Assembly (NCBI GenBank): GCA_965204375.1 | Contig: OZ241986.1 | Location: forward strand, 4,160,001-4,224,000 | Origin: Candidatus Latescibacterota bacterium | GTDB lineage: Bacteria > Latescibacterota > UBA2968 | Length of the DNA stretch: 64,000 nt | Direction: 5' to 3' | In this document: positions 1 to 64,000 of the stretch, piece after piece | Position numbering within the stretch: position 1 is the first letter of the stretch | How the letters are laid out: the number at the start of each line of letters is the position of its first letter | Translations under genes and position numbers: made by a program | Notes under the pieces: model-generated | Told to the model about the DNA's origin: nothing | Seen by the model: the letters and a program-made list of their open reading frames with translations, nothing else | Database searches by the model: none

Positions 1-82
1 GAATCCGACGGCGCACCGGCTCGCGTCATCGCAATTCAATAACCACAGGAGTTATCAGTATAGGGGCGAAACATGTTTAGCC

Positions 83-128
83 CTTCACACTTCACACTTC
101 ACACTTCACACTTCACACTTCACACTTC
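83..128. repeat. (CTTCACA)~6.5 heptamer tandem repeat directly upstream of the ATG at 131
   Basis: Tandem CTTCACA units read directly; preceded by a degenerate REP-like GTATAGGGGCGAAA...TTTAGCCC. Confidence 0.95.
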
Positions 129-130
129 CC

Positions 131-1495
131 ATGATCTACCACCAACTCTTCGCCCAAATTGACCGCACCGTACGCGTTGGCGTCATCGGCACCGGACACT
201 ACGCCACAGCCCTCGTCACACAATCGCGCGTCGTCGATCAACTCCACGTCCCCGTCGTCTGCGACACAAACCCGGACGCAGCCCAAAATGCATATCATCA
301 CGCCGGCCTGGACACCGACAAAATCATCTTATGCGACACCACCCAACAGGCTGCCGAAGCCATAGAACAGGGCAAACACGTCATCCTCACCGACGCCATG
401 CAAATGATGGACCTGCCCCTCGACGTCATCGTAGAATCCACAGGCGTCCCGAGTGCAGGCGCGAAACACGGCATAGAAGCCATCCGACACGGCAAACACG
501 TCGCCATGGTATCCAAAGAAACCGACGTCACCGTCGGACCCATCCTCAAACACCACGCAGACAAAGCCGGACTCGTCTATACCGCTGTTGACGGCGACCA
601 GCACGGCCTGCTCATGGGCCTCGTACAATGGGCGCGCGGCCTGGGCCTCGAAGTACTCTGCGGAGGCAAATCACTGGACTCCGACCGCGTTTACGACCCG
701 CAAACCAACGCCATCGTCTGGTCCAAAGGCAAAATCCAGATCCCCGACGAACAGATATTCTCCGCCCAAAATCCCTCGGCACATATCGCACAACGCCGCC
801 AGATCATGGGCGAACTCGGCGCCATCGCCGGTTACGACGTCACCGAACTCACCATCGCCGCCAATGCCACCGGTCTCATCCCCGATACAGACACCCTGCA
901 CACCCCCGTAGTCCGCACCGTTGAAATACCCGAAGTCCTCGCACCCAAAGAAGACGGCGGCATCTTATCCCACCGCGGCGTCATCGACTGTGTCTCCTGC
1001 CTGCGCCAGGCAAACGAACCCGGCCTCGGCGGCGGCGTCTTCATCGTCGTCGCCTGTGAAAACGCCTACTCCCGCCACATCCTCACCACCAAAGGACTCA
1101 TCCCCAACAAAAAAGGCACCACAGCCCTCATCTACCGCCCCTACCACCTCTGCGGCGTCGAAACACCCATCACAACACTCGTCGCCGGCCTCTTAAACCT
1201 GCCCACGGGCACCACCGACTACCGCCCGTCCTTCGACGTTGTGGGCCGCGCAAAAGAACCCCTCAAAGCCGGCGACCGGATCGGCAACGACCACAGCAAA
1301 AACATCGAATACCTCATGCGCCCCGCGCTACCAGTCGCGCCCCACAACCCCCTCCCCTTTCACATGGCCAACGGCAATACGCTAAGTCAGGATGTCCCGG
1401 CTGGCGCATTCATCACTGCCAGCGCGATACAACCAGAAAACAACGACCCCCTCTGGACCCTTCGCAAAGAACAGGACGAGTATTTTATAAACTGA
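131..1495 (+). CDS. NAD(P)-dependent oxidoreductase, homoserine dehydrogenase-like, with C-terminal SAF domain
   Basis: Rossmann motif VRVGVIGTG; motifs GKHVAMVSKETDVTVGPIL, GDQHG, ANATGL, YRPYHLCGVE; SAF-like tail. Confidence 0.8.
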   Translation: MIYHQLFAQIDRTVRVGVIGTGHYATALVTQSRVVDQLHVPVVCDTNPDAAQNAYHHAGLDTDKIILCDTTQQAAEAIEQGKHVILTDAMQMMDLPLDVIVESTGVPSAGAKHGIEAIRHGKHVAMVSKETDVTVGPILKHHADKAGLVYTAVDGDQHGLLMGLVQWARGLGLEVLCGGKSLDSDRVYDPQTNAIVWSKGKIQIPDEQIFSAQNPSAHIAQRRQIMGELGAIAGYDVTELTIAANATGLIPDTDTLHTPVVRTVEIPEVLAPKEDGGILSHRGVIDCVSCLRQANEPGLGGGVFIVVACENAYSRHILTTKGLIPNKKGTTALIYRPYHLCGVETPITTLVAGLLNLPTGTTDYRPSFDVVGRAKEPLKAGDRIGNDHSKNIEYLMRPALPVAPHNPLPFHMANGNTLSQDVPAGAFITASAIQPENNDPLWTLRKEQDEYFIN

Positions 1496-1517
1496 TGTTA
1501 CGCATGTTTCGCGTGTC

Positions 1518-1614
1518 TGTCATGCTGAGCGGAGTGAAACGGAGTCGAAGCATCTTTTCCACCCGTGTTGGTAGGAGATTCTTCGCCTCCACTGCGTTAC
1601 GGCTCAGAATGACA
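1518..1614. repeat. Palindromic REP-like element TGTCATGCTGAGC...GCTCAGAATGACA
   Basis: Terminal inverted repeats with internal CGAAGCATCT/AGATTCTTCG arms. Confidence 0.75.
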
Positions 1615-1664
1615 GGCGCATTATGCATTATATTGTGCCCGTGCGTAACGTCAGTTATAAAATA

Positions 1665-1699
1665 AAAAAACGAGTACATCTTTGTAATGCACTCGTTTT
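1665..1699. terminator. Putative bidirectional intrinsic terminator between convergent genes
   Basis: AAAACGAGTACAT...ATGCACTCGTTTT hairpin with A/T tails. Confidence 0.55.
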
Positions 1700-1722
1700 C
1701 CTGCTAACATTATCCGATCTAT

Positions 1723-2310
1723 TCACCAAACTTCATCCAGACCCAGTTCAAATCCCCGCAAGACAGGATCGCCAGAAATGCGCGAAGGCCTCTCCAATTC
1801 TTCTATGGGCAAGCCAGAGCGATACACATAAACGCGCTGTGCATAAGGATCTATCAACCATCCCAAACCCAGGCCATTATCGAGATACTCCTGCATCTTT
1901 TCCTGCAACGGGGCCAACTGATCGCTTTCCGACCGCAACTCAATGACAAAATCGGGACACAATGGAACAAACCTGCGTCGGTCTTCTGAAGACAATGCCA
2001 TCAGCCGCGTATGTTCAATCCACGCGGCATCGGGTGACCGAACCGCCCCATTGGGCAACCGAAACCCACCTGAAGAATCAAAACTCGCACCCGTACCATC
2101 CCCTTTTGCCCAAAACCGCAACTGCATAGTAATCTCTGCATTGCGCTCGCTCGTCTCACCGCCTGCTGGCGGCATAATAATTACATCTCCCTGCGCATTG
2201 CGCTCAATGCAAACATCGCGATTGAGCCGACAAAACGCATAAAACTCCTCATCGCTCACCTCAATCACCGGCTGAAAATGCAAGACAGTTTCCATCTCCG
2301 CGATCTCCAT
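1723..2310 (-). CDS. Uma2 family (DUF820) putative restriction-like endonuclease
   Basis: Motifs FDSSGGFRLPNGAVRSPDAAW, PLCPDFVIELRS, KMQEYLDNGLGLGWLIDP. Confidence 0.92.
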   Translation of the reverse strand: MEIAEMETVLHFQPVIEVSDEEFYAFCRLNRDVCIERNAQGDVIIMPPAGGETSERNAEITMQLRFWAKGDGTGASFDSSGGFRLPNGAVRSPDAAWIEHTRLMALSSEDRRRFVPLCPDFVIELRSESDQLAPLQEKMQEYLDNGLGLGWLIDPYAQRVYVYRSGLPIEELERPSRISGDPVLRGFELGLDEVW

Positions 2311-4991
2311 TATTGTCCCTTCAAAAAACCCCGCAACACCGTATGCAAAATCCCCCCATTGCGATAATAATCGATCTCCACTGGCGTATCGATACGCACC
2401 GTCGCAGAAAACGACCGTACATTCCCATCCTCATCCGTCGCCGTCACCGTCACATCTTGCAAAGGCTGCAAATCATCGCCCAGCCCGGTAATATCGTACA
2501 CCTCCCGCCCCGTAAGCCCCAGCGACTCGGCATTCTCACCCGCCACAAACTCCAGCGGCAACACCCCCATACCCACCAGATTGCTGCGGTGAATGCGTTC
2601 AAAACTCTCCACAAGCACCGCGCGCACGCCCAAAAGTAACGGACCCTTAGCCGCCCAATCGCGCGACGACCCCGAACCGTACTCCGCGCCCGCAATCACA
2701 ATCGACGGCACACCCTCATCCACATATTGCATCGCCGCATCGTAAATACTCATCTGCTCACCCGAAGGTAAGTACACCGTCACGCCGCCCTCTGTACCTG
2801 GCGCCAGCGAATTGCGAATGCGAATATTGGCAAACGTACCCCGCATCATCACCTCGTGATTGCCCCGCCGCGAACCATAAGAATTGAAATCCTTTGGCTC
2901 AACCCCTCGAGCAATCAAAAACTGCCCCGCCGGGCTATCCACTGCAATCGAACCCGCCGGAGAAATGTGATCCGTCGTCACCGAATCGCCCAACCGCGCC
3001 AGCACCCGCGCACCCGTAATATCTGTAATCGCGTCTAACTCCGGCGACAAATCCACAAAAAACGGCGGCTCCTGCACATAAGTACTCTCCGCCTGCCACC
3101 CATAGAGATCCCCCGCTTGCCCGCCAACCGCATTCCACATCTCATTGCCCTCAAACACATTGCCATAACGCGCCTCAAACATATCCGGCCTGACCGCCCG
3201 CGCAATCGTATCGCCAATCTCATCCTGACTGGGCCAGACATCCCGCAAAAACACCGCATTGCCATCCCCATCCAGCCCCAGCGGCTCCGCAGTCAAATCC
3301 AAATCCACCCGACCCGCCAGCGCATAAGCCACAACCAGCGGTGGCGACGCCAGATAATTCGCCTTCACATGCGGATGCACGCGACCTTCAAAATTGCGAT
3401 TGCCACTCAACACCGACGCAGCGACCAGATCCTCCTCGTGAATCGCGGCAACCACCGGATCGGGCAACGGCCCACTATTGCCAATACACGTCGTACAGCC
3501 ATAACCCACCGTGTAAAAACCCAACTGCTCCAAATACGGCGTCAAACCCGCCTGATCGAGATAATCCGACACCACGCGCGAACCCGGCGCCAGACTCGTC
3601 TTCACATGCGCGTGAACCTTCAACCCCTTTTCCACCGCCCTCTTCGCCAACAAACCAGCGGCCACCATCACAGACGGATTGCTCGTATTGGTACAACTCG
3701 TAATCGCCGCAATCACCACCGCCCCGTGACCCAGCTTGCCATTCGTCCTCTTTTGAGCATCATCATCATCCAGCCCAAAACCACTATTGCCCACCGGTGC
3801 GCGCAACGCGCCTTCAAACGCACCCTTCATCTGCCCCAGCGCAATGCGATCCTGCGGGCGCTTTGGACCGGCCAAGCTCGGCTCCACCGTACTCAAATCC
3901 AGCTCCAGCGTATCCGTAAACCGCGGCTCTGGCGTATCATCTGTACGGAACAAACCCTGCTCCTTCGCGTACCGCTCAACCACATCCACCTCTTCCGCCG
4001 TGCGCCCCGTACGCGCCAAATAGCGCAACGTCTCATCATCCACCGGGAAAAACCCCATCGTCGCCCCGTATTCCGGCGCCATATTGGCAATCGTCGCGCG
4101 ATCCGCCAGCCCAATACCCGTCAACCCCGTGCCGTAAAACTCGACAAACTTATCCACCACGCCCTTCTCGCGCAACATCTGAACCACCGTCAACGTCAAA
4201 TCCGTCGCCGTCGTACCCTCGGGCAACTGCCCATCCAACTTGAACCCGACAACCTCGGGCGTCAGCATATAAATCGGCTGCCCCAGCATCACCGCCTCTG
4301 CCTCAATACCCCCCACACCCCAGCCCACCACACCCAGCCCATTAATCATCGTCGTATGAGAATCTGCCCCCACCAGACTATCGGGAAAAGCCACGCCATC
4401 CCGGGCAATAACCCCCTTTGCCAGATATTCGAGATTGACCTGATGCACAATACCCGTCAGCGGCGGCACCACCCTGAAACTCTCAAACGCATTCGCACCC
4501 CAGCGCAAAAACTCATACCGCTCCCGATTGCGCTCAAACTCGATCTCTGCATTTCTCCGCAACGCATCCGAATTTGCAAAACTATCCACCTGCACCGAAT
4601 GATCCACAACCAGATCCACTGGAATCAACGGCTCAACCCGACTTACATCGCCCCCCATGCGCCCCATAGCCGAACGCAACGCCGCCAAATCCACCAGCGA
4701 AGGCACACCCGTAAAATCCTGCAACACCACCCGCGCGGGCTTAAACGGTATCTCTATGGGATTGGGATTGGTCCAATTCGCCAGCGTCTCCACATCTTCC
4801 TCCCGCACCTGATACCCATCCAGATTTCGCAGTGCCGCCTCGAGCAGCACCCGCACGGAAAACGGCAACTCCGACACCGACCCAACCCCATCAACCTCCA
4901 ACCGATCCAGCCGAAAAATAGCGAGATCACCCGCCATAGTAGAAAGTGTATCGCGTGAATTCAAAGGATTATGCGTTTGATTCATAAACAA
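2310..4991 (-). CDS. acnA: Aconitate hydratase A
   Basis: Motifs [66 protein letters not shown]. Confidence 0.98.
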
Positions 4992-5087
4992 GTCCTTCTC
5001 TAAAAAGTTTTAAGCTACTTTGGTCATGACACTTTCTTACCAAAGTTATTGGCTGGGAAAGTGAGACTTTTCATCGGTTTGCACGCC

Positions 5088-6649
5088 TCAGGCAAGGGCT
5101 GTCTCGAATCCCACCAGATTGCGGGTCTCCCGGCTGAACTCTACCGCAATCAGATGAATCGGCTCGCCGCGGTCGCGGTATTTGTCCGCATAGCCTTTCT
5201 GTCTCAATTGCGCCATCGCGGCCCCCTCCGGTGCTAATTCCACCACTTTGAACTCGAACAGATACACACTGCCGTTGAAATGAACCGCCATGTCCAGACG
5301 ACCATGGCTGCTGCTGTCCTCCACAACGATGTCGAATCCCACCGATGCGAAATAGGAGTAGAATACGCTGGCGTAGTAGCCTTCATAGTCCGCGATGTTG
5401 TTATTCGTGTGCCACTGGTAAGGAATGCTGGCGAAGAATGCCTTGAACAGGCTCTCCAGACTCGCAAAGTCATTGACCAGCAATAGATCGTAGAGCCGGG
5501 CACGGTGCTCAGCGCGCTGCGAAGGATCGCCAGTCAGGTGGTTTAGAAGGCTTCTATTCAGACTTTGGCGCACCTCCTGATTCGGATAGGACAGCCGATA
5601 GTACATCTCCCCACCACGCGGTTCGGTATGGTGGATGGTCAAATATCCAGTCTGGAATAACAGTGCCTCAGTGGCGATATGGTCAACATCAAAGGCCGAT
5701 AGCAAATCGTCGCTACCCAGCATGTTATCCAGGGTCAGCGCACCGACCCCGCGCGATAGTAGCGTCTCGATCAGGAACGTCGGCGTACCTGTCTCGAACC
5801 ACCACGCGCCGAACTCGCGACTGTCGAAAAGCAGGAGGATGTCAAACGGGTTATAGACCCTCTCCTCTCCTCGCCGCGCCAGCTATAGCCATTGTACCAG
5901 CGGCGTATCTCATCCCTGTCCAGACCGGATAGTTCCGGTGCGAACACCGTATCCAGATCCACATCGGTATAGCCACATATAGATGAATAGCGTGGATCCA
6001 GCGTGATATCCTTGAGATTGTTGAGACCAGAGAACAGGCTGACCTTGGAAAACTTGCTGACACCAGTGAGGAACGTGAACTTGATGTACGCGTCATTAGA
6101 CTTGATCGTCGAATACAGACCCCGCAGAAAGTCGCGATTGGCGCATGCGACCTCGGGTACATCAAGAGCGTCCAGAATCGGCTTGTCGTATTCATCAACA
6201 AGTACCGCCACTGGCTGCCCGCTCCGCTCGCCCAATGCCTCAATCAGATAGGCGAAACGCCCCGGTGCTGTCACGGCCTCTGCAACCACTCCAGAGCGGC
6301 TTTCAATGGCGGTCAATTGCTCCATCACATTTGCCTGCAAGTAACCAGGCTCTTTGAAGTTGCCGCTACCAAAATCGAGCCGCACGACGGGATGGCGAAC
6401 TGACCAGTCCCAGCGATCATGGATATAAAGCCCCTCAAACAGCGGCTCATTACCCTCAAACAGTTCCTTCAATGTGTCCAGAAACAGGCTCTTGCCAAAT
6501 CGACGCGGGCGCGACAAAAAGTAGTGCTTGCCCTCGTCCATCATCCGCCGAATGTAGGTCGTCTTATCGACGTAGCAGTAGTTTTGCTCCCGAATCTCGC
6601 GAAAGGTCTGAATACCGATAGGCAACTTGCGTCTGTCCGATATGCCCAT
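5088..6649 (-). pseudogene. AAA-ATPase-like + PD-(D/E)XK nuclease (DUF1703-type) gene split by a frameshift
   Basis: N-part has LPIGIQTF, LSRPRRFGKS, LVDEYDKP; C-part has LLFQTGYLTI, GRLDM, FEFK; a 5-bp AGAGG duplication at ~5859-5872 breaks the E-E-R-V-Y-N-P-F motif. Confidence 0.85.
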
Positions 6650-6828
6650 CTCTCATCTCCAGAGTGTGATGTCGGCACCAATCCAACGAAAATTTTGGTT
6701 TGTCCCTAAACCAGACAGCATGGCCCGCATCGAAGAAAATACCATAACAACCCATCTTTTCAAACCCTTTTTGCACGCTTCGTACTTGATCGAATCGGAA
6801 AGAATATATATTTTCTCTCGATTATCCA

Positions 6829-6952
6829 AGGCGAAAGATTTTTCGCCCCTACAATCGGGCAACCACGAGGGTTGCCCCTACGGTTGCTTCACCCTTCACG
6901 GCCCCTCTTCTTTATCTGCGTTCATCTGCGTTCATCTGCGGATCACACTTCC
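6829..6952. repeat. Composite repeat: REP doublet plus ATCTGCG(T)TC module
   Basis: GGCGAAAGATTTTTCGCCCCTAC-AATC-GGGCAACCACGAGGGTTGCCCCTAC also occurs at ~38785; the following 63-nt module is nearly identical to 32810-32872. Confidence 0.85.
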
Positions 6953-8518
6953 ATGACCGACCAACGCTTTGTCGCACTCATCATCCTTGACGGTTGGGGA
7001 TTAAACCCGCGCCGGGACCACAACGCCGTGGCCCTTGCCAGCACCCCGACAATGGACCGCATCTGGGCCAACTACGCCCACACCACCCTCAACACCTCCG
7101 GACGCGCAGTCGGCCTACCCGACGGACTCATGGGCAACTCCGAAGTCGGCCATCTCAACCTGGGCGCTGGGCGCACCGTCATGCAAGCCATGACCCAGAT
7201 CGACGACCGCATACGAGACGGCAGCCTGTACAAAAACGAAGCCTTAATCGCCGCCATAGACCGCATCAAAAACCACAACCGCAACCTCCACCTCATCGGC
7301 CTCGTCTCTGACGGCGGCGTACACTCATGGCCCGGGCACTACGAGGGCCTCATCAAAATGGCAGCCGAACGCGGCCTCCCCTCAGACCGCCTCTTCATCC
7401 ACGCCTTCACAGACGGACGCGACACACCGCCCCAAAGCGCAATCCACCGCATGCGCGAACTCCTCGCCATATTCAAAACCCACGGCATTGGCCGCGTCGC
7501 ATCCATATCCGGGCGGTATTACGCCATGGACCGCGACCACCGCTGGGAACGCACCCAAATAGCCTACGACCTCCTCACACAGGGCAAAGGCATCGCAGAA
7601 ACCGACCCCATCACAGCCATACAAAACGCCTACAACCGCGGCGAAACCGACGAATTCATCAAACCCATCGCCATCGCCGACAGCACAGGCAAAACCACCA
7701 TAAAAGACGGAGACAGCGTCATCTTCTTCAACTTCCGCGGCGACAGACCCCGGCAAATCACCCGCGCCTTTGCACTCAAAAACTTCGACGGCTTTCAACG
7801 CCACACCTGGCCCAACGTACACTTCACCACCCTCACCCGATACGAAGCCGACGTACCCGTCACGGGCATCGCCTATCCCCCCGACACCCTCTCGCAAAAC
7901 ATGCCCAACATCTGTGGATCGGTCATCGCCCGGGCCAACAAACGACAACTACGCATCGCAGAAACAGAAAAATACGCCCACGTCACCTTCTTCTTTAACG
8001 GCCAACAAGAAACGCCCTTTGACGGGGAAGAACGCATCCTCGTACCATCCCCCAAAGACGTCCCCACCTACGACCACAAACCCGAAATGAGCGCACCTGA
8101 AATCGCAGACCGATTTACAGAAGCCATCGCAACCAACCAATACGACGCTGCAATATGCAACTTCGCCAACCCCGACATGGTGGGCCACACCGGCATCCTC
8201 GAAGCTGCCATACACGCCGTCACCACCGTTGACACCTGCCTGGGCCGCGTCCTCAAAGCCATAGAAAAAGCAAACGGCGCAGCCATCGTCACCGCCGACC
8301 ACGGCAACGCCGAACAAATGATCCACTACGACACTGGCGAACCCCACACCGCACACACCACCAACCCCGTACCCTTTGTACTCGTTGACCCCACCTACAG
8401 GGGAAAACTCCGCGCTGGCGGCACCTTGCGCGACGTCGCCCCCACCCTGCTCTCCCTGCTCAACCTGCCAAAACCCGATGAAATGACTGGGGAAGATCTG
8501 AGACGAATAGACGAATAG
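6953..8518 (+). CDS. gpmI: 2,3-bisphosphoglycerate-independent phosphoglycerate mutase
   Basis: Motifs IILDGWG, GNSEVGH, DGRDT, GRYYAMDRD, ETEKYAHVTFF, NPDMVGHTG, TADHGNAE; start placed at ATG 6953. Confidence 0.97.
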   Translation: MTDQRFVALIILDGWGLNPRRDHNAVALASTPTMDRIWANYAHTTLNTSGRAVGLPDGLMGNSEVGHLNLGAGRTVMQAMTQIDDRIRDGSLYKNEALIAAIDRIKNHNRNLHLIGLVSDGGVHSWPGHYEGLIKMAAERGLPSDRLFIHAFTDGRDTPPQSAIHRMRELLAIFKTHGIGRVASISGRYYAMDRDHRWERTQIAYDLLTQGKGIAETDPITAIQNAYNRGETDEFIKPIAIADSTGKTTIKDGDSVIFFNFRGDRPRQITRAFALKNFDGFQRHTWPNVHFTTLTRYEADVPVTGIAYPPDTLSQNMPNICGSVIARANKRQLRIAETEKYAHVTFFFNGQQETPFDGEERILVPSPKDVPTYDHKPEMSAPEIADRFTEAIATNQYDAAICNFANPDMVGHTGILEAAIHAVTTVDTCLGRVLKAIEKANGAAIVTADHGNAEQMIHYDTGEPHTAHTTNPVPFVLVDPTYRGKLRAGGTLRDVAPTLLSLLNLPKPDEMTGEDLRRIDE

Positions 8519-8622
8519 ACGAATAGACGGGCGGGTTAAACTGGCCTGAGAAACGGCCAGTTGTACATCGCTCGAAACCCGCCTCTACGTTTGATTTTTC
8601 ATCTGCGTTCATCTGCGGATCA
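8501..8622. repeat. (AGACGAAT)3 + interrupted REP + ATCTGCG module between convergent genes
   Basis: The 8-mer supplies the gpmI stop; GGCGGGTT...AACCCGCCTCTAC encloses an inner CTGGCC/GGCCAG hairpin; ATCTGCGTTCATCTGCGGATCA overlaps the sulfatase stop. Confidence 0.8.
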
Positions 8623-10038
8623 CCCTTCCCACACCGGAATCGTCCCCGCAGTTGGGCCATCTTTCACCAGAAGCCGTTCGCCATCTGTAAAGCCCTCGGG
8701 GCGACCGACCAATTCTCCAATCAGACGGGACCGCCACATAGCCACCTCGTCCGCCCATCCGGGATCATCGGCGAGATTGGTCATCTCGCACGGATCATTT
8801 TCCACATCGAAAAACAACTCCCGCCCCTGCCCGGGTAAATACGCGAACTTGCGCTTGCCATCCGTCACGTACTGCATCCCGCTATTCGACGTAGGTACAC
8901 TCGCGCACTCGCCGTGCACATAATCGCGCCATTCCGCTTGTGAATCGCGAATAATCGGCAACACACTCTCCCCATCCACCGTATCGGGAATCGGAACCCC
9001 CACCGCATCGAGCAACGTCGGCATAATATCCATCAACTCAACCGGACGATCGATCACCTGCTCCTGCGGCAACCCCAAACCACCGGGAAACTTCATCAAC
9101 AGCGGAACCCGCGCAGACGGCTCAAAAGGATTGCGCTTTCGCAGCCACTGATGATCCCCCAGCATCTCCCCGTGATCAGACGCAAACACCACAATCGTAT
9201 TACTCGGCAACACGCGATTGCTAACCAGACGCGCAATCTGGTGATCGATATGCTCGACACACCCGTAATAACCCGCGCGCGTCGCCTTCATCACCGGAGG
9301 ATCCAGACACAAGCGCCAGCACTCCGGCTGCAACCCCCGCACGGGACCGTCAAAAACCCGCGCCCAATCCCCCACATACGGCTCGGGCAAATCCATCGCC
9401 ATATACTTATCGAAATAATGTGCAGGTGGCGTAACCGGCTGGTGCGGATGAATAAAATTAACCGCCAGAAACCACGGCTGATCTCCCCTTTGCGCATCGA
9501 TAAACTCCAGCCCCTTTTGCGTACACCAATTGGTAAAATGCAAATGCTCATCCAAATGCCATGGACGCCCTGGAAAACCATTGCTATACATCCCATGCGC
9601 ATCGGAAGCCCGGTGCCACGCCGCACCATTCTCGCGCACATACTTCTGATAATCATTATCAACCCCGGAAATCGGACTATCCGCCCATTCTGCGGAATCA
9701 AACCCCAACTCCCTCGCAGGCGGACCCCAGTGGGCCTTGCCCGAAAGATGGGTGCGATACCCCGCATCGCGCAACACCCCGGGCAACGTCGGCCACGGCA
9801 GCGGTGCGGATGCATTTTGAAGCGCACCGTGATTGCTCGGCTTGCGCCCCGTAATCACCGTACGGCGAGCCGGCACACACACCGGACAAGCCGAATAAGC
9901 GTGGCGAAAACGCACCCCCGACGCAGCCATAAAGTCCAGATTGGGCGTCTGCAACACGGGATGGCCCTCAATACCCAGGCAATCGCCGCGCTGCTGATCC
10001 GTCATAATAAGTAAAATATTGGGTCTGTTATCTGGCAT
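8620..10038 (-). CDS. Sulfatase (formylglycine-dependent, arylsulfatase/choline-sulfatase-like)
   Basis: RPNILLIMTDQQR, CVPAR (CxPxR), GKAH, SDHGEMLGDH; AGGAG RBS. Confidence 0.93.
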   Translation of the reverse strand: MPDNRPNILLIMTDQQRGDCLGIEGHPVLQTPNLDFMAASGVRFRHAYSACPVCVPARRTVITGRKPSNHGALQNASAPLPWPTLPGVLRDAGYRTHLSGKAHWGPPARELGFDSAEWADSPISGVDNDYQKYVRENGAAWHRASDAHGMYSNGFPGRPWHLDEHLHFTNWCTQKGLEFIDAQRGDQPWFLAVNFIHPHQPVTPPAHYFDKYMAMDLPEPYVGDWARVFDGPVRGLQPECWRLCLDPPVMKATRAGYYGCVEHIDHQIARLVSNRVLPSNTIVVFASDHGEMLGDHQWLRKRNPFEPSARVPLLMKFPGGLGLPQEQVIDRPVELMDIMPTLLDAVGVPIPDTVDGESVLPIIRDSQAEWRDYVHGECASVPTSNSGMQYVTDGKRKFAYLPGQGRELFFDVENDPCEMTNLADDPGWADEVAMWRSRLIGELVGRPEGFTDGERLLVKDGPTAGTIPVWEG

Positions 10039-10050
10039 TACAATCTCCTT

Positions 10051-10194
10051 TCTGAATCAGGATTTACAGGATTTAAGGATGAACAGGATAACATCAAAAG
10101 CAAAAGCAAAGGCGAAGATGACAAACAAAAACCTTCTGGATCGCGGCTCAAAAACATGCCGCGATGACGGGCGGGCACGGGGGCCCGCCCTTAC
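10051..10194. repeat. Composite repeat cassette: TCTGAATCAGGATT module + CTGGATCGCGGC..GCCGCGATGAC + REP
   Basis: Same module order at 23314 and 36302. Confidence 0.88.
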
Positions 10195-10215
10195 ATATTG
10201 GATACGTCTCTGTTA

Positions 10216-10920
10216 TTACTTACCCCCTGTAAAATGATGCATACAAATCGCGGCGGCGGCAGACACATTGAGAGATCCGATAGCACCGCGAGGGGCAATG
10301 CGGCATATTTCATCGCACTTATCGCGCGTAAGGCGTCGCATGCCGCTCTCCTCATTCCCCAGCACGAGAAGCCAGGAACGATCTGCAGAAAACGCGCTCA
10401 AATCCTTCTCCGCATGCTCAGAAGTCCCCAAAACCCACAAACCCACATCCTTCGCCACATCCAACGCCCGGCTCAAATTGGTCTGAACGGAAAACGGAAC
10501 ATACTCGACACCCCCCGAAGCAACATCGTACGCCGCGCCCGTCAGCGAAGCGGAACGATCTCGGGTAAGCAAAACACCGCGCACCCCAAAAAAAGCCGCC
10601 GTGCGAAAAATCGCACCCAGATTTTGCGGATCCTGAACCGTATCCAGCGCCAAAAAAAGCCCCGCATTATCGGCAAACAACGCCGCGAGATCACAACCCG
10701 GATGTTCTTTAACCGCTGCTTCCGCATCTCCCCCACGAGATCGACCGTGTCCCTCTCCCCTCCCGGCAAACACGCGCACACCAATATCCTCTGCCCGCTC
10801 CCGCACCGCTCTCCACGTACCACTACCCTCCCCAGAAGACAATCGAATCTCAATCACATCTTGTGGACGCTTTTCTATCACCGCCAGAATACTGTGCGGA
10901 TTTTTGAGGTAAATCGGCAT
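10216..10920 (-). CDS. rlmB: TrmH/SpoU family RNA 2'-O-methyltransferase (RlmB-like)
   Basis: Motifs LDTVQDPQNLGAIFRTA, LVLGNEESGMR, SLNVSAAAAI; start placed at MPIYLK. Confidence 0.85.
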   Translation of the reverse strand: MPIYLKNPHSILAVIEKRPQDVIEIRLSSGEGSGTWRAVRERAEDIGVRVFAGRGEGHGRSRGGDAEAAVKEHPGCDLAALFADNAGLFLALDTVQDPQNLGAIFRTAAFFGVRGVLLTRDRSASLTGAAYDVASGGVEYVPFSVQTNLSRALDVAKDVGLWVLGTSEHAEKDLSAFSADRSWLLVLGNEESGMRRLTRDKCDEICRIAPRGAIGSLNVSAAAAICMHHFTGGK

Positions 10921-10927
10921 ATTGTCT

Positions 10928-11413
10928 CTATTTGCTCTCAAATTTATCGACTCGCGGCACGCGCTTCTCCAACTCAATCTGTGACGTAACTGGCTCTGTT
11001 CCAGCCCCGTACAAATAAACCAGATTTCCACCCGTATATCCCGCCGCGCACACCAGACCCGCGGTAACAAGACCAAAAACGAGATACACATAGCGAACAA
11101 TCCCGACAAACTTCTTCTTCAAAACAAAATGCGTGCGCACCAGCGCCAGCGCAACAGCGAGGAACGCAGTGACCGTCCCGAGCGTATCATGGTCGTCCAG
11201 ATCCGCCGCAATACCATCGATATGTTGCGCAACCTCGGCGGCACTATCCCCGGTAAGCGCGACCGGAATCGCGGTCAAAGCACCGAGCGAAAAGAGCAAA
11301 AACCCCGCTCTCAAAAAAAAATCGCGGTCATTTAATATCCCAATCGCATCGCAAACAACGCCGATGATCAGCAATACAATGGGAAAATGTGCGATAAGAG
11401 GGTGGATATCCAT
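10928..11413 (-). CDS. DUF2231-like membrane protein
   Basis: HPLIAHFPI start, four hydrophobic helices, GYTGGNLVYLYGAG end. Confidence 0.8.
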   Translation of the reverse strand: MDIHPLIAHFPIVLLIIGVVCDAIGILNDRDFFLRAGFLLFSLGALTAIPVALTGDSAAEVAQHIDGIAADLDDHDTLGTVTAFLAVALALVRTHFVLKKKFVGIVRYVYLVFGLVTAGLVCAAGYTGGNLVYLYGAGTEPVTSQIELEKRVPRVDKFESK

Positions 11414-11509
11414 AACAAAGTAAAAAAAATATTTCAATCCCGCGAAAAATCCATTACAATGGGCGGATTAAGATATAAACAAACAAGACCTACCACAAGG
11501 AAGGATTGC

Positions 11510-12835
11510 ATGAACGACCAACCAAACATCTTATTTATGCACTCGCACAACACCGGAACCTATATTGAACCTTACGGACACGCCGTACCAACGCCACACC
11601 TGCAGCAACTGGCAGAACAAGGCGTACTATTTCGGCGGGCGTATGCCACAGCCCCCACCTGTTCGCCCAGCAGAGCCAGCTTCTTAACCGGCATGTACCC
11701 CCATACCTGTGGCATGACAGGCCTTGCACACCGCGGCTTTGCCATGACGAATTACGACTGGCATGCAGCCCGCATCTTCAAGACACATGGCTATTTTACC
11801 GCAACCGCTGGCGTGGAACACACCGCACCGGACCTGGACACCATTGGATACCGCGAAATCCTCTCCGGACTGGACACAAATTACCCCGGACAGCCCAAAT
11901 GGATCGAACCCGCGGATGCCGTCGTAGAATTCTTAAAAAACGCCCCCCAACACCCCTTCTTCCTCAACCTCGGCTTAAACGAAACGCACCGACCATTTCA
12001 CAGTGCCGAACCCGACAAATACCCCGCAGAACGCGAACAATACTGCATTCCCCCCCGTCCCCTGCCCGACACACCGGAAACGCGCGCCGACACAGCCGAC
12101 TACAAAGCCTCTGCGCGCATCATGGACAACCACTACGGCAACGTACTCACAGCACTCGAAGAAACCGGCCTATCAGACAACACCCTCGTATTCTGCTTTG
12201 CCGATCACGGCCTGCAATTCCCGCGCAACATGTGCAACCTCACAGACCACGGCATCGGCGTGTACCTCATCATACGCGGACCCGGCTTTGAAGGCGGAAA
12301 AACCCTAAACGCGATGGTCAGCTTGATGGACCTCTTACCCACGGCATATCGCGCTGCCGGCATTGAAATACCCGACCACGTACAGGGAAAATCTCTACAT
12401 CCTCTGATAGACGAGGACCGCCACCGGGAAGAAATCTTTTCAGAAGTCTCTTATCACGCCGCGTATGAACCCATGCGAAGCATCCGCACGGAGCGATACA
12501 AATACATTCGGCGATACGACAACCGCGACAAACTCGTATTGCCCAACGTGGATGACACCCCCACAAAAGCCTTCTTACTCAACCAAAACTGGGAAAAATT
12601 GCCGCGAGATCAGGAAATGTTATACGATCTTATATTCGACCCCGATGAAACGCACAACATCATCGACCGGGCAGACATGGCACCTGTGCGAAAAGATCTG
12701 AGCCATCGATTGTACGCATGGATGAAAGAAACGCATGATCCCCTGTTGCCAGACGGACACGTCGCTGCGCCGGGTGGTTCTAAAGTCAACAACTCCGATG
12801 GCCGTTCGCCGAAAGAGGTACCGGAGGAAGTGTGA
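11510..12835 (+). CDS. Sulfatase (N-sulfoglucosamine sulfohydrolase-like)
   Basis: QPNILF, PTCSPSRASFLTGMYPH, ETHRPF, ADHG; AAGGA RBS. Confidence 0.9.
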   Translation: MNDQPNILFMHSHNTGTYIEPYGHAVPTPHLQQLAEQGVLFRRAYATAPTCSPSRASFLTGMYPHTCGMTGLAHRGFAMTNYDWHAARIFKTHGYFTATAGVEHTAPDLDTIGYREILSGLDTNYPGQPKWIEPADAVVEFLKNAPQHPFFLNLGLNETHRPFHSAEPDKYPAEREQYCIPPRPLPDTPETRADTADYKASARIMDNHYGNVLTALEETGLSDNTLVFCFADHGLQFPRNMCNLTDHGIGVYLIIRGPGFEGGKTLNAMVSLMDLLPTAYRAAGIEIPDHVQGKSLHPLIDEDRHREEIFSEVSYHAAYEPMRSIRTERYKYIRRYDNRDKLVLPNVDDTPTKAFLLNQNWEKLPRDQEMLYDLIFDPDETHNIIDRADMAPVRKDLSHRLYAWMKETHDPLLPDGHVAAPGGSKVNNSDGRSPKEVPEEV

Positions 12836-13101
12836 AGGAGGAAGTGTGAAGGAGGAAGTGTGAAGGAGGAAGTGTGAAGGAGGAAGTGTGAAGGAGGAAG
12901 TGTGAAGTGTGAAGTGTGAAGGAGGAAGTGTGAAGGAGGAAGTGTGAAGTGTGAAGTGTGAAGGAGGAAGTGTGAAGGAGGAAGTGTGAAGGAGGAAGTG
13001 TGAAGGAGGAAGTGTGAAGGAGGAAGTGTGAAGGAGGAAGTGTGAAGGAGCACCAGCCTCTGGGAGTTGGGCGGGGCCTTCTCACTTCTCACTTCTAACT
13101 T
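12823..13101. repeat. Heptamer-arm element in inverted orientation: (GGAGGAA/GTGTGAA)n ~225 nt, core, (CTTCTCA)n
   Basis: Core GCACCAGCCTCTGGGAGTTGGGCGGGGCCTT is the reverse complement of the cores at ~25897 and ~27817. Confidence 0.92.
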
Positions 13102-13119
13102 TTATTAAGGAGGCACCCC

Positions 13120-14217
13120 ATGAAAATGCAAGCATCGCTACTCTATGAGCCGGGCAGGCCACTGGAAGTAGCCGACCTGGACCTGGAAGGACCAAAAGAA
13201 GACGAAGTCATGGTACGCATGATCGCCACTGGCGTATGTCACAGTTGTTTGCACGTCGTAGATGGAAGCTGGACCGGATATCCAATGCCCATGGTCCTCG
13301 GAGATGAAGGGGCTGGAATCGTCGAAGAAGTGGGACCTGGCGTTCGGCATGTAAAACCCGGCGACCACGTCATCCTATCCTGGGCACCCGCATGTGGGCG
13401 CTGTCACTACTGCGTAACCGGACTATCGCACTTATGTGAACACCAGATGCCGGGCAAAGGGGTATTGATGGACGGCACATCCAGAATGAAAATAAAAGGA
13501 CAAACCGTGTACCATTACGGACCTGCGTGCAGCTACGCCTCATACTCCGTCATGCCCGCCTCCTGTGCGGTCCCCATCCGAAATGACATGCCCCTCGAAG
13601 TAGCCGCACTAATCGGATGTTCGGTCATGACCGGTGTGGGATCCGTCATCAACACCGCAGCCGTAACGCCCGGAGCGAGCATGGCCGTATTCGGCACCGG
13701 GGGAATTGGCCTGAACGTCATACAGGGCGGTACCCTGGTACAGGCACACCCCATAATCGCAATAGACATCAACCCGGCCAAATTGGAATACGCAAAATCC
13801 TTTGGCGCGACGCATACCATCGACGCCAGCAAAGAAAATCCGGTCGAAGCCATAAAAGACCTCACCGGACGCGGGGCGGATTATTCATTTGTAGCAGTCG
13901 GCAACGCGCAAGTCATCAATCAAGCCTGGGACTGTCTCGCATCCAGAGGGCAGTGCTTACTCATCGGCCTGCCCCCAACCGGCTCCACTGTCACCTTCGA
14001 CACCGGCAGCCTCCAATCCAACGAACGCATCCTGCGCGGCTGCAGGTATGGAAGCGCGAGAACCTGGGACGACTTCCCGCGCATGGTAGAACTCTACCTG
14101 GCGGGCAAACTAAAAATCGACGAACTCGTAACCCGGCGATTTGACCTCGAAGGCGCCAACGAAGCATTTGACGCACTGGCGGCTGGAGAAGTCGCGCGGG
14201 GATTGATCGTTTTCTAA
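13120..14217 (+). CDS. Zn-dependent alcohol dehydrogenase (class III/MDR family)
   Basis: GVCHS, LGDEGAGIVEEVG, CGRCHYC..C, GCSVMTGVG, GTGGIG; AAGGAGG RBS. Confidence 0.93.
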   Translation: MKMQASLLYEPGRPLEVADLDLEGPKEDEVMVRMIATGVCHSCLHVVDGSWTGYPMPMVLGDEGAGIVEEVGPGVRHVKPGDHVILSWAPACGRCHYCVTGLSHLCEHQMPGKGVLMDGTSRMKIKGQTVYHYGPACSYASYSVMPASCAVPIRNDMPLEVAALIGCSVMTGVGSVINTAAVTPGASMAVFGTGGIGLNVIQGGTLVQAHPIIAIDINPAKLEYAKSFGATHTIDASKENPVEAIKDLTGRGADYSFVAVGNAQVINQAWDCLASRGQCLLIGLPPTGSTVTFDTGSLQSNERILRGCRYGSARTWDDFPRMVELYLAGKLKIDELVTRRFDLEGANEAFDALAAGEVARGLIVF

Positions 14218-14218
14218 A

Positions 14219-14635
14219 TCAAAGACTATCTACAGAACTGGAAGCGGAAAAAATATTGATAATAGCGCGTTGCGAGAGCGTATCTGAAAACGAAACCCGG
14301 GGAGAATCGGTCCGGCTCGTATCCATAACCGCAACTGGCGATTCGGGAGATCCTGTCGCCGCGGGATCGGGCTGCGACTGGCGGATACCCAAAACCGCAA
14401 ACAGGACAATCCCCATCGCAAAAGCCATCTGATAAACGGGCAAGCGCACCGGGAACCTGAGAGAACGCAACACATTGAACCCACTGCGTTCTCGCGCGGA
14501 CATCTGGGCAACAACAGCATTGCGAATCGCCGGATCGGGTTCAAGACCGCCGGACCCGGGAACCGCAAGCGCCTGCTTCAACACCCCATCTACACCCTCT
14601 TTATTGTCAAACTCGATAGGAATAACCCGCCTCAT
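14219..14635 (-). CDS. Putative membrane-anchored anti-sigma factor / hypothetical protein
   Basis: GAGGAG RBS, single hydrophobic helix, directly downstream of an ECF sigma gene. Confidence 0.55.
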   Translation of the reverse strand: MRRVIPIEFDNKEGVDGVLKQALAVPGSGGLEPDPAIRNAVVAQMSARERSGFNVLRSLRFPVRLPVYQMAFAMGIVLFAVLGIRQSQPDPAATGSPESPVAVMDTSRTDSPRVSFSDTLSQRAIINIFSASSSVDSL

Positions 14636-14645
14636 ATCCATCTCC

Positions 14646-15248
14646 TCATCCACACAGGGAATTTCGCCCCTGGAGTTTCTCTGCCAACTTCTGCGTAACA
14701 TGGTGCAGCCTCGATTTGACCGTCCCCTCGGGACACTGGAGAATCTGGCTAATCTCTCGAATACTGCGACACTCCTGATGCCGCAATAAAAACGTCGTAC
14801 GCTGATCCACACTGAGCTGATCCAACTCATCCATCAACGCCTGCAAAAAAGCCCGCTCATCGCACGCCTTCTCAATATCATGATCACCGTCAAACCACCC
14901 ACAATGCAGATCGATATCGGGATCATTAACCACAATTTTCCGCACACTCTGCTTGCGATACTCATTCTTGCACATATTGTGTGCAACCGTATAAAGCCAG
15001 GACGCAAACGCATGACCCCGCTTAAACCGGGCGGGCTTTTCGACAATCTTCAAAAACAAATCCTGGAGAAAATCCTGCGCCTTCTCCTCGTCCCCCCCCA
15101 GCATGCGATGAAAATAGTAAAGCATCCGCTTGCTATATCGGGCATAGAGTTCGTCAAACGCGGCCGTATCGCCCCGCTGAATGCGGGCCATGAGCTTTTC
15201 ATCGGAAAGCGTGTGATATTTTCTCGGGAACATAAAAACCCAAACCAT
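14646..15248 (-). CDS. RNA polymerase ECF sigma-70 factor
   Basis: SDEKLM..GDTAAFDELYARY, AQDFLQDLFLK, SWLYTVAHN, EISQILQCPEGTVKSRLH. Confidence 0.93.
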   Translation of the reverse strand: MVWVFMFPRKYHTLSDEKLMARIQRGDTAAFDELYARYSKRMLYYFHRMLGGDEEKAQDFLQDLFLKIVEKPARFKRGHAFASWLYTVAHNMCKNEYRKQSVRKIVVNDPDIDLHCGWFDGDHDIEKACDERAFLQALMDELDQLSVDQRTTFLLRHQECRSIREISQILQCPEGTVKSRLHHVTQKLAEKLQGRNSLCG

Positions 15249-15420
15249 GCGTGATTTACTGCGCGTCTCTACCTATTGCATACACCTGACATTGCCAAAA
15301 AGTTCAAACTTTTTTATTCAGCGTTAAAAATGGGTTGCCTTACTTGACACAAAAAGACATATTTTCTTAACGCAGGAACGGTAAATGAGCACTCAGGCAA
15401 TACCCTACAAGGAGTAATAC

Positions 15421-15843
15421 ATGGAAGCCACCATTACAAAGCCACCAGAGGAAGAAGCTGCTTCTCGATTGCTTTATCATTGTTGGAGGGGTCGATTTGA
15501 TGACAAACATGAAGCGTTTAGCTTTCCCGGTATTACAGAAGGAATGAGTGAAAAAGTATTAAAAGACACTGAACAGCCAGTCAACACATTCCAAATTGAT
15601 TTGCCATTAACGACTGGAAAGTGGCCTATCGTTTTTGAAGAATTTGTAGATGGATGGGTAGTGTTTTTTAAGGATTTTCCGAGTATTATCGCCAGTAGTG
15701 ACGATGGCAGTTTGGAAGATGCGCTGGACAGTTTAGCAGATATTGTGCTTGACGATTTTCAAATCATGGAAGAATACAAAAACAACGTTTCTTCATATAT
15801 GAAGAAACGGCATCAATTCTTAAAAAAGGTTTTCAAAACATGA
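15421..15843 (+). CDS. HicB-like antitoxin with N-terminal extension
   Basis: PIVFEE..GWVVFFKDFPSIIA..GSLEDALDSL pattern; AAGGAG RBS; ATGA overlap with the next gene. Confidence 0.6.
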   Translation: MEATITKPPEEEAASRLLYHCWRGRFDDKHEAFSFPGITEGMSEKVLKDTEQPVNTFQIDLPLTTGKWPIVFEEFVDGWVVFFKDFPSIIASSDDGSLEDALDSLADIVLDDFQIMEEYKNNVSSYMKKRHQFLKKVFKT

Positions 15844-16115
15844 ACTTGCAAGAACATCGAAGAAAGGTGCTTGTAAAGCTCGGATTTGTTAAAAAAGGCG
15901 GAACGAAACATGAAAGATGGATACTTATGGATGATGAAGGAACGCCATACGCAACAACGCGTGTGAGTCGCAATAAGCGTGATATTGGACCTACTCTCAG
16001 AAGATTATTCTGCGGTGAATTGCACATCTCAACAAAACAATACACGGAAATTGCATCATGCAACATGTCAAAAACCGATTATTACAATCATCTGCTTAAT
16101 AATGGAATTATATAA
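15840..16115 (+). CDS. HicA-like toxin
   Basis: LVKLGF..GGTKH..W, RDIGPTL..ELHIS; small and basic. Confidence 0.6.
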   Translation: MNLQEHRRKVLVKLGFVKKGGTKHERWILMDDEGTPYATTRVSRNKRDIGPTLRRLFCGELHISTKQYTEIASCNMSKTDYYNHLLNNGII

Positions 16116-16134
16116 CCTGTGTCGTGCGGAACAC

Positions 16135-16180
16135 AAAAATCGGGCTTGTTATGTTGGTAAGCCCGATTTTTTATTTTTTT
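16135..16180. terminator. Bidirectional intrinsic terminator
   Basis: AAAAATCGGGCTT...AAGCCCGATTTTTT. Confidence 0.8.
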
Positions 16181-16649
16181 ACTGCGTAACATCAGCTTCC
16201 ACGACAAATTTGACCTTACAGTTCACAATATGCAATAACGCCAGCAGTTGCCGAACAGATTTTCGATAATTGGTCTGGTCCAGAAGGCGGTAGTATTGCG
16301 CGGGTGACGTACCGAGCCGACGAATAATCTCACGGGTACTCAACGGCGATTTCTCCACAGCCTCCCGAACCCGACACGTCAACTCATAGAGCAACAAATC
16401 TGCCATATAGCCGGGATCGCGATTGTATTCGAGCACATGATCAATGTGAACCGTCCCCTCATCTCCAGAAGCGAGCACATAGACAAACCCCTCATTGTCC
16501 AACTCCGGATCCACATAAACGTTGACAACCCAGCGCCCTTTTTGCGGTATTGGTCGCACAACCGCATAGGGAAACACATAGGTATTATTGTACGTATGAA
16601 CTTCAAAAGCCTTCTTCCGATTATTCGGCACAACTCTTCGAATTTTCAA
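16179..16649 (-). CDS. Putative antitoxin (DUF2442-like N-terminus + C-terminal HTH)
   Basis: C-terminal LSTREIIRRLGTSPAQYYRLL HTH-like segment; overlaps the DUF4160-like gene. Confidence 0.65.
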   Translation of the reverse strand: MKIRRVVPNNRKKAFEVHTYNNTYVFPYAVVRPIPQKGRWVVNVYVDPELDNEGFVYVLASGDEGTVHIDHVLEYNRDPGYMADLLLYELTCRVREAVEKSPLSTREIIRRLGTSPAQYYRLLDQTNYRKSVRQLLALLHIVNCKVKFVVEADVTQ

Positions 16650-16840
16650 AGCATTCCCCTATCTTGCAATTCTTGGATATATCGTAAAATTTGACCCGTA
16701 GGCTTGCCCTTCATCGCCCTATTATTTTCCAAATCCCATTTCACAACCAGCTTGCCCGACCAATAGACGTGAACATGTCTTGGGGGATGGTCGCCAGCCC
16801 AAAACACAAAAATGAAATTTCCTCGCCGAATTCTACCCAT
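16646..16840 (-). CDS. DUF4160-like small putative toxin
   Basis: DHPPRHVHVY motif, 64 aa. Confidence 0.75.
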   Translation of the reverse strand: MGRIRRGNFIFVFWAGDHPPRHVHVYWSGKLVVKWDLENNRAMKGKPTGQILRYIQELQDRGML

Positions 16841-16875
16841 TCTTAAATGTAACCATATAAGGTTACACTTGTCAA
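16841..16875 (-). promoter_or_regulatory. Sigma70 promoter (probably leaderless) with operator palindrome
   Basis: TTGACA-18nt-TACATT-5nt-ATG; palindrome TGTAACC-N6-GGTTACA at 16848-16867. Confidence 0.7.
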
Positions 16876-16994
16876 GAGCGGCAAAAAATTTTCATTTATA
16901 AAGTTCAAATTTTTTCTATTTTTTATTTATATTGAGTGGGTGTATGTCATTGTTTTTTGATCTATGCAACCCCTCAATTCAACCGGAGGCAATC

Positions 16995-18104
16995 GTGGAA
17001 AGCGTAAAACGTCGCGACTTCATAAAAAAAGCTGGCCTTGCCGGCGGTGCTGCATTCTTGGCGGGCTGTGCATCCCCACAGGAAACCGGGGCACCTGCTG
17101 TACAAACGCGCAAAAAATACGAATGGAAAATGGTCACAACCTGGCCGCCTCATTATCCCATCCTGGGTGACGCGGCTAATCATATTGCCAAATGGACGGA
17201 AGAAATGTCGGAAGGCCAACTCAAAATACAGGTCTATGGCGGCGGCGAACTGATCCCACCCCTGGAAGGATTTGAGGCCGTAAGCACGGGAACAGCGGAA
17301 ATGTGTCACGGCGTATCGTATTATTGGGCTGGAAAAGCACCGGCGACGCAATTTTTTGCCTCTGTACCCTTTGGCATGAACGCCCAACAGATGAACGCCT
17401 GGATCCTCAGCGGCGGAGGCCTCGCCTTATGGGAAGAACTCTACGCGCCATTTAACCTGCTGCCGATACCCGCTGGCAACACCGGCATGCAGATGGGCGG
17501 ATGGTTTAACCGCGAAATCAACGCAATAAGCGACTTACAGGGCCTCAAAATGCGTATTCCAGGATTAGGGGGCAAAGTCATCTCCAAAGCTGGCGGATCG
17601 GCAGTCTTATCGGCGGGTGCAGAAATTTTCACCAATCTGGAGCGAGGCGTCATTGATGCAACGGAATGGATTGCTCCCTTTCACGATTTTATGATGGGGT
17701 TTCACAAAGCCGCGAAATACTATTATTACCCCGGCTGGCATGAACCGGGCACCACGACAGAACTGATCATCAACAAATCCGCCTTTGAGGGCCTGCCCAA
17801 ACACCTGCAAGCAATTGTGCGAACCGCCACAGCGCGAGTAAATACATGGGCACTATCGGAGTTTGAAGCAAAAAACAATGCGTTTCTGAAAATCCTGACA
17901 GAAGATCACAATATAATATTGAAAAAATTCCCAGACGAAGTCCTCAAAATACTTCACAAATATTCAGAGGAAGTCATAGATGAAGTCGTCACGGCCGATG
18001 CCATGAGCAACAAGGTGTTTGCATCTTTTGAGGCATTCCGCAACAGAGTAAAGGGCTGGGCGGCGATATCGGAGAAAATCTATTACTCGGACTTGAGTGG
18101 ATAA
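16995..18104 (+). CDS. dctP: TRAP transporter substrate-binding protein (DctP/TakP-like), Tat signal
   Basis: KRRDFIK Tat motif; WKMVTTWP, GNTGMQMGGWFNREI, GLKMRIPGLGG, YYYPGWHEPG; GGAGG RBS before GTG. Confidence 0.93.
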   Translation: MESVKRRDFIKKAGLAGGAAFLAGCASPQETGAPAVQTRKKYEWKMVTTWPPHYPILGDAANHIAKWTEEMSEGQLKIQVYGGGELIPPLEGFEAVSTGTAEMCHGVSYYWAGKAPATQFFASVPFGMNAQQMNAWILSGGGLALWEELYAPFNLLPIPAGNTGMQMGGWFNREINAISDLQGLKMRIPGLGGKVISKAGGSAVLSAGAEIFTNLERGVIDATEWIAPFHDFMMGFHKAAKYYYYPGWHEPGTTTELIINKSAFEGLPKHLQAIVRTATARVNTWALSEFEAKNNAFLKILTEDHNIILKKFPDEVLKILHKYSEEVIDEVVTADAMSNKVFASFEAFRNRVKGWAAISEKIYYSDLSG

Positions 18105-18119
18105 CTGCGGATCACACTG

Positions 18120-19439
18120 CTATTCTATCAAATACCGCGGAAGAGAGGTCGCCATTTCGGGGAAGGTAATCACGAGCGTCACGCCAATAAGCTGAATAAT
18201 AATAAACGGAATAATCCCCCGATAAATATGACCCGTGCGGACTTCGGGCGGCGCGACCCCCTTCAGATAGAAAAGCGAAAAACCAAAAGGCGGGGTCAAA
18301 AAAGAAGTCTGCAAATTCATCGCAATCAGAATCCCCAACCACAGGAGATTGACATCCAGCGCGACAAAAATAGGCGCGACAACCGGAACAATAATAAACG
18401 TAATCTCGATAAAATCGATAAAAAATCCCGCCACAAAAATCATAACCATCACAAGCGCGAGAAACTCTCCCGGACTCATGTTCGCCGAGAGAATGAGATT
18501 GGTCAAATAAGCATCGCCGCGCATACCGCGAAACACCAGACCAAACGCCGTCGCACCAACCAGAATAATAAAAACCATACACGTCAGATGGGTCGTCTCC
18601 GCCATCACGGACTTCAGTGTCCGATATGAAAATTTCTTTTGCACCACCGTCAAAATCGTCGCGCCAAACGCGCCCACCGCTGCCGCCTCGGTAGGAGAAG
18701 CAAAACCCGCAAAAATAGAGCCGAGTACCGCAAAAACGAGAAGAGCGGGCAGAACAAACGCATTGAAAACGCGCTTCACCATCGCTATGCCGCGAAATTG
18801 GGCGAGTTCTTCTTCGGGCATAGCGGGCGCCCAGTCGGATTTGAAAATCGCAATAAAAATAAGATAGACCATATAAAGGCCAACCAGCACGAGACCGGGA
18901 AATACCGCGCCCAGGAACATATCCCCGATAGACACATTGAGGATGCTACCCAGGAGCACCAGCACGATACTCGGTGGGAGAATTTGCCCAAGCGTGCCCG
19001 ACGCCGAAATCGTCCCCGCAGCGACCTCGGCACGGTATCCCCTCTTCAGCATCGTCGGCAAGCTCAACAAGCCCATCGTGACAACGGTTGCCCCCACAAT
19101 CCCCGTAGATGCGCCGAGCATCGCACCCACAGCGACAACGGAAAGTGCCAGCCCACCGCGCAACCGACCAAAAAGCAGGGCCATCGTCTCCAGCAATTCT
19201 TCCGCCAGCCCGGACTTCTCTAACATCACCCCCATAAACACAAACAAAGGCACGGCAATCAGCACATAATTGGTCATCACCCCCCAGATACGCAGGGGCA
19301 AAAGATTAAAAAAGGTGGGACCAAACGTGAAGTAGCCGAGAATAAAAGAAACACCGCCAAGAGTGAAGGCAACGGGAAATCCGAGCAGAAGAAGGAGGAA
19401 GAGGACGCCAAAGAGAATCAAGGGCATAGCTTCGATCAT
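18120..19439 (-). CDS. dctM: TRAP transporter large permease
   Basis: AVPLFVFMG, GTLGQILPPS, SPTEAAAVGA, TSFLTPPFGFSLFYL. Confidence 0.95.
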   Translation of the reverse strand: MIEAMPLILFGVLFLLLLLGFPVAFTLGGVSFILGYFTFGPTFFNLLPLRIWGVMTNYVLIAVPLFVFMGVMLEKSGLAEELLETMALLFGRLRGGLALSVVAVGAMLGASTGIVGATVVTMGLLSLPTMLKRGYRAEVAAGTISASGTLGQILPPSIVLVLLGSILNVSIGDMFLGAVFPGLVLVGLYMVYLIFIAIFKSDWAPAMPEEELAQFRGIAMVKRVFNAFVLPALLVFAVLGSIFAGFASPTEAAAVGAFGATILTVVQKKFSYRTLKSVMAETTHLTCMVFIILVGATAFGLVFRGMRGDAYLTNLILSANMSPGEFLALVMVMIFVAGFFIDFIEITFIIVPVVAPIFVALDVNLLWLGILIAMNLQTSFLTPPFGFSLFYLKGVAPPEVRTGHIYRGIIPFIIIQLIGVTLVITFPEMATSLPRYLIE

Positions 19440-19960
19440 GCATCCACCTCCTCATCCTGCCCGAGAATCGTGAGCAAAGACCGACACGCCAGAGCCAGGC
19501 CCTGAAGCAAAAGAAAGAAAAAACCGAGGGGAATAGCCGCTTTGAGCACCCATCGGGCGGGCAGGCCACCCGGATCGGGTGATATTTCGCCGATGCGGAA
19601 GGCATTGGCGACAAAAGACTGCGAACTGACAATGACAATCATGCAAAAAGGGATGAGAAATAGGAGGCTGCCAAAGAGATTCACGCACGCTTGTTTGCGG
19701 CGAGAAAAGCGGCTGTAGAACAGATCGACGCGCACATGGTTGTCGTGCTTGAGCGAATACGCGGCACCGATGAGAAAGATGAGGGCAAACAGATGCCATT
19801 GAAGTTCCTGAACAGCAACCAGACTATTCTTCAACAAATACCGGGTAAAAACATCGTAACACACCACCGCCACCAGCACAGCGGTAAGCCACGCAATCGC
19901 CCTGCCAACGCGCTCATTTAATCCATCGACAAATCGGATATATGCTCTTAACACCTGCAA
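19436..19960 (-). CDS. dctQ: TRAP transporter small permease
   Basis: QELQWHLFA, HVRVDLFY, SPDPGGLP; four TM segments. Confidence 0.93.
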   Translation of the reverse strand: MQVLRAYIRFVDGLNERVGRAIAWLTAVLVAVVCYDVFTRYLLKNSLVAVQELQWHLFALIFLIGAAYSLKHDNHVRVDLFYSRFSRRKQACVNLFGSLLFLIPFCMIVIVSSQSFVANAFRIGEISPDPGGLPARWVLKAAIPLGFFFLLLQGLALACRSLLTILGQDEEVDA

Positions 19961-19993
19961 AATACGCTCCTGAAACTCGAGTTACCTGGAAAA

Positions 19994-20260
19994 TCACCCT
20001 TCCATTGCCTGCTGAATTTCATCTATCGTTGGCTCATCGCCAGGCTGCGTTTTTTGTAGAAAATCTCCAAATTTAGCGATCACAAGGTCAGGATTTTTTC
20101 CACTCAGACGACTTTTCATCCACTCGATAGTTTCATCCTGTTGGACAGCAGCTTGAAGCCAATAGTTTACCAAACTGTTAAAAGACATATTTTTCTTTTT
20201 TGCCAGCCGCATCGCTTTGTCCTTTAGTTCGTCCGGCAATCGTACAGAAATCGCGCTCAT
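19994..20260 (-). CDS. Ribbon-helix-helix (CopG/HicB-like) antitoxin
   Basis: SVRLPDELK..A.K.NMSFNSLV; GGAG RBS. Confidence 0.75.
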   Translation of the reverse strand: MSAISVRLPDELKDKAMRLAKKKNMSFNSLVNYWLQAAVQQDETIEWMKSRLSGKNPDLVIAKFGDFLQKTQPGDEPTIDEIQQAMEG

Positions 20261-20276
20261 AGTCTGTCTCCATCGG

Positions 20277-20579
20277 CTATAGATACAGGTCACAGAATTG
20301 TTGAGGAGTCAAAACTACCAGATCTGGAAATCTCAACTCACCTGTTCGAAAGTCTGTAACATTTTTTGTTATCACTAAAGCGTTGGTTGCAACAGCCGCT
20401 TCTAATACAAAATTGTCCTCTTCATCGGGCAGGTTTGGACGCCATAAATAAAAGACTTCAGATGGAACTGTTGCCTTTTGAATATTCTGAAGAATTTTGA
20501 AACTGGGAGAGTCTATACGGCGACATAGTCCAGCTACAAGTACATTTGTATCGAGAACGACCAGTGGCGGCGTTGCCAA
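20277..20579 (-). CDS. PIN-domain toxin, apparently internally shortened
   Basis: VVLDTNVLVAG, WRPNLPDEEDNFVLEAAV, ITKNVTDF; only 100 aa. Confidence 0.75.
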   Translation of the reverse strand: MATPPLVVLDTNVLVAGLCRRIDSPSFKILQNIQKATVPSEVFYLWRPNLPDEEDNFVLEAAVATNALVITKNVTDFRTGELRFPDLVVLTPQQFCDLYL

Positions 20580-20731
20580 GTTATCATCCCTTAAGCGATA
20601 AGTGGTTGCTTGCCTAACGTCGATAATATAAATAAATTCACAAAGTAAGCGACAAAATATGATCCTTGATACAGAATCATATTTTGTGTAAATTTAATTT
20701 GTCATTTTGAATTTACACAAAAAACGCGCCC

Positions 20732-21883
20732 ATGAATTATCGTCCTCGACAAATTGAACCCATCCTGTCCGACTATCTCAATGCCTTCCCTGTAGTGGGC
20801 ATTACAGGACCCCGGCAATCAGGAAAATCTACGCTCCTCCAACACGTCCTGCGCGACGCTTACACCTATGTCACATTTGACGACATAAGACAACTGGCAT
20901 TATTTGAAGACGACCCCGAAAAATTTATGCAAATGTATCGCCACCGCGTTATATTTGACGAAGTGCAAAAAGCCCCCGCACTTTTCAACCACATCAAACT
21001 CGCCGTTGATCGAGACCGCAATACCTATGGCAAATTTGTACTCACCGGATCCAGCCAATTTTTGCTCATGCAAAATGTAGCGGATAGTCTGGCAGGGCGC
21101 ATTGGTCTATTGTCACTTCTACCCTTTGATCATAAAGAATTGCCCAAAGCACTTTGTGAAACAGCGATATGGCGCGGCTCTTATCCCGAACTGGTCACGC
21201 GCCATTATCGCAATGCCGACGACTGGTATGCCTCCTATATTGAGACCTACCTCGCACGCGACGTGCGAGACATAGCACAAATTGGCAATCTGCGCGACTT
21301 TCGGAACCTGATTCAGTTGCTCGCGGCAAATACGGCACAGGTACTCAACATGTCTCGCCTTGCCAGTGACCTGGGCGTCACAATGCCCACGATCAAACGG
21401 TGGATTTCCATATTAGAAATGTCTTACGTCATCTTTCTCTTGCCCCCTTATTTTCGGAATTTCGGCAAGCGGGTTATCAAACGCCCAAAAATATATTTTT
21501 ACGACACGGGACTGGTATCGGCTCTCACGGGCATTCGGACTGAAGAAATGTATGACCGCGGACCGATGGCCGGTGCGCTTTTTGAAAATCATATCCTATC
21601 TCAAGTACTCAAACACCACAAACACACCAATCGGCGTTGTGAATTTTATTTTTACCGAACCAGTCACGGCGTAGAGATCGATCTCGTTATTGACACGGGA
21701 CAAACCCGACATTTTGTCGAAATAAAAAAAACCGCGACCTTCCGGCCTCGTCTCATAAAAACACTCAACACACTTGCGCCTCAAGCCGACACAGCGACGC
21801 TGGTCTATCAGGGAGATTCCCTGCCTTACGGCAATATTCGCATTTGCAACTGGTCAAACTATCTCACCCACAACAAGGAGTAA
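20732..21883 (+). CDS. AAA_14 ATPase with DUF4143 domain
   Basis: GPRQSGKSTL, FDEVQKAP, LTGSS, LAGRI, KRPKIYFYDTGL, EIDLVI..EIK. Confidence 0.92.
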   Translation: MNYRPRQIEPILSDYLNAFPVVGITGPRQSGKSTLLQHVLRDAYTYVTFDDIRQLALFEDDPEKFMQMYRHRVIFDEVQKAPALFNHIKLAVDRDRNTYGKFVLTGSSQFLLMQNVADSLAGRIGLLSLLPFDHKELPKALCETAIWRGSYPELVTRHYRNADDWYASYIETYLARDVRDIAQIGNLRDFRNLIQLLAANTAQVLNMSRLASDLGVTMPTIKRWISILEMSYVIFLLPPYFRNFGKRVIKRPKIYFYDTGLVSALTGIRTEEMYDRGPMAGALFENHILSQVLKHHKHTNRRCEFYFYRTSHGVEIDLVIDTGQTRHFVEIKKTATFRPRLIKTLNTLAPQADTATLVYQGDSLPYGNIRICNWSNYLTHNKE

Positions 21884-21887
21884 CCCC

Positions 21888-23318
21888 ATGCCAGAACAAC
21901 CGAACATCCTCCTCTTCATCAGCGACCAACAGCGCACGGACACCTTGAAATGTTACGGCAACGACTGGATACAATCGCCGCATCAAGACGCCCTTGCAGA
22001 ACGCAGCTTCGTCTTTGAAAACACCTACGTCACCCAACCCGTATGCACCCCTGCCCGCGGATCGCTCATGACCGGACTATACCCGCACAACCACAAATGC
22101 ATGGTCAACCGCGACATATTACACGACGAAATCCCATCCATCGCAGAAATGCTACCCGACACCTATCGGAAAGCCATGTTTGGAAAATGGCACCTCGGCG
22201 ACGACTCCGTGCGACAACACGGCTTTGACGAATGGATCAGCACAGAAGACGACCACCGCAACAAATACTCCCGCCCCGGCCTGCCCTTCAGCAGCTATTA
22301 CTACTGGATGAAAGAACAAGGCATAGAACCCCAAAACAACAGCGCCACTGGAGAAATCATCTTCTCACCGCGCCAGCGCTCCCAACTCCCCGCAGAATAC
22401 CAGATGGGCACCTTCATCGCCAACCACTCCGAGCGATTCATCCGGGAAAACACACACCGCCCCTGGCTCCTCGTATTCAGCACATTTGAGCCACACCCCC
22501 CAATGACCGGACCCTACGACGGCATGTACGACCCCGATGCCCTGCCCGTTGGCCCCACCTTCATCAAAAAACCAGAAGGACACGCCCTGTTTAACCGCGC
22601 GCGTGCAGAACACTACCTCAGCAACAGGGTTGAAGGTCAAGACATGCGACAAGAAGCATCCTGGCGAAAACTGCGGGCGCAATACTACGGCAACGTAAAA
22701 ATCATCGACGACGCCATAGGCCGCATGGTACAGACACTGGAAGAAACCGGACAAATGGAAAACACCATCTTTGCCGTCACCAGCGACCACGGCGAAATGG
22801 CAGGCGACCACGCCATGTTCGAAAAACGCGCATTCTACGAAGAATCCGCGCGCGTACCCATGATCTTAAGCGTCCCGTGGCTCACACAATCGCAAAAGCG
22901 CATCGACGGCGTCTTTGGACACGCGGACCTGATCGCCACCCTCATAGAATTGGCCAATCAGCCACGCCTCCAAACCCTCCCGGGCCGCCCGTGTGCCGAC
23001 GTCTTAAACGGCGAAACCGACCTGCGCAATCACACCGCATTCATGGAATGGAACGGCATTGGCGACCGCAACCTGGGCAACCCCAAAATCAACCTCATGG
23101 CCACCTTGCCCTGGCGCTGTGCCGTAACCGGAGACCGGTGGAAACTCAACTTATGTGCCGGCGACCAGTGCGAATTATTCGACCTGAACAACGACCCTTA
23201 TGAAGAAACCAACCTCTATGACGACCCTGCGCACCGCGACCGGGCGCGGGAAATCGCGGCTCGCATACGACTGTGGCAACACGAAACAAACGACCACGCG
23301 CCATTGCCTGCGATCTGA
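21888..23318 (+). CDS. Sulfatase
   Basis: QPNILLFISDQQR, CTPARGSLMTGLYPH, GKWHLG, SDHGEM; AAGGAG RBS. Confidence 0.93.
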   Translation: MPEQPNILLFISDQQRTDTLKCYGNDWIQSPHQDALAERSFVFENTYVTQPVCTPARGSLMTGLYPHNHKCMVNRDILHDEIPSIAEMLPDTYRKAMFGKWHLGDDSVRQHGFDEWISTEDDHRNKYSRPGLPFSSYYYWMKEQGIEPQNNSATGEIIFSPRQRSQLPAEYQMGTFIANHSERFIRENTHRPWLLVFSTFEPHPPMTGPYDGMYDPDALPVGPTFIKKPEGHALFNRARAEHYLSNRVEGQDMRQEASWRKLRAQYYGNVKIIDDAIGRMVQTLEETGQMENTIFAVTSDHGEMAGDHAMFEKRAFYEESARVPMILSVPWLTQSQKRIDGVFGHADLIATLIELANQPRLQTLPGRPCADVLNGETDLRNHTAFMEWNGIGDRNLGNPKINLMATLPWRCAVTGDRWKLNLCAGDQCELFDLNNDPYEETNLYDDPAHRDRAREIAARIRLWQHETNDHAPLPAI

Positions 23319-23516
23319 ATCAGGATTCTCAGGATTTAAGGATGAACAGGATGAAAGGCAAAAAGCGAAAGGCAAAAGGCGAAAGGCGTCTGAATCAGGA
23401 TTCTCAGGATTTAAGGATGAACAGGATGAAAGGCAAAAAGCGAAAGGCAAAATCAAAACCTCTGGATCGCGGCTTACACCCTGCCGCGATGACAAGTGCG
23501 CTCATCACGCCCCTAC
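23314..23516. repeat. Composite repeat cassette with 75-bp tandem duplication
   Basis: TCTGAATCAGGATTCTCAGGATTTAAGGATGAACAGGATGAA at 23314 and 23389, GGCAAAA/GCGAAAG heptamers, CTGGATCGCGGC..GCCGCGATGAC, ...GCCCCTAC. Confidence 0.9.
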
Positions 23517-23735
23517 TGAATTGACATTCAAACTCCTGTAATAATTTACCTTGCAAATAAGAAGAGAATGACTATATTGCATATTGAGTGAGAATGTGGA
23601 ATTGTGGTATTAGCGGGACTTCCCCTCCCTCTGGCTCTGCCTTCCGAATATCTCACTTTCCCCACTCATTCGGTCCGACTCTGTTTATATCAGAGAGCGG
23701 TGTAGTGTGTTTCACATCTCTTGAGGAATCCTGCC

Positions 23736-23951
23736 ATGGACGACGCGGCACTGTTAAAACTGCTGGAGGCTGGGATTGGCGAAGAAGTTGCTGCTACACA
23801 ATTAAACTTATCTCCCCAACAGGTAAAAGGACGAATCAGAGAATATTTGCAAGCAGGCATCTTAAATTGCAATGGCGAACGCGAAACCATCAACTGGAAA
23901 GCCTTTGGCAAATGGAAAAAACTGGCACAAACTGTTGAAACCGCGCATTAA
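23736..23951 (+). CDS. Small hypothetical protein, possible HTH
   Basis: GAGGA RBS; GIGEEVAATQLNLSPQQVKGRI resembles an HTH. Confidence 0.6.
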   Translation: MDDAALLKLLEAGIGEEVAATQLNLSPQQVKGRIREYLQAGILNCNGERETINWKAFGKWKKLAQTVETAH

Positions 23952-24031
23952 AAAAAGCAAAAACGGATTGATGTAACAAAATGGGCAGTCGCATGTGTGC
24001 AACTGCCCGTTTTTTATCTGAAAGCGTAAAA

Positions 24032-25234
24032 ATGAGTAACTGGTGTACCTCCATACTCTTTCTTTTAACCTTCGCAACAACTGTTCCAGCAACACAGGTA
24101 CAAATGGGCGTAGATGTATTTTTGGAACACCACACCTATCTAACAGAAAATGCACGGGTCGGATTGATCACCAACCCCACGGGACGCACAAAAACAGGCA
24201 CCACAACAATCGCCGCCCTGCAGCAGCACCCCGACATAAACCTCGTCGCCCTATTTGCACTTGAACACGGAATCAAAGCACAAGCAAAAGCCGGCGAACA
24301 CGTGCGCGACACGCAAATGGACAGCCTGCCCGTATATTCCCTCTACGGAAGCGGCCGCTCCCTGCAATCTGCACTGGACAACATCGACGTCATAATCTAC
24401 GACATCCAGGACGTGGGCAGCAGAGCCTACACCTACATCTGGAGCCTGACCAAAATCATAAAAGCCGCGGGCGAACACAACAAGCGCGTCATCGTCCTCG
24501 ACCGCCCCAACCCCCTCGGCGGGCGAACCGTAGATGGACCCATAAGCGAAAAAAAATGGCGATCATTAGTTGGAGGGCTATACCCGGTACCCCGCGCGTA
24601 TGGACTCACAGCAGGAGAACTCGCGCGATATCTCAACCGCGAACACCTGCTCGCGTGTTCCCTCACCGTCGTCCCCATGGAAGGATACCAGCGCAACACG
24701 CGCTGGGCGGACATCGGACGCGACTGGATCGAGCCATCGCCCAACATTCCATCTCCCGAATCTGCCATAACCTTTGCCGCAACCGGAACCATTGGCACAT
24801 TGGGAACCCTGCACATCGGCATAGGAACCGACATGCCCTTTCAAATCGTTGGCGCGCCGTGGATCAACGCAAAAAAAACAGCCCGCGGACTGAACGCCAT
24901 GCAACTGCCCGGCGTAGAATTTCAACCCATAATATTTGAACCCGACACATGGCTCTTTCGCAACAAAAAAGTACAGGCTATATTCCTGCACATAACAGAC
25001 CCCATCGCCTTTCGACCCACGCGCACAGAAATAACCATACTCACACATCTCATAGCAACATATCCCGAATTCAAAATCCCAAAAGACCGGTATAAACGCT
25101 TTGACAGTGCCATGGGAACCAGCACCGTGCGCGAAGCCCTCTTAAAAGGCGACAGCGCAAAAAAAATATGGGAACAGTGGGAGGAGGAATTGGAGGAATT
25201 TTCCACCGCGCGAGAAAAATACTTTTTGTATTAA
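24032..25234 (+). CDS. namZ: Exo-beta-N-acetylmuramidase NamZ (DUF1343) family, signal peptide
   Basis: RVGLITNPTG, EHGI, YDIQDVGSRAYTY, VLDRPNPLGG, PSPNIPS, PFQIVGAPWI. Confidence 0.88.
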   Translation: MSNWCTSILFLLTFATTVPATQVQMGVDVFLEHHTYLTENARVGLITNPTGRTKTGTTTIAALQQHPDINLVALFALEHGIKAQAKAGEHVRDTQMDSLPVYSLYGSGRSLQSALDNIDVIIYDIQDVGSRAYTYIWSLTKIIKAAGEHNKRVIVLDRPNPLGGRTVDGPISEKKWRSLVGGLYPVPRAYGLTAGELARYLNREHLLACSLTVVPMEGYQRNTRWADIGRDWIEPSPNIPSPESAITFAATGTIGTLGTLHIGIGTDMPFQIVGAPWINAKKTARGLNAMQLPGVEFQPIIFEPDTWLFRNKKVQAIFLHITDPIAFRPTRTEITILTHLIATYPEFKIPKDRYKRFDSAMGTSTVREALLKGDSAKKIWEQWEEELEEFSTAREKYFLY

Positions 25235-25248
25235 AAAGGAGCATCATA

Positions 25249-25881
25249 ATGCCCGGCGTCATATTCTGGGATGTCGATACCCAATACGACTTCATCATGC
25301 CCGACGGCAAACTCTACGTCACCGCATCGGAAAAGCGCTTGCCGAACCTCAAAAAACTCACAGACCATGCGAGACAACGGGGCATCCCCATCTACGGCTC
25401 GGTTGACAACCACCAGATAACCGACCCCGAAATCTCCGACAACCCGGACTTTCTGGAAACCTTTCCGCCCCACTGCATCGCCGGCACAGAAGGACAAAAA
25501 AAAGTACCCGAAACCCAACCGCAAAACCCCCTCTGGATCGACCCGGACGCCCCGGGCGACCTCATCAGCCGGGTACAAAAACACCGCGGAGAAATCATCT
25601 TTCGCAAACAGCGCTTCGACGTCTTCACCAACCCCAACGTCGAACCTGTACTCAACGCCATCAAACCCGACCGCATCGTCCTCTACGGCGTAGCCCTCGA
25701 CGTATGCAACGCCTATGCCATCAACGGCTTCTTAAACCGCAACACAGCGCCTATCCAGCTCGTCCTGGACGCCACACAAGCCATCGACCCCGAACGCGGC
25801 GACCGCATGGTAGATAACTGGCAACAACAGGGCGTCGAAATTGTATCCACAGATAAAATCATAAAGGCAAGTGAGAAGTAA
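25249..25881 (+). CDS. Nicotinamidase / isochorismatase family cysteine hydrolase
   Basis: DVDTQYDF, D.H, FPPHC..GTEG, RK, GVALDVC; AAGGAG RBS. Confidence 0.88.
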   Translation: MPGVIFWDVDTQYDFIMPDGKLYVTASEKRLPNLKKLTDHARQRGIPIYGSVDNHQITDPEISDNPDFLETFPPHCIAGTEGQKKVPETQPQNPLWIDPDAPGDLISRVQKHRGEIIFRKQRFDVFTNPNVEPVLNAIKPDRIVLYGVALDVCNAYAINGFLNRNTAPIQLVLDATQAIDPERGDRMVDNWQQQGVEIVSTDKIIKASEK

Positions 25882-25990
25882 GAAGTAAGAAGTGAGAAGG
25901 CCCCGCTCCACCACCCAAAAGCTGGTGCCTTATCCCACTTCACACTTCACACTTCACACTTCACACTTCACACTTCACACTTCACACTTT
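25869..25990. repeat. Heptamer-arm element: (AAGTRAG)4, core, (CTTCACA)7
   Basis: Core AAGGCCCCGCTCCACCACCCAAAAGCTGGTGC; left arm supplies the upstream stop, right arm abuts the ATG at 25994. Confidence 0.92.
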
Positions 25991-25993
25991 ACT

Positions 25994-27778
25994 ATGAACG
26001 TCTTCCTTCGCCTCATCACCTATATCCGCCCTTATTTGGGCCGCGTGAGCATCGGCATCGGCGCCACCCTCCTCATCATCGGCCTCGACGCCGTACAACC
26101 CCTGCTCATGCGCGACGTCATCGACGACATCTTAACCCCCTACTTCACAGAAGGGCGTTACATCGGCGGCGACTTCGCCGACACAAAAATCGCAGCCGAC
26201 TTCGACCTGCTCCAATTCTACGCCCTGCTCCTCCTCGGCGTCTATATCCTCCGCACCATCTTCAGCTTCATCAACCGCTACCTCCTCAGCCGAACGGGAC
26301 AGGACATCCTCTTCAGCCTCCGCGTCCAGGTCTATGACCACCTCCAGCACCTGGGCCTGCGCTTTTACAACGACCGCAGCACAGGCGAACTCATGTCGCG
26401 CGTAACCGCCGACGTCGAATCCCTTCAAAACACCGTCACAGACACCCTGGAACGCGTACTCATCGACATCGCAACCGTCATCATCTTCGGCAGCATCCTC
26501 TTTGCCCTCAGCTTTGAACTCGCCCTCATCACCCTGTTGCCCATGCCCATATACAGCATCCTCATCATCTTCTACAACCGCACCATACGCCCCTATTACA
26601 CCATGGCGCGCGAACGCATCGCCGACATCAGCGCCCTCTTGCAAGACAACCTCTCCGGCATCCGCGTCATCAAATGCTTTGCCCGCGAAGGCCACGAACT
26701 CTCTCGCTTCACCCAAAAATGCAGAGCCTTCCTCACCATCAGCATCACCATCATCAAAACCCGCGTCGCCTTCTTCCCCCTCACCCGATTCATCATCTCC
26801 ATGGGCCCCCTCCTCGTCCTCCTCTTTGGCGGGCGACAAATCATCTCGGGCGACCTCACCATCGGCACCCTCTTCGCCTTTCAAAGCTACCTCTGGCAAT
26901 TCTACAGACCCGTAGAAAGCCTCACCCGCATCAACGACACCATCGTGCGCGCCTCTGCCTCAGCGCGTCGCATCTTTGAAATCCTGGACACCCAACCCGA
27001 AATAAAAGACACCCCCAACGCGCGCCCCTTTGACCGCCTGAACGGCAGCGTTGAATTTCGAAACGTCACCTTTGCCTACGAACACGGCCCCCCCGTCCTC
27101 CAGGGCGTATCCCTCAGCGCACAGTCCGGCCAACTCATCGGCCTCGTTGGACCCAGCGGCGCGGGCAAAACCACCATCATCAACCTCATCTGCCGCTTCT
27201 ACGACCCCGATTCTGGGACCGTGAGCGTTGACGGCCATGACCTCAAAAACATGCAACGCGCATCCCTGCGCAGCCAAATCGGCATGGTCTTACAAGAACC
27301 CTTCCTCTTCAACGGAACCATCCGCGAAAACATCGCTTATGGCAAACTCAACGCCACCGAAACCGACATCATCAACGCCGCCATGATGGCCAACGCGCAC
27401 GACTTCGTCTGCGGATTCCCGGACGCTTATGACACCCACATAGGCGAACGGGGCGTGCGCTTATCCGGCGGTGAAAAACAGCGCATCTCCATCGCCCGCG
27501 CCATCCTCAACGACCCGCGCATCCTCATCTTAGACGAAGCCACATCTTCTGTTGACACCGAAACCGAAATGCTCATCCAAAAAGCACTCGAACGCCTCAT
27601 GGAAGGCCGCACCACCTTTGCGATCGCCCATCGCCTATCCACCGTGCGCCGCGCCGACTGCCTCTACGTCATCGACCGCGGCAAAATCGTCGAATACGGC
27701 ACACACACCCAGCTACTCGCCAGCGACGGCCTCTACGCCCGCCTGTGCGACATGCAATTCGCGTTGGAAGAAGCGTGA
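25994..27778 (+). CDS. ABC transporter, fused permease/ATP-binding (MsbA-like exporter)
   Basis: TM domain, GPSGAGKT, LSGGEKQR, ILDEATSSVD, AHRLST. Confidence 0.95.
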   Translation: MNVFLRLITYIRPYLGRVSIGIGATLLIIGLDAVQPLLMRDVIDDILTPYFTEGRYIGGDFADTKIAADFDLLQFYALLLLGVYILRTIFSFINRYLLSRTGQDILFSLRVQVYDHLQHLGLRFYNDRSTGELMSRVTADVESLQNTVTDTLERVLIDIATVIIFGSILFALSFELALITLLPMPIYSILIIFYNRTIRPYYTMARERIADISALLQDNLSGIRVIKCFAREGHELSRFTQKCRAFLTISITIIKTRVAFFPLTRFIISMGPLLVLLFGGRQIISGDLTIGTLFAFQSYLWQFYRPVESLTRINDTIVRASASARRIFEILDTQPEIKDTPNARPFDRLNGSVEFRNVTFAYEHGPPVLQGVSLSAQSGQLIGLVGPSGAGKTTIINLICRFYDPDSGTVSVDGHDLKNMQRASLRSQIGMVLQEPFLFNGTIRENIAYGKLNATETDIINAAMMANAHDFVCGFPDAYDTHIGERGVRLSGGEKQRISIARAILNDPRILILDEATSSVDTETEMLIQKALERLMEGRTTFAIAHRLSTVRRADCLYVIDRGKIVEYGTHTQLLASDGLYARLCDMQFALEEA

Positions 27779-27780
27779 TG

Positions 27781-27891
27781 AAGTAAGAAGTAAGAAGTGA
27801 GAAGTAAGAAGTAAGAAGGCCCGCCCCAACCACCCAAAGGCTGGTACTTCCTCCTTCCTCCTTCACACTTCAACCTTCACACTTCACACTT
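27781..27891. repeat. Heptamer-arm element: (AAGTRAG)5, core, (CTTCACA/CTTCCTC)n
   Basis: Core AAGGCCCGCCCCAACCACCCAAAGGCTGGTAC. Confidence 0.92.
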
Positions 27892-27895
27892 GCCT

Positions 27896-28438
27896 ATGGA
27901 CCTCATGATACAACCACTCATCCCAGAAACCATTGACTTATGTCAAAACGGCGACAGCCTGATCCTCTTTGCCGATGGAGAAGAACTGTACATCGATCAC
28001 ATCGTGCGCTGCTTTCCCTTTTCCACGCCCGACCAATGGATCAGCCTCCGCGACCGAGACGGAACCGAACTCGGCCTCTTGCCCACACTCGACGGACTAA
28101 ATGCACAATCGCGGGCACGCGTTGAAGAACACCTCAAAGACCGCTATGACATCCCCAAAATCCAGACCATACTCAACATCGAAAGCAACAAAGAAGGCGG
28201 CACAACCTGGGACATCGACACCGACGCGGGACCCATGAACTTCACAATCCGCGGCGATCAGAATCTCAACCTCAACGCATTTCCCGAAATCGTATTCACC
28301 GATGGCATAACGCGCAAACGCTACAAAATTCCCGACTACACCAAACTCGACCGCGCCAGCCAAAAAATCGCCCGCGCGTACCTGCCCATGAGCTCTCGCC
28401 ATTACTCAGGCCGCCGCGGAGGCAGGAGCAGAAGGTGA
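27896..28438 (+). CDS. DUF1854-like protein
   Basis: VRCFPFSTPDQWISLRD.DG.E, P.I..I..I, TWDIDTDAG, RYKIPD..KLDRAS; follows an ABC exporter as is common for this family. Confidence 0.75.
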   Translation: MDLMIQPLIPETIDLCQNGDSLILFADGEELYIDHIVRCFPFSTPDQWISLRDRDGTELGLLPTLDGLNAQSRARVEEHLKDRYDIPKIQTILNIESNKEGGTTWDIDTDAGPMNFTIRGDQNLNLNAFPEIVFTDGITRKRYKIPDYTKLDRASQKIARAYLPMSSRHYSGRRGGRSRR

Positions 28439-28581
28439 ATTAAAAATTGAGAATTGAAAAAGCGGTAAGCAGGAGAAGCGGCCAGGATGGAGAAACTATA
28501 AATAAAAAAAGCCAATCACACAGTGATCGGCTTTAAAAATAAAGGCGCGGGGCAATGCGAACCAGACGGGACAGGTCCTCC

Positions 28582-28839
28582 TCAATAATGATAACGAGCC
28601 TGTAGAAAATTAATGCGCTCATGGTCAACGTGATAGACAATGCGATGTTCGCGTGTCAAACGACGAGACCAGGTATTGCGGTCAAAGTATTTGAGTGGTT
28701 CTGGTTTGCCAATCCCTTTGAAAGGATCTCGCAGGATAGCTTCCACAAGTGTCAAGACGCGAAGGGCTATCTTGCGATCAGTTTGAACCCAATAGTGCAG
28801 GTCTGCACGAAATTCTGGATGAAAAACAGCATCGCGCAT
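28582..28839 (-). CDS. yoeB: Txe/YoeB family toxin
   Basis: DLHYW, RDPFKGIGKPEPLK, WSRRLTREHRIVY, QARYHY. Confidence 0.95.
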   Translation of the reverse strand: MRDAVFHPEFRADLHYWVQTDRKIALRVLTLVEAILRDPFKGIGKPEPLKYFDRNTWSRRLTREHRIVYHVDHERINFLQARYHY

Positions 28840-28841
28840 TA

Positions 28842-29129
28842 TTATTCCAGCCCAACCTCTCGACGCAAGTCATCAACGGATTGAGCGGGTTCTGTTCCGG
28901 CTTTGGCTCGGTTTAGAGCAGTTGCCAATCGTTCCGCATTTTTAGGTGAGCTGAGAAGATGAGCGGTTTCTATAAGGCTGGAAAGCTCGGACACAGAAAT
29001 CAGAGCGACATCTTCATGCCCCCGACGAGTGATAATAACGTAATCATTTTCATCCGTCACATCTTTGCAAAGACTGGCAAGCCTGGCGCGTGCCTGAGTA
29101 CAGGTAAATGTTCTGGTCATATATTTCAT
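28842..29129 (-). CDS. yefM: Phd/YefM family antitoxin
   Basis: TQARARLA, VIITRRG, SLIETAHLLSSPKNAERL. Confidence 0.93.
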   Translation of the reverse strand: MKYMTRTFTCTQARARLASLCKDVTDENDYVIITRRGHEDVALISVSELSSLIETAHLLSSPKNAERLATALNRAKAGTEPAQSVDDLRREVGLE

Positions 29130-29171
29130 AATAATATCCAGCGAAAATCCCTACTTCTCACTTCCTACTTC

Positions 29172-30629
29172 TCACTTCCCCCTTCTCAACCCCATCATCT
29201 TCGACGCGATCTCGACCTCCTCGGCAAATGCCTCTGCCGCCTCGTCATACGTATCAAACGGATCGCGGAAACTCAAATGGTATTCATTTTCCAAATACAC
29301 CGAATCCCAATCCACAATATACCGCACCCGATTTTGCGACAACGTCTTCACCATCGCCGCCCGCGCCTTTGCCCGCGTATCAGCCGGAGGCGTTCCACAA
29401 GCCTCTTCAACGCGATCATCGGTCAACACGCGCTTCATCTTACCCTGTTGCTCCAGATCGAAATACAACCCGCGATTGGGATCGATATTGTGATACTCCA
29501 GATCCAAACTCTGCAACCACGGATCGTCCCAACCCAAATTCTCCGACTCGCGAAACGCATCCAACAACCACTTCTTCGCCACCCAGTCCACACGATCTGT
29601 CAACTGCATCGGATCGGATTCCAGATCATCAAGTGTGCGCTCCCACTCAGCCAGCACCCAATCCGACTCCTCATCCAGACCTCTCAAATGGCGCTGCGAC
29701 AAATCCAGATAAACGCGCTGAATATCAATCGCCGAAATAGACCGCCCATTCTGCCGGTCCAGAATCCACTTATGTGTTGGATCGCGCGAAATCTCCTTCA
29801 ACGCCCATACCGGATCACCCAACCCCAGATCCTGGGGAAAAATCTTCCGCTCTAAGAGATTCAGCACCATCGCAGTCGTGCCAACCTTCAGCGCCGTCGC
29901 ATACTCCGACATATTTGAATCGCCCACCAGAAGGTGCAAACGGCGGTACTTGCTGTGATCGGCCAGCGGTTCATCTCGCGTATTGATAATCGCGCGAGAA
30001 AACTGAATCCATTGATAAATCTCTGTCACAATATGATCCGCACGCTGAGAAATCTGGAAATTCACCGGATCTTCCCGGTTGTCGGCATCGCGCGCACTGT
30101 GCCCATAATAATAAAAACTGTCGTCATAACTGCCCACGCGACCTGCACCGCAAAAAATTTGGCGCGTCACCAAAAACGGCAACAGCGCGGGAATGACAAC
30201 CGTTGAAAACGGCACATTGCGCCTGACCAGATAATTTTCGTGACAGCCAAACGTCGCGCCCGTATAGTGATCGATATTATTCTTCAAAAACGACGCTTCT
30301 TTAGCCAACCCCAGCGCGTGCAATGCCCGATGCAAAATGAGATCGCCAGCCCGATCAAAAGCCACAATATCCCACAACCCCATACACTCCGGCGTCGCGT
30401 ATTCCAAATGCCCCATATCGATATAAACCCGCCCGGCATTAAACAAAAACCCCCCATTGCCCGGGGGTTCATCCCGTCCGCGATAGTGAATATCCACAAT
30501 CCCGATACGGTCAACGTGAAAAATATGATCCTTAACCTTCACCGAAATGGTATCGGGACTCACAAAACCCTCGTGCTCGGGAGCCAAACACCCATACTCG
30601 GTTTCTATGCCAAAAATGCGATCTCTCAT
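29172..30629 (-). CDS. pafA: Pup/UBact-protein ligase PafA
   Basis: RIFGIETEYG, FLFNAGRVYIDMGHLEYATPEC, KNN, GCHENYL, SQRADHI, INTRDEP, RRLHLLVGDSNMSE; no Dop loop. Confidence 0.9.
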   Translation of the reverse strand: MRDRIFGIETEYGCLAPEHEGFVSPDTISVKVKDHIFHVDRIGIVDIHYRGRDEPPGNGGFLFNAGRVYIDMGHLEYATPECMGLWDIVAFDRAGDLILHRALHALGLAKEASFLKNNIDHYTGATFGCHENYLVRRNVPFSTVVIPALLPFLVTRQIFCGAGRVGSYDDSFYYYGHSARDADNREDPVNFQISQRADHIVTEIYQWIQFSRAIINTRDEPLADHSKYRRLHLLVGDSNMSEYATALKVGTTAMVLNLLERKIFPQDLGLGDPVWALKEISRDPTHKWILDRQNGRSISAIDIQRVYLDLSQRHLRGLDEESDWVLAEWERTLDDLESDPMQLTDRVDWVAKKWLLDAFRESENLGWDDPWLQSLDLEYHNIDPNRGLYFDLEQQGKMKRVLTDDRVEEACGTPPADTRAKARAAMVKTLSQNRVRYIVDWDSVYLENEYHLSFRDPFDTYDEAAEAFAEEVEIASKMMGLRRGK

Positions 30630-30647
30630 GGGGCCTCTCAATGATAG

Positions 30648-30721
30648 ATGGGCGAGGCATGCCTCGCCCCTACAATGAACCACCATCCGCAACAACGGGC
30701 AGGTTTAAAACCTGCCCCTAC
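30648..30721. repeat. REP-like hairpin doublet
   Basis: GGGCGAGGCATGCCTCGCCCCTAC and GGGCAGGTTTAAAACCTGCCCCTAC; the second GTAG overlaps the prcA TAG stop. Confidence 0.85.
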
Positions 30722-31509
30722 AATATAAACGGCGCCAGCGCGGGCGCAATTTCTTCTGCATCGACATTGCGGTACTTGTTTTTACCCACCCGCGACCGCT
30801 CGAGCACCACCGCCTCCACCTCCAGATCCACCAACTCCGTCACAAGCACATCAACCACATCGACCTCCCCAGCCACCTGATCCAACGCGTCGGCATCGGT
30901 GGGCACCTCGTCCATCTTCCCAATCCATCGCCCCATCGCCCATGCGCGAAGCGCGGCACCTGCGGCATCAGACAGAGACAACGCCTCCGTATCCAAACCC
31001 GACAACTCGCGCACCATCATCACATCCGCCTCCACAACGCCCCCCACAGCAGCACACCTCTCGTGCCGGTGAAACGCGCCATCGTAATCCACAGAATAAA
31101 AAATGTGCGCGCCCTCCTGCCCATCCAACTCCGCGAGAAGCACCCGCGCCAAAAAAGGAGACCGCACCACATCGTCAAACCCCGCCTTAATCGCAGGACC
31201 GAGACCAAAATACACAATCTGACGCAGTGTCACATCGTCTTCCGAATAATTAAACCCAATCGAATGCGCCATATCAATCGCAGCCTGCCGCAGATTCTCG
31301 ATATCCGTCGAATGCCCAATCCCCGCGAGCAAGATGCGATCGTACACCTCAAACACCTTTTGCTGACTCTGCGACAGCGTCAACAACAAAATCCCATCCT
31401 CGTAACCCACCCCCACGACCGGACTACCCTGCCGGATCTGATCCTCAATATAATCTCGCCGATTCGCAACCGCCTCTGCCCAGCGATACGGCTCATCAGA
31501 CAACATCAT
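30718..31509 (-). CDS. prcA: 20S proteasome alpha subunit
   Basis: RRDYIEDQIRQGSPVV, KVFEVYDRI..AGIG, DIENLR..A, YSEDDVT; operon context. Confidence 0.88.
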   Translation of the reverse strand: MMLSDEPYRWAEAVANRRDYIEDQIRQGSPVVGVGYEDGILLLTLSQSQQKVFEVYDRILLAGIGHSTDIENLRQAAIDMAHSIGFNYSEDDVTLRQIVYFGLGPAIKAGFDDVVRSPFLARVLLAELDGQEGAHIFYSVDYDGAFHRHERCAAVGGVVEADVMMVRELSGLDTEALSLSDAAGAALRAWAMGRWIGKMDEVPTDADALDQVAGEVDVVDVLVTELVDLEVEAVVLERSRVGKNKYRNVDAEEIAPALAPFIL

Positions 31510-31694
31510 GCGCGTCCCGCCTCCTCCCAATTAAACTTTCTCAATCTTCGTATCCTTCGTGTCCTTCGTGTCCTTCGTGGATACTGAATCATGCGCGTCC
31601 CGCCTCCTCCCAATTAAACCTTTTCAATCTTCGTATCCTTCGTGTCCTTCGTGTCCTTCGTGGATACTGAATCATGCGCGTCCCGCCGCCTCCC
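31505..31694. repeat. 83-bp tandem repeat (2.3 units) at the prcB-prcA junction
   Basis: ATCATGCGCGTCCCGCC(T/G)CCTCCC at 31505, 31588 and 31671, separated by two 59-nt inserts containing (CTTCGTGTC)n. Confidence 0.95.
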
Positions 31695-32475
31695 CATCCA
31701 CATATTGAACATAAAGCTGTCGCAACGCCTCGGTCTCAATCTCCGCCAGACCCGACGCCGTAATCGTCTTCACCGACGGAAAAATATCAGCCGACCGCTC
31801 GTATCGCCCCGTCGCCGAATCGTATTCCGACGCCGTATCCAGAAGCTGAAGCGCGTGTCCAATTGCCGCATCGCGATCCATATCCACAAACCGCCGACCG
31901 CCCCAGCGATTCAAATAATACATCGCACCGCGAATCGCCGGCGACCCCGACCCCGTCGTCGTAAAATCGGCACTCTCGAACTGCGCCCCCAGCGCATCGT
32001 AAAAATAAATTTTACCCCGCGCATCCACCTGGTCATACGTCGCAAAAATCGGAATCACAGCGCCAATACCCTGCATCGCCATCGGCAAATTATCCTTAAT
32101 CAACAGCGACAACCGGCGCAACTTCGCCTGCAAACTCATCTCCTGAAGCAAACGGCGGCGATAATACTGAAACGCGTGCTCCAGAATCCGCGCAATCTCA
32201 AACGCAATCGAAGGCGACCCCGAAATCGCCATCACCGAAAACGCATCCAGATCGATCACCTTATCCGCGCGGTCGTAAAGCACCATATTGCCCGCAGTGG
32301 CGCGGCGATCGCCTGCAACGAGCACCCCATCGGCATATTGAAAAGCCAGAATCGTCGTCGCATCCGTAGGCTCAAAAGGCAACGTGCGCTCGGCCGGCAC
32401 ATCGCCCAAATTCTCACCCGGAAACCTGTAGCCCGTCTGCCGCAGCAAATCGACAAAATCCCCACCCGATTGCAT
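31672..32475 (-). CDS. prcB: 20S proteasome beta subunit (Thr-nucleophile, with propeptide)
   Basis: A|TTILAF, AGDRRAT, DKV, GSGS, DSATG. Confidence 0.9.
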   Translation of the reverse strand: MQSGGDFVDLLRQTGYRFPGENLGDVPAERTLPFEPTDATTILAFQYADGVLVAGDRRATAGNMVLYDRADKVIDLDAFSVMAISGSPSIAFEIARILEHAFQYYRRRLLQEMSLQAKLRRLSLLIKDNLPMAMQGIGAVIPIFATYDQVDARGKIYFYDALGAQFESADFTTTGSGSPAIRGAMYYLNRWGGRRFVDMDRDAAIGHALQLLDTASEYDSATGRYERSADIFPSVKTITASGLAEIETEALRQLYVQYVDGEAAGRA

Positions 32476-32478
32476 AAG

Positions 32479-32670
32479 CTACTCGCCTGTACGCTGGCGA
32501 TAACGCCGCGCCTGATTGGGATCAACGCGCCGCATGCGCCGCAGCAAATCGCGTGTATCTGGCCGCTCCACCTTCGGGCGCGCGGGGCCACCATCGCCAT
32601 CATCACCCGGACCAGGTCCGCCCGGATCGACCGGCTTCGTCCGTCGCTCAAACTGTAAGACCTTATCCAT
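32479..32670 (-). CDS. ubact: Ubiquitin-like modifier UBact (Pup analogue)
   Basis: 63 aa, disordered G/P/D-rich N-terminus, C-terminal LLRRMRRVDPNQARRYRQRTGE with the R[T/S]G[E/Q] end; lies between dop and prcB; AAGGAGG RBS. Confidence 0.92.
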   Translation of the reverse strand: MDKVLQFERRTKPVDPGGPGPGDDGDGGPARPKVERPDTRDLLRRMRRVDPNQARRYRQRTGE

Positions 32671-32692
32671 CTACGGCCTCCTTAAAAAAATG

Positions 32693-32872
32693 TCTGAATC
32701 AGGATTCTCAGGATTATAGGATGTGCAGGATGAAAAACTATCTGAATCAGGATTTACAGGATTATAGGATGAACAGGATGAAAAACAAAATCAAAACCTG
32801 CTGGATCTACACCCTTCACAGCCTCTCTTTTTTATCTGCGTCCATCTGCGTCCATCTGCGGATCACACTTCC
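32693..32872. repeat. Composite repeat cassette between dop and ubact
   Basis: TCTGAATCAGGATT module twice (32693, 32741) plus an ATCTGCGTCC module that overlaps the dop stop. Confidence 0.9.
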
Positions 32873-34386
32873 TTCAACGCCTCTAAAAAACTCTCTAACG
32901 TCTCCGAATTATCCAGCACCTCATTATAACGCGCTACCCGCCCCTCATCCACCAATAATTTCATATCCACGGCATGCTGGCGGCCATTGCGCTTAAACAC
33001 AATGCGATCCCAGTTAATCGACGACACATAATCGCCGAACTTCTCCAAACTGCGCCCTCGAAAATACGCCCGCGTACCCGAAGGCGGCTCCGACATTGCC
33101 GCTGCCACCTCATCATCGCCCACCAGACGCACCATCTGCCCCTGCGACTCCAGCAAATAATACAACCCCGCATCCCGATCCACATTGCTATATTCCAGAT
33201 CCTGGCTCTGCATCCAGAACAAATCATCGGGATTGTCCCACGCCAGATTCTCCGCCTCGCAAAAACTATCGATCAACCACTTCTTCGTCACCCAATCGCA
33301 CACCCCCACCAGATCCATCGGATCGCGGCTCAACTTCTCCAGTACATCTTCCCACGCCGACAACACCCAATCCGTCTCTCGATCCCGCCCGGCAAACTCG
33401 CGCCGTGCCAGAGCCAAAAACGCATCCTGAATCTCAACCGCGGGAATTAGGCGATGACCGGGACCCTCGACCTCAACCAGCCACGCATGCGACTGATCCC
33501 GGGCGATATTCTTCATCGCCGCAATCGGATCCTTCAGCCGATAATCGGGCAAACAATCCGCCTCAATCAAATCGATCACCAGCGCCGTTGACCCCACCTT
33601 GAGCGCCGTCATATACTCCGACATATTGGCATCGCCCACAATCACGTGCAACCGGCGATATTGCGCCGCATCTGCGTGGGGTTCATCGCGCGTATTCACA
33701 ACCGGACGCTTGTGCATCGTATCCACACTCGCGATCACCTCGAAAAACTCCGCGCGCTGCGACAACTGATAAATCGGTGCGCGATCCTCCCGCTCGACAC
33801 CCACCTTGCCAGCCCCGCAAAAAATCTGCCGCGTGGGGAAAAACAGCAACAACCCCTGTAATATACGCTCGAAAGGCACCGAACGATCCATCAAATAATT
33901 CTCGTGACACCCATAGCTATGCCCTTCGAAATCCGTATTGTTCTTATACATCCGCACAACGCCCTGATCGAGCATCTCCGTGCGCCGCTGCGCGCAAATA
34001 TCCACAATGCGCTCCCCCGCCTTATCCTGCGCCACAAGCTCGAACAAACTTATGCACTCACCCGTTGAATACTCCGGATGCGTGTGATCGTTGTAAAACC
34101 GGGACCCATTGTAAATAATCAAATCGCTCTTCAATTCTTTAAACGGAATTTTCCGCTTGCGGTCCTGTTGCATAAGCTCCTTTTCATCGGCATCATTCAA
34201 CAGATTTTTAACCTCAAACCCCCGCTCATCCCGACGGGGATTCTCCAGCCGATAATCCCACAACGGAACAAACTTGCCCTGCTGATAGCATCGAATCAAC
34301 TGCATCGACTCTTCGACCACATCGACCTTATCCACCTCGTCAATCGTGATCCCATATTCTGTTTCTATACCGAATAAGCGCGTCAT
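32863..34386 (-). CDS. dop: Pup/UBact deamidase-depupylase Dop
   Basis: FGIETEYGI, Dop loop WDYRLENPRRDERGF, NGSRFYNDHTHPEYS, YKNNTD..SYGCHENYL, NTRDEPHAD. Confidence 0.9.
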   Translation of the reverse strand: MTRLFGIETEYGITIDEVDKVDVVEESMQLIRCYQQGKFVPLWDYRLENPRRDERGFEVKNLLNDADEKELMQQDRKRKIPFKELKSDLIIYNGSRFYNDHTHPEYSTGECISLFELVAQDKAGERIVDICAQRRTEMLDQGVVRMYKNNTDFEGHSYGCHENYLMDRSVPFERILQGLLLFFPTRQIFCGAGKVGVEREDRAPIYQLSQRAEFFEVIASVDTMHKRPVVNTRDEPHADAAQYRRLHVIVGDANMSEYMTALKVGSTALVIDLIEADCLPDYRLKDPIAAMKNIARDQSHAWLVEVEGPGHRLIPAVEIQDAFLALARREFAGRDRETDWVLSAWEDVLEKLSRDPMDLVGVCDWVTKKWLIDSFCEAENLAWDNPDDLFWMQSQDLEYSNVDRDAGLYYLLESQGQMVRLVGDDEVAAAMSEPPSGTRAYFRGRSLEKFGDYVSSINWDRIVFKRNGRQHAVDMKLLVDEGRVARYNEVLDNSETLESFLEALKEV

Positions 34387-34387
34387 A

Positions 34388-34557
34388 GAAGTGTGAAGGG
34401 TGAAGGGTGAAGGGTGAAGGGTGAAGGGTGAAGGGTGAAGGGTGAAGGGTGAAGGGTGAAGGGTGAAATAGCGGTCAGCAGTCAGCGGTCAGGATGATGA
34501 GGCAATGGGGCGGCGTTGGGTGGATTTCTTACTTCTTACTTCTCACTTCTTACTTCA
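34388..34557. repeat. Heptamer-arm element variant: (GTGAAGG)~10, AGCGGTCAGCAGTCAGC, core, (CTTCTYA)4
   Basis: Fills the arc-dop junction from the arc stop to the dop ATG. Confidence 0.88.
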
Positions 34558-36261
34558 CACCACGCCATGCCTTGAGGTGCGTCGCTCTCGCCTGGGCTTA
34601 ATCGGTACTGCGCGCACCACATTTTCGGGATCGTAATCCAGCAACTTCAACCAATCCTCTGTATTATCCGTCGGCGGGAAAATTTCATTCTCGCTGTACT
34701 CGGTCTCTATCCCCGCGAGCAAATCGCCAAAACCAATCCCCTCTTCTGTGCCCGACGCAATACACCGCTTAATCGCAATCTCCTTCGCGCGCTGCACAAT
34801 AGACTCGAGAATAGCCCCGCTACACAGATCCCCGCGGGTCAACACCTCCTTGCGACCGCTTCTGAGCAACACCTCTAAAAAGCGCGTATCATCGCGCCTG
34901 GCATATATCTCAGCTATCGTGCGCGCCGCAAGATCGTCAACCGCTGCTTGCACATCGCCGTCGTGCGCGTTTAACGCATCCTCTGACAGCGGCAAATCAG
35001 CCGTCAAATAAATACCCAAAATCTCGCGCGCGGCATCCTCATCCGGACGAAGCACCTTGATCTTGCGATCAATACGCCCCGGGCGCAAAATTGCCGGATC
35101 GATCAAATCTGGACGATTGGACGTCAAAATAATCACCACATCTTGCAGGGAATCGATCCCATCCATCTCGGAGCAGAACATCGGCACAACCGTATTTGAA
35201 ATATTGTGCGACCGAATCGCCCGCCGCGTACCTAAGACCGACTCTGCCTCGTCGATAAACACCACCGGCAAAAACCCCTCGCGCCGCTTCTCGCGCGCCT
35301 GAGAAAAAATCTCGCGCACCTTGCGCTCGGACTCTCCCAACCACATATTCAAAATCTCAGGCCCCTTAATATGCATAAAACACGCCTTGAGATTCAGGCC
35401 GTCTTCCTGCACCTGCTTCTCCAGATTGTACGCCGTCGCCTTCCCAATCAGCGTCTTGCCGCACCCCGGAGGACCGTACAACAAAAACCCCTTGGGCGTA
35501 CTGTACTGAAACCGCTTAAACAACTCCGGATGCAACACCGGCATCTCAATCGTATCTTTAATCGCCTGAATCGCATCCTTTTGCCCGCCGATCTTCTCCC
35601 ACGGCAAATCGGGAACTTCCTCCAGATAAAAATCCTTAACCTCGGAATGCGGCATCTTCTCCAGCGCCACGCGGAAATGCGGATCGATCCGAACCTCTTC
35701 GCCCGACTTCAAAGCCTCGGCCTCCAGATCGGCCCCCCGCAGCAAAATATGCGTCTGCGAACCGTGTTCTTGCCCCACCTGCAAGCGCCCATCGTCCAGC
35801 ACATCGACAATTTTACCCACCGTACCCGACGGAGACTCGCCCATCTCGCCCACCACGGCAAACGCCTCATTCACCAGCACCCGCGTCCCCACCTTCAAAC
35901 CGCGTTCATCCAACCGCCCATCCACATTGGCGTAATACTCCGCCCCACCCACCGTAATGTACGCGACGCCATTTTCCGGTGCCGACAGCAACGTTCCCAC
36001 CCGATTGGCTGGTGCCGTCACCTTCTCCAGCGCCCCTTCCAACTCCACAATCGTGCGCCTCGCCTCCTCAAACGTAATCTCATCTTCCTGAAGCTGCCGG
36101 CGCAACTGGTACAACAGGGGCCGCCGTCGATCCGTCTCATCCATCGTCATCAAAATCTGATCGATAATCGACAGCGACTGAAATGTATGCTGCATATCCA
36201 CATAGTCCTGAAGAAAATCTTCAGGTGACTTTCTCTGACGATCAGAATCGTTGGTATTGAT
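34555..36261 (-). CDS. arc: Proteasome-associated AAA ATPase ARC/Mpa
   Basis: Coiled coil + OB domains, LYGPPGCGKT, KGPEILN.WLGESER, FIDEAES, SNRPDLIDPAILRPGRID; start uncertain (ATC 36261 after GGAGG, or 36201/36195). Confidence 0.92.
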   Translation of the reverse strand: MNTNDSDRQRKSPEDFLQDYVDMQHTFQSLSIIDQILMTMDETDRRRPLLYQLRRQLQEDEITFEEARRTIVELEGALEKVTAPANRVGTLLSAPENGVAYITVGGAEYYANVDGRLDERGLKVGTRVLVNEAFAVVGEMGESPSGTVGKIVDVLDDGRLQVGQEHGSQTHILLRGADLEAEALKSGEEVRIDPHFRVALEKMPHSEVKDFYLEEVPDLPWEKIGGQKDAIQAIKDTIEMPVLHPELFKRFQYSTPKGFLLYGPPGCGKTLIGKATAYNLEKQVQEDGLNLKACFMHIKGPEILNMWLGESERKVREIFSQAREKRREGFLPVVFIDEAESVLGTRRAIRSHNISNTVVPMFCSEMDGIDSLQDVVIILTSNRPDLIDPAILRPGRIDRKIKVLRPDEDAAREILGIYLTADLPLSEDALNAHDGDVQAAVDDLAARTIAEIYARRDDTRFLEVLLRSGRKEVLTRGDLCSGAILESIVQRAKEIAIKRCIASGTEEGIGFGDLLAGIETEYSENEIFPPTDNTEDWLKLLDYDPENVVRAVPIKPRRERRTSRHGVV

Positions 36262-36273
36262 AACTCACCTCCG

Positions 36274-36719
36274 GATCAGGATTCGCAGGATGAAACCCCT
36301 GTCTGAATCAGGATTCTCAGGATTTAAGGATGAACAGGATGAAAATCAAAAGCGAACACGGATTAAACGGATTAAAAGATGGACACAGATTAAAGGCAAA
36401 ATCTTCTGGATCGCGGCTTAAAGCCTGCCGCGATGACGGGTACCTTTAATGTCTCTCTTCCTACTTCACACTTCACACTTCACACTTCACACTTCACACT
36501 TCACACTTCACACTTCACACTTCACACTTCACACTTCACACTTCACACTTCACACTTCACACTTCACACTTCACACTTCACACTTCACACTTCACACTTC
36601 ACACTTCACAGCCCCTCTTCTTCATCTGCGTCCATCTGCGTCATCTGCGGATCTCACGTCAAGAATACCATATCTCAAAACCCGTGTCAAGGACGGACGG
36701 GTTGGAAACCCGCCCCTAC
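36274..36719. repeat. Largest composite repeat cassette, including (CTTCACA)21
   Basis: TCTGAATCAGG module, CGGATTAAA module, CTGGATCGCGGC..GATGAC, heptamer run 36464-36610, ATCTGCG module, REP ...GCCCCTAC. Confidence 0.92.
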
Positions 36720-37645
36720 TCCTCTTCGAGCTTCTCTAACTTGCGCTCCATATCGATCTTAACCTCGGCGACGATATTGAGAATCGGGTCCTTCTCCCCC
36801 GCCTTAATAACCACAGGCTTATTGATATCAAAATGCACCTTGTGCTCTATCACCAGGCCGCGCGTCGCATCGATCACCCACGACCCTCCGCCTTTACCTT
36901 TCCCATTGTAATACAAAGACACCACACTCACCTCAATCCATCCCGCGTACTCCACCTCACTATCCTCATCAATATGCACCTCCACGCGCCCCTTCGCATG
37001 CTTGATATTCTTCACCTCATAAGTACTCTTGATCTTAATCTGCGAATCGCGCCCCATCATATCCATACTCGCAAAAGGGCGCCAAAAATCGCGCTCGCCC
37101 GTCCAGGTATCGCCCTTATTAACCGGTCCCTCTGGCAAAACCGGCGCAAACGCGGGCATCGCCCCCTGGAACATATCCGTAATCAAATCCTGTCGCTCCA
37201 CGCGAAACGCGGGAAAATCTGGCTCGAACTTCTGCACCACACCCTCGGGCGTCACCTGATAGGTAAAAACCCTGTCATTAAACATATCAAACGTAAACGG
37301 AAACTGCTCATACGTCTGCTTCTCGCCCAGAAAAATCGCTGCACTCGCCCCCTTCTTAATCTCAGCGCGAACACCCATCACCCCTTCGGGAATGGTCCTC
37401 CCCGGCAATGCCTGGGGCACAACCACCTCTTCATGGCTGCGCCACTCATTATCTATAATCACGCGAATATGCCCGCTCTGCATCACAATCTGCTCGCCCA
37501 TATTGCTGAAATACTCCACCCGGAACTTGTGCTTATATCGCGCCTTGCGCCCCTCTGGAAACTTCAACGTCAGCGCTGTGGGCTGCGCCCAACAATCGGC
37601 GGCAACACCGACGAGTAATCCGAGAATAATCGTTAATTTCCACAT
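36716..37645 (-). CDS. Hypothetical secreted protein (beta-rich)
   Basis: AAGGAGGT RBS, signal peptide MWKLTIILGLLVGVAADCWA; LPEGPVNKGDTW motif. Confidence 0.75.
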   Translation of the reverse strand: MWKLTIILGLLVGVAADCWAQPTALTLKFPEGRKARYKHKFRVEYFSNMGEQIVMQSGHIRVIIDNEWRSHEEVVVPQALPGRTIPEGVMGVRAEIKKGASAAIFLGEKQTYEQFPFTFDMFNDRVFTYQVTPEGVVQKFEPDFPAFRVERQDLITDMFQGAMPAFAPVLPEGPVNKGDTWTGERDFWRPFASMDMMGRDSQIKIKSTYEVKNIKHAKGRVEVHIDEDSEVEYAGWIEVSVVSLYYNGKGKGGGSWVIDATRGLVIEHKVHFDINKPVVIKAGEKDPILNIVAEVKIDMERKLEKLEEE

Positions 37646-37656
37646 AAGCACCTCCT

Positions 37657-38661
37657 TCACCCTTCACGCTTCACCTGCACGGGTCGCCCGTTTTTTTCTG
37701 CCGACTCCCATGCGGCCTCCGTCAACTGAATCACGCGCAAACCGCACACCGGCGGCACCTGAACTTCATCGCGCCCCAAAATTGCATCCACGAAATTTTG
37801 ATCTGGACTCACAAACCGCGAAGGCAAACTATCTGCATCGACCTCCACGGGTGCGCTGCCACCGTATTTGCACGTCAACTTCCCATTGCGAGAATAAATC
37901 GCCCCCTTCGTGCCCCAAATCGTAATATCCTCCCACATCCCCGGACCCGGACCTGTACCCACAATAGAAAAATTCGCCAACGCGCCATTCTCAAACACAA
38001 TTGACAGCGCCGAATTGATATCCACCTCTGTATCCAGATTATCCATAAACGCCGACACGCGCGTGGGCGCCTGATCCACCATCCACAGCACAATATCCAG
38101 CAAATGACTCCCTGAATCGTTCAACTGACCCCCGCCCGACAGCGCGTGAACCTGTCGCCACTTCCCCTGTTGATTCTCATACCAGTGCTGATCTTGCATC
38201 GCCTGAATAAACTGAACCTCTCCGATCTCCCCCGCCTGAATCTGATTCCGAATAAACCGAAACGTCGGCGCCAGATGCCGTTGATAAGACACCATCAAAA
38301 CGCGATCCACCTCCTCTGCCTTATCCATCACCTGAAACGCGTGATCAACCGTACAAACCATCGGCTTTTCCGTCAGCACATGCAGGCCCTTATCCAGACT
38401 ATCCATAATCTGTTCAAAATGCAAGGTATGCGGCGTAGAAATCTCGGTCGCATCCATCTCCACCTCATTCAACATCTCCCTGTGATCTGCAAACCTCGGC
38501 AACGCCTCTGTCTCTGGCACGCGCTCAAACAACCGCGCAAAACTCTCATCACTCGGATCTGCCAGCGCCACAATCTCCACATCCTGCATATCCATCAAAC
38601 GCCTGATATGACCGCTCATATTGCCACCGCACCCGATCAAACCCATTCGCACCTTCTCCAT
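37657..38661 (-). CDS. Gfo/Idh/MocA family oxidoreductase
   Basis: GLIGCGG, STPHTLH, HVLTEKPM, GGGQLNDSGSHLLD. Confidence 0.93.
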   Translation of the reverse strand: MEKVRMGLIGCGGNMSGHIRRLMDMQDVEIVALADPSDESFARLFERVPETEALPRFADHREMLNEVEMDATEISTPHTLHFEQIMDSLDKGLHVLTEKPMVCTVDHAFQVMDKAEEVDRVLMVSYQRHLAPTFRFIRNQIQAGEIGEVQFIQAMQDQHWYENQQGKWRQVHALSGGGQLNDSGSHLLDIVLWMVDQAPTRVSAFMDNLDTEVDINSALSIVFENGALANFSIVGTGPGPGMWEDITIWGTKGAIYSRNGKLTCKYGGSAPVEVDADSLPSRFVSPDQNFVDAILGRDEVQVPPVCGLRVIQLTEAAWESAEKNGRPVQVKREG

Positions 38662-38734
38662 TTATGTCTCCTTTTTTTAAGTAAGAAGTAAGAGTGCTCG
38701 AATATAGTTTCACATATACAATACCGCAATAACA

Positions 38735-38772
38735 AAAAAAAGGCCACTGGACAAAATGTCCAATGGCCTTTT
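38735..38772. terminator. Intrinsic terminator downstream of the surface-protein cluster
   Basis: AAAAAAAGGCCACTGGACA-AAA-TGTCCAATGGCCTTTTT. Confidence 0.8.
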
Positions 38773-38784
38773 TGAATAAACGTA

Positions 38785-38839
38785 CGGGCGAAAAATTTTT
38801 CGTCCCTACAATCGGGCAACCACGAGCGGTTGGCCCCTA
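38785..38839. repeat. REP doublet (paralog of the copy at 6829)
   Basis: GGGCGAAAAATTTTTCGTCCCTAC-AATC-GGGCAACCACGAGCGGTTGGCCCCTA, overlapping the stop of the 704-aa gene. Confidence 0.85.
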
Positions 38840-40951
38840 TTTCAACAGCAGCATCTTCTGGATCGCGGTATTTGGACCCGCTTTGATCTTGGCGATATAA
38901 ACGCCACTACCAACGCTGCGGCCCATAAAGTCCTTAGCATCCCACTGGACACTATAGCGACCCGCCGTATAATGCTGGCTCACGAGTTGACGAATCTCCT
39001 GCCCAATCGCATCGTAAATGACAACAGACACAGTTGCGTCAGAAGGCAGATCGTAGGAAATCGTCGTTCTCGGGTTAAACGGATTGGGATAAACAGCCGA
39101 AGAAAATTCTGTGGGCAGGATGAAACGCGCGCCCAACAGCACCTCAATCGGATTCGAACGGTTCACCGTCCCATCCAGATCAATCTGCTCGAGAACATAA
39201 TAAACGATCTCAGCAACGGGAAGACGATTATCCTCAAACATATAATCCATCAACTGATCGGTCGTACCAGCGCCAGCGATAAGTTCGCTAACCGCCTCGT
39301 AGGTCTCTCCATCCGTGCTGCGAAGCACGCGGAAACCCGCATTATTGGTCTGCGAAGCCGTCGTCCAGTTGATCACCACGCGGTCATCAACCACCGAACC
39401 GACAAATGACGACAACTCAACGGGATTGGCCTCAGTAAATTGAAGGGTGGCCTCAAGAGGTTCCATCATACCATCCGAAGCTGTCACCTTCACAACTACA
39501 GATCTATAACCAGCGACTGTCAATGTCAGGACATTGCCATCCACCGAATGTTCAACCGTGGATTGTGGATCATCGCCTGAGGGAAAATCAGGACCTTCTA
39601 ACAGTTCCACAGAGAACGTAACCGTAGCCCCTTCGGGAAAACGCAAGGCTGTAACCATAACCACCGCAGTGCCACCGCGCGGGATTGTATTGATGAGACC
39701 AGGTGACACATCCAGAGCCGGACCGTGGTTATACAACACCGGAGCGGGAACCATCAGCATCGTCTCTTCACCATCAGGACCGAGAACAGCTCTAAACGAC
39801 GAAACGCCAACCACAAAAGGCATCTCCTCGGCACCTGTCATCAGCTTCAGCGTACCCAAAAAACCACCATTGGACAGCATCATCGCTTCTTCGGCACCAA
39901 CATCGACCTGATTACCGGACATACCCAGCAGCGTCAGACCCTCAGCAGGATCAAAACCCGTGATCGTCGCAGCAGCAGCCGGATCAATCGTAAACATAAT
40001 ACTCGCACCACCGAGACCACTTTCTATATCACCGGCAAATACCTCAATGGCAATCTCTTCATTGGCACCAGCACTGGCCGAGAGCATGCCGTCATCCATC
40101 ATATTCATCATGTCCATGCCGGCGGCATCTAAGGCGGGAAGCCTCACCTCGACAAACTCAATCGTAATTGGATCGGTCGTCGTCATACCATCACTCGCCG
40201 TCACCGTCACCTTTGCCGGGCCACTCGCCGTCAACGTCAACGTGGCACCATCCATCATGGACTGAACCATCTCAATCATCTCGCCCTGCACATCAAAGGT
40301 AATCGCGGCATCCGCGGCAAAATTCACCGCCGTTACCACGACCGACCCCGTGCCACCCGGCGGCACCGGAATCATCATAGACATATCCATCATAGACATA
40401 TCTGTCATGAGCCTGGGCTTGACATTAAAGTTAATCGTACTCATCATCGCCATCATCTCTGGCGCGATGACATCGCTCGACGCTGCACTTTCGGCAAGCG
40501 TCACCGCCTTAATGCCCAGGTAAAACTCCATATCCGTCACATCTGCCACGGTGGAAAACTCGGCGCGTCCAAGAAAACCGGACTCGGGCAGAGTAACAGG
40601 CGCAGTCGCTGCAAAATTTACGCCCGTCGGCTCTGGAATAGCGAACAGAAACGCACTATTCTCGATCTTGTCGAGCTTTAATTCTTCAGCTTTAAAATCA
40701 AACTCAATTCTCACACCAACCAGCGACGTGGTCACGCCCTGGGCGAAAACCTCAACTGCAATTTTTGTGCCCTGTCCAGCAACAACGCCTGCATGAACGC
40801 CATCGTCCGTCTGGTTGCCTGCCCCGCCATCGGCAATCAAATCAATCGACACCGTCGCATTTGCATTGGGACCAGCAGAAGCTTGACCCGCAAACGCCAG
40901 AAATGCAAGGGCAGTAAAAAATAACAATCCTCTTTTCAAAAACATTTGCAA
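38837..40951 (-). CDS. Secreted Met-rich protein with C-terminal FlgD-Ig/T9SS-like sorting domain
   Basis: Signal peptide ..AFAGQASA; PVELSSF..W.TASQTNNAGF..; YPNPFNPRTTISYDL..GVY..KMLLLK. Confidence 0.85.
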   Translation of the reverse strand: MQMFLKRGLLFFTALAFLAFAGQASAGPNANATVSIDLIADGGAGNQTDDGVHAGVVAGQGTKIAVEVFAQGVTTSLVGVRIEFDFKAEELKLDKIENSAFLFAIPEPTGVNFAATAPVTLPESGFLGRAEFSTVADVTDMEFYLGIKAVTLAESAASSDVIAPEMMAMMSTINFNVKPRLMTDMSMMDMSMMIPVPPGGTGSVVVTAVNFAADAAITFDVQGEMIEMVQSMMDGATLTLTASGPAKVTVTASDGMTTTDPITIEFVEVRLPALDAAGMDMMNMMDDGMLSASAGANEEIAIEVFAGDIESGLGGASIMFTIDPAAAATITGFDPAEGLTLLGMSGNQVDVGAEEAMMLSNGGFLGTLKLMTGAEEMPFVVGVSSFRAVLGPDGEETMLMVPAPVLYNHGPALDVSPGLINTIPRGGTAVVMVTALRFPEGATVTFSVELLEGPDFPSGDDPQSTVEHSVDGNVLTLTVAGYRSVVVKVTASDGMMEPLEATLQFTEANPVELSSFVGSVVDDRVVINWTTASQTNNAGFRVLRSTDGETYEAVSELIAGAGTTDQLMDYMFEDNRLPVAEIVYYVLEQIDLDGTVNRSNPIEVLLGARFILPTEFSSAVYPNPFNPRTTISYDLPSDATVSVVIYDAIGQEIRQLVSQHYTAGRYSVQWDAKDFMGRSVGSGVYIAKIKAGPNTAIQKMLLLK

Positions 40952-41000
40952 GACTCCTTCGCTGAAAACTACTCCTTGTAAGTTCTGAGGGAAAATTAAG

Positions 41001-41028
41001 GTAGGGGCGAAAGATTTTTCGCCCCTAC
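41001..41028. repeat. Near-perfect GTAG-type REP palindrome
   Basis: GTAGGGGCGAAAGATTTTTCGCCCCTAC. Confidence 0.9.
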
Positions 41029-41036
41029 CTACCGAA

Positions 41037-44000
41037 TTACTTGAGCAGCATCAGCTTCCGCACATCCTGGAACTTCCCTGCCGAGAGCTGGTAGAAATAA
41101 ATCCCACTCGAAACCGGCGTTCCGCGATCATCCATACCGTCCCAACGGACCTGATAACGACCAATCGACTGCGGTTCAGCAGCAATCAGCGTCCGAACGA
41201 CCTGACCCACCACATTGTAAATCTGGAGCGTCACATCGGCAGACTCGGCCAATTCATATCCGATCGTCGTGTCGGGGTTAAACGGATTGGGGAAATTCTG
41301 GAGCAGTGCAAACTCTGTAGGCGTCGTCTGGATATCCAGCACACCGCCAGCCAATGGATTGGCGAATTGACTCGGATCGAAAACCAGACCCTCGGCAATC
41401 TCAAACCGCGCATTATCTTCAAAATCGCGCAACACGCGGAACACCAACCGAACAATATCGCCACCGCCAGAAACCTCTGAGCCATTCACAATCGCATTCA
41501 TCACGCGAACCTGTCCGGCCTCATCCGACCAACCTCTGAACAGCGGGATCTCGCCACCTGCTGACTGCAGCAAATCCTCAGCAGCCGGCATCGCTTCTAC
41601 AAACTCGAACTTCTCGGCATCGTAGTTAAGCACAAACCCATAACCCATCAGAGCCTGCGCATTGGCGAGCGACACATCCACAAACATATTCTCGCCAGCC
41701 ACCACGCGATCACTGCCCAAACGCAACGACAACTCGGCATTCTCATTCACGCCAAGAACGGGCGGAACCAGAGACTTGCCAGCCGGACCTGTCGCTTCCT
41801 TGCCATAAGAACTAAAGAACAGGATAAAGTCATCGAAATTGACCATCTTATCGTCATTCAGGTCAGCCTGAACAAAAACTCTCCAGTTCTCGTGCGTCTC
41901 ATCTGTATTAAACGCCATCGTAAAGGCAATAAAGTCTTCAAAGTCAACCGTCAGCGGCGTCGCCGTATCCCCGTGCCTGGGGAGCCTGACGATATAAACC
42001 GGATTGCCGTCTGCATCCACAAATCCCCTGCGCGTGGGCGTAAGCTCAACAAGTAGAGGAACACTCGGCGTCATATTGGTACCGTCCATCGCCGTCACGG
42101 TTACCAGCACCTCGGGCAGACCCTGATTAATCAGAGACTCGATCAAAGCCAGGGGAACCTGGAAACTGCCCGAACCAGCGGGCGCAGGCCCGATATCAAT
42201 CATCGAATCTTCGTTGGCACCGCCTCTGACCACATATCCCGTCACATGCGGAATTGTAATCCCGTAACCGCGATACATCACAATATCCATGCCGCCATCA
42301 TCGGCGGACACCGTCCAGGTAACCATCCCGGTTTCAACATCAGCGGCGAGACCGGTTGCAGCAGCAGGGGCTGTATCGTCAATCGCAGCCACCATATCTT
42401 CCGTCGCCGTAATTGAAGACGAAACAATGGGACCAGATCCATCCGTGCGGATATTCTGCGGAACAGCCAAATCGCCACCGACGAGCACACTCAAATCGGG
42501 ATCCAGAGCCGCAAACACCACATTCTTCTGATTCCCAATAAGCGCGTTCAAATAATCAGCAGAAGGCATAAACACCTGTGCGAGCTCATCCTCGGTCACA
42601 ACCCGATTGGGATCCAGACCCAGGAACTGAACCAAGTGTTGCACGCTCTCCTTGGAGAACACGCGCTTGCCAGCAGGCGTAATCACGTCCTCTGCCGAAC
42701 CCATACCGCTCTCGGCAGAAACGCCCCAGAGGGTTGCCTTCGAATCCGTCACCGGAACAACCGCGCGCGTCATACCATCATTATCCATTGCGTCGATAAC
42801 AGCCCAGGCGACCCAATCTTCCACCGGGTTACCCTCTGAATCATTCACCATCATCCAGCGATGGACGCGATACTGACTCACATCCGCGTGATTTTCCGAA
42901 TTGGCAAAAGTCACCATCACATAGTGACCATTATCGCCTTCCTGATCCTGCACCTTCACACTCGCAGGAGCAGCGGGCTTCTTCTGGCTAAACGAAACCT
43001 CCACCGCAGCCGTCGTAACGCCGGCACCCGAAGCCGTCACACTCACAGAAACTGGACCCGTGGCCGTCAGCGTCAGCACATTGCCATCCTGTGACTTTGA
43101 ATAATTACTCTCTGAACCACTCGTCACCTGGACATCGAACGTAACCTCAGTGCCTTCGGGAAAACCAACAGCCACGACCATTGACGAACCATCGGGAACC
43201 ACAGCCTGCGGAATCTTGACCTCAGCCATATCGGTTGTAACAGTGGGCATCGCCCTGAAAATAACTTTCAACGGCGAAGTCTCCGCGCCAGAATTATCCA
43301 TGGCTTTCAGCGTCACCTCAGCAGAACCTTCACCACTACCCGTCAACGTGACCATTGCACCATCCGTCTGAGCATCAACCGACGCTGTACCAGATACCTC
43401 GGTGAACGTATATTTAATACCGTCACCCAGACCAGTCGCCGTCACGGTTACCACCGCCTCTCCGCCAGCCGGAATAATAACATCGGCGTCATCCGCCGTC
43501 AGATAAGGCGGAGGATTCACAAACGAAATCGTCAGCGGTGCTGTCGTCGCCGTGCCATCGGTGGCCTCCATCGTCACATCCCCGGGATTACTCGTCGTCA
43601 CCGTCCAGGTCGCAGCACCAGCACCCGTTGCAAACCCGGCACCACCCGTAATTTTAAAATTAATCTCGGCACCGGCATCAAAACCGACAGCCGTAACCAT
43701 CGCTGAAGCTGAGGCACCAAAATCTGAAAACACCACCTCGGTACTCTCAGTTCTCAGTTCCGGTGGTGCCTTGGTAAAAACAACCGTAACCGGATCCAGC
43801 GCAACACCACGAGACATTGCAGACACCGTCACCGTGGCATCGCCCGTAGCGGACAACGTCACCGTGTTACCATCAACCGTGCCCGCATCAGCGGGATCTA
43901 TGGTAAACTCAACCATTTCATCCTGCGTATCCATCGCGGTTACCGTCGCCATTCCCGTCTCGCCGTGGCCAACCGTAACCTCGGTTGCGCTCGCCTCGAG

Positions 44001-44804
44001 ATAGGGCGCGAACTGAGTGACCATCAAAGCCTCACCACCACCCACAGCCCTTCTCATTCCATCTGCTGTAAGCACCGTCAGCGAGGCAACACCAATGGTA
44101 AACTCAGTGGCATCGGGATCCACTGTAAACGTCACAGAGCCGTAATTCCCGCCATCCAGCATCACAGCCGGTATGCCAAGAAGTGTAATGCTCATACCAT
44201 CTATTCCGCCAGGAGGTACTCCCAAACCGGTAGCAGGCATACTACCTGTGACCATCGCTGCATCAGCGGGATCAACCATAAAAGTGATCTCAGCACCCGT
44301 CGTTTCTCCGACTCCGGGAACCGCGACATTGACGGAGAGTTCACCATCGTCATTGATCTCACCATCACTCGTCAGGGCAGCTTCAAGACCATTAAACGAG
44401 GCCATAGCGGATGGGGTAATTTCTACCTCATCGAGCGTGACCTTCGCAATGCCAATGGAAAATTCCATACCCGTCACATCTACGTTTGTCGTAAAAGTGA
44501 AACTCACACTTGCGGGCACAGGCATTGCACTAATAGATAACAGGCTAACCGTACCGGGATCTGGTTGTAACCAGCCGGAAGGTGCAGCAAGAGTTAAAAG
44601 AGACTGGTCAAAATCAAATTCAACTTGTATGGCATTTACCGATTGGGTAACACCCATTTGGGACACTTCAACGACAATCTCCGTGCCCTGTCCAGAAACC
44701 TTGCTTGGAGTACCCGTGATCGAGATACTCTGCGCAGAAGCCTGCCCTGCAAATATCAGCAATGCCAAAGCAGTCATAGACAAAAGACTTTTTTTCAAAA
44801 ACAT
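41037..44804 (-). CDS. Large secreted protein: Ig-like repeats, dockerin/EF-hand-like, cohesin-like and FlgD-Ig-like tail
   Basis: Signal peptide; ADLNDDKMVNFDDFILF; GYGFVLNYDAEKFEFV; NFPNPFNPDTTIGY..VRKLMLLK. Confidence 0.85.
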   Translation of the reverse strand: MFLKKSLLSMTALALLIFAGQASAQSISITGTPSKVSGQGTEIVVEVSQMGVTQSVNAIQVEFDFDQSLLTLAAPSGWLQPDPGTVSLLSISAMPVPASVSFTFTTNVDVTGMEFSIGIAKVTLDEVEITPSAMASFNGLEAALTSDGEINDDGELSVNVAVPGVGETTGAEITFMVDPADAAMVTGSMPATGLGVPPGGIDGMSITLLGIPAVMLDGGNYGSVTFTVDPDATEFTIGVASLTVLTADGMRRAVGGGEALMVTQFAPYLEASATEVTVGHGETGMATVTAMDTQDEMVEFTIDPADAGTVDGNTVTLSATGDATVTVSAMSRGVALDPVTVVFTKAPPELRTESTEVVFSDFGASASAMVTAVGFDAGAEINFKITGGAGFATGAGAATWTVTTSNPGDVTMEATDGTATTAPLTISFVNPPPYLTADDADVIIPAGGEAVVTVTATGLGDGIKYTFTEVSGTASVDAQTDGAMVTLTGSGEGSAEVTLKAMDNSGAETSPLKVIFRAMPTVTTDMAEVKIPQAVVPDGSSMVVAVGFPEGTEVTFDVQVTSGSESNYSKSQDGNVLTLTATGPVSVSVTASGAGVTTAAVEVSFSQKKPAAPASVKVQDQEGDNGHYVMVTFANSENHADVSQYRVHRWMMVNDSEGNPVEDWVAWAVIDAMDNDGMTRAVVPVTDSKATLWGVSAESGMGSAEDVITPAGKRVFSKESVQHLVQFLGLDPNRVVTEDELAQVFMPSADYLNALIGNQKNVVFAALDPDLSVLVGGDLAVPQNIRTDGSGPIVSSSITATEDMVAAIDDTAPAAATGLAADVETGMVTWTVSADDGGMDIVMYRGYGITIPHVTGYVVRGGANEDSMIDIGPAPAGSGSFQVPLALIESLINQGLPEVLVTVTAMDGTNMTPSVPLLVELTPTRRGFVDADGNPVYIVRLPRHGDTATPLTVDFEDFIAFTMAFNTDETHENWRVFVQADLNDDKMVNFDDFILFFSSYGKEATGPAGKSLVPPVLGVNENAELSLRLGSDRVVAGENMFVDVSLANAQALMGYGFVLNYDAEKFEFVEAMPAAEDLLQSAGGEIPLFRGWSDEAGQVRVMNAIVNGSEVSGGGDIVRLVFRVLRDFEDNARFEIAEGLVFDPSQFANPLAGGVLDIQTTPTEFALLQNFPNPFNPDTTIGYELAESADVTLQIYNVVGQVVRTLIAAEPQSIGRYQVRWDGMDDRGTPVSSGIYFYQLSAGKFQDVRKLMLLK

Positions 44805-44872
44805 TACAAACTCCTATATGAAAATATGGATCGGGAAGCCTCATCAGGGAAACTTCCCGACCCATCGGCGAA

Positions 44873-47800
44873 TTACTTGAGCAGCATCAGCTTCCGCACA
44901 TCACTGAACTTTCCGTCTGCCGCAATCTGGTAGAAATAAATTCCACTCGAAACCGGCACACCGCGATCATCCATACCGTTCCAGCGAATCTGATAGCGAC
45001 CCGCATTCTGCGCCTCGGAAGCGACCAGCGTCCGAACCACCTGACCCAACACATTGTAAATCTGGAGCGTCACGTCAGCGGACTCGGCCAAATCGTACTT
45101 AATGGTCGTATCCGGGTTAAACGGATTGGGGAAGTTCTGGTGCAAAGCGAACTCTCTGGGCGTACTCTGAAGTTCCAGCACACCCGCGACCACCGCCGGA
45201 TTCTGAAGCTGACTCGGGTCAAAGACCAGACCGTCGGCAATCTCAAACCTGGCGTTATCCTCAAACTCGCGCAACACGCGGAACACGAACCGAACCACAT
45301 CGCCACCGCCGGAAACCGCCGTGCCATTATACACACCATTGGCAACGGTAATCTGACCGTCGGCAACCACATGGTGGAACAACGTCTCTCCACCTGTTGA
45401 CTTGAGCAGATCCTCATCGGCAGGCGCCACACTCACAAACTCGAACTTATCGGTCTCGTAATTGAGCGCGAACCCATAACCGATCAGAGCAGCGACATTG
45501 GCAAGCGACACATCGACAGCCACCGTCTCGCCAGCGATCACGCGCTCACTACCCAGACTCAGCGTGAACTCAGCATTCTCGTTGATACCGGGCAGCAAAA
45601 CGAGCGGCTTCGTCGCCGGACCAACAGCTGTCCTGCCAAAGGACTTGATAAACTCGGAAAAGTCAGCGACACTAACCATGCCATCGTCATTGACATCGGC
45701 CTGGGCGTTGTAATTCTCATCACCTTCGCTGCTACCAAACGCAGCAACAAGCGCGAGGAAGTCATCCACGCCAACTGTCATATCTGACGGGGCATCCCCT
45801 GCATAGACGAGATAAACGGGATCGCCGTTTGCATCCACATAAGCCATACGCGCAGACCCCTGGACAAAGGTAATGGCAAGCTCATCCGCCGGATATCGAC
45901 CATCTGTAGCCGACACCGTCACAGTGCCTGCCTCAGCCATGGTAATATCCAACGTCGCCGTGCCATCGTCATTTGCCGCCACGGGATCCATCGCCGTGCC
46001 GTTCTTGGTAAAGGTAACCATGCTGCCAGCATTATAGCCTTCGGCTGCGACTGTTACCGTTATCGTACCGGGATCAGCGGGAATCTCAACATTGTTACCC
46101 GCCTGATCTGTATCCATACCAGGCACCCAGAGCGTAAGCTCGGGTGTCAAAGGCATAACAATGGTGACGCTCGCACCAGTTCTGGTGTTTTGGCTTCGCT
46201 TATCATCAGAGTTTAAGGTCGTATTATCTATCCTGACCTGGATAGACACGTCTCCTGCCTCGTCAGGTGCTGTAACCGTGAAAGGCCAACCCTCCGGGTC
46301 CAGTTGCCATTCAAATGCAGGTAGTCCTTTCAGGGTGGGCGAGGAACGGATAGTAATGGCAAACCCATCCTTATAATCGTAGGCATTGTCCTTCGCCCGG
46401 GTATCCAGTACCGCCAGAGAGTCTTCGGCAGAAGCTGGATCAGACTTAAAGGCTCTGACCGAGGGGTTGTAATGTCTATCGACCGGGACCACCCGGAGGG
46501 TGAATTTGTCCCCAGTATCGACAGACTCAACTTTTTCGCCACCTTTCTCAGCGGTTATCATGAACTTGTTAAAGTCGGCAGCACCGACGTAGAGACTATC
46601 AATGTCGCCATTGAATTCCGCTACTGTTGTACTACCCGTACCAGCATTCCGATGTTCGATCAGAATTTTAATTAAGCCAGTAGCCTTGTTCGACTTAGCC
46701 GTAACGTCGCGCTTACCGAGCAACCAGCCAGCGGCATCAAGCGTAGCCATACCGTCTGGCTCGGCATCATCCATCACGCCCGTACCTTCAAACCACACGG
46801 ACCCGGCAACACCGCCGTTTGCGTCCCAGGCACTGATGCGCACCTCGGCAGCTGTATTGCCATTTTCGTCCACGTTTTTATAGGTCAAAGCATCACGTTT
46901 CGTGTCAGACGACGCATCGTGATCAATAGCCTGAACCTCCAGGACAATGGCCTGACCGGCAATCACAGAGTCTGCAGCAGTCTCATTCGTCGCTGTAACT
47001 GCAGTCATATTTGTGATGGAGAATTGATTCGCCCGAGGATTATCGAATTGCGCATTAAACCTCATATTTTCAGATTCATCCTGAGGCGTGATGGAAACAT
47101 TCCCCGCAAGATCTCGGGTAAATATCGTCATCGTATATGATTCTTCATCCGTTAACGCCTTAGAGAAAACAACCTGGGTTTCGCCTTTTGCCGTAACCCC
47201 GGCTCTCTCCTCGACAATAGTGGCTCCACCTGAAGCTGCGAACGTAACCGCAATCGAATCTACGGCTTCGGGCAACTCAAAGACTGGATGGCGCGTAGCA
47301 TCGTTAATCTGACCATCCGGAAGCAAACTATTCTTGGGGAACCAATCCGAGAGCATTGGCTTTGCTGCATCGTGCGTAACGCCAGACATCGTCGTTTTGG
47401 TTGTGTTGCCCCGAGTATCGGTCGCCAAAATAGCCAGTGTTATCTCTGTCCCGGCTACATTCGCGCTCGATGGCACGAAAGCCGTGTCCGGATATTTGTC
47501 ATCATCGCCTTCTCCGTCTTTCTTCGTAGAACTGAGCGGACTCGTATCAACTTCTATTGAATCTACTTTTCCAGGGTCACCACTCATGCCAACGAGTCCG
47601 TCGCGATAGTTAGCTATTGTTAACGTATCCGCTCCGACTGCAAAGACCTGAAGCGATGAAAGAGCTTCATCCACTGAGATTACCAGCGGATTGAGATGCT
47701 TATCTACGTTCCGGCCCTCAACAGTACTGAACGTAGCACCAGAAAAGCGCATGGGATGCGTATGATCAAACAGACTGTCGGGATCCGCAGATGGATACAG

Positions 47801-50800
47801 GATCGAAACCTTCGGCGAACGCGAATCCGCGGCGAAAGTTGTTATCCTCGCACCACTATAGTTAGCGGCCTGATCCTTTACCTGGACAAGGACCCGCCCT
47901 GTCGCGTTATCTGGCTGGAACCTCGTACCTCTCGATCCTATAAAATCGACAAAGTCATCGGTTTTATGTTCGAAGAAGCCTTCTGTTATCTTCCACGAGG
48001 TACGCAATGAATCTGAGGCGGCAGCAATGACCTGGGAAGCACTAAAGTTCACCGTCTTGGTAAAAGGTGCGACCTGGGCAGCAGTATATGTCTTGCCTCT
48101 ATACGACCCCGTACCATCCTGAGGCTGTATCTGAACCCGGATGCCACTGTCTCGGAAAAGAACATTCCCACTCACCGCGACAGCGACGCGAACCTCATCG
48201 CCAACTTTGACAGCAGTAACAGGCTCGCCATCCTTATTCGTAACATTCACACCAGCAATGGCAGCGTTTGAAGGCACGAGGTTATCAACCTTAAAGAGCT
48301 TCCCATCACCTTTGTATCTGTCCGCTTCACTAACAAGCGAAGGATTAGAAGGATAAACCGGTTTGTCCGAATCCCTATTTGTGAATGATTCTGTAAGACC
48401 ATTACCAGCGGTGAACTCAATATGTGCATACGCACCCAGATATTGACCATTCGACGCTGGGTCAGTACTACCTTGGTCGTTCCGGGGTCTTATACGGATC
48501 TCAAATCGGACCGTATCATTGCCGCGCCAGATAACATCACCGCGACTGCGACTTCCCGGTTCTTCAAAGGTAAGAGTTCCGCCATCTTCGAGGTTAAAAT
48601 TCCGCGCGGTTACGGCATCAATTTCATAACTATTATGAGCCGTATCGCGCACCGAAACCTTAATGCTCGTAAAATCAGACCAGGGATACGCTACGCTACC
48701 CACGCGCTTCAAATCAACAATGACCTTGTCATTGCCCACGGGCGCCCAGCCATTTGCTGCTGGCTTGACCAGGACAGCGCGATAACCAGCGATATCCAGG
48801 GCACCACGCGCTCTGATGGGAATCGTGCGCGTACCCGAAACATAGTTCTCTGCCGAAGCAGTCACGGTAATCGTTCCAGCAGCAGCTGCCTCAGCAGCAT
48901 TAAGAGACAGAACGACCGGAATAGTGCCATCGGCCAGCCTGGTGGCAGGATCGTGGTCAGGATGTTGACGTATATTCGTGATTGACACTGTGGGAGATGC
49001 AAGCGTTCCTTTGTCGGTCATCACATTCACGACCAACGGATTCGGAATCTCCGCATCTGCCGTTGCCAACACGACCTTTACCGTCAACGTCACGGACTGA
49101 GCACCACCGCCCATTGTCACACTGGGTGGCTGGGCATTACTGAACGAGAGCGTACCCTTTGATGCATCATTATCCACGATTACAATAGGAGCCGCCTCAC
49201 CAGAATTATAGCCACTGGCAGTAGCAGTCAATTTGACTGTCCTGGTCGTGTAGGCATCATCATTATGAGGCGTGATTGTCAGCGTGCCAGTACCTGAGGT
49301 GTTAGTGCCCGATATCGAAATATCGACTGACGACACCGTTGTGCCACCGTCAGTTCCCTCTACCGTACCAGTCACCATCACCACCACTGTATTCCCTGTA
49401 CCCGGTGCTTCAGGCAACGTCGCAGTCACCTGGATAGACCGCGCACGAGCATCTTCTCTTACTCGGTCGGTATCGGTCGTCAGTGTCACCATTCCCACTG
49501 CTGGCGGCACTATAGGACCACCCTCAGTATCGACAATGGTCAGAGTCGCAGTGGCCATTAATTCGGGTGTTGGTTCGTCTTCATCGCCGTCGTCGTCGTC
49601 GTCGTATGTGGCAGTCACGACCACCGTCTCATGGTCCGAATCGGCATCCGGGGCTGGCCTAATTGTCAGCATTCCCGTACCAGAGCCGGACGAGACATCA
49701 ACATCATCTGAATCAATTGTGACTCCATTACTCCTGGCAGTCACCTTCACCATGTCACCCTCACCAGTGAGAGGGGCATGTTCTAACATCACGGTCACAG
49801 TCACAACCTGGGCACCGCCCTCCTCTGTCAATTCGTCAGGACTGAGCGTAATCGTTACAGTTTGCTCTTTATCATCATCCTCAATGGTCAAAGTCTGAGA
49901 ATCGGGCGTTCCATAGCCAGGCACTGCTGCGGCTGTGGCCACTGTAACGATCTGATCGTCATCATCAGGATCATCACCCCGCGGAATAAACAGATTTCCG
50001 GAGCCGGTATCTGAGCCACCGGTTACAGTAACAGTCACCGACGAAATTATGAACCCACCACTGGTGGCATTCACAGTCACACTTACATTTGAAGAAGGAG
50101 CAGGCGTCAACGTCAAAGTCACAGCCACGGTGGCATCATCGGCACCGGTCTCCTCTGTCAATGTCTTAGGACTGATCGCAAGTTCTATGGTCCTCGCCGG
50201 GATATCATCTTCTACGATCGTGAGCATATCAGGCGTCGGGAAATCATACCCTTCCGCTTCGGCGTTCACTGTAACCGCCACATCACCCATATTCTCCTGA
50301 TCATTGGTCGGGGTAATCCTCAGCGCACCTATGCCGGTGCCGGTGGTGGGTACAGTAACAGTCGTCGAAGAATGCATTGTCTCACCAATAGTGGCAGTCA
50401 ACACCACCGGTGTAGCTGCCTGAGGGGCAGGTTGTAACGTCACGGTCACAGCTATGTCCGTAGGACCTGCATCCTCCTGAACTTCCTCAGCACTGAACGC
50501 AAGTTGTATGGTCCCATCTGTCTTATGTATATCTTTGACAGTGATATTCGCCGGATCGCCTGTATATGTTACCTCGTCATCTTCCGGGGTCCCCCCTTCA
50601 GGGACGGTGGACCCCGTAGCACTCACTACGATTACATCATCGACATCATTGCCATCATCATCCGGCGGATCGATAACCAGCGTTCCGGCCATTCCCTCCA
50701 TGTTGGCTGCTACAGTAATAGTAGTCGTAGCAATTGTGAACCCACCAGCATTGGCATCCACAGTCACCGTTACATCGCTTGTAAGAGAAACGGGCGTTAG

Positions 50801-51952
50801 CGTCACAGACACAGCCACAGTCGTGGCACCCATCCCCTCTGTCAATTCCATAGGATCGACCACAACTGCGACGACATTAGCCTGGTCATCATCTATGATG
50901 GTTACAGTCTGAGTCGCAGGCGATTCCTCAGTGCCGACTATATAGTCCATCGCTTCGGCGGTTATTTCAACCGTTTCATCATTCATATCGGCATCATTGG
51001 CTGGCGTAATAGTTAGCACTACTGTTTCTTCGGTTGCGCTTCCGGCTACAGTAACACCACCCGTAATTTGGGAAACCCCACCACCAAGCGTAGCAGTCAC
51101 CGTCACCGTCACATCATCTGTATTGTCTTCGGGACGTACTAATGTCAAAGACACAGTCACAGTCTGTGGACCATCTCCCTCTGTCAATCTCTCAGGACTG
51201 ACCGCAAAGGTCAGGCCCCCCTCATCATCATCAATGGTCACAGTTGCAGCGACGGGTACAAAGTGAGCCAATACAGCGGTTATCAAAACGTCTTCATCTT
51301 CTGCATTATTATTATCATCGGGTGGCGTAATAACCAGATCTCCAGTGGCTGAGCTTGCCTCGAGTGCTACAGTAAGAACCGCCGTCCCAATATTCTCATC
51401 ACCAAGCATGGCATTCACAGTCACATCTGACGCTGCTGTCACAGTCGAAGCGACACCCTCAGCAAAATTGCCACGTCCTGCTAATTCCAACGTCACAGCC
51501 ACGGTTTGGGCACCGCCCCCCTCTGTCACTGTTGCAGGAGTGACGGAAGCCGTCACTTCTCCCTCATCGTCATTAATAGCCAGGGCTGCCGTGCCGCTTT
51601 GATAGCCAGACAATGCGCCGGTCACCGTAGTTGTCTTATCCTTCGCATCGGCATCCTGCCTTGCCGTAATATTCAGCGTGCCGGTAGCAGAGCCGTCAGT
51701 ATCAGTTGTTACAGTAATAGGAATTGAACCGCCCATCGCATCAGCGGCGTCAACACTCACCATTACTACTACCGTTGTGCCTGCGGCAAGGTCTGGCGTT
51801 AAATCTACAGTCACCGTTACCTCGATCTGAGTCCCCTCTACAACTGTAGTGGGGCTAAGCGTAATTCCAACTTGTGCAAAGCTATCTGGCACTCCAAGCC
51901 CAAGCGTGAGCAATAGAGCCGCCAAAAAGCCAATTGTTTTGTGAAAATTCAT
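44873..51952 (-). CDS. Giant (2359 aa) secreted adhesin-like protein: ~8-9 Calx-beta-like repeats, dockerin-like, cohesin-like and FlgD-Ig-like tail
   Basis: Signal peptide; ~110-aa repeats xSPxxLTEG..TIxDDD; ADVNDDGMVSVADFSEF; NFPNPFNP..VRKLMLLK; AGGAGG RBS. Confidence 0.85.
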   Translation of the reverse strand: MNFHKTIGFLAALLLTLGLGVPDSFAQVGITLSPTTVVEGTQIEVTVTVDLTPDLAAGTTVVVMVSVDAADAMGGSIPITVTTDTDGSATGTLNITARQDADAKDKTTTVTGALSGYQSGTAALAINDDEGEVTASVTPATVTEGGGAQTVAVTLELAGRGNFAEGVASTVTAASDVTVNAMLGDENIGTAVLTVALEASSATGDLVITPPDDNNNAEDEDVLITAVLAHFVPVAATVTIDDDEGGLTFAVSPERLTEGDGPQTVTVSLTLVRPEDNTDDVTVTVTATLGGGVSQITGGVTVAGSATEETVVLTITPANDADMNDETVEITAEAMDYIVGTEESPATQTVTIIDDDQANVVAVVVDPMELTEGMGATTVAVSVTLTPVSLTSDVTVTVDANAGGFTIATTTITVAANMEGMAGTLVIDPPDDDGNDVDDVIVVSATGSTVPEGGTPEDDEVTYTGDPANITVKDIHKTDGTIQLAFSAEEVQEDAGPTDIAVTVTLQPAPQAATPVVLTATIGETMHSSTTVTVPTTGTGIGALRITPTNDQENMGDVAVTVNAEAEGYDFPTPDMLTIVEDDIPARTIELAISPKTLTEETGADDATVAVTLTLTPAPSSNVSVTVNATSGGFIISSVTVTVTGGSDTGSGNLFIPRGDDPDDDDQIVTVATAAAVPGYGTPDSQTLTIEDDDKEQTVTITLSPDELTEEGGAQVVTVTVMLEHAPLTGEGDMVKVTARSNGVTIDSDDVDVSSGSGTGMLTIRPAPDADSDHETVVVTATYDDDDDGDEDEPTPELMATATLTIVDTEGGPIVPPAVGMVTLTTDTDRVREDARARSIQVTATLPEAPGTGNTVVVMVTGTVEGTDGGTTVSSVDISISGTNTSGTGTLTITPHNDDAYTTRTVKLTATASGYNSGEAAPIVIVDNDASKGTLSFSNAQPPSVTMGGGAQSVTLTVKVVLATADAEIPNPLVVNVMTDKGTLASPTVSITNIRQHPDHDPATRLADGTIPVVLSLNAAEAAAAGTITVTASAENYVSGTRTIPIRARGALDIAGYRAVLVKPAANGWAPVGNDKVIVDLKRVGSVAYPWSDFTSIKVSVRDTAHNSYEIDAVTARNFNLEDGGTLTFEEPGSRSRGDVIWRGNDTVRFEIRIRPRNDQGSTDPASNGQYLGAYAHIEFTAGNGLTESFTNRDSDKPVYPSNPSLVSEADRYKGDGKLFKVDNLVPSNAAIAGVNVTNKDGEPVTAVKVGDEVRVAVAVSGNVLFRDSGIRVQIQPQDGTGSYRGKTYTAAQVAPFTKTVNFSASQVIAAASDSLRTSWKITEGFFEHKTDDFVDFIGSRGTRFQPDNATGRVLVQVKDQAANYSGARITTFAADSRSPKVSILYPSADPDSLFDHTHPMRFSGATFSTVEGRNVDKHLNPLVISVDEALSSLQVFAVGADTLTIANYRDGLVGMSGDPGKVDSIEVDTSPLSSTKKDGEGDDDKYPDTAFVPSSANVAGTEITLAILATDTRGNTTKTTMSGVTHDAAKPMLSDWFPKNSLLPDGQINDATRHPVFELPEAVDSIAVTFAASGGATIVEERAGVTAKGETQVVFSKALTDEESYTMTIFTRDLAGNVSITPQDESENMRFNAQFDNPRANQFSITNMTAVTATNETAADSVIAGQAIVLEVQAIDHDASSDTKRDALTYKNVDENGNTAAEVRISAWDANGGVAGSVWFEGTGVMDDAEPDGMATLDAAGWLLGKRDVTAKSNKATGLIKILIEHRNAGTGSTTVAEFNGDIDSLYVGAADFNKFMITAEKGGEKVESVDTGDKFTLRVVPVDRHYNPSVRAFKSDPASAEDSLAVLDTRAKDNAYDYKDGFAITIRSSPTLKGLPAFEWQLDPEGWPFTVTAPDEAGDVSIQVRIDNTTLNSDDKRSQNTRTGASVTIVMPLTPELTLWVPGMDTDQAGNNVEIPADPGTITVTVAAEGYNAGSMVTFTKNGTAMDPVAANDDGTATLDITMAEAGTVTVSATDGRYPADELAITFVQGSARMAYVDANGDPVYLVYAGDAPSDMTVGVDDFLALVAAFGSSEGDENYNAQADVNDDGMVSVADFSEFIKSFGRTAVGPATKPLVLLPGINENAEFTLSLGSERVIAGETVAVDVSLANVAALIGYGFALNYETDKFEFVSVAPADEDLLKSTGGETLFHHVVADGQITVANGVYNGTAVSGGGDVVRFVFRVLREFEDNARFEIADGLVFDPSQLQNPAVVAGVLELQSTPREFALHQNFPNPFNPDTTIKYDLAESADVTLQIYNVLGQVVRTLVASEAQNAGRYQIRWNGMDDRGVPVSSGIYFYQIAADGKFSDVRKLMLLK

Positions 51953-52024
51953 CCTATCGACCTCCTAAAAAAAAGTCAGGATCGAGTAAATGATTGTTTA
52001 CGAACATTTTGATTCTACTGCGAT

Positions 52025-52049
52025 GAACTGGTTTGAAACCAGTTCCTAC
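52025..52049. repeat. REP-like hairpin in the leader
   Basis: GAACTGGTTTGAAACCAGTTCCTAC. Confidence 0.75.
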
Positions 52050-52399
52050 ATTCTCGCGCTGTCTCCAGCGGTTTTTAAGACCGGACCCCAGAACAGGGTG
52101 AGAGCCGCGACCTTTGCGGAGCAACGGAGAAGCACTACCAGATTCCAAATTTATATCCCTCCCTTCAACTGACTTGTTTTCATTTTCTTAAATTCCTTAT
52201 CTAACAACAGGTTACGTAACAACTTATGAACTCGGCATTTTATTCGAGTACCTCCTTCCAAAAACAGCCTAACACACACCAATGCAACATCCTCACAATC
52301 GCATTGAGGAGCAATGCGTTAGGAAAAAACAATACCTCTTCTGTTTTGTTTAACGTTTGGTTCATGGGAACTACTCCACCTTAAATATACGACGGGCTA

Positions 52400-52428
52400 A
52401 TTATATGCAATCAAAATGGTAGTGTCAA
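52400..52428 (-). promoter_or_regulatory. Perfect sigma70 consensus promoter
   Basis: On the - strand: TTGACA (52428-52423), 17 nt, TATAAT (52405-52400). Confidence 0.85.
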
Positions 52429-52485
52429 GCGTTTTTTGTATCATAATGATATGATCATAAAAAAGAATGGTAAGATTCCAGCTTC

Positions 52486-52953
52486 TTAAAGAACTTTCAA
52501 AATATACGTCATAATTGCCAACACGATTGTCAGGCAAGCAGTCACAATGCCCGCACTCCAATATATCCGTGTCGCAAGCGCATCAAATCTATTGTCCATA
52601 CGCAACCCCATCGCATCGAAATGCTCATCAACCTTATCGACCTTCTCATCAATCTTATCAAACCTATCATCCACATAAATTCGCAACTCTTTTACCGTGT
52701 TGTCAATACGCTCAACCGTTGTTTCCAGCCTGACAAGACGCTTGTCAATGTTGCCAATCACGATTTCATTCTGGCGGATGCGTTCCGCATTCTGCGTTAT
52801 CTGTTTGTCCAACCGCTTTAACACCTCATCCTGAACCGCGCGATGGGCGTCTAACCTCTCGAATATGCCAATCTGAGTTTCATGGTATCCCTCAAATTGT
52901 TTGGACATCATTTCAATAGCTGTTTCAATACGGCTTTCGTCAACCTCAGCCAT
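52486..52953 (-). CDS. Coiled-coil protein with C-terminal membrane anchor (hypothetical)
   Basis: GAGGAGG RBS, heptad repeats, C-terminal hydrophobic helix. Confidence 0.75.
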   Translation of the reverse strand: MAEVDESRIETAIEMMSKQFEGYHETQIGIFERLDAHRAVQDEVLKRLDKQITQNAERIRQNEIVIGNIDKRLVRLETTVERIDNTVKELRIYVDDRFDKIDEKVDKVDEHFDAMGLRMDNRFDALATRIYWSAGIVTACLTIVLAIMTYILKVL

Positions 52954-53102
52954 TGGAATACCTCCTCTAATTAACGACTGGCGAGTGCTCTATTACAGAA
53001 TATAACATCCTGTGTGTAGCTCATCAAGTCATTTGAAAAAAATTGACCTTTGCGCCGAATCCTATTCGACGCAGGTGTACACCCGCCATCAAATGATGAA
53101 AG

Positions 53103-54029
53103 TCAAAGGTGAATGGCATCGGTAACAGCCGCGAAAATGCTATCGGGATCGAGACCGCCGCGTGCCCGCAAATAGTATTGATCGCCAGACACGCCTTTTG
53201 TGCTGCCCTCTGGCAGACTAAACGGCAACAGCGCGGCGCGATCTCCCGACAATTGCGCCAGACAAGACGCCACGGCCTCGCTTAGGCCGCCGATAGGCCC
53301 GTGCTCTTCGAGCGTACACAAAAGCGTGGCTCGTCGCGCAGCCGCGGTGACATAAGCCGTATTCAGCGGCTTGAGAAATGGCACACTCGTCACCCCCGCA
53401 TCAACGCCCTGTTGGGCGAGTTGCTCGGCGACCTGCAATGCGGACTCCAGCATACCGCCCGTACTCAGCAGGATCACATCGTTGCCCTCTTGTACTTCAA
53501 TCACCTCCCCGATCTCAAGCGATGGAACCGCATCGTGCAAAATGGCTTCGCCCGCCTTGCCCAGACGCAAAAAGCCCGGACCCGGATGATCGACCAGCGC
53601 ACGGGTCAACGCGCGAACCTCTAAAGGATCGCCCGGCGCGGCCACCACCATATTCGGCAACGACCGCATCACCGCCAGATCTTCAACCGCGTGATGGCTA
53701 TACCCCTGGGCACCATAAGCCACGCCCCCTCCGACGGACACAACAGTTACATTGCAATCGTGGTAACAGACATCATTCCTGATCTGCTCGAGACAACGCA
53801 ACGTCGGAAAATTTGCAATAGAGTAACAAAACGCGACATAACCGCCCTGCGCCAGCCCGGCTGCAATACCGATCATATTCTGCTCGGCAACCCCCACATT
53901 GACAAACCTGTTGGGAAACCGCTCAAAAAAAGGTTCCAGCACAGAATAACCCAGATCCCCACACAACAAAAAGATGCGATCATCCGCATCAGCCAGTTCC
54001 AGCAGCGTATTAATAAACATCGTCCGCAT
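53103..54029 (-). CDS. Transketolase-like, C-terminal subunit
   Basis: GDLGYSV, NVGVAEQNMIG.AAGLA, HHAVED, LRLGK, TLEEH. Confidence 0.93.
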   Translation of the reverse strand: MRTMFINTLLELADADDRIFLLCGDLGYSVLEPFFERFPNRFVNVGVAEQNMIGIAAGLAQGGYVAFCYSIANFPTLRCLEQIRNDVCYHDCNVTVVSVGGGVAYGAQGYSHHAVEDLAVMRSLPNMVVAAPGDPLEVRALTRALVDHPGPGFLRLGKAGEAILHDAVPSLEIGEVIEVQEGNDVILLSTGGMLESALQVAEQLAQQGVDAGVTSVPFLKPLNTAYVTAAARRATLLCTLEEHGPIGGLSEAVASCLAQLSGDRAALLPFSLPEGSTKGVSGDQYYLRARGGLDPDSIFAAVTDAIHL

Positions 54030-54850
54030 CACCCACCCCCCACCTCTCGCAGTGCCGCGGCGAGTTGGTCGTCGTCGGGATTGCGGTAATGCCAGAGCAA
54101 ATCGTCCTCCATAAAACTCACGCCCTTGCCCTTCACCGTATGCGCGATCAACGCCAGAGGACAATCAGCACTCGCATCCGCACTTTGCAAAGCATCATCG
54201 ATAGCGACCAGATCGTGACCATCAATCTCCAAAACCCGCCAGCCAAAAGCCCGCCACTTATCTGCGAGCGGCTCCAGATTGAGAACCTCTGCAACCGTGC
54301 CAAAACTCTGAATTTTATTATAATCGATTATAACCGTCAAATTACCGAGCCGGTGGTGCGGTGCAAAAAGCGCCGCCTCCCAGATAGACCCCTCGTCGCA
54401 TTCTCCATCACTCAGCAAAACAAAACAACGGTACGGATCGGACGCCCTGCGCCCGGCCAATGCCATGCCGCAGCCGATGGAAAGCCCGTGCCCAAGCGAA
54501 CCCGTTGACACCTCCACGCCCGGCACACCCAGATGGTTAATATGCCCGGTCAGGGGAGAACCATCCGCGCAATAGCGGTCCAACCATTCCACCGGAAAAA
54601 ACCCGCGTTCTGCCAGCGCCGCATACAAAATCGCAGTACCGTGCCCCTTGCTCAAAACAAATCGGTCGCGCCCGGACCAATCGGGACGCTTTGGGTCAAT
54701 CCTCAGCGTGCGACAATACAACACCGCCAGCAAATCGGCCATAGACAAACAGGTACCGATATGCGAAGCCCCCGCGTGATGCACCATACACAGCGCATGC
54801 CGACGAATCCTCGCGGCGAATGTGGCAATGTGTTCAACAGTCTCGTTCAT
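54029..54850 (-). CDS. Transketolase-like, N-terminal (TPP-binding) subunit
   Basis: SHIG..LS, DRFVLSKGH, STGSLGHGL, SDGECDEGSIWEA..N, HTVKGKGVSFME. Confidence 0.93.
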   Translation of the reverse strand: MNETVEHIATFAARIRRHALCMVHHAGASHIGTCLSMADLLAVLYCRTLRIDPKRPDWSGRDRFVLSKGHGTAILYAALAERGFFPVEWLDRYCADGSPLTGHINHLGVPGVEVSTGSLGHGLSIGCGMALAGRRASDPYRCFVLLSDGECDEGSIWEAALFAPHHRLGNLTVIIDYNKIQSFGTVAEVLNLEPLADKWRAFGWRVLEIDGHDLVAIDDALQSADASADCPLALIAHTVKGKGVSFMEDDLLWHYRNPDDDQLAAALREVGGG

Positions 54851-54876
54851 AAAGATCTCTATATGTCATCCAGCTT

Positions 54877-55836
54877 TTAGCTTTCCTCATCTGGAGGTTC
54901 AAAATTGATGCGTAGCACATCGTCCATCACCGGACCCCGACGAACCTGTGAATGAATTGCGGCAATGTACTCCCCCAGGATACCGATAAAGAACAACTGC
55001 ACCCCACCGAAGAAGAACAAACCAACGACCAGAGTCGCAATCCCGTCCGGTGCTATGCCGAGAAAAACCAGATTAATTATCAACTGAATCAAAGCGTAAA
55101 CGATACTCCCGGCGGCCAATGTGAACCCGACAAAAACGCTCAACCGCATGGGTATGTTCGATGTTGAGACCAATCCGTTAAATGCCTGGTCAATAAGGTT
55201 GTAGAACCTGTTCTTGGACTTTCCTGAACGGCGCTTCTGCCACTCGTAATCCACGCCAATGGCGCGTTGTCCGCACTGAGCGATCAGTCCGCGGATATAG
55301 GGGTAGTAATCATCCACCACAGAGAGACGGTCAGCCACCGAACGGTCAATAAGTTGGAACTCGCCCGTGTCGAGCGGAATATTGATATCAGCCATGCGGG
55401 ACACGAGGCGGTAATAGAGCCAGCGCGCCCCGCGCAGCCAAAACTGTTCTCGACGTTTCCGGCGCACACCGTACACCACTTTGTAGCCAGCCTTCCATTG
55501 CCGCACAAATTCGGCGATAATGGCGGGCGGATCTTGAAGGTCCGCGGCTAATTGGACGACGACCGCGTCGCCCGAGGCGCTCCTCAAGGCATTAAAGGTA
55601 TTGCGAAACGGCCCCAGGTTGCGTGCATTGACAATAATTTTCACGCGCTGGTCGTCTCGTGCCATAGCCAACAGTTTTTTGACGGTCTCGTCGTGTGAGG
55701 CGTTGTCCGAAAAAATGTGCTCATATTCATACTCGGGCAACTGTTCTCGGAACACTTTGCGGACTTCGTCACGGCAGGTCTCGACATTATCCTCTTCGTT
55801 AAAACAGGGCGTGATAATAGAAATAAGGGTGGACAT
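54877..55836 (-). CDS. GT2 polyprenol-phosphate glycosyltransferase (GtrB/ArnC-like)
   Basis: SIITPCFNEE, DNASHDET, ADLQDPP, TGEFQLIDR, two C-terminal TM helices, GILGEYI. Confidence 0.9.
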   Translation of the reverse strand: MSTLISIITPCFNEEDNVETCRDEVRKVFREQLPEYEYEHIFSDNASHDETVKKLLAMARDDQRVKIIVNARNLGPFRNTFNALRSASGDAVVVQLAADLQDPPAIIAEFVRQWKAGYKVVYGVRRKRREQFWLRGARWLYYRLVSRMADINIPLDTGEFQLIDRSVADRLSVVDDYYPYIRGLIAQCGQRAIGVDYEWQKRRSGKSKNRFYNLIDQAFNGLVSTSNIPMRLSVFVGFTLAAGSIVYALIQLIINLVFLGIAPDGIATLVVGLFFFGGVQLFFIGILGEYIAAIHSQVRRGPVMDDVLRINFEPPDEES

Positions 55837-55962
55837 ATACGTCGTCCCTACATTGTGTAGATAGGTCTCAGATTTGTATTTGGCTTCATGGAGGCCCGCG
55901 CTCTTCAAGCGCACACAAAAGCACAGCCCGCCGCGCAACCGCAGTGACATAAGGGGATACCT

Positions 55963-56883
55963 TCAACGGTTTCGCGCATCGAAATCCCTCACAGTTTCCG
56001 CAAGCCCGTCGCGCAGCGACCAACGGGGAACCCAGCCAGTTACCTTCGTCAAACGCGCAATGTCCGCTTGCAGGTGCATGACTTGATCCCTTCTGAAGGG
56101 CACCTCACCAAAACCCAGTTCTGCACCGGGTGCCGCGAGATCCCGCAGTGTCTCGACCGTTTCCTTCAGCGGAGGAGCCTGACCCGATCCGAGGTTGAAA
56201 ACACCTTCTGCTCCAGCCGTGAGAGCAACGCCCGCGATGGCCGCTGCAGCATCTTCGCCATAGAGATAATCCCACCGCTGTTCGCAAGTAGTCAGACTGG
56301 GACGCTCGCCCTTTCGCAACGCAGACAGAATATAGGGAAACAACCAGCCGCCATTATCTTCGGGACCATAAGTCGAGAAAATTCTGATATAGGCAAAACG
56401 CACACCGCGTTGGACACAAATTGCCCCACACATCTGACCGGCAGCCAGCTTGGCCATACCATATAGCGTCGTGGGACGAGTCGGCACGGTCTCATCAACC
56501 AGCCTGTTGGCTGCACCGTATTCCGCCTGTGATCCCAGCCCAACGAATGCGCTGATGCCGAGTTCAGCGGATAGCACCGCGAGCCTCGTAGTCGATACGA
56601 TGTTCTCCGCCTGACGCGGGTTGTCGCGCTCGGTATTGCTCACTCCGTCCCACGCGGCGTGAATGACACCTTGTGGTTGGAAGTCTGCGAGCGCGTCTCG
56701 CCAGCTACTGGCCTCCTCCATCCGCCCATCTATCAGTATCGTCTGCTCCAGGCAATCGCGGACGCGCCACAGATCGCTTTCGGGGCGAACCAATGCGGCC
56801 ACGGTATGCCCTTCACGCAACAGGTGGCGAAGAATTTTTGATCCGAGAAAACCGGTCGCACCGGTAAGAAAAAAGCGTGTCAT
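55963..56883 (-). CDS. NAD-dependent epimerase/dehydratase (dideoxyhexose reductase-like)
   Basis: LTGATGFLG, GSQAEYG, YGMAK, RIFSTYGP, FNLGSG. Confidence 0.88.
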   Translation of the reverse strand: MTRFFLTGATGFLGSKILRHLLREGHTVAALVRPESDLWRVRDCLEQTILIDGRMEEASSWRDALADFQPQGVIHAAWDGVSNTERDNPRQAENIVSTTRLAVLSAELGISAFVGLGSQAEYGAANRLVDETVPTRPTTLYGMAKLAAGQMCGAICVQRGVRFAYIRIFSTYGPEDNGGWLFPYILSALRKGERPSLTTCEQRWDYLYGEDAAAAIAGVALTAGAEGVFNLGSGQAPPLKETVETLRDLAAPGAELGFGEVPFRRDQVMHLQADIARLTKVTGWVPRWSLRDGLAETVRDFDARNR

Positions 56884-56919
56884 TATATAATAGTGGATAG
56901 TGTTGCGACAATCAGCACA

Positions 56920-58017
56920 TTATGCAAACAGAACACCTTTCGCCCCTTCCAGAGCGCGACTGACCGCAATCATACCGCGGTGAATCCGCTCGTATGCGGG
57001 TTGACGCCCTGGTAAATCCGGGTAAGCGAAACGATGCCGATGCACGGTTTTCGACAACGCGATCCGCAGGAACGACAACGCGCATCGCAATCGAAACCCA
57101 TCTTCCTGCGCCGCCGGGCCATAGCCTCGCAGAAAAGCAGCATAGCGACGCGGCGGATGGAAAGTCAACCACATGGCGACATCAAAGGCGGGGTCGCCAA
57201 TTAAGGCATCCTCCCAGTCAATCAGAGCCACCACAGCGTTATTCTGAACAAAAATATTGTGGTTGCCCAGATCGCCGTGTAACAACCGCGCCGGCACATC
57301 AATACAGACTGCGGCATGATCGGTGAAAATTTCCAATATCGCCTCTGACTGGCCCGAAGTGATCGCACCAATCGCCCGACATCCCGCGACATGCATCTCC
57401 AAATTGAGCATCATGTAGTCGCGCCAGTCGGAATGGAGGCCGCACAACTTCTCGCCATTGTCCGTTTGCAGACCAATCGGCCCACCACCATGCCCTTTTA
57501 TCGCGTGCAGATCGCGCATAACTTGCCCCACGCTACGCAAAAGGGCGGGACATTCGCACACAGTTTCCGGCAGATCGCACAATGCCTCACCCGGTGCCAT
57601 ATCCAAAATTGCAAGATCGAACGGCACAACGCGCTTTGCCCCAACCGCAACTGCTCGTACGGACACATGCGGCACACGGGTACCCATCAAATACGATGCG
57701 ACCACCGCTTCAATATTCAACGTATCATCGGGATCCATCACGTCGGGACGACTGGAACGCACGACCAGCGGCGGCAGGCTACCACGCACGATATGTACCA
57801 GGTGAAACGTGCCCTGTCGCGGTGCAGGCGTCACGTCAATTGGGTCCAATCCGAGCAAAGACTTAACGGCGGTCTCAATCATCGGCGTGCGACGCACAGC
57901 CTCATCCTGCGCCGTATCTCGCAATCGCCTCAACCGCACATCATCGCACGCGATATCCGTCTTCGCGTAGAACCATGTTCGGCGCACATCGCCATTAGCT
58001 AAGTCGTCTTTCTTCAT
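56920..58017 (-). CDS. Aminoglycoside-phosphotransferase-like kinase
   Basis: LLHGDLGNHNIF, LIDWED, GDPAFD. Confidence 0.82.
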   Translation of the reverse strand: MKKDDLANGDVRRTWFYAKTDIACDDVRLRRLRDTAQDEAVRRTPMIETAVKSLLGLDPIDVTPAPRQGTFHLVHIVRGSLPPLVVRSSRPDVMDPDDTLNIEAVVASYLMGTRVPHVSVRAVAVGAKRVVPFDLAILDMAPGEALCDLPETVCECPALLRSVGQVMRDLHAIKGHGGGPIGLQTDNGEKLCGLHSDWRDYMMLNLEMHVAGCRAIGAITSGQSEAILEIFTDHAAVCIDVPARLLHGDLGNHNIFVQNNAVVALIDWEDALIGDPAFDVAMWLTFHPPRRYAAFLRGYGPAAQEDGFRLRCALSFLRIALSKTVHRHRFAYPDLPGRQPAYERIHRGMIAVSRALEGAKGVLFA

Positions 58018-58024
58018 GGTAGGC

Positions 58025-58954
58025 CTAAGCGAGGTCCTCATAATTGAGCAAGGAAAGCATCGGAGCGCAACGGCTCTTGATTTCGGCTTTCTGATCTGCG
58101 GACAGTTCATTCATAGTAGCGGCATTGACCTCGGTCGTCGGCACTCGAATCGTCCCCCAGGGATAGACCTCATCCATTGGCTGACCATTCCAGGAGGGTT
58201 GTAGCAGCGTGTCGGAAAACGCAATGCCCAGTACGTCGGCCAGTTTGCCCATAGTCTCGTGAGGATTGGCGATGAGATCTTCAAAACGCACAATGTGAAA
58301 ACGGTCCGGGTAACGTCCAGCCAGCATCAAGGCGTGATGCTGCATGAACGCCCAGGTCATGGCGTAGCGCGAAATAGACAGCGGAAAAGGCCGCTTGACG
58401 GTATCGGCATAAGCCGACCACGGATTGCGAACCACATGGATGATGTGCCCATTGGGAAAGTCCGCGAGAATCTGTTCGCCATCGAACCCGATAACCGGAC
58501 TGTAGCCCACAATGCCGGTCTCGCTACCGCTCACCTGTTCATTTTCCCAGGCATCGAAAGTTGCCTGAAAAAAAGCCGCGACAATATTGCCCCGCGTGCG
58601 CGGTTGAGTCGCTAAGAGTTCGCAAAACCGCCGCTTGCGCTCGGACTCATCCATCACCAGGTCGGCACCGCGGAACTTACTGACCTTTCGATTGCGTAGA
58701 AAAGTCTTGAGTTCCTCATCAAAGAACAGTTCGTAATCCTCATCCGGGTCGGACGATACGGGAAAATCGGGATAACGGTATTTGAAGGGAAAAAGAGAGG
58801 ACAGAAAATCACTGCAACGGGCATTGCCGAGTTGCGACTCAAAGGGATAAACGTGAAGTGCTGAATGCCCATCCAGGAACCGATGCGTCACATTTCCACC
58901 ATTTTCATACATTGCAGAAATCATGATGAGATTAAAAGTGTTGGTATCGTTCAT
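58025..58954 (-). CDS. Sulfotransferase-family protein
   Basis: LDGHS.L, IIHVVRNPWSAY, IVRFEDLIANP..LADVLGI; PAPS-binding loop atypical. Confidence 0.7.
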   Translation of the reverse strand: MNDTNTFNLIMISAMYENGGNVTHRFLDGHSALHVYPFESQLGNARCSDFLSSLFPFKYRYPDFPVSSDPDEDYELFFDEELKTFLRNRKVSKFRGADLVMDESERKRRFCELLATQPRTRGNIVAAFFQATFDAWENEQVSGSETGIVGYSPVIGFDGEQILADFPNGHIIHVVRNPWSAYADTVKRPFPLSISRYAMTWAFMQHHALMLAGRYPDRFHIVRFEDLIANPHETMGKLADVLGIAFSDTLLQPSWNGQPMDEVYPWGTIRVPTTEVNAATMNELSADQKAEIKSRCAPMLSLLNYEDLA

Positions 58955-58957
58955 TTT

Positions 58958-59030
58958 TTATTTCCTTACTTGAGTTTTCATATAAGCGCGGACCTGTTTA
59001 CGGGTCACACGCCTCATGTTCGTATCCTTT
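58958..59030 (-). pseudogene. Relic copy of the rfbG 3' end
   Basis: Translates as DTNMRRVTRKQVRAYMKTQVRK*, versus DADMGRVTREQICAYMETRA in rfbG; 41 of 53 nt match 61507-61559. Confidence 0.75.
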
Positions 59031-59051
59031 GAAGACCGTACATTCCCTGAA

Positions 59052-59669
59052 TCAAGTCCAACACTCCATGACGATATGGGCATATTTGAATCTTAAGAAA
59101 TCGTATTTCAGATGAACGCGAACGTGGGGAAACACCGACTCTGCGAGATACCTGTATTCGGGTACCGTTCTGATATGTTGTCCTCTGTCAAACCGGATCA
59201 TCGTTTTCGCCAGCAACGTCTGACCGTCCGTCACGCAGGGATCCAGAGTCACCAGACGCCCCCCCAACCGCAGGACCGCCCCAACCTTTTCGAAAAGGAC
59301 CACGACTTCGTCGTCATTCAAATGATGGAGAAGCGTAAAGGCCAAAGCGACATCGAACTTTTCCTCATCATCAAATTTTTCCGCGTTGACATCTCTGCAC
59401 CGAAAAATTCCCCTTTCACCATAGCGTGCCCTTGCCTGCCGGACATAGTTATAGTTCAAATCAAGGCCGATGTAGTCAACAGGTGGCATATACGCCAGGG
59501 CAAAACCGGTACCACAACCAATGTCCAGAACGCGCTGACCCGTTTCAACGCGAACATGGCGTTCTAAAATATCCTTACGTCCAGCGTAAGCACCAACGAG
59601 TTTCTGAAGACAGTCGTAAACGAACGGAACCGACAATATTTGCCTCAAACCCGTCGTAACCTGAGACAT
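59052..59669 (-). CDS. Class I SAM-dependent methyltransferase
   Basis: RVLDIGCGTG, GLDLN, FDVAL..LLHHL, LRLGGRLVTLDP. Confidence 0.9.
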   Translation of the reverse strand: MSQVTTGLRQILSVPFVYDCLQKLVGAYAGRKDILERHVRVETGQRVLDIGCGTGFALAYMPPVDYIGLDLNYNYVRQARARYGERGIFRCRDVNAEKFDDEEKFDVALAFTLLHHLNDDEVVVLFEKVGAVLRLGGRLVTLDPCVTDGQTLLAKTMIRFDRGQHIRTVPEYRYLAESVFPHVRVHLKYDFLRFKYAHIVMECWT

Positions 59670-59718
59670 GTAGAAGTACCCTTTAAAATTATTACTGCGG
59701 CACGGATCTTCGCGAGAC

Positions 59719-61479
59719 TCAAGGATTGGTGCTCTTACGGCGCAAAATATGCACGCCACCTGCCGCAGGTAAAGGCTCAAATTCGTGTCGAGATAGCTCA
59801 GCCCGTTGTGTTGTATGGTGATACACGTCCAATACCGCGGTCGCGTCGTAGTGCGTCTTAATTCTGTCCCAGTACTTCTGTTGCACCGGCCCAAAAACAA
59901 CAATCCAGTCGGGATCACATTGCCCAATGTAGAGAGACGCACGCAATGAATCGACTCTATCGCTCGGCAAGGGCGAATCTCTATCGAGCACACCGCAAAA
60001 CTTTATGCGATGACCAATGTAGAACGTCAGTTCCTCGCGTCCAATATAATACCCCGGAACATATATCAAATCGTCCTGTTCGGTATGTTGTAGCAAATAA
60101 TCGGCAACAGCCTGTATGGAATCGCGGTAAGGACGGTGAATTTCCCGGATGAACTGAAAAAGGTGAAAACCGAGTGTTCGCTCGCCAGTGTACACCGTAG
60201 GTATGTTGAAGGGCGCAGCCCCTGCGCTGGTAAACAGCAGGACAGAGATAACCGCCACACCCGCTATCTTCGACTTACGCCATATCGACTCGGCGAACAA
60301 CCCCTTCATCGCGAGCAGCAAAGGCAGCGCCGCCACGTAGTAGCGCAAATCAAGGGTCATCCCACGCAGCCAAACCGGTTGTACCGACAGCAGGGCCGAA
60401 AATAGCGCGAACAACGTGCCCAGAAACACAATTTTGCCGACTGCGATCACTGGCAGATCTTCACCACTCGCCTCTTTCGAAGCAGACTGTCTGTGTCTCG
60501 CACGCCTGACCTGCCTCGAGTGTTTGGCCGTTTTAGAAAGCCGCTTTCGCAAGACGAGGAACAACATGCCAGCAAACCATAAGAACACCGGCCATGAAAT
60601 CCAATCTGCGGCGAACAAGTCACGCACGCAAATCCAAATTCTAAGAAGAAACAGGGGTAGTGTGCCTTGATATTCTCCATAATCCCCGGTACGAAACGCT
60701 ACAGACGAATCGCTGTCCCCGCCGATTAGCCCGATAAAGACGAGATATGCCAGGCCAAGTGCGCCTATAATCAATCCACATGATCCAAAGGCCACCCATT
60801 CCCGAACCGTCGTCTCTCGGACGCGAAAGAGCAGGTGGTACCCGGCCAGCGCAAGCATCATCGCTGTTCCACACGCGTAGTGATTGAAAAATGCGAGTGC
60901 CGAAATTAATGTCACCACACCGAGACAAACGGGCTTTTTGGTCTGATAGTAGCGTTCATAAAAATAAAAACCGGCCATCATACACAGGATTGTAACCGCG
61001 TAATAGCGCGACTGGCGAAAATACAACAGCAGTTGCGCCGACCAGGCCACAAATAAAAATAAAAAGAACAACAAGCGCGGATGGTTTGGAAGATGTTGGC
61101 GCAAAATGAGATAAAAAAACACCAGTGCGAGAAACCCGACCAGCGCGTGCAGGATGCGCGCACTGGTCTCGTTGACGCCAAAGATGGCAAACCCCACCGC
61201 CGTGAGAACGTATTGCAGCGGTGGCGCGACATCGCGCAAATCCTCATTCAGTGATTTTCCATTGGGACCGCCCACGAGGTTTCGGCCATCCCAACCGACG
61301 ATGTCCCCCTGTTCCAGCAGATTCTTGCCGACAAAGCCGACCACCACCTCGTCGTGCCAGAGGCCAACGTAGTCCAGGTTCACCAGGCACAAATAGGCGG
61401 CCACGCCAAAAGCGCACAACGAAAGTGCCGGGTATGGCTGACCGCGTATCCGTTCGGATAGTCCTTTAACATTCACCAT
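59719..61479 (-). CDS. GT39/ArnT-like (GT-C fold) membrane glycosyltransferase
   Basis: LWHDE, PPLQY, FGVNETSAR, RQSRYY, multiple TM helices. Confidence 0.82.
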   Translation of the reverse strand: MVNVKGLSERIRGQPYPALSLCAFGVAAYLCLVNLDYVGLWHDEVVVGFVGKNLLEQGDIVGWDGRNLVGGPNGKSLNEDLRDVAPPLQYVLTAVGFAIFGVNETSARILHALVGFLALVFFYLILRQHLPNHPRLLFFLFLFVAWSAQLLLYFRQSRYYAVTILCMMAGFYFYERYYQTKKPVCLGVVTLISALAFFNHYACGTAMMLALAGYHLLFRVRETTVREWVAFGSCGLIIGALGLAYLVFIGLIGGDSDSSVAFRTGDYGEYQGTLPLFLLRIWICVRDLFAADWISWPVFLWFAGMLFLVLRKRLSKTAKHSRQVRRARHRQSASKEASGEDLPVIAVGKIVFLGTLFALFSALLSVQPVWLRGMTLDLRYYVAALPLLLAMKGLFAESIWRKSKIAGVAVISVLLFTSAGAAPFNIPTVYTGERTLGFHLFQFIREIHRPYRDSIQAVADYLLQHTEQDDLIYVPGYYIGREELTFYIGHRIKFCGVLDRDSPLPSDRVDSLRASLYIGQCDPDWIVVFGPVQQKYWDRIKTHYDATAVLDVYHHTTQRAELSRHEFEPLPAAGGVHILRRKSTNP

Positions 61480-62554
61480 GGACCTCATCAAAAGGCATTG
61501 CTCGTGTTTCCATATAAGCGCAGATCTGCTCACGGGTCACGCGGCCCATATCCGCGTCCCTCAAATGCGCCCTGTACCAATCAACCGTCATCTTCAAAGT
61601 CGTCGTCAAATCCAGCCGAGGGCACCAGTCCAACGCCGTCATCGCCTTTGTACTATCGATGGACAACAACCGCGTCTCAGGCGGATAATCCCGACAATCA
61701 ATCCTGTACTGCGCCCCATTTCCCCACAACTCTGCCACAGCATCGACGACCTCTTGCACAGACCGCGCATTGCCCGGCAACGGACCAAAATTAAACGCAT
61801 CAGCCAGTTTTGCCTCACCTCTCAGCAACGCTTCCGCCAGAGCGATGTACCCACCGAGCGGTTCCAACACATGCTGCCAGGGGCGCACCGAATGGGGCGC
61901 GCGAATCAACAACACCTCCTCCGCCCCAAAAGCACGCACAGCATCGGGAATCAGCCGATCTCGCGCCCAATCGCCGCCGCCAATCACATTTCCCGCCCGC
62001 GCCGTAGCAATCAGCAAATCCCGCTTGTCCTCTCCGGTGAAAGCCCGTCGATACGCGTGCGTCAACAACTCGGCACACGCCTTGCTGCTGCTGTATGGGT
62101 CGTCCCCCCCCAGCCGATCATTTTCCCGATATCCCCAAACCCATTCCCTGCTCTCGTAACACTTATCCGTCGTCACCACGACCACCGCCCGCACACGCTC
62201 GCACGCGCGAGCCGCCTCCAGAACGTGAGCCGTACCCATAACATTCGTCGAATAAGTCCCAATGGGATCTGCATAGCCGCGTTGCACCAGCGGCTGCGCC
62301 GCAAGGTGGAACACGACCTCTGCTTTGCTGCGAGACAGAGCTTCGCGTAGCGTGGGCAGGTCCCGAACATCGGCTATTGTGCTATCGACAATGCGATCAA
62401 TACCCGCAGCCGCAAACAAATTCGGCTCAGATTCCGGCAACAGGCCATAACCAAAAACCTGCGCCCCAACCTCGCGCAGCCACAAACTCAGCCATCCGCC
62501 CTTGAACCCGGTATGCCCGGTCACAAAGACGCGCCTTCCCTGCCACACATTCAT
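61466..62554 (-). CDS. rfbG: CDP-glucose 4,6-dehydratase
   Basis: VTGHTGFKGGWL, HLAAQPLV, TTDKCYE, DPYSSSK, RAGNVIGGGDW, RPWQHVLEP. Confidence 0.95.
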   Translation of the reverse strand: MNVWQGRRVFVTGHTGFKGGWLSLWLREVGAQVFGYGLLPESEPNLFAAAGIDRIVDSTIADVRDLPTLREALSRSKAEVVFHLAAQPLVQRGYADPIGTYSTNVMGTAHVLEAARACERVRAVVVVTTDKCYESREWVWGYRENDRLGGDDPYSSSKACAELLTHAYRRAFTGEDKRDLLIATARAGNVIGGGDWARDRLIPDAVRAFGAEEVLLIRAPHSVRPWQHVLEPLGGYIALAEALLRGEAKLADAFNFGPLPGNARSVQEVVDAVAELWGNGAQYRIDCRDYPPETRLLSIDSTKAMTALDWCPRLDLTTTLKMTVDWYRAHLRDADMGRVTREQICAYMETRAMPFDEVHGEC

Positions 62555-63333
62555 CAAACCGCCCCTTTCCAGCTCACCCAGGGCGGATTCCCGCTGTCCC
62601 ACAACTGTTCCAAATTGAGCTTGTCCCGAGGCGTATCCATGCAGTGCCAGAACCCGCCATGTCGGTAGGCAGTCAGTTCTCCTTCTGCGGCCAAACGCTG
62701 CATGGGACCGTACTCCCATATCACATCATCGCCATCAATGAGATCGAAAACCTCGGGAGACAGGACGAAGAAGCCACCGTTGATCCACCCGCTTTCTTGC
62801 GGTGGTTTCTCTTCAAAATGCGACACGAGATGCCCGTCCAACTCTATTGTACCGAACCGCCCCATAGGCCGCACGGCCGTGACCGTCGCCATTTTCCCGT
62901 GCGACAAGTGGAAATCAATCACCCGCCGGATATCCAGATCCGTAACCGCATCGCCATAAGTCATACAAAAAGTCTCATCCCCAATATAGTCGCGCACGCG
63001 CCTGATCCGCCCCCCCGTCTGCGTATCCATCCCGGTATCGGCAAGCGTCACGCGCCATGGCTCGACCTGGTCTTTGCCGTAATCGACCTTACCACTGGCA
63101 AGATCGACAAAAACATCGGAAACATAGCTGCGGTAATTGAGGAAATATTGTTTGATCACATCGCCTTTGTATCCCAGGCACACGACAAAATCGGACACCC
63201 CGTGCTGCTGGTATATTTTCATAATATGCCAGAGCATGGGCTGCCCGCCGATCTCGACCATCGGCTTTGGCCTGGTCGTCGTTTCCTCCGCCAGGCGCGT
63301 ACCCAGGCCACCTGCCAGAATAACTGCCTTCAT
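62554..63333 (-). CDS. rfbF: Glucose-1-phosphate cytidylyltransferase
   Basis: LAGGLGTRLAEET..PKPMVEIGG, TQTGGR, TYGD, WINGGFFV, GFWHCMDT. Confidence 0.96.
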   Translation of the reverse strand: MKAVILAGGLGTRLAEETTTRPKPMVEIGGQPMLWHIMKIYQQHGVSDFVVCLGYKGDVIKQYFLNYRSYVSDVFVDLASGKVDYGKDQVEPWRVTLADTGMDTQTGGRIRRVRDYIGDETFCMTYGDAVTDLDIRRVIDFHLSHGKMATVTAVRPMGRFGTIELDGHLVSHFEEKPPQESGWINGGFFVLSPEVFDLIDGDDVIWEYGPMQRLAAEGELTAYRHGGFWHCMDTPRDKLNLEQLWDSGNPPWVSWKGAV

Positions 63334-63445
63334 ATTTCGTCACTCCCATCGCCTATCAGGCGTTTGTTTTTTATCGCCTCGCACAACATAGATAAATAAT
63401 TTATATTTGTCACCCAAATATTCCCATCAATTTGTACTCAGCCAT

Positions 63446-64000
63446 TTACTCGTCAATCGCTATCCTGCGGCGCAAGATGTACACACCAGAGGCACCGGGA
63501 TCCAGCGGAGAAAAGGCGTGAAAATTCAGTTCGGGTCGCTGCGTCAGATAAAAATGGACTTTGAGCTTGGCGACGACCTCGTAACTCGCTGCGAACTGCT
63601 CCACCGTTCCCTGGCGCAATCCCCCGAAGCCGATAATCCAGTCGGGTGTGTTATGCTCAATGTAGAGCGGTGCCTCTAACTCCGCCACTTTCTCCCTGGG
63701 CAGTGGCGTATTCTCGTCCAGAGTGCAACAATACAGCACGCGGTCGCCGACATAGAAAATCAGCGTTCCACCGTCGGCCAAGCCCGGCACGTACACCAGA
63801 TCGTCTTGCCTGGCATGGGTCAGCAAATAATCGGAAACCATCCGTATGGAATCGCGGTAAGGCCGGTGAATTTCGCGAACGAACTGAAAAAAGTGAAAAC
63901 CAAGCGTTCGCTCACCAGTGAATACCATGCTCAGATTAAACGGATATGCCCCGATACTGGTCAACAGCAGCATAGCTATAGCCGCCGCACCAGCGATCTT
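63446..64000 (-). CDS. GT39-like glycosyltransferase paralog (3' part; truncated by the window edge)
   Basis: FTGERTLGFHFFQFVREIHRPYRDSI closely matches the 59719 gene. Confidence 0.82.
   Translation of the reverse strand, partial: KIAGAAAIAMLLLTSIGAYPFNLSMVFTGERTLGFHFFQFVREIHRPYRDSIRMVSDYLLTHARQDDLVYVPGLADGGTLIFYVGDRVLYCCTLDENTPLPREKVAELEAPLYIEHNTPDWIIGFGGLRQGTVEQFAASYEVVAKLKVHFYLTQRPELNFHAFSPLDPGASGVYILRRRIAIDE

Follow-up and report, generated by a model that had tools for sequence, protein, structure and literature searches.

The closest described counterparts of the repeats considered here are REPs, which the survey of Di Nocera 2013 divides into two superfamilies, GTAG-tagged and CGTC-tagged, and places near 3′ gene ends, where the termini of GTAG REPs provide TAG stops (PMC3733652). 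According to the same account, the CGTC-tagged REPs include Neisseria dRS3 and Rickettsia RPE-4 and RPE-6; the phylum Latescibacterota apparently lies outside that survey (PMC3733652). Mosaic clusters of REPs, known as BIMEs, have also been described (PMC3333891). Heptamer arrays close to the 5′ side of start codons are reported from Beggiatoaceae, cyanobacteria and Bacteroidetes, the TAACTGA survey counting 169 direct sets and one indirect set (PMC4679880).

Repeated small hairpins and short arrays of tandem units fill the intergenic DNA of an uncultured Latescibacterota bacterium. Here, we describe them in the window (the whole 64,000-nucleotide stretch that was analysed), across the 6.34-Mb genome and in relatives; genes were called genome-wide with a crude in-house caller and only those of the window were compared with Pfam or NCBIfam, and distances to start codons are less certain than distances to stops. 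The cassettes are probably BIME-like mosaics in which small (30–55 nt) REP-type elements, themselves non-autonomous, are combined with microsatellite-like arrays; all are confined to a single genus of the Latescibacterota. All five module types named in the original prediction were found and recur across the genome: A at 10051, 23314, 23389, 32693, 32741 and 36302 (6/6 on the + strand), B at 10136, 23462 and 36406, C at 6914, 8601, 32834 and 36624, D hairpins ending CC(C/T)TAC at 6830, 6857, 10169, 30650, 30697, about 36695, 38787 and 41005, and E heptamer runs at 83, 12827, 25872/25938, 27777/27847, 29151, 34385/34529 and 36457. Exact-core copies number 26 for A, 51 for B (by regular expression) and 104 for C in the genome, in which 164 of 183 period-7 tandem arrays are intergenic and 8.4% of intergenic bases have at least three partners elsewhere. 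The prediction also called this system undescribed, which is only partly right: modules D and B match, respectively, the GTAG-tagged and CGTC-tagged REP superfamilies of Di Nocera 2013, and BIMEs and heptamer arrays are likewise known.

The commonest 5′ head among 874 GC-rich intergenic hairpins is AAAA (117 ordinary terminators with diverse stems), followed by GTAG (63), CTGG (60), GTAC (39), CGTC (37) and TGTC (26). Three families are made up of repeat hairpins, which lack the T-tails of the terminators: D (GTAG head), B (CGTC/TGTC head, CCA tail) and F (GTAC head). Family D shares several features with the GTAG REPs and BIMEs described with RAYT/TnpA-REP in E. coli, Pseudomonas and Stenotrophomonas: short, GC-rich hairpins in which GTAG stands unpaired immediately 5′ of the stem, many subfamilies differing by stem, mosaics formed with other motifs, copy number that varies at a locus between strains, and a position near 3′ gene ends where GTAG contributes its TAG as stop. 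E. coli RAYT is described as requiring a stem mismatch (PMC3733652; PMC3333891), whereas D-type stems are mostly perfect, with 2-nt loops. Module B shares with CGTC-tagged REPs, as published, the CGTC/TGTC head, an AT-first 8-bp stem, an unpaired CCA tail, the absence of an associated transposase and the interleaving with other repeats known from Neisseria (PMC3733652). The 8-bp stem is ATCGCGGC in 31 copies and ATTGCGGC in 19, with a CCAG tail in 55/69, and its third pair covaries (C-G 28, T-A 19, mismatched 3). The loop of B is 9–10 nt, within which a nested hairpin is possible, compared with 4–5 nt in the published CGTC families, and most B units are single copies joined head-to-tail with D, unlike the head-to-head dimers of CGTC-tagged REPs (PMC3733652); the longer loop counts against a REP-type reading. 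B is also restricted to one Latescibacterota genus, unlike CGTC-tagged REPs at large. An Rfam search with the modules matched no family.

Cassettes are laid out with arrays at their outer edges, adjoining genes, and hairpins inside. Module edges are sharp, the GTAG and CGTC heads, which lie outside the stems, are conserved, and hairpins occur nested within the loops of others. Single 30–55 nt modules have dozens of 90–100% matches elsewhere and whole cassettes have no twin; foldback (H) elements sharing identical 28–38 nt cores have unrelated flanks. The matches and the unrelated flanks suggest that the modules disperse as units.

H elements are formed by the heptamer runs, which are the two arms of a single foldback element around a conserved core, a relationship that the original prediction missed. 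A pyrimidine array comes within 120 nt after 50 of the 91 purine arrays, and the opposite order is seen once; the elements fold with z of about −5. Eukaryotic foldback transposons and minisatellite-bearing bacterial MITEs, of which that of P. gingivalis is reportedly one, have inverted arms of short tandem repeats, are variable in arm length and are non-coding. H elements are like them in all these respects but far smaller and with no autonomous partner known, and the tight-junction events tested revealed no terminal inverted repeats accompanied by a fixed target duplication. The arrays fall into at least five families, with periods of 7, 8, 9, 9 and 10; cyanobacterial STRR heptamers are further intergenic period-7 repeats. 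The TAACTGA heptamers, as described, share with the arrays here a period of 7, intergenic location often a few nucleotides from a start, up to tens of copies, a patchy phylogenetic spread and the lack of a known mechanism; they differ in unit (PMC4679880), and here the arrays are paired as inverted arms that flank a conserved core in a strict order, and lie at stops as well. The roughly 50 foldback elements, built as (GAAGTGT)n, a conserved core of about 30 nt and (CTTCTYA)m, look new.

In the window, cassettes (on the + strand unless stated) sit at gene boundaries, and the stops that they had been predicted to supply were confirmed from the sequence. A degenerate D-like hairpin (58–83) and a (CTTCACA)x6.6 array fill 58..131, ending 2 nt before an ATG at 131; the orthologous junction in G016, the closest species compared, has only 22 nt and no array. 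Two D hairpins ending CCCCTAC (6830–6852, 6857–6881), a leader and a C 10-mer array (6914–6944) make up 6830..6944, 8 nt 5′ of the gpmI ATG (6953). The cassette at 8501..8622 separates two convergent genes: its 8-mer array, (AGACGAAT)x3.6, spans the gpmI stop as predicted, an F hairpin (GTAC head, 8539–8566) sits in the loop of a D-type hairpin (8527–8590), and TCA at 8620–8622 of its C array (8601–8621) is the stop of the sulfatase gene 8620–10038 (WEG*); G016 holds another cassette there (B). At 10051..10194, A (10051–10091), a CGTC-type B hairpin (10136–10168) and D (10169–10194) bridge a SpoU-family gene stop and a sulfatase RBS, which A adjoins; G016 retains B and D and lacks A. The H element at 12827..13098 has a 31-unit purine arm (GAAGTGT/GAAGGAG) whose first units contain the TGA of the sulfatase gene 11510–12835 (EEV*), a core GCACCAGCCTCTGGGAGTTGGGCGGGGC and a 3-unit CTTCTCA arm, and G016 carries an A-B cassette instead. 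In 23314..23516, two copies of A (a 75-nt tandem) precede B (23462–23493) and a degenerate D ending CCCCTAC, the first TCTGA of A being the stop of the sulfatase gene 21888–23318 (AI*).

Three features of the window lie on the − strand. An H element of opposite orientation (25872..25989) spans the entire junction between the gene 25249–25881 (SEK*), which had been called a nicotinamidase and matches only, and weakly, an amidohydrolase, and an ABC transporter ATG at 25994; the element folds into a long hairpin with imperfect pairing (z −5.5 on one strand and −4.9 on the other). Another (27777..27891) takes up the space separating the ABC transporter gene from a DUF1854 gene, where G016 has a C-like/B/D cassette. 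A purine heptamer array (29151..29188) covers the stop of the PafA-like gene 29172–30629 (GK*); the predicted names pafA and dop agree with NCBIfam.

Back on the + strand, the second of two D hairpins (30650–30673, 30697–30721) in 30650..30721 contains the prcA stop, CTA at 30718–30720; this junction is empty, at 8–15 nt, in L004, L006, L008, L056, L013–L015 and L018. The prcB/prcA junction holds an insert of two 83-nt units (31505..31670), each with a 9-mer array (CTTCGTGTC) and a duplicate of about 21–24 nt of the prcB 3′ end, including the RBS and ATGA overlap; this overlap is uninterrupted in 17/17 relatives and broken only here. Two copies of A (32693–32733, 32741–32781), a leader and a C array (32834–32864) form 32693..32865, in which TCA at 32863–32865 terminates the Dop-like gene 32863–34386 (EV*) and A adjoins the UBact RBS, the second place, with the 10051 sulfatase cassette, where A had been predicted to abut an RBS; in L005, L013–L015 and L018 the Dop-like gene extends as far as the ubact start or overlaps it. 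An H element (34385..34559) spans the arc/dop junction from arc TGA to dop ATG; this junction is empty in 6/18 relative loci listed (−1 to 4 nt in L005, L006, L007, L008, L010 and L056), with different cassettes in some others. The biggest cassette, 36270..36719, comprises a degenerate A, A (36302–36342), B (36406–36437), (CTTCACA)x21 (36457–36610), C (36624–36653) and a D hairpin whose CTA at 36716–36718 terminates the upstream gene. Beyond the range first described lie a D hairpin of family D18 (38787..38813) and one tagged GTAG/CTAC on both sides, to which no strand is assigned (41001..41028).

Comparison with relatives shows empty alleles in sister species and bears out a dispersed, non-autonomous, rapidly turning over set of modules. 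Among 182 junctions syntenic with G016, 96 agree within 10 nt and 78 show a length difference above 25 nt, 33 being longer here and 45 there, gain versus loss being mostly unpolarised. Modules occupy 30 junctions in both species, 14 here only, 17 in G016 only and 121 in neither; they are gained, lost and exchanged between species at about 94% protein identity. Per 100 nt of spacer, changes exceeding 40 nt number 6.8 for gaps of up to 10 nt and 0.18 for gaps above 200 nt (about 38-fold), so that tight junctions are hit far above the expectation from length. B is present at 1–277 copies per genome in 17/20 other genomes of the genus and a search of 147 genomes representing 48 other genera of the phylum found none; one GTAG subfamily, represented by 4 copies here, reaches 449 in G017. 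These counts are lineage-specific bursts. Tandem arrays in a single-contig, long-read metagenome-assembled genome are prone to assembly or polishing error, yet such an artefact is scarcely credible as the explanation, with the same module families in more than 17 independently assembled genomes, fragmented and single-chromosome, and parts of the stretch in public runs from 13 studies.

The same data bear on an alternative without dedicated mobility, in which arrays slip in place, ectopic gene conversion or template switching copies modules via short shared motifs, and repeat-holding junctions keep swapping content. Array length varies from 2 to 31 units within the genome and C arrays have 3 versus 13 units between species; doubly occupied junctions number 30 where about 11 are expected (44 × 47 / 182), 29 of them with different module sets, resembling replacement at filled sites; 24-nt duplications at two events are typical of template switching or tandem duplication; and no candidate mobilising enzyme was found in this genome or relatives. 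We nevertheless consider this alternative rather unlikely, given first insertions into ATGA overlaps that hold no repeat to recombine with, the sharp boundaries and precise nesting of hairpins in hairpin loops, the strict polarity of the foldback arms, the heads conserved outside the stems and the 449 copies of one subfamily in a single species.

Non-random placement beside stops, as predicted, was assessed by the position of each module in the free range of its intergenic region. The fifth closest to the upstream stop holds 29/32 C, 83/95 purine heptamer arms and 11/13 A (KS p from 5e-7 to 2e-50), and D, B and F lie in the interior. Provision of the stop by a cassette is in part inherent in the arrays, because those of period 7 or 8 have TGA, TAA or TAG in all three frames and an ORF entering one must terminate; selection acting on spacers could also imitate junction targeting. 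Closeness to starts and stops, pyrimidine arrays standing in for a visible Shine-Dalgarno at 131, 25994 and 27896, the covariation preserving the B hairpin and the distinction of repeat hairpins from terminators would suit selected RNA or DNA signals, the hairpins acting as mRNA 3′-end stabilisers or inter-cistron insulators, and MacGregor 2015 suggests such a role for heptamers (PMC4679880). Such a function is improbable as the main explanation: only 1/30 shared junctions keeps the same module set, many orthologous junctions are empty, modules occur in both orientations relative to genes, and Rfam recognises none of them.

As for a mobilising enzyme, no transposase or RAYT lies in the window, as first reported, and PF01797 (Y1/RAYT) has 0 matches genome-wide, which sets the D hairpins apart from GTAG REPs. 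Y1 genes occur in 13/21 genus genomes; their candidacy as RAYT was rejected, since NCBIfam scores them as ordinary IS200/IS605 TnpA (131–148 bits, cutoff 55; RAYT 25–35 bits, cutoff 80), and no GTAG hairpin stands beside them at the six loci examined. G017 has no Y1 match either, and these absences count against dispersal by such an enzyme. In an automated test of 20 tight-junction events, 18 showed no target duplication, which is consistent with an IS200- or REP-like mechanism; the 24-nt duplications in the other two count against an IS200-like mechanism, which makes none. The G-rich strand carries 62/72 GTAG heads and the C-rich strand 24/26 copies of A, genes having no matching bias (2670/5159 on the leading strand); one GTAG subfamily in G017 has no strand pattern (38 forward, 41 reverse, interleaved). 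The bias here tracks local GC skew and, for G-rich arrays, could be compositional in origin.

For the mosaics of REP-type elements that we favour, each module may spread as a unit by single-strand, hairpin-dependent cutting and insertion at the replication fork, modelled on proposals for REPs and IS200/IS605, through an enzyme that would not be a recognisable RAYT. Insertion would mostly proceed without target duplication and favour existing modules and stop-proximal DNA; selection would retain only insertions whose edge stop codons end the upstream ORF immediately and which leave the downstream RBS intact, and slippage would then shift array length. Effects on mRNA (3′-end stabilisation, uncoupling of cistrons), if any, would be a by-product. 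Apart from the foldback elements, what looks new is the absence of any RAYT, the strand bias of the GTAG heads, the confinement of module B to one genus and the very rapid junction turnover, with length changes concentrated in tight junctions; the hairpins and arrays are of a broadly known REP-like kind, and their turnover at gene boundaries is unusually fast.

The source genome (G000) is a single contig of 6.34 Mb with 50.8% GC, and the public loci that encode a Dop-like protein at 87-97% identity all come from Candidatus Latescibacterota or uncultured Latescibacteria MAGs. Genome-wide counts refer to 5159 genes from our own codon-usage caller, and start positions are approximate for this reason. 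The gene content originally predicted for the window (gpmI, three sulfatases and a proteasome/UBact operon) is upheld by Pfam and NCBIfam, with the operon genes in the order arc, Dop-like gene (32863-34386), ubact (32479-32664), prcB, prcA and PafA-like gene (29172-30629). Directly downstream of the PafA-like gene lie, on the minus strand, genes for a YefM-like antitoxin (28842-29129) and a YoeB/Txe toxin (28582-28839), with a heptamer array in between; of the 18 relatives compared, 17 lack the toxin-antitoxin homologues at this place. Elsewhere in the window (38837-51952, minus strand), three consecutive genes encode large proteins of secreted type (702, 1255 and 2359 aa). The first protein has a T9SS C-terminal sorting domain; the 3' ends of the genes are 75-81% mutually identical, and the largest gene contains internal repeats of ~340 nt.

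Every repeat module was found where the original prediction had located it, and modules of each type occur throughout the genome, none being confined to the window. The source genome contains 26 exact cores of module A, 51 module B hairpins (by regular expression) and 104 arrays of the 10-mer module C. Of the arrays reported by Tandem Repeats Finder, 164 of 183 with period 7, 62 of 72 with period 8 and 101 of 137 with period 10 are intergenic; those with period 12 are chiefly coding (23 of 171 intergenic). About 8.4% of all intergenic bases have at least three partners in other intergenic regions, and this share reaches 13-19% at 3.75-4.5 Mb, the region that holds the window. Rfam gave no match at gathering score in the 64 kb window. 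Between convergent genes at 1496-1722 is a distinct repeat that has long inverted ends (CTGTCATGCTGAG ... CTCAGAATGACAGGC), whose motifs are present in 5-9 genomic copies; this repeat is possibly a MITE without relation to the modules.

A catalogue of 874 GC-rich hairpins from intergenic DNA, each with a perfect stem of 7 bp or more, in which the four bases 5' of the stem were tabulated on both strands, allows the hairpin modules to be compared with published repeat classes. The commonest 5' head, AAAA (117 hairpins), precedes stems that are all different, and these hairpins are ordinary terminators viewed from the opposite strand. It is followed by GTAG (63), CTGG (60), GTAC (39), CGTC (37) and TGTC (26), and the heads delimit three repeat families, D, B and F. 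Family D has a GTAG head (63 intergenic copies with a perfect stem, 72 if an offset of 1 nt is permitted), a stem mainly of 9 bp and a loop often of 2 nt, and it comprises several stem subfamilies, including GGGCGAGGC (24 copies) and GGGCGAAAA (13 copies) in the source genome; a single GTAG subfamily reaches 449 copies in the congener G017. Family B, with CGTC or TGTC as its head, accounts for those 37 and 26 hairpins among 69 with an NGTC head, of which 56 have a stem of 8 bp (ATCGCGGC in 31, ATTGCGGC in 19) and 55 have the tail CCAG. The variable stem position covaries (C-G 28, T-A 19, mismatched 3), and the loop is 9-10 nt in 43 of the 69, 35-39 nt in 10, which carry nested inserts, and 4 nt in only 3. 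Family F combines a GTAC head, the stem AACTGGCC and an 8-nt loop.

Prokaryotic repetitive extragenic palindromes (REPs) have been divided into GTAG-tagged and CGTC-tagged superfamilies, the former with an unpaired GTAG directly 5' of a 20-40 nt palindrome and the latter with a CGTC, TGTC or CCTC head, a stem of 8-9 bp beginning with AT, an unpaired CCA tail and a loop of 4-5 nt, although CGTC-tagged families with other loop lengths are mentioned (Di Nocera et al. 2013, PMC3733652). Family D resembles GTAG-tagged REPs in its tag and palindrome, its high copy number, its stem subfamilies and the copies near 3' ORF ends in which TAG is the stop, but differs in lacking a cognate RAYT (REP-associated Y1 transposase) gene flanked by REPs, the arrangement known as a REPtron. 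Family B shares the head, the AT-first 8-bp stem and the CCA tail of the CGTC class but not its loop length (9-10 versus 4-5 nt). The cassettes, that is, modules combined at one gene junction, are similar to BIMEs (mosaic REP clusters) in that REPs and other motifs recur in a set order (A-B-D at 10051-10194 and 23314-23516, A-B at 36302-36437) with content that varies between species; the alternating REP/iREP pairs of Escherichia coli BIMEs are not the rule here. The modules are thus REP/BIME-type repeats, and their kind is already known.

The heptamer runs are the arms of one foldback element. In the intergenic heptamer regions inspected, they share a fixed layout in which (GAAGTGT)n is followed by a core close to GAAGCACCAGCCTTTGGGYGGTTGGGYGG and then by (CTTCTYA)m; 53 complete copies were counted, with arms of 2-31 and 2-14 units. 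The order of the arms is strict, since a pyrimidine array follows within 120 nt of the purine array in 50 of 91 cases and the reverse order occurs once, and the element as a whole lies between genes in both orientations; its fold is a long hairpin with imperfect pairing (z -4.9 to -5.5). The closest species, G016, has the same kind of core flanked by 8-mer arms. In the source genome, inverted pairs were absent among 59 10-mer arrays and rare among 8-mer arrays (3 of 28). A foldback formed by the C...A cassette was considered and rejected, its folding being no better than that of shuffled sequence (z +1.08). Intergenic heptamer arrays beside start codons have been described as TAACTGA repeats (PMC4679880), and our literature search found no account of heptamer arms inverted about a core. 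The foldback element joins two separately described phenomena, intergenic heptamer arrays and palindromic repeats. Searches that combined Latescibacteria or foldback with repeats likewise found nothing on these elements, and the supplements of the papers could list more phyla or families.

B hairpins occur in 17 of the 20 other genomes of the genus, at 1-277 copies per genome (the maximum in G015), and were not found in G011, G017 and G032 or in any of the 147 genomes examined from 48 further genera of the phylum. Runs of three heptamers are present, mostly in small numbers, in 10 of 18 congeners and in none of 12 genomes of the sister family; heptamer arrays are abundant in the source genome and in G015.

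The modules occupy characteristic positions between genes. When the free range of every intergenic region was divided into fifths, the one closest to the upstream stop held 29 of 32 C arrays, 83 of 95 purine arms and 11 of 13 copies of A; reverse-oriented A lies at the far end of the intergenic region and D, B and F in its interior, so cassettes have array edges and hairpin centres. Exact distances between module and stop are most frequent at values that make a TGA or TAG within the module the stop codon. These peaks are partly arithmetic, since no reading frame of a period-7 or period-8 array is free of stops. Among C copies that adjoin stops, 17 of 38 lie at -2, and the GTAG tag is exactly at -4 from a stop in nine copies genome-wide; prcA and the gene with its stop at 36716 both end in such a tag. 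The individual stop codons ascribed to modules were correct on a sequence check. The supply of stops by repeats, the most striking point of the original prediction, is nevertheless a published property of this class, as most REPs are situated no more than 20 bp from the 3' end of a gene and their GTAG termini often provide the TAG stop (PMC3733652).

Comparison of orthologous junctions reveals empty sites in relatives, including within the proteasome operon. All 17 relatives have an ATGA overlap at prcB|prcA, and an insert of 2 x 83 nt occurs at this junction only in the source genome. The arc|dop junction measures -1 to 4 nt in six relatives and elsewhere holds C-D-B, heptamer or other cassettes, and prcA|pafA measures 8-15 nt in eight relatives. 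The Dop-like gene continues to abut or overlap the ubact start at the relative locus L005 and at the more distant loci L013-L015 and L018; in filled dop|ubact alleles, a module-borne TGA truncates the Dop-like gene directly after a GTG codon. At three further loci (L009, L011 and L012), B hairpins and linkers are tandemly amplified 3-4 times within a single dop|ubact or arc|dop junction, and local amplification thus adds to insertion in some species.

On a larger scale, 182 junctions were compared across 400 kb of the closest species, G016, collinear with and inverted relative to the source genome. Junction length agrees within 10 nt at 96 of these, and is greater by more than 25 nt in the source genome at 33 and in G016 at 45. 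Changes of more than 40 nt affect 22% of the junctions with a spacer of at most 10 nt and 60% of those with a spacer above 200 nt, which corresponds to 6.8 versus 0.18 changes per 100 nt of spacer. Modules are present in both species at 30 junctions, compared with ~11 expected by chance, and the same module set is found at only one of the 30; a further 14 junctions are occupied solely in the source genome and 17 solely in G016. As shared occupancy exceeds chance and the contents differ, occupied junctions are hot spots of content replacement.

Several features bear on how the modules move. No cassette has a full-length twin, each module of 30-55 nt having instead many near-identical copies of its own, and foldback elements with identical cores have unrelated flanks. 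Some hairpins sit inside the loop of another (F in that of D at 8539-8566, and a CCCCTGC hairpin in that of B), and B is nested inside the core of an 8-mer element. Target duplication as a general feature is rejected, since an ungapped automated test of 20 tight-junction events found none in 18 and a duplication of 24 nt in each of the other two, both of which keep the downstream RBS and the stop/start overlap; repeats seen by eye (8-9 nt at 4157050, partial at arc|dop and prcA|pafA) are not recovered by this test. Lacking terminal inverted repeats bounded by a fixed-length target duplication, the modules are unlike classical MITEs, and no related autonomous IS was found among the IS families of the genome.

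The modules also have a strand pattern. Of 72 GTAG heads, 62 are on the G-rich strand, and 24 of 26 copies of A are on the C-rich strand; orientation is opposite on the two sides of the origin region. Genes are not biased in this way, 2670 of 5159 lying on the G-rich strand, and one GTAG subfamily in G017 has no strand pattern. IS200/IS605 elements prefer the lagging-strand template (PMC3333891), and the pattern of GTAG and A is like this preference, although here it also tracks local GC skew. With regard to the traits of that group (a Y1 HUH enzyme, no target duplication and lagging-strand bias), the evidence is mixed: 18 of 20 events are without a duplication, the GTAG heads are strand-biased in the source genome but not in G017, and the source genome has no Y1 gene. 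The skew itself is very strong, up to |0.2| per 100 kb and about -0.25 in the window, with a gene strand bias of almost nil. Its cumulative minimum (5.19 Mb) and dnaA (4.67 Mb) disagree, with too few modules between them to separate the influence of skew on orientation from that of replication direction, and the 'wrong' sign of the skew at 4.8-5.2 Mb may mark an inversion near the origin.

The original prediction proposed that a mobilising enzyme might be recognised among genes flanked by modules, with RAYT as one candidate. RAYT is rejected for the source genome, which has no match to PF01797, and is unsupported in relatives: Y1 matches occur in 13 of 21 genomes of the genus, the five classified are IS200/IS605 TnpA, several adjoin a TnpB-sized ORF, and no GTAG hairpin was found within the six Y1 loci examined. 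G017, with its 449 copies of one GTAG subfamily, has no Y1 match, and when a gene flanked by inverted GTAG hairpins was sought there, such pairs were seen only 2.9-3.9 kb apart. REPtrons can be absent through deletion, and CGTC repeats are reported to have no associated transposase (PMC3733652). The source genome, without a Y1 TnpA, does encode 3-5 near-identical copies of TnpB (IS605 OrfB; G000:C1 623094-624227, 4094887-4096020, 4860063-4861196 and others).

Modules lie near 0 of 17 DDE_Tnp_1_4, 1 of 7 IS256 and 1 of 7 TnpB genes, against a background of 11%, proportions from which we conclude that ordinary IS families are not near modules. Two predicted-nuclease families are expanded genome-wide (e.g. 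4396647-4397540 in the genome and 5771-6649 in the window): Rpn-like proteins, putative recombination-promoting nucleases with ~16 members, and a predicted AAA-ATPase-like protein of ~525 aa with ~10 members plus fragments, whose window copy matches Pfam PF09820. The Rpn-like family, of the PD-(D/E)XK type with a weak TIGR01784 match, has a module within 300 nt in 4 of 16 cases compared with the 11% background, an excess too weak to claim it as the enzyme by proximity, and the AAA-ATPase-like family in 1 of 11. Nothing connects the two reverse transcriptases and one IS110-family gene of the genome to the modules.

The observation of modular cassettes on gene boundaries is therefore borne out in coordinates, stops and genome-wide copies. 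Its interpretation as an undescribed system is partly supported: D fits the GTAG class and B, save for its loop, the CGTC class, and the gain and loss of modules at junctions that it implied is evident from the empty sites. What is new concerns four respects: the lineage, the foldback heptamer element, the very fast junction-centred exchange of cassettes and the lack of a RAYT. Insertion may be directed to gene ends or may only be filtered there by selection. A rather unlikely but consequential possibility is a RAYT-independent system that seeks gene junctions, in which an unrecognised enzyme would move REP-type hairpins, including the CGTC class, together with foldback elements, acting on single-strand hairpins at the replication fork and inserting them beside stops or into hairpin loops.

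The spread of REPs is still poorly understood, and the CGTC class is without any known enzyme. This genus offers ~20 mostly closed genomes with ~94% protein identity, among which GTAG, CGTC and GTAC hairpins and five array families have been gained, lost and swapped, at a turnover rate high enough to polarise individual events. Clean empty sites exist even inside ATGA overlaps in the conserved proteasome operon, and comparative genomics should therefore be able to reveal both the enzyme and the rules of insertion. Where annotation is concerned, C-termini and operon spacing are altered by the modules, and the 3' ends of orthologues consequently differ for reasons unrelated to protein function. 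If a junction-seeking enzyme does exist, it would explain the spread of CGTC REPs, and these bacteria would provide a tractable case of repeat cassettes exchanged between the genes of an operon.

Follow-up and report, generated by a model that had tools for sequence, protein, structure and literature searches.

At the precise point where prcB and prcA, the genes for the proteasome beta and alpha subunits, overlap by 4 nt (ATGA), the lineage of this sponge- or coral-associated Candidatus Latescibacterota has gained 166 nt in a recent insertion. The locus lies in the window, the whole stretch of 64,000 nucleotides analyzed here, to which coordinates given without a genome label refer. (Elsewhere, G000 is the studied genome, C1 its contig, and G016 the closest genome.) prcB (31672..32475, minus strand, from the ORF list) ends in ...DGEAAGRA with its TGA at 31674-31672, and prcA (30718..31509, minus strand) starts with MMLSDEPYRW, its ATG at 31509-31507 overlapping the last TGA of the inserted array. 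PrcB matches TIGR03690 with 171.4 bits (E=2.2e-50), short of the curated cut-off of 191.9, and PrcA matches TIGR03691 with 80.9 bits (E=9.3e-23), short of the cut-off of 139.05. Both genes sit in a UBact-type proteasome operon on the minus strand (29172-34386), which also holds UBact itself (63 aa, 32479-32670, minus strand; NF033388, 80 bits, above the cut-off) and two PafA/Dop-like genes, one Dop-like (32863-34386, minus strand) and one PafA-like (29172-30695, minus strand).

Tandem Repeats Finder describes 31505-31694 as 2.3 copies of a unit with period 83 (97% matches, score 359), and among its 3054 rows for the whole 6.34-Mb genome, this array is the only one with that period. On the minus strand of this stretch, the end of prcB (the last 23-24 nt, with the Shine-Dalgarno [SD] sequence and the ATGA) is present three times at 83-nt spacing. 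The three repeat copies, A1, A2 and A3, are separated by two inserts of 59-60 nt that differ from each other at two bases (31623/31540 and 31620/31537). The unit is divided here into 60 nt of insert and 23 nt of repeat; the split becomes 59 + 24 if an ambiguous T after the TGA is assigned to the repeat. Along the minus strand, the array begins with A1 (31672..31694; 23 nt, GGGAGGCGGCGGGACGCGCATGA), which is the end of prcB, with an SD-like GGAGG, the ATGA and a derived C at 31688. It is followed by insert copy a (31612..31671; 60 nt), composed of TTCAG, a cassette core of the form TATCC(ACGAAGGAC)n...GGATA, and a unique 3' tail ending in TTTAATT. Next come A2 (31589..31611; GGGAGGAGGCGGGACGCGCATGA), which has the ancestral sequence, and insert copy b (31529..31588; 60 nt), with two bases unlike those of copy a. 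Last is A3 (31506..31528; GGGAGGAGGCGGGACGCGCATGA), likewise ancestral, from which prcA takes its SD and ATG. A preliminary description, made from the letters of this DNA, had recognized three prcB ends at 83-nt spacing around two near-identical inserts, and a duplication that regenerates the ribosome-binding site and the ATGA start/stop at the gene border; both observations hold, the former in Tandem Repeats Finder as well as in the sequence.

Which state came first? prcA was found in all 41 related genomes, and the junction was read in the 29 relatives that yielded loci (20 of the same genus, four of the same family and five of the same order). All 29, including the 20 in the genus, have an empty ATGATG junction, with prcB running straight into prcA. 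In X4 and X5, runs of two other studies whose contigs are 95-99% alike, position 31522 is joined to 31689, so that exactly 166 nt are skipped. The ATGA overlap that had been foreseen on removal of the inserts is thus the junction carried by the relatives and by these contigs. The closest genome, G016, has ~93-96% DNA identity at the prcB/prcA locus.

The array itself is supported by sequencing data from two runs (X1 and X3), in which zero-difference unitigs span both outer junctions and also the insert-repeat-insert junction at 31575-31617. Since the latter junction is possible only with two units or more, at least two units are real, and a single unit, the reading that would have spoken against the preliminary description, is not what the unitigs contain. 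Each unit variant was found in at least one run. The X1 and X3 data are Logan contigs, maybe from the source study, and their depth is unusable for copy number, so the count is given as at least two units. The unit counts seen are either zero (29 relatives; X4 and X5) or at least two (this genome; X1 and X3). Scans of JGI metagenomes with two junction patterns gave no matches, which is no evidence of absence elsewhere.

The relatives also set the direction of change among the repeat copies. It had been proposed that the two downstream copies carry a change that moves an SD closer to the prcA ATG. The reverse is the case: GGAGGAGG is read in 20/20 genus relatives, all of which have A at 31688, and is the ancestral state, so that the downstream copies are unchanged and no SD has moved. 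It is A1, the copy attached to prcB, that has mutated, gaining an A>C change at 31688 that replaces Glu by Ala and turns the PrcB tail from GEEAGRA into GEAAGRA. Nor do three copies imply two insertions: at 81/83 identity, the two units are compatible with a single insertion and a later tandem duplication of the insert together with its repeat.

What does the insertion do to the junction that it entered? The stop codon of prcB is kept, and the native initiation region of prcA (23 nt) is kept complete in spite of the insert. Moreover, and unnoticed in the preliminary description, each 83-nt unit reads as a 28-codon ORF that is joined to both neighbors by ATGA, giving the chain prcB > sORF1 > sORF2 > prcA with a -4 overlap at all three junctions. 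sORF1 (31589..31675, minus strand; 28 codons and a stop, MIQYPRRTRRTRRIRRLKRFNWEEAGRA) starts with an ATG that overlaps the prcB TGA and ends with a TGA that overlaps the next ATG. sORF2 (31506..31592, minus strand; 28 codons and a stop, ending in LRKFNWEEAGRA) has a TGA that overlaps the ATG of prcA. The 16S rRNA tail of the organism, CACCTCCTT, contains CCTCC, and GGAGG is therefore a proper SD in this organism. According to the accessible part of a study of termination-reinitiation (PMC10666635), the process drops steeply with distance and is almost abolished by a spacer of ~20 nt, so a bare spacer of 166 nt would be expected to uncouple prcA.

The chain of small ORFs could be due to chance, at an estimated ~10%, as it needs a unit length of 2 mod 3 and 27 codons without a stop, and the encoded peptide probably has no meaning of its own. 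At the two bases that differ between the units, the peptides show conservative K/R swaps. These swaps were rejected as a sign of selection, since two transitions 3 nt apart necessarily fall in the third position in some frame. The 83-nt unit contains no promoter-like or terminator-like site, matches no Rfam family, and has no unusual fold (z = -0.37). A genome-wide scan for small ORFs between two long ones was uninformative, as spurious ORFs and permissive start codons produced hundreds of matches.

The core of the insert is a member of a dispersed family of (CACGAAGGA)n short-repeat cassettes. In a BLAST search of the genome with the unit, the core, (T)ATCC ACGAAGGAC ACGAAGGAC ACGAAG, is found at 15 further loci, and it is present in 19/20 genus genomes. 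The full-length 83-nt unit is matched only at prcB/prcA, with 42 nt or less matching elsewhere. The best match beyond the locus is 42 nt at 93% (G000 5885406-5885447), and of the 88 bases of the query, ~45 at most are covered by any match. The insert is unique in its 3' third, and neither the genome itself nor 20 others of the genus yielded a full-length donor of the 60 nt. A likeness between the start of the insert (ATGATTCAGTAT) and the prcB tail (ATGTTCAATAT) was judged to be chance, since the TAT belongs to the cassette family. The genome as a whole is rich in tandem arrays with units of 6-14 nt, 1031 of them after merging. Blocks of cassettes can themselves be duplicated at a higher order: a 48-nt unit is repeated 2.1 times at 32685-32786, between the Dop-like gene and ubact, and a 75-nt unit 1.9 times, at 100% identity, at 23314-23452. 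The modules of these units are (CAGGATnnn)n and (GAAAGGC)n. There is also a dispersed, REP-like hairpin element, GGTGTACAACTGGCCG-N-CTCTCAGGCCAGTTCA, with short-repeat modules on both flanks (for example at G000:C1 336740-336800, 4720690-4720750 and 4022830-4022870). A REP/RAYT origin of the prcB/prcA insert was rejected, as Y1_Tnp has no matches in the genome.

Is a flanking duplication the way in which the cassettes generally spread, as the preliminary description had suggested? Comparison of 1.2 Mb of G016 with G000 gave 80 clean indels, 50 of which are 20-300 bp long. No flank overlap exists in 31 of the 50, and overlaps are 8 nt or less in 40 and at least 10 nt in ten. These ten comprise two plain tandem duplications, three short-repeat expansions, one duplication within a gene, and four foreign inserts accompanied by a target duplication of 10-27 nt, namely prcBA (overlap of 27 nt for an indel of 166), G000 4090788 (24/82), G016:945586 (19/66) and G000 4720679 (10/79). 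Nor do the sister cassettes generally carry such repeats: at 13 of the 15 other CACGAAGGA loci, any direct repeat at the flanks stays within the random level (a control mean of 12.9 of 20, with 16 or more reached in 2% of 300 controls), and of the two with a signal, one has a real flanking repeat. Most cassettes arrive without flanking duplication, and with 4/50 small indels showing it, the duplication does not serve as a general clue to their spread. Stop-anchored and unanchored scans for repeat-insert-repeat layouts returned mostly protein-coding repeats, CRISPR arrays and paired operator-like sites, with too few clean events for statistics.

The same comparison of genomes turned up larger inserts. 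Relative to G016, G000 has a gene-sized insert of 433 bp with 27-nt direct repeats at its flanks (G000:C1:4358360-4358767) and another of 360 bp with an HTH-like small ORF and 12-nt direct repeats (G000:C1:4518030-4518379). Four inserts of 1206-1207 bp in G016 (C1 ~672595, ~750839, ~1324344 and ~1329099), absent from G000 and with overlaps of 9, 10, 2 and 5 nt, are probably an active insertion sequence. G000 also encodes two reverse transcriptases that match RVT_1 above the cut-off (G000:C1:3938347-3939084 and 1647901-1648704), and one of the genes directly adjoins a CRISPR array at ~3939411-3940624.

Four more events in G000 resemble that at prcB/prcA, in that a cassette insert is flanked by a re-copied gene end, with duplications of 16-25 nt. 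The first (G000:C1:4090706-4090811; L118:1757-1862) follows a BNR sialidase-like gene and consists of 23 nt + 59 nt, without a chain of small ORFs. Its insert is common to six genus genomes including G000; eight genomes are empty at this spot and two have a different insert. Within the genus, at least three independent invasions have hit this spot: besides the 59-nt cassette, G006 and G004 carry a hairpin-containing insert with a partial re-copy of 13-15 nt, and G015 has an inverted-repeat element of 282 bp flanked by a 5-bp TCTAA duplication. The second event, after an amidohydrolase gene (19 nt, d = 104), is found in six genomes with varying repeat copy number, and seven are empty; its right junction falls inside a CAGAT common to the cassette repeat unit and the target. 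The third lies just before the stop of the gene for glycogen debranching enzyme (25 nt + 35 nt), whose ORF it lengthens by 12 residues (6 genomes occupied, 11 empty). The fourth, after an HpcH aldolase gene (16-18 nt, d = 102), is present only in G000, with 8 genomes empty, and contains, in inverted orientation, the 42 nt that match the prcBA insert.

In each of the five events (these four and prcBA), the junction is -3 to +4 nt from the stop codon of a real gene; a sixth event, in G016, is in an intergenic spacer. Short tandem arrays in general are also found close to stops: 90 of the 1031 arrays have their start -1 to 4 nt past the stop codon of a long ORF, versus ~18 expected from random non-ORF positions, a ~5-fold excess in a test that uses crude ORF calls and may be biased by stop-rich repeat units.

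How did the cassette come to enter a 4-nt overlap? The reading that we favor, with a probability of roughly 0.45 and thus tentatively, is a single templated insertion by template switching, after which unequal exchange produced the two units. A replicating strand would have left the target at or just after the prcB stop, at a GAT microhomology, and copied cassette DNA from elsewhere. It would then have returned to the target at the GGAGG-rich SD, 23-24 nt farther upstream, so that the stretch from the SD to the stop became duplicated. Next, the two repeat copies would have allowed the unit to be duplicated, by unequal exchange or by slippage. Ribosomes might start afresh at the regenerated SD, or they might be relayed through the two small ORFs by termination-reinitiation; either way, the insert would be tolerated because the duplicated module restores initiation. 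The microhomology at the junctions (GAT on the left at prcBA; CAGAT on the right in the amidohydrolase event) amounts to 2-6 nt, which is too short and in too few cases to set it apart from chance. The length of the duplication varies across events, from 16 to 27 nt. This variability, the CAGAT junction, the mostly duplication-free cassette indels and the lack of a Y1 transposase in the genome speak against a transposase with a fixed ruler. On the other hand, the absence of a donor counts against templated insertion, and the second event of near-identical geometry (59 nt + 23 nt) would fit an enzymatic ruler. Selection surely filters the survivors at prcBA, where about one to four insertion positions keep the prcB stop and the prcA SD with a 23-24-nt duplication.

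That near-identical geometry also speaks for another, unlikely, source: a non-autonomous mobile element whose enzyme would make cuts staggered by ~16-27 nt, with repair then leaving a long target-site duplication. Two independent events share the arrangement (59-60 + 23-24 nt at prcBA; 59 + 23 nt at G000 4090706-4090811), and the same 42-nt cassette piece occurs within two duplication-flanked inserts, both of them specific to G000. Insertion sequences with long, variable duplications exist, for example in the IS1634 group. However, the lengths here are spread over 16-27 nt with no characteristic value, and the inserts have no common ends, the TCAGTA start of the second insert not being the ancestral state in relatives. 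There are no terminal inverted repeats either: TATCC...GGATA brackets only the inner core, and the actual ends, TTCAG... and ...TTTAATT, are not inverted and do not recur in the second event. An element of this kind would also be at odds with the overlaps of 8 nt or less in 40 of the 50 small indels, with the flanking repeats missing at 13 of the 15 sister loci, and with the zero matches to Y1_Tnp, the REP-associated type. With no terminal inverted repeats, a length of 16-27 nt and no Y1 transposase, the transposon-type target-site duplication of the preliminary description is not upheld.

A comparably doubtful possibility is that duplication and insertion were separate steps. The last 23-24 nt of prcB would first have been re-copied in tandem by a slippage-type process, a cassette would then have entered the newly made noncoding stretch directly behind the stop without a duplication of its own, and finally the unit would have been duplicated. 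The bare re-copy would be neutral, since the stop would still be provided by the first copy, and the SD and ATG by the second. This order of events agrees with the general tendency of short-repeat arrays to hug stops (the 90 of 1031 versus ~18 expected), and with duplication-free gain being the common mode for cassettes. Its intermediate, repeat next to repeat, is nevertheless not seen in any relative at the five loci, and two rare events would be needed per site, five times over. G000 has one candidate for a tandem duplication of unique sequence (13-45 nt) at a gene end, which is 13 nt long, at 4230332 and maybe at a gene end; the others are multiples of short repeats.

Much less probable is that the array is kept as a tuner of expression, either loosening the 1:1 coupling of PrcB and PrcA or encoding functional Arg-rich 28-residue peptides. 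The ORF chain is intact in both units and the K/R swaps are conservative, as such a role would have it, but any pair of transitions 3 nt apart would also be silent in another frame, which leaves the pattern without weight. Furthermore, the array is confined to one lineage, with none in 29 relatives and no matches to the two junction patterns in JGI metagenomes, and no such chain exists at the second event. About as remote is a dedicated paste process that targets the ends of translated ORFs, in which cassettes would be put at the stop and the 16-27 nt ending there, about a ribosome footprint, re-copied. Guidance would come not from DNA sequence but from the terminating ribosome or the 3' end of the mRNA, for instance via one of the two reverse transcriptases. 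An assembly artefact, in which a repeat was collapsed or expanded, would be conceivable in a metagenome-assembled single contig, but is scarcely credible given the zero-difference unitigs from two runs across both outer and the unit-to-unit junctions, with each unit variant in at least one run.

The arrangement at prcBA recalls several known systems. The closest are the MIRUs (mycobacterial interspersed repetitive units), attributed to Supply et al. (1997), which in the accessible parts of the sources are described as units of 40-100 bp at 41 loci (PMC2734929) that insert with a -4-coupled ORF (PMC12548453). At the rnc-fpg locus, relatives have only a few bases between the genes that carry a MIRU (accessible part of PMC2734929). 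As far as these descriptions go, the likeness extends to a head-to-tail unit of 40-100 bp between co-directional operon genes (here, 83 nt twice, between prcB and prcA), to a unit ORF that overlaps the flanking stop and start at -4 (here, ATGA at three junctions), and to relatives with almost nothing between the same genes, as at rnc-fpg. By the same descriptions, homologous MIRUs occupy ~40 loci, whereas the 83-nt unit is unique in its genome and only a 28-42-nt core is dispersed. MIRUs have a mycobacterial host, whereas the prcBA array is in another phylum, and the coupling module at prcBA (SD + ATGA) is a copy of the target and not part of the element. The resemblance, which is one of layout, would thus be functional and not familial.

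Other likenesses are more partial. Elhai et al. reportedly described very small mobile repeats and heptamer tandem repeats of cyanobacteria in 2008. Here, too, tandem arrays with units of 7-10 nt fill intergenic DNA and modules recur at many unrelated loci with no recognizable transposase, but the phylum is another one, and the prcBA insert enters a gene overlap and duplicates a 23-24-nt target. Small variable segments at bacterial gene borders, ~10% of which are flanked by direct repeats according to the accessible part of PMC2884548, are likewise strain-variable and have direct repeats in a minority (4/50 here); templated insertions and tandem duplications mediated by microhomology in bacterial genomes belong to the same group of parallels. 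At prcBA, by contrast, a signal for translational coupling is rebuilt by the duplication, with later amplification of the unit. Ectopic integration of CRISPR spacers (neo-CRISPR) gives rise, via target duplication, to a layout of repeat-insert-repeat-insert-repeat, such as that seen at prcBA. The prcBA inserts are near-identical and 59-60 nt long, however, in contrast to spacers of ~35-40 nt, and CRISPR-type integration was rejected on lengths, the duplication being 23-24 nt versus 32-37 nt for the CRISPR repeats of this genome.

Throughout the order sampled (29/29 relatives), the proteasome subunit genes keep their ATGA overlap, which is therefore among the places least likely to tolerate an insertion. 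The prcBA locus shows how a coupled junction of this kind can be invaded, the insert returning the SD, the start and the stop as a copy of the target. It constitutes a dated natural experiment, as the insert is absent from genomes that are ~95% identical, and it offers a direct test of whether termination-reinitiation relays through serial -4 overlaps. It also amounts to a small-ORF relay of the MIRU type in a phylum with nothing alike described: the literature searched on such repeats gave no Latescibacteria paper. If the paste process aimed at translated ORF ends were true, it could enter even 4-nt gene overlaps harmlessly. The most promising lead is the clustering of cassettes and re-copied gene ends at stop codons, a wider and unexplained habit of the genus.
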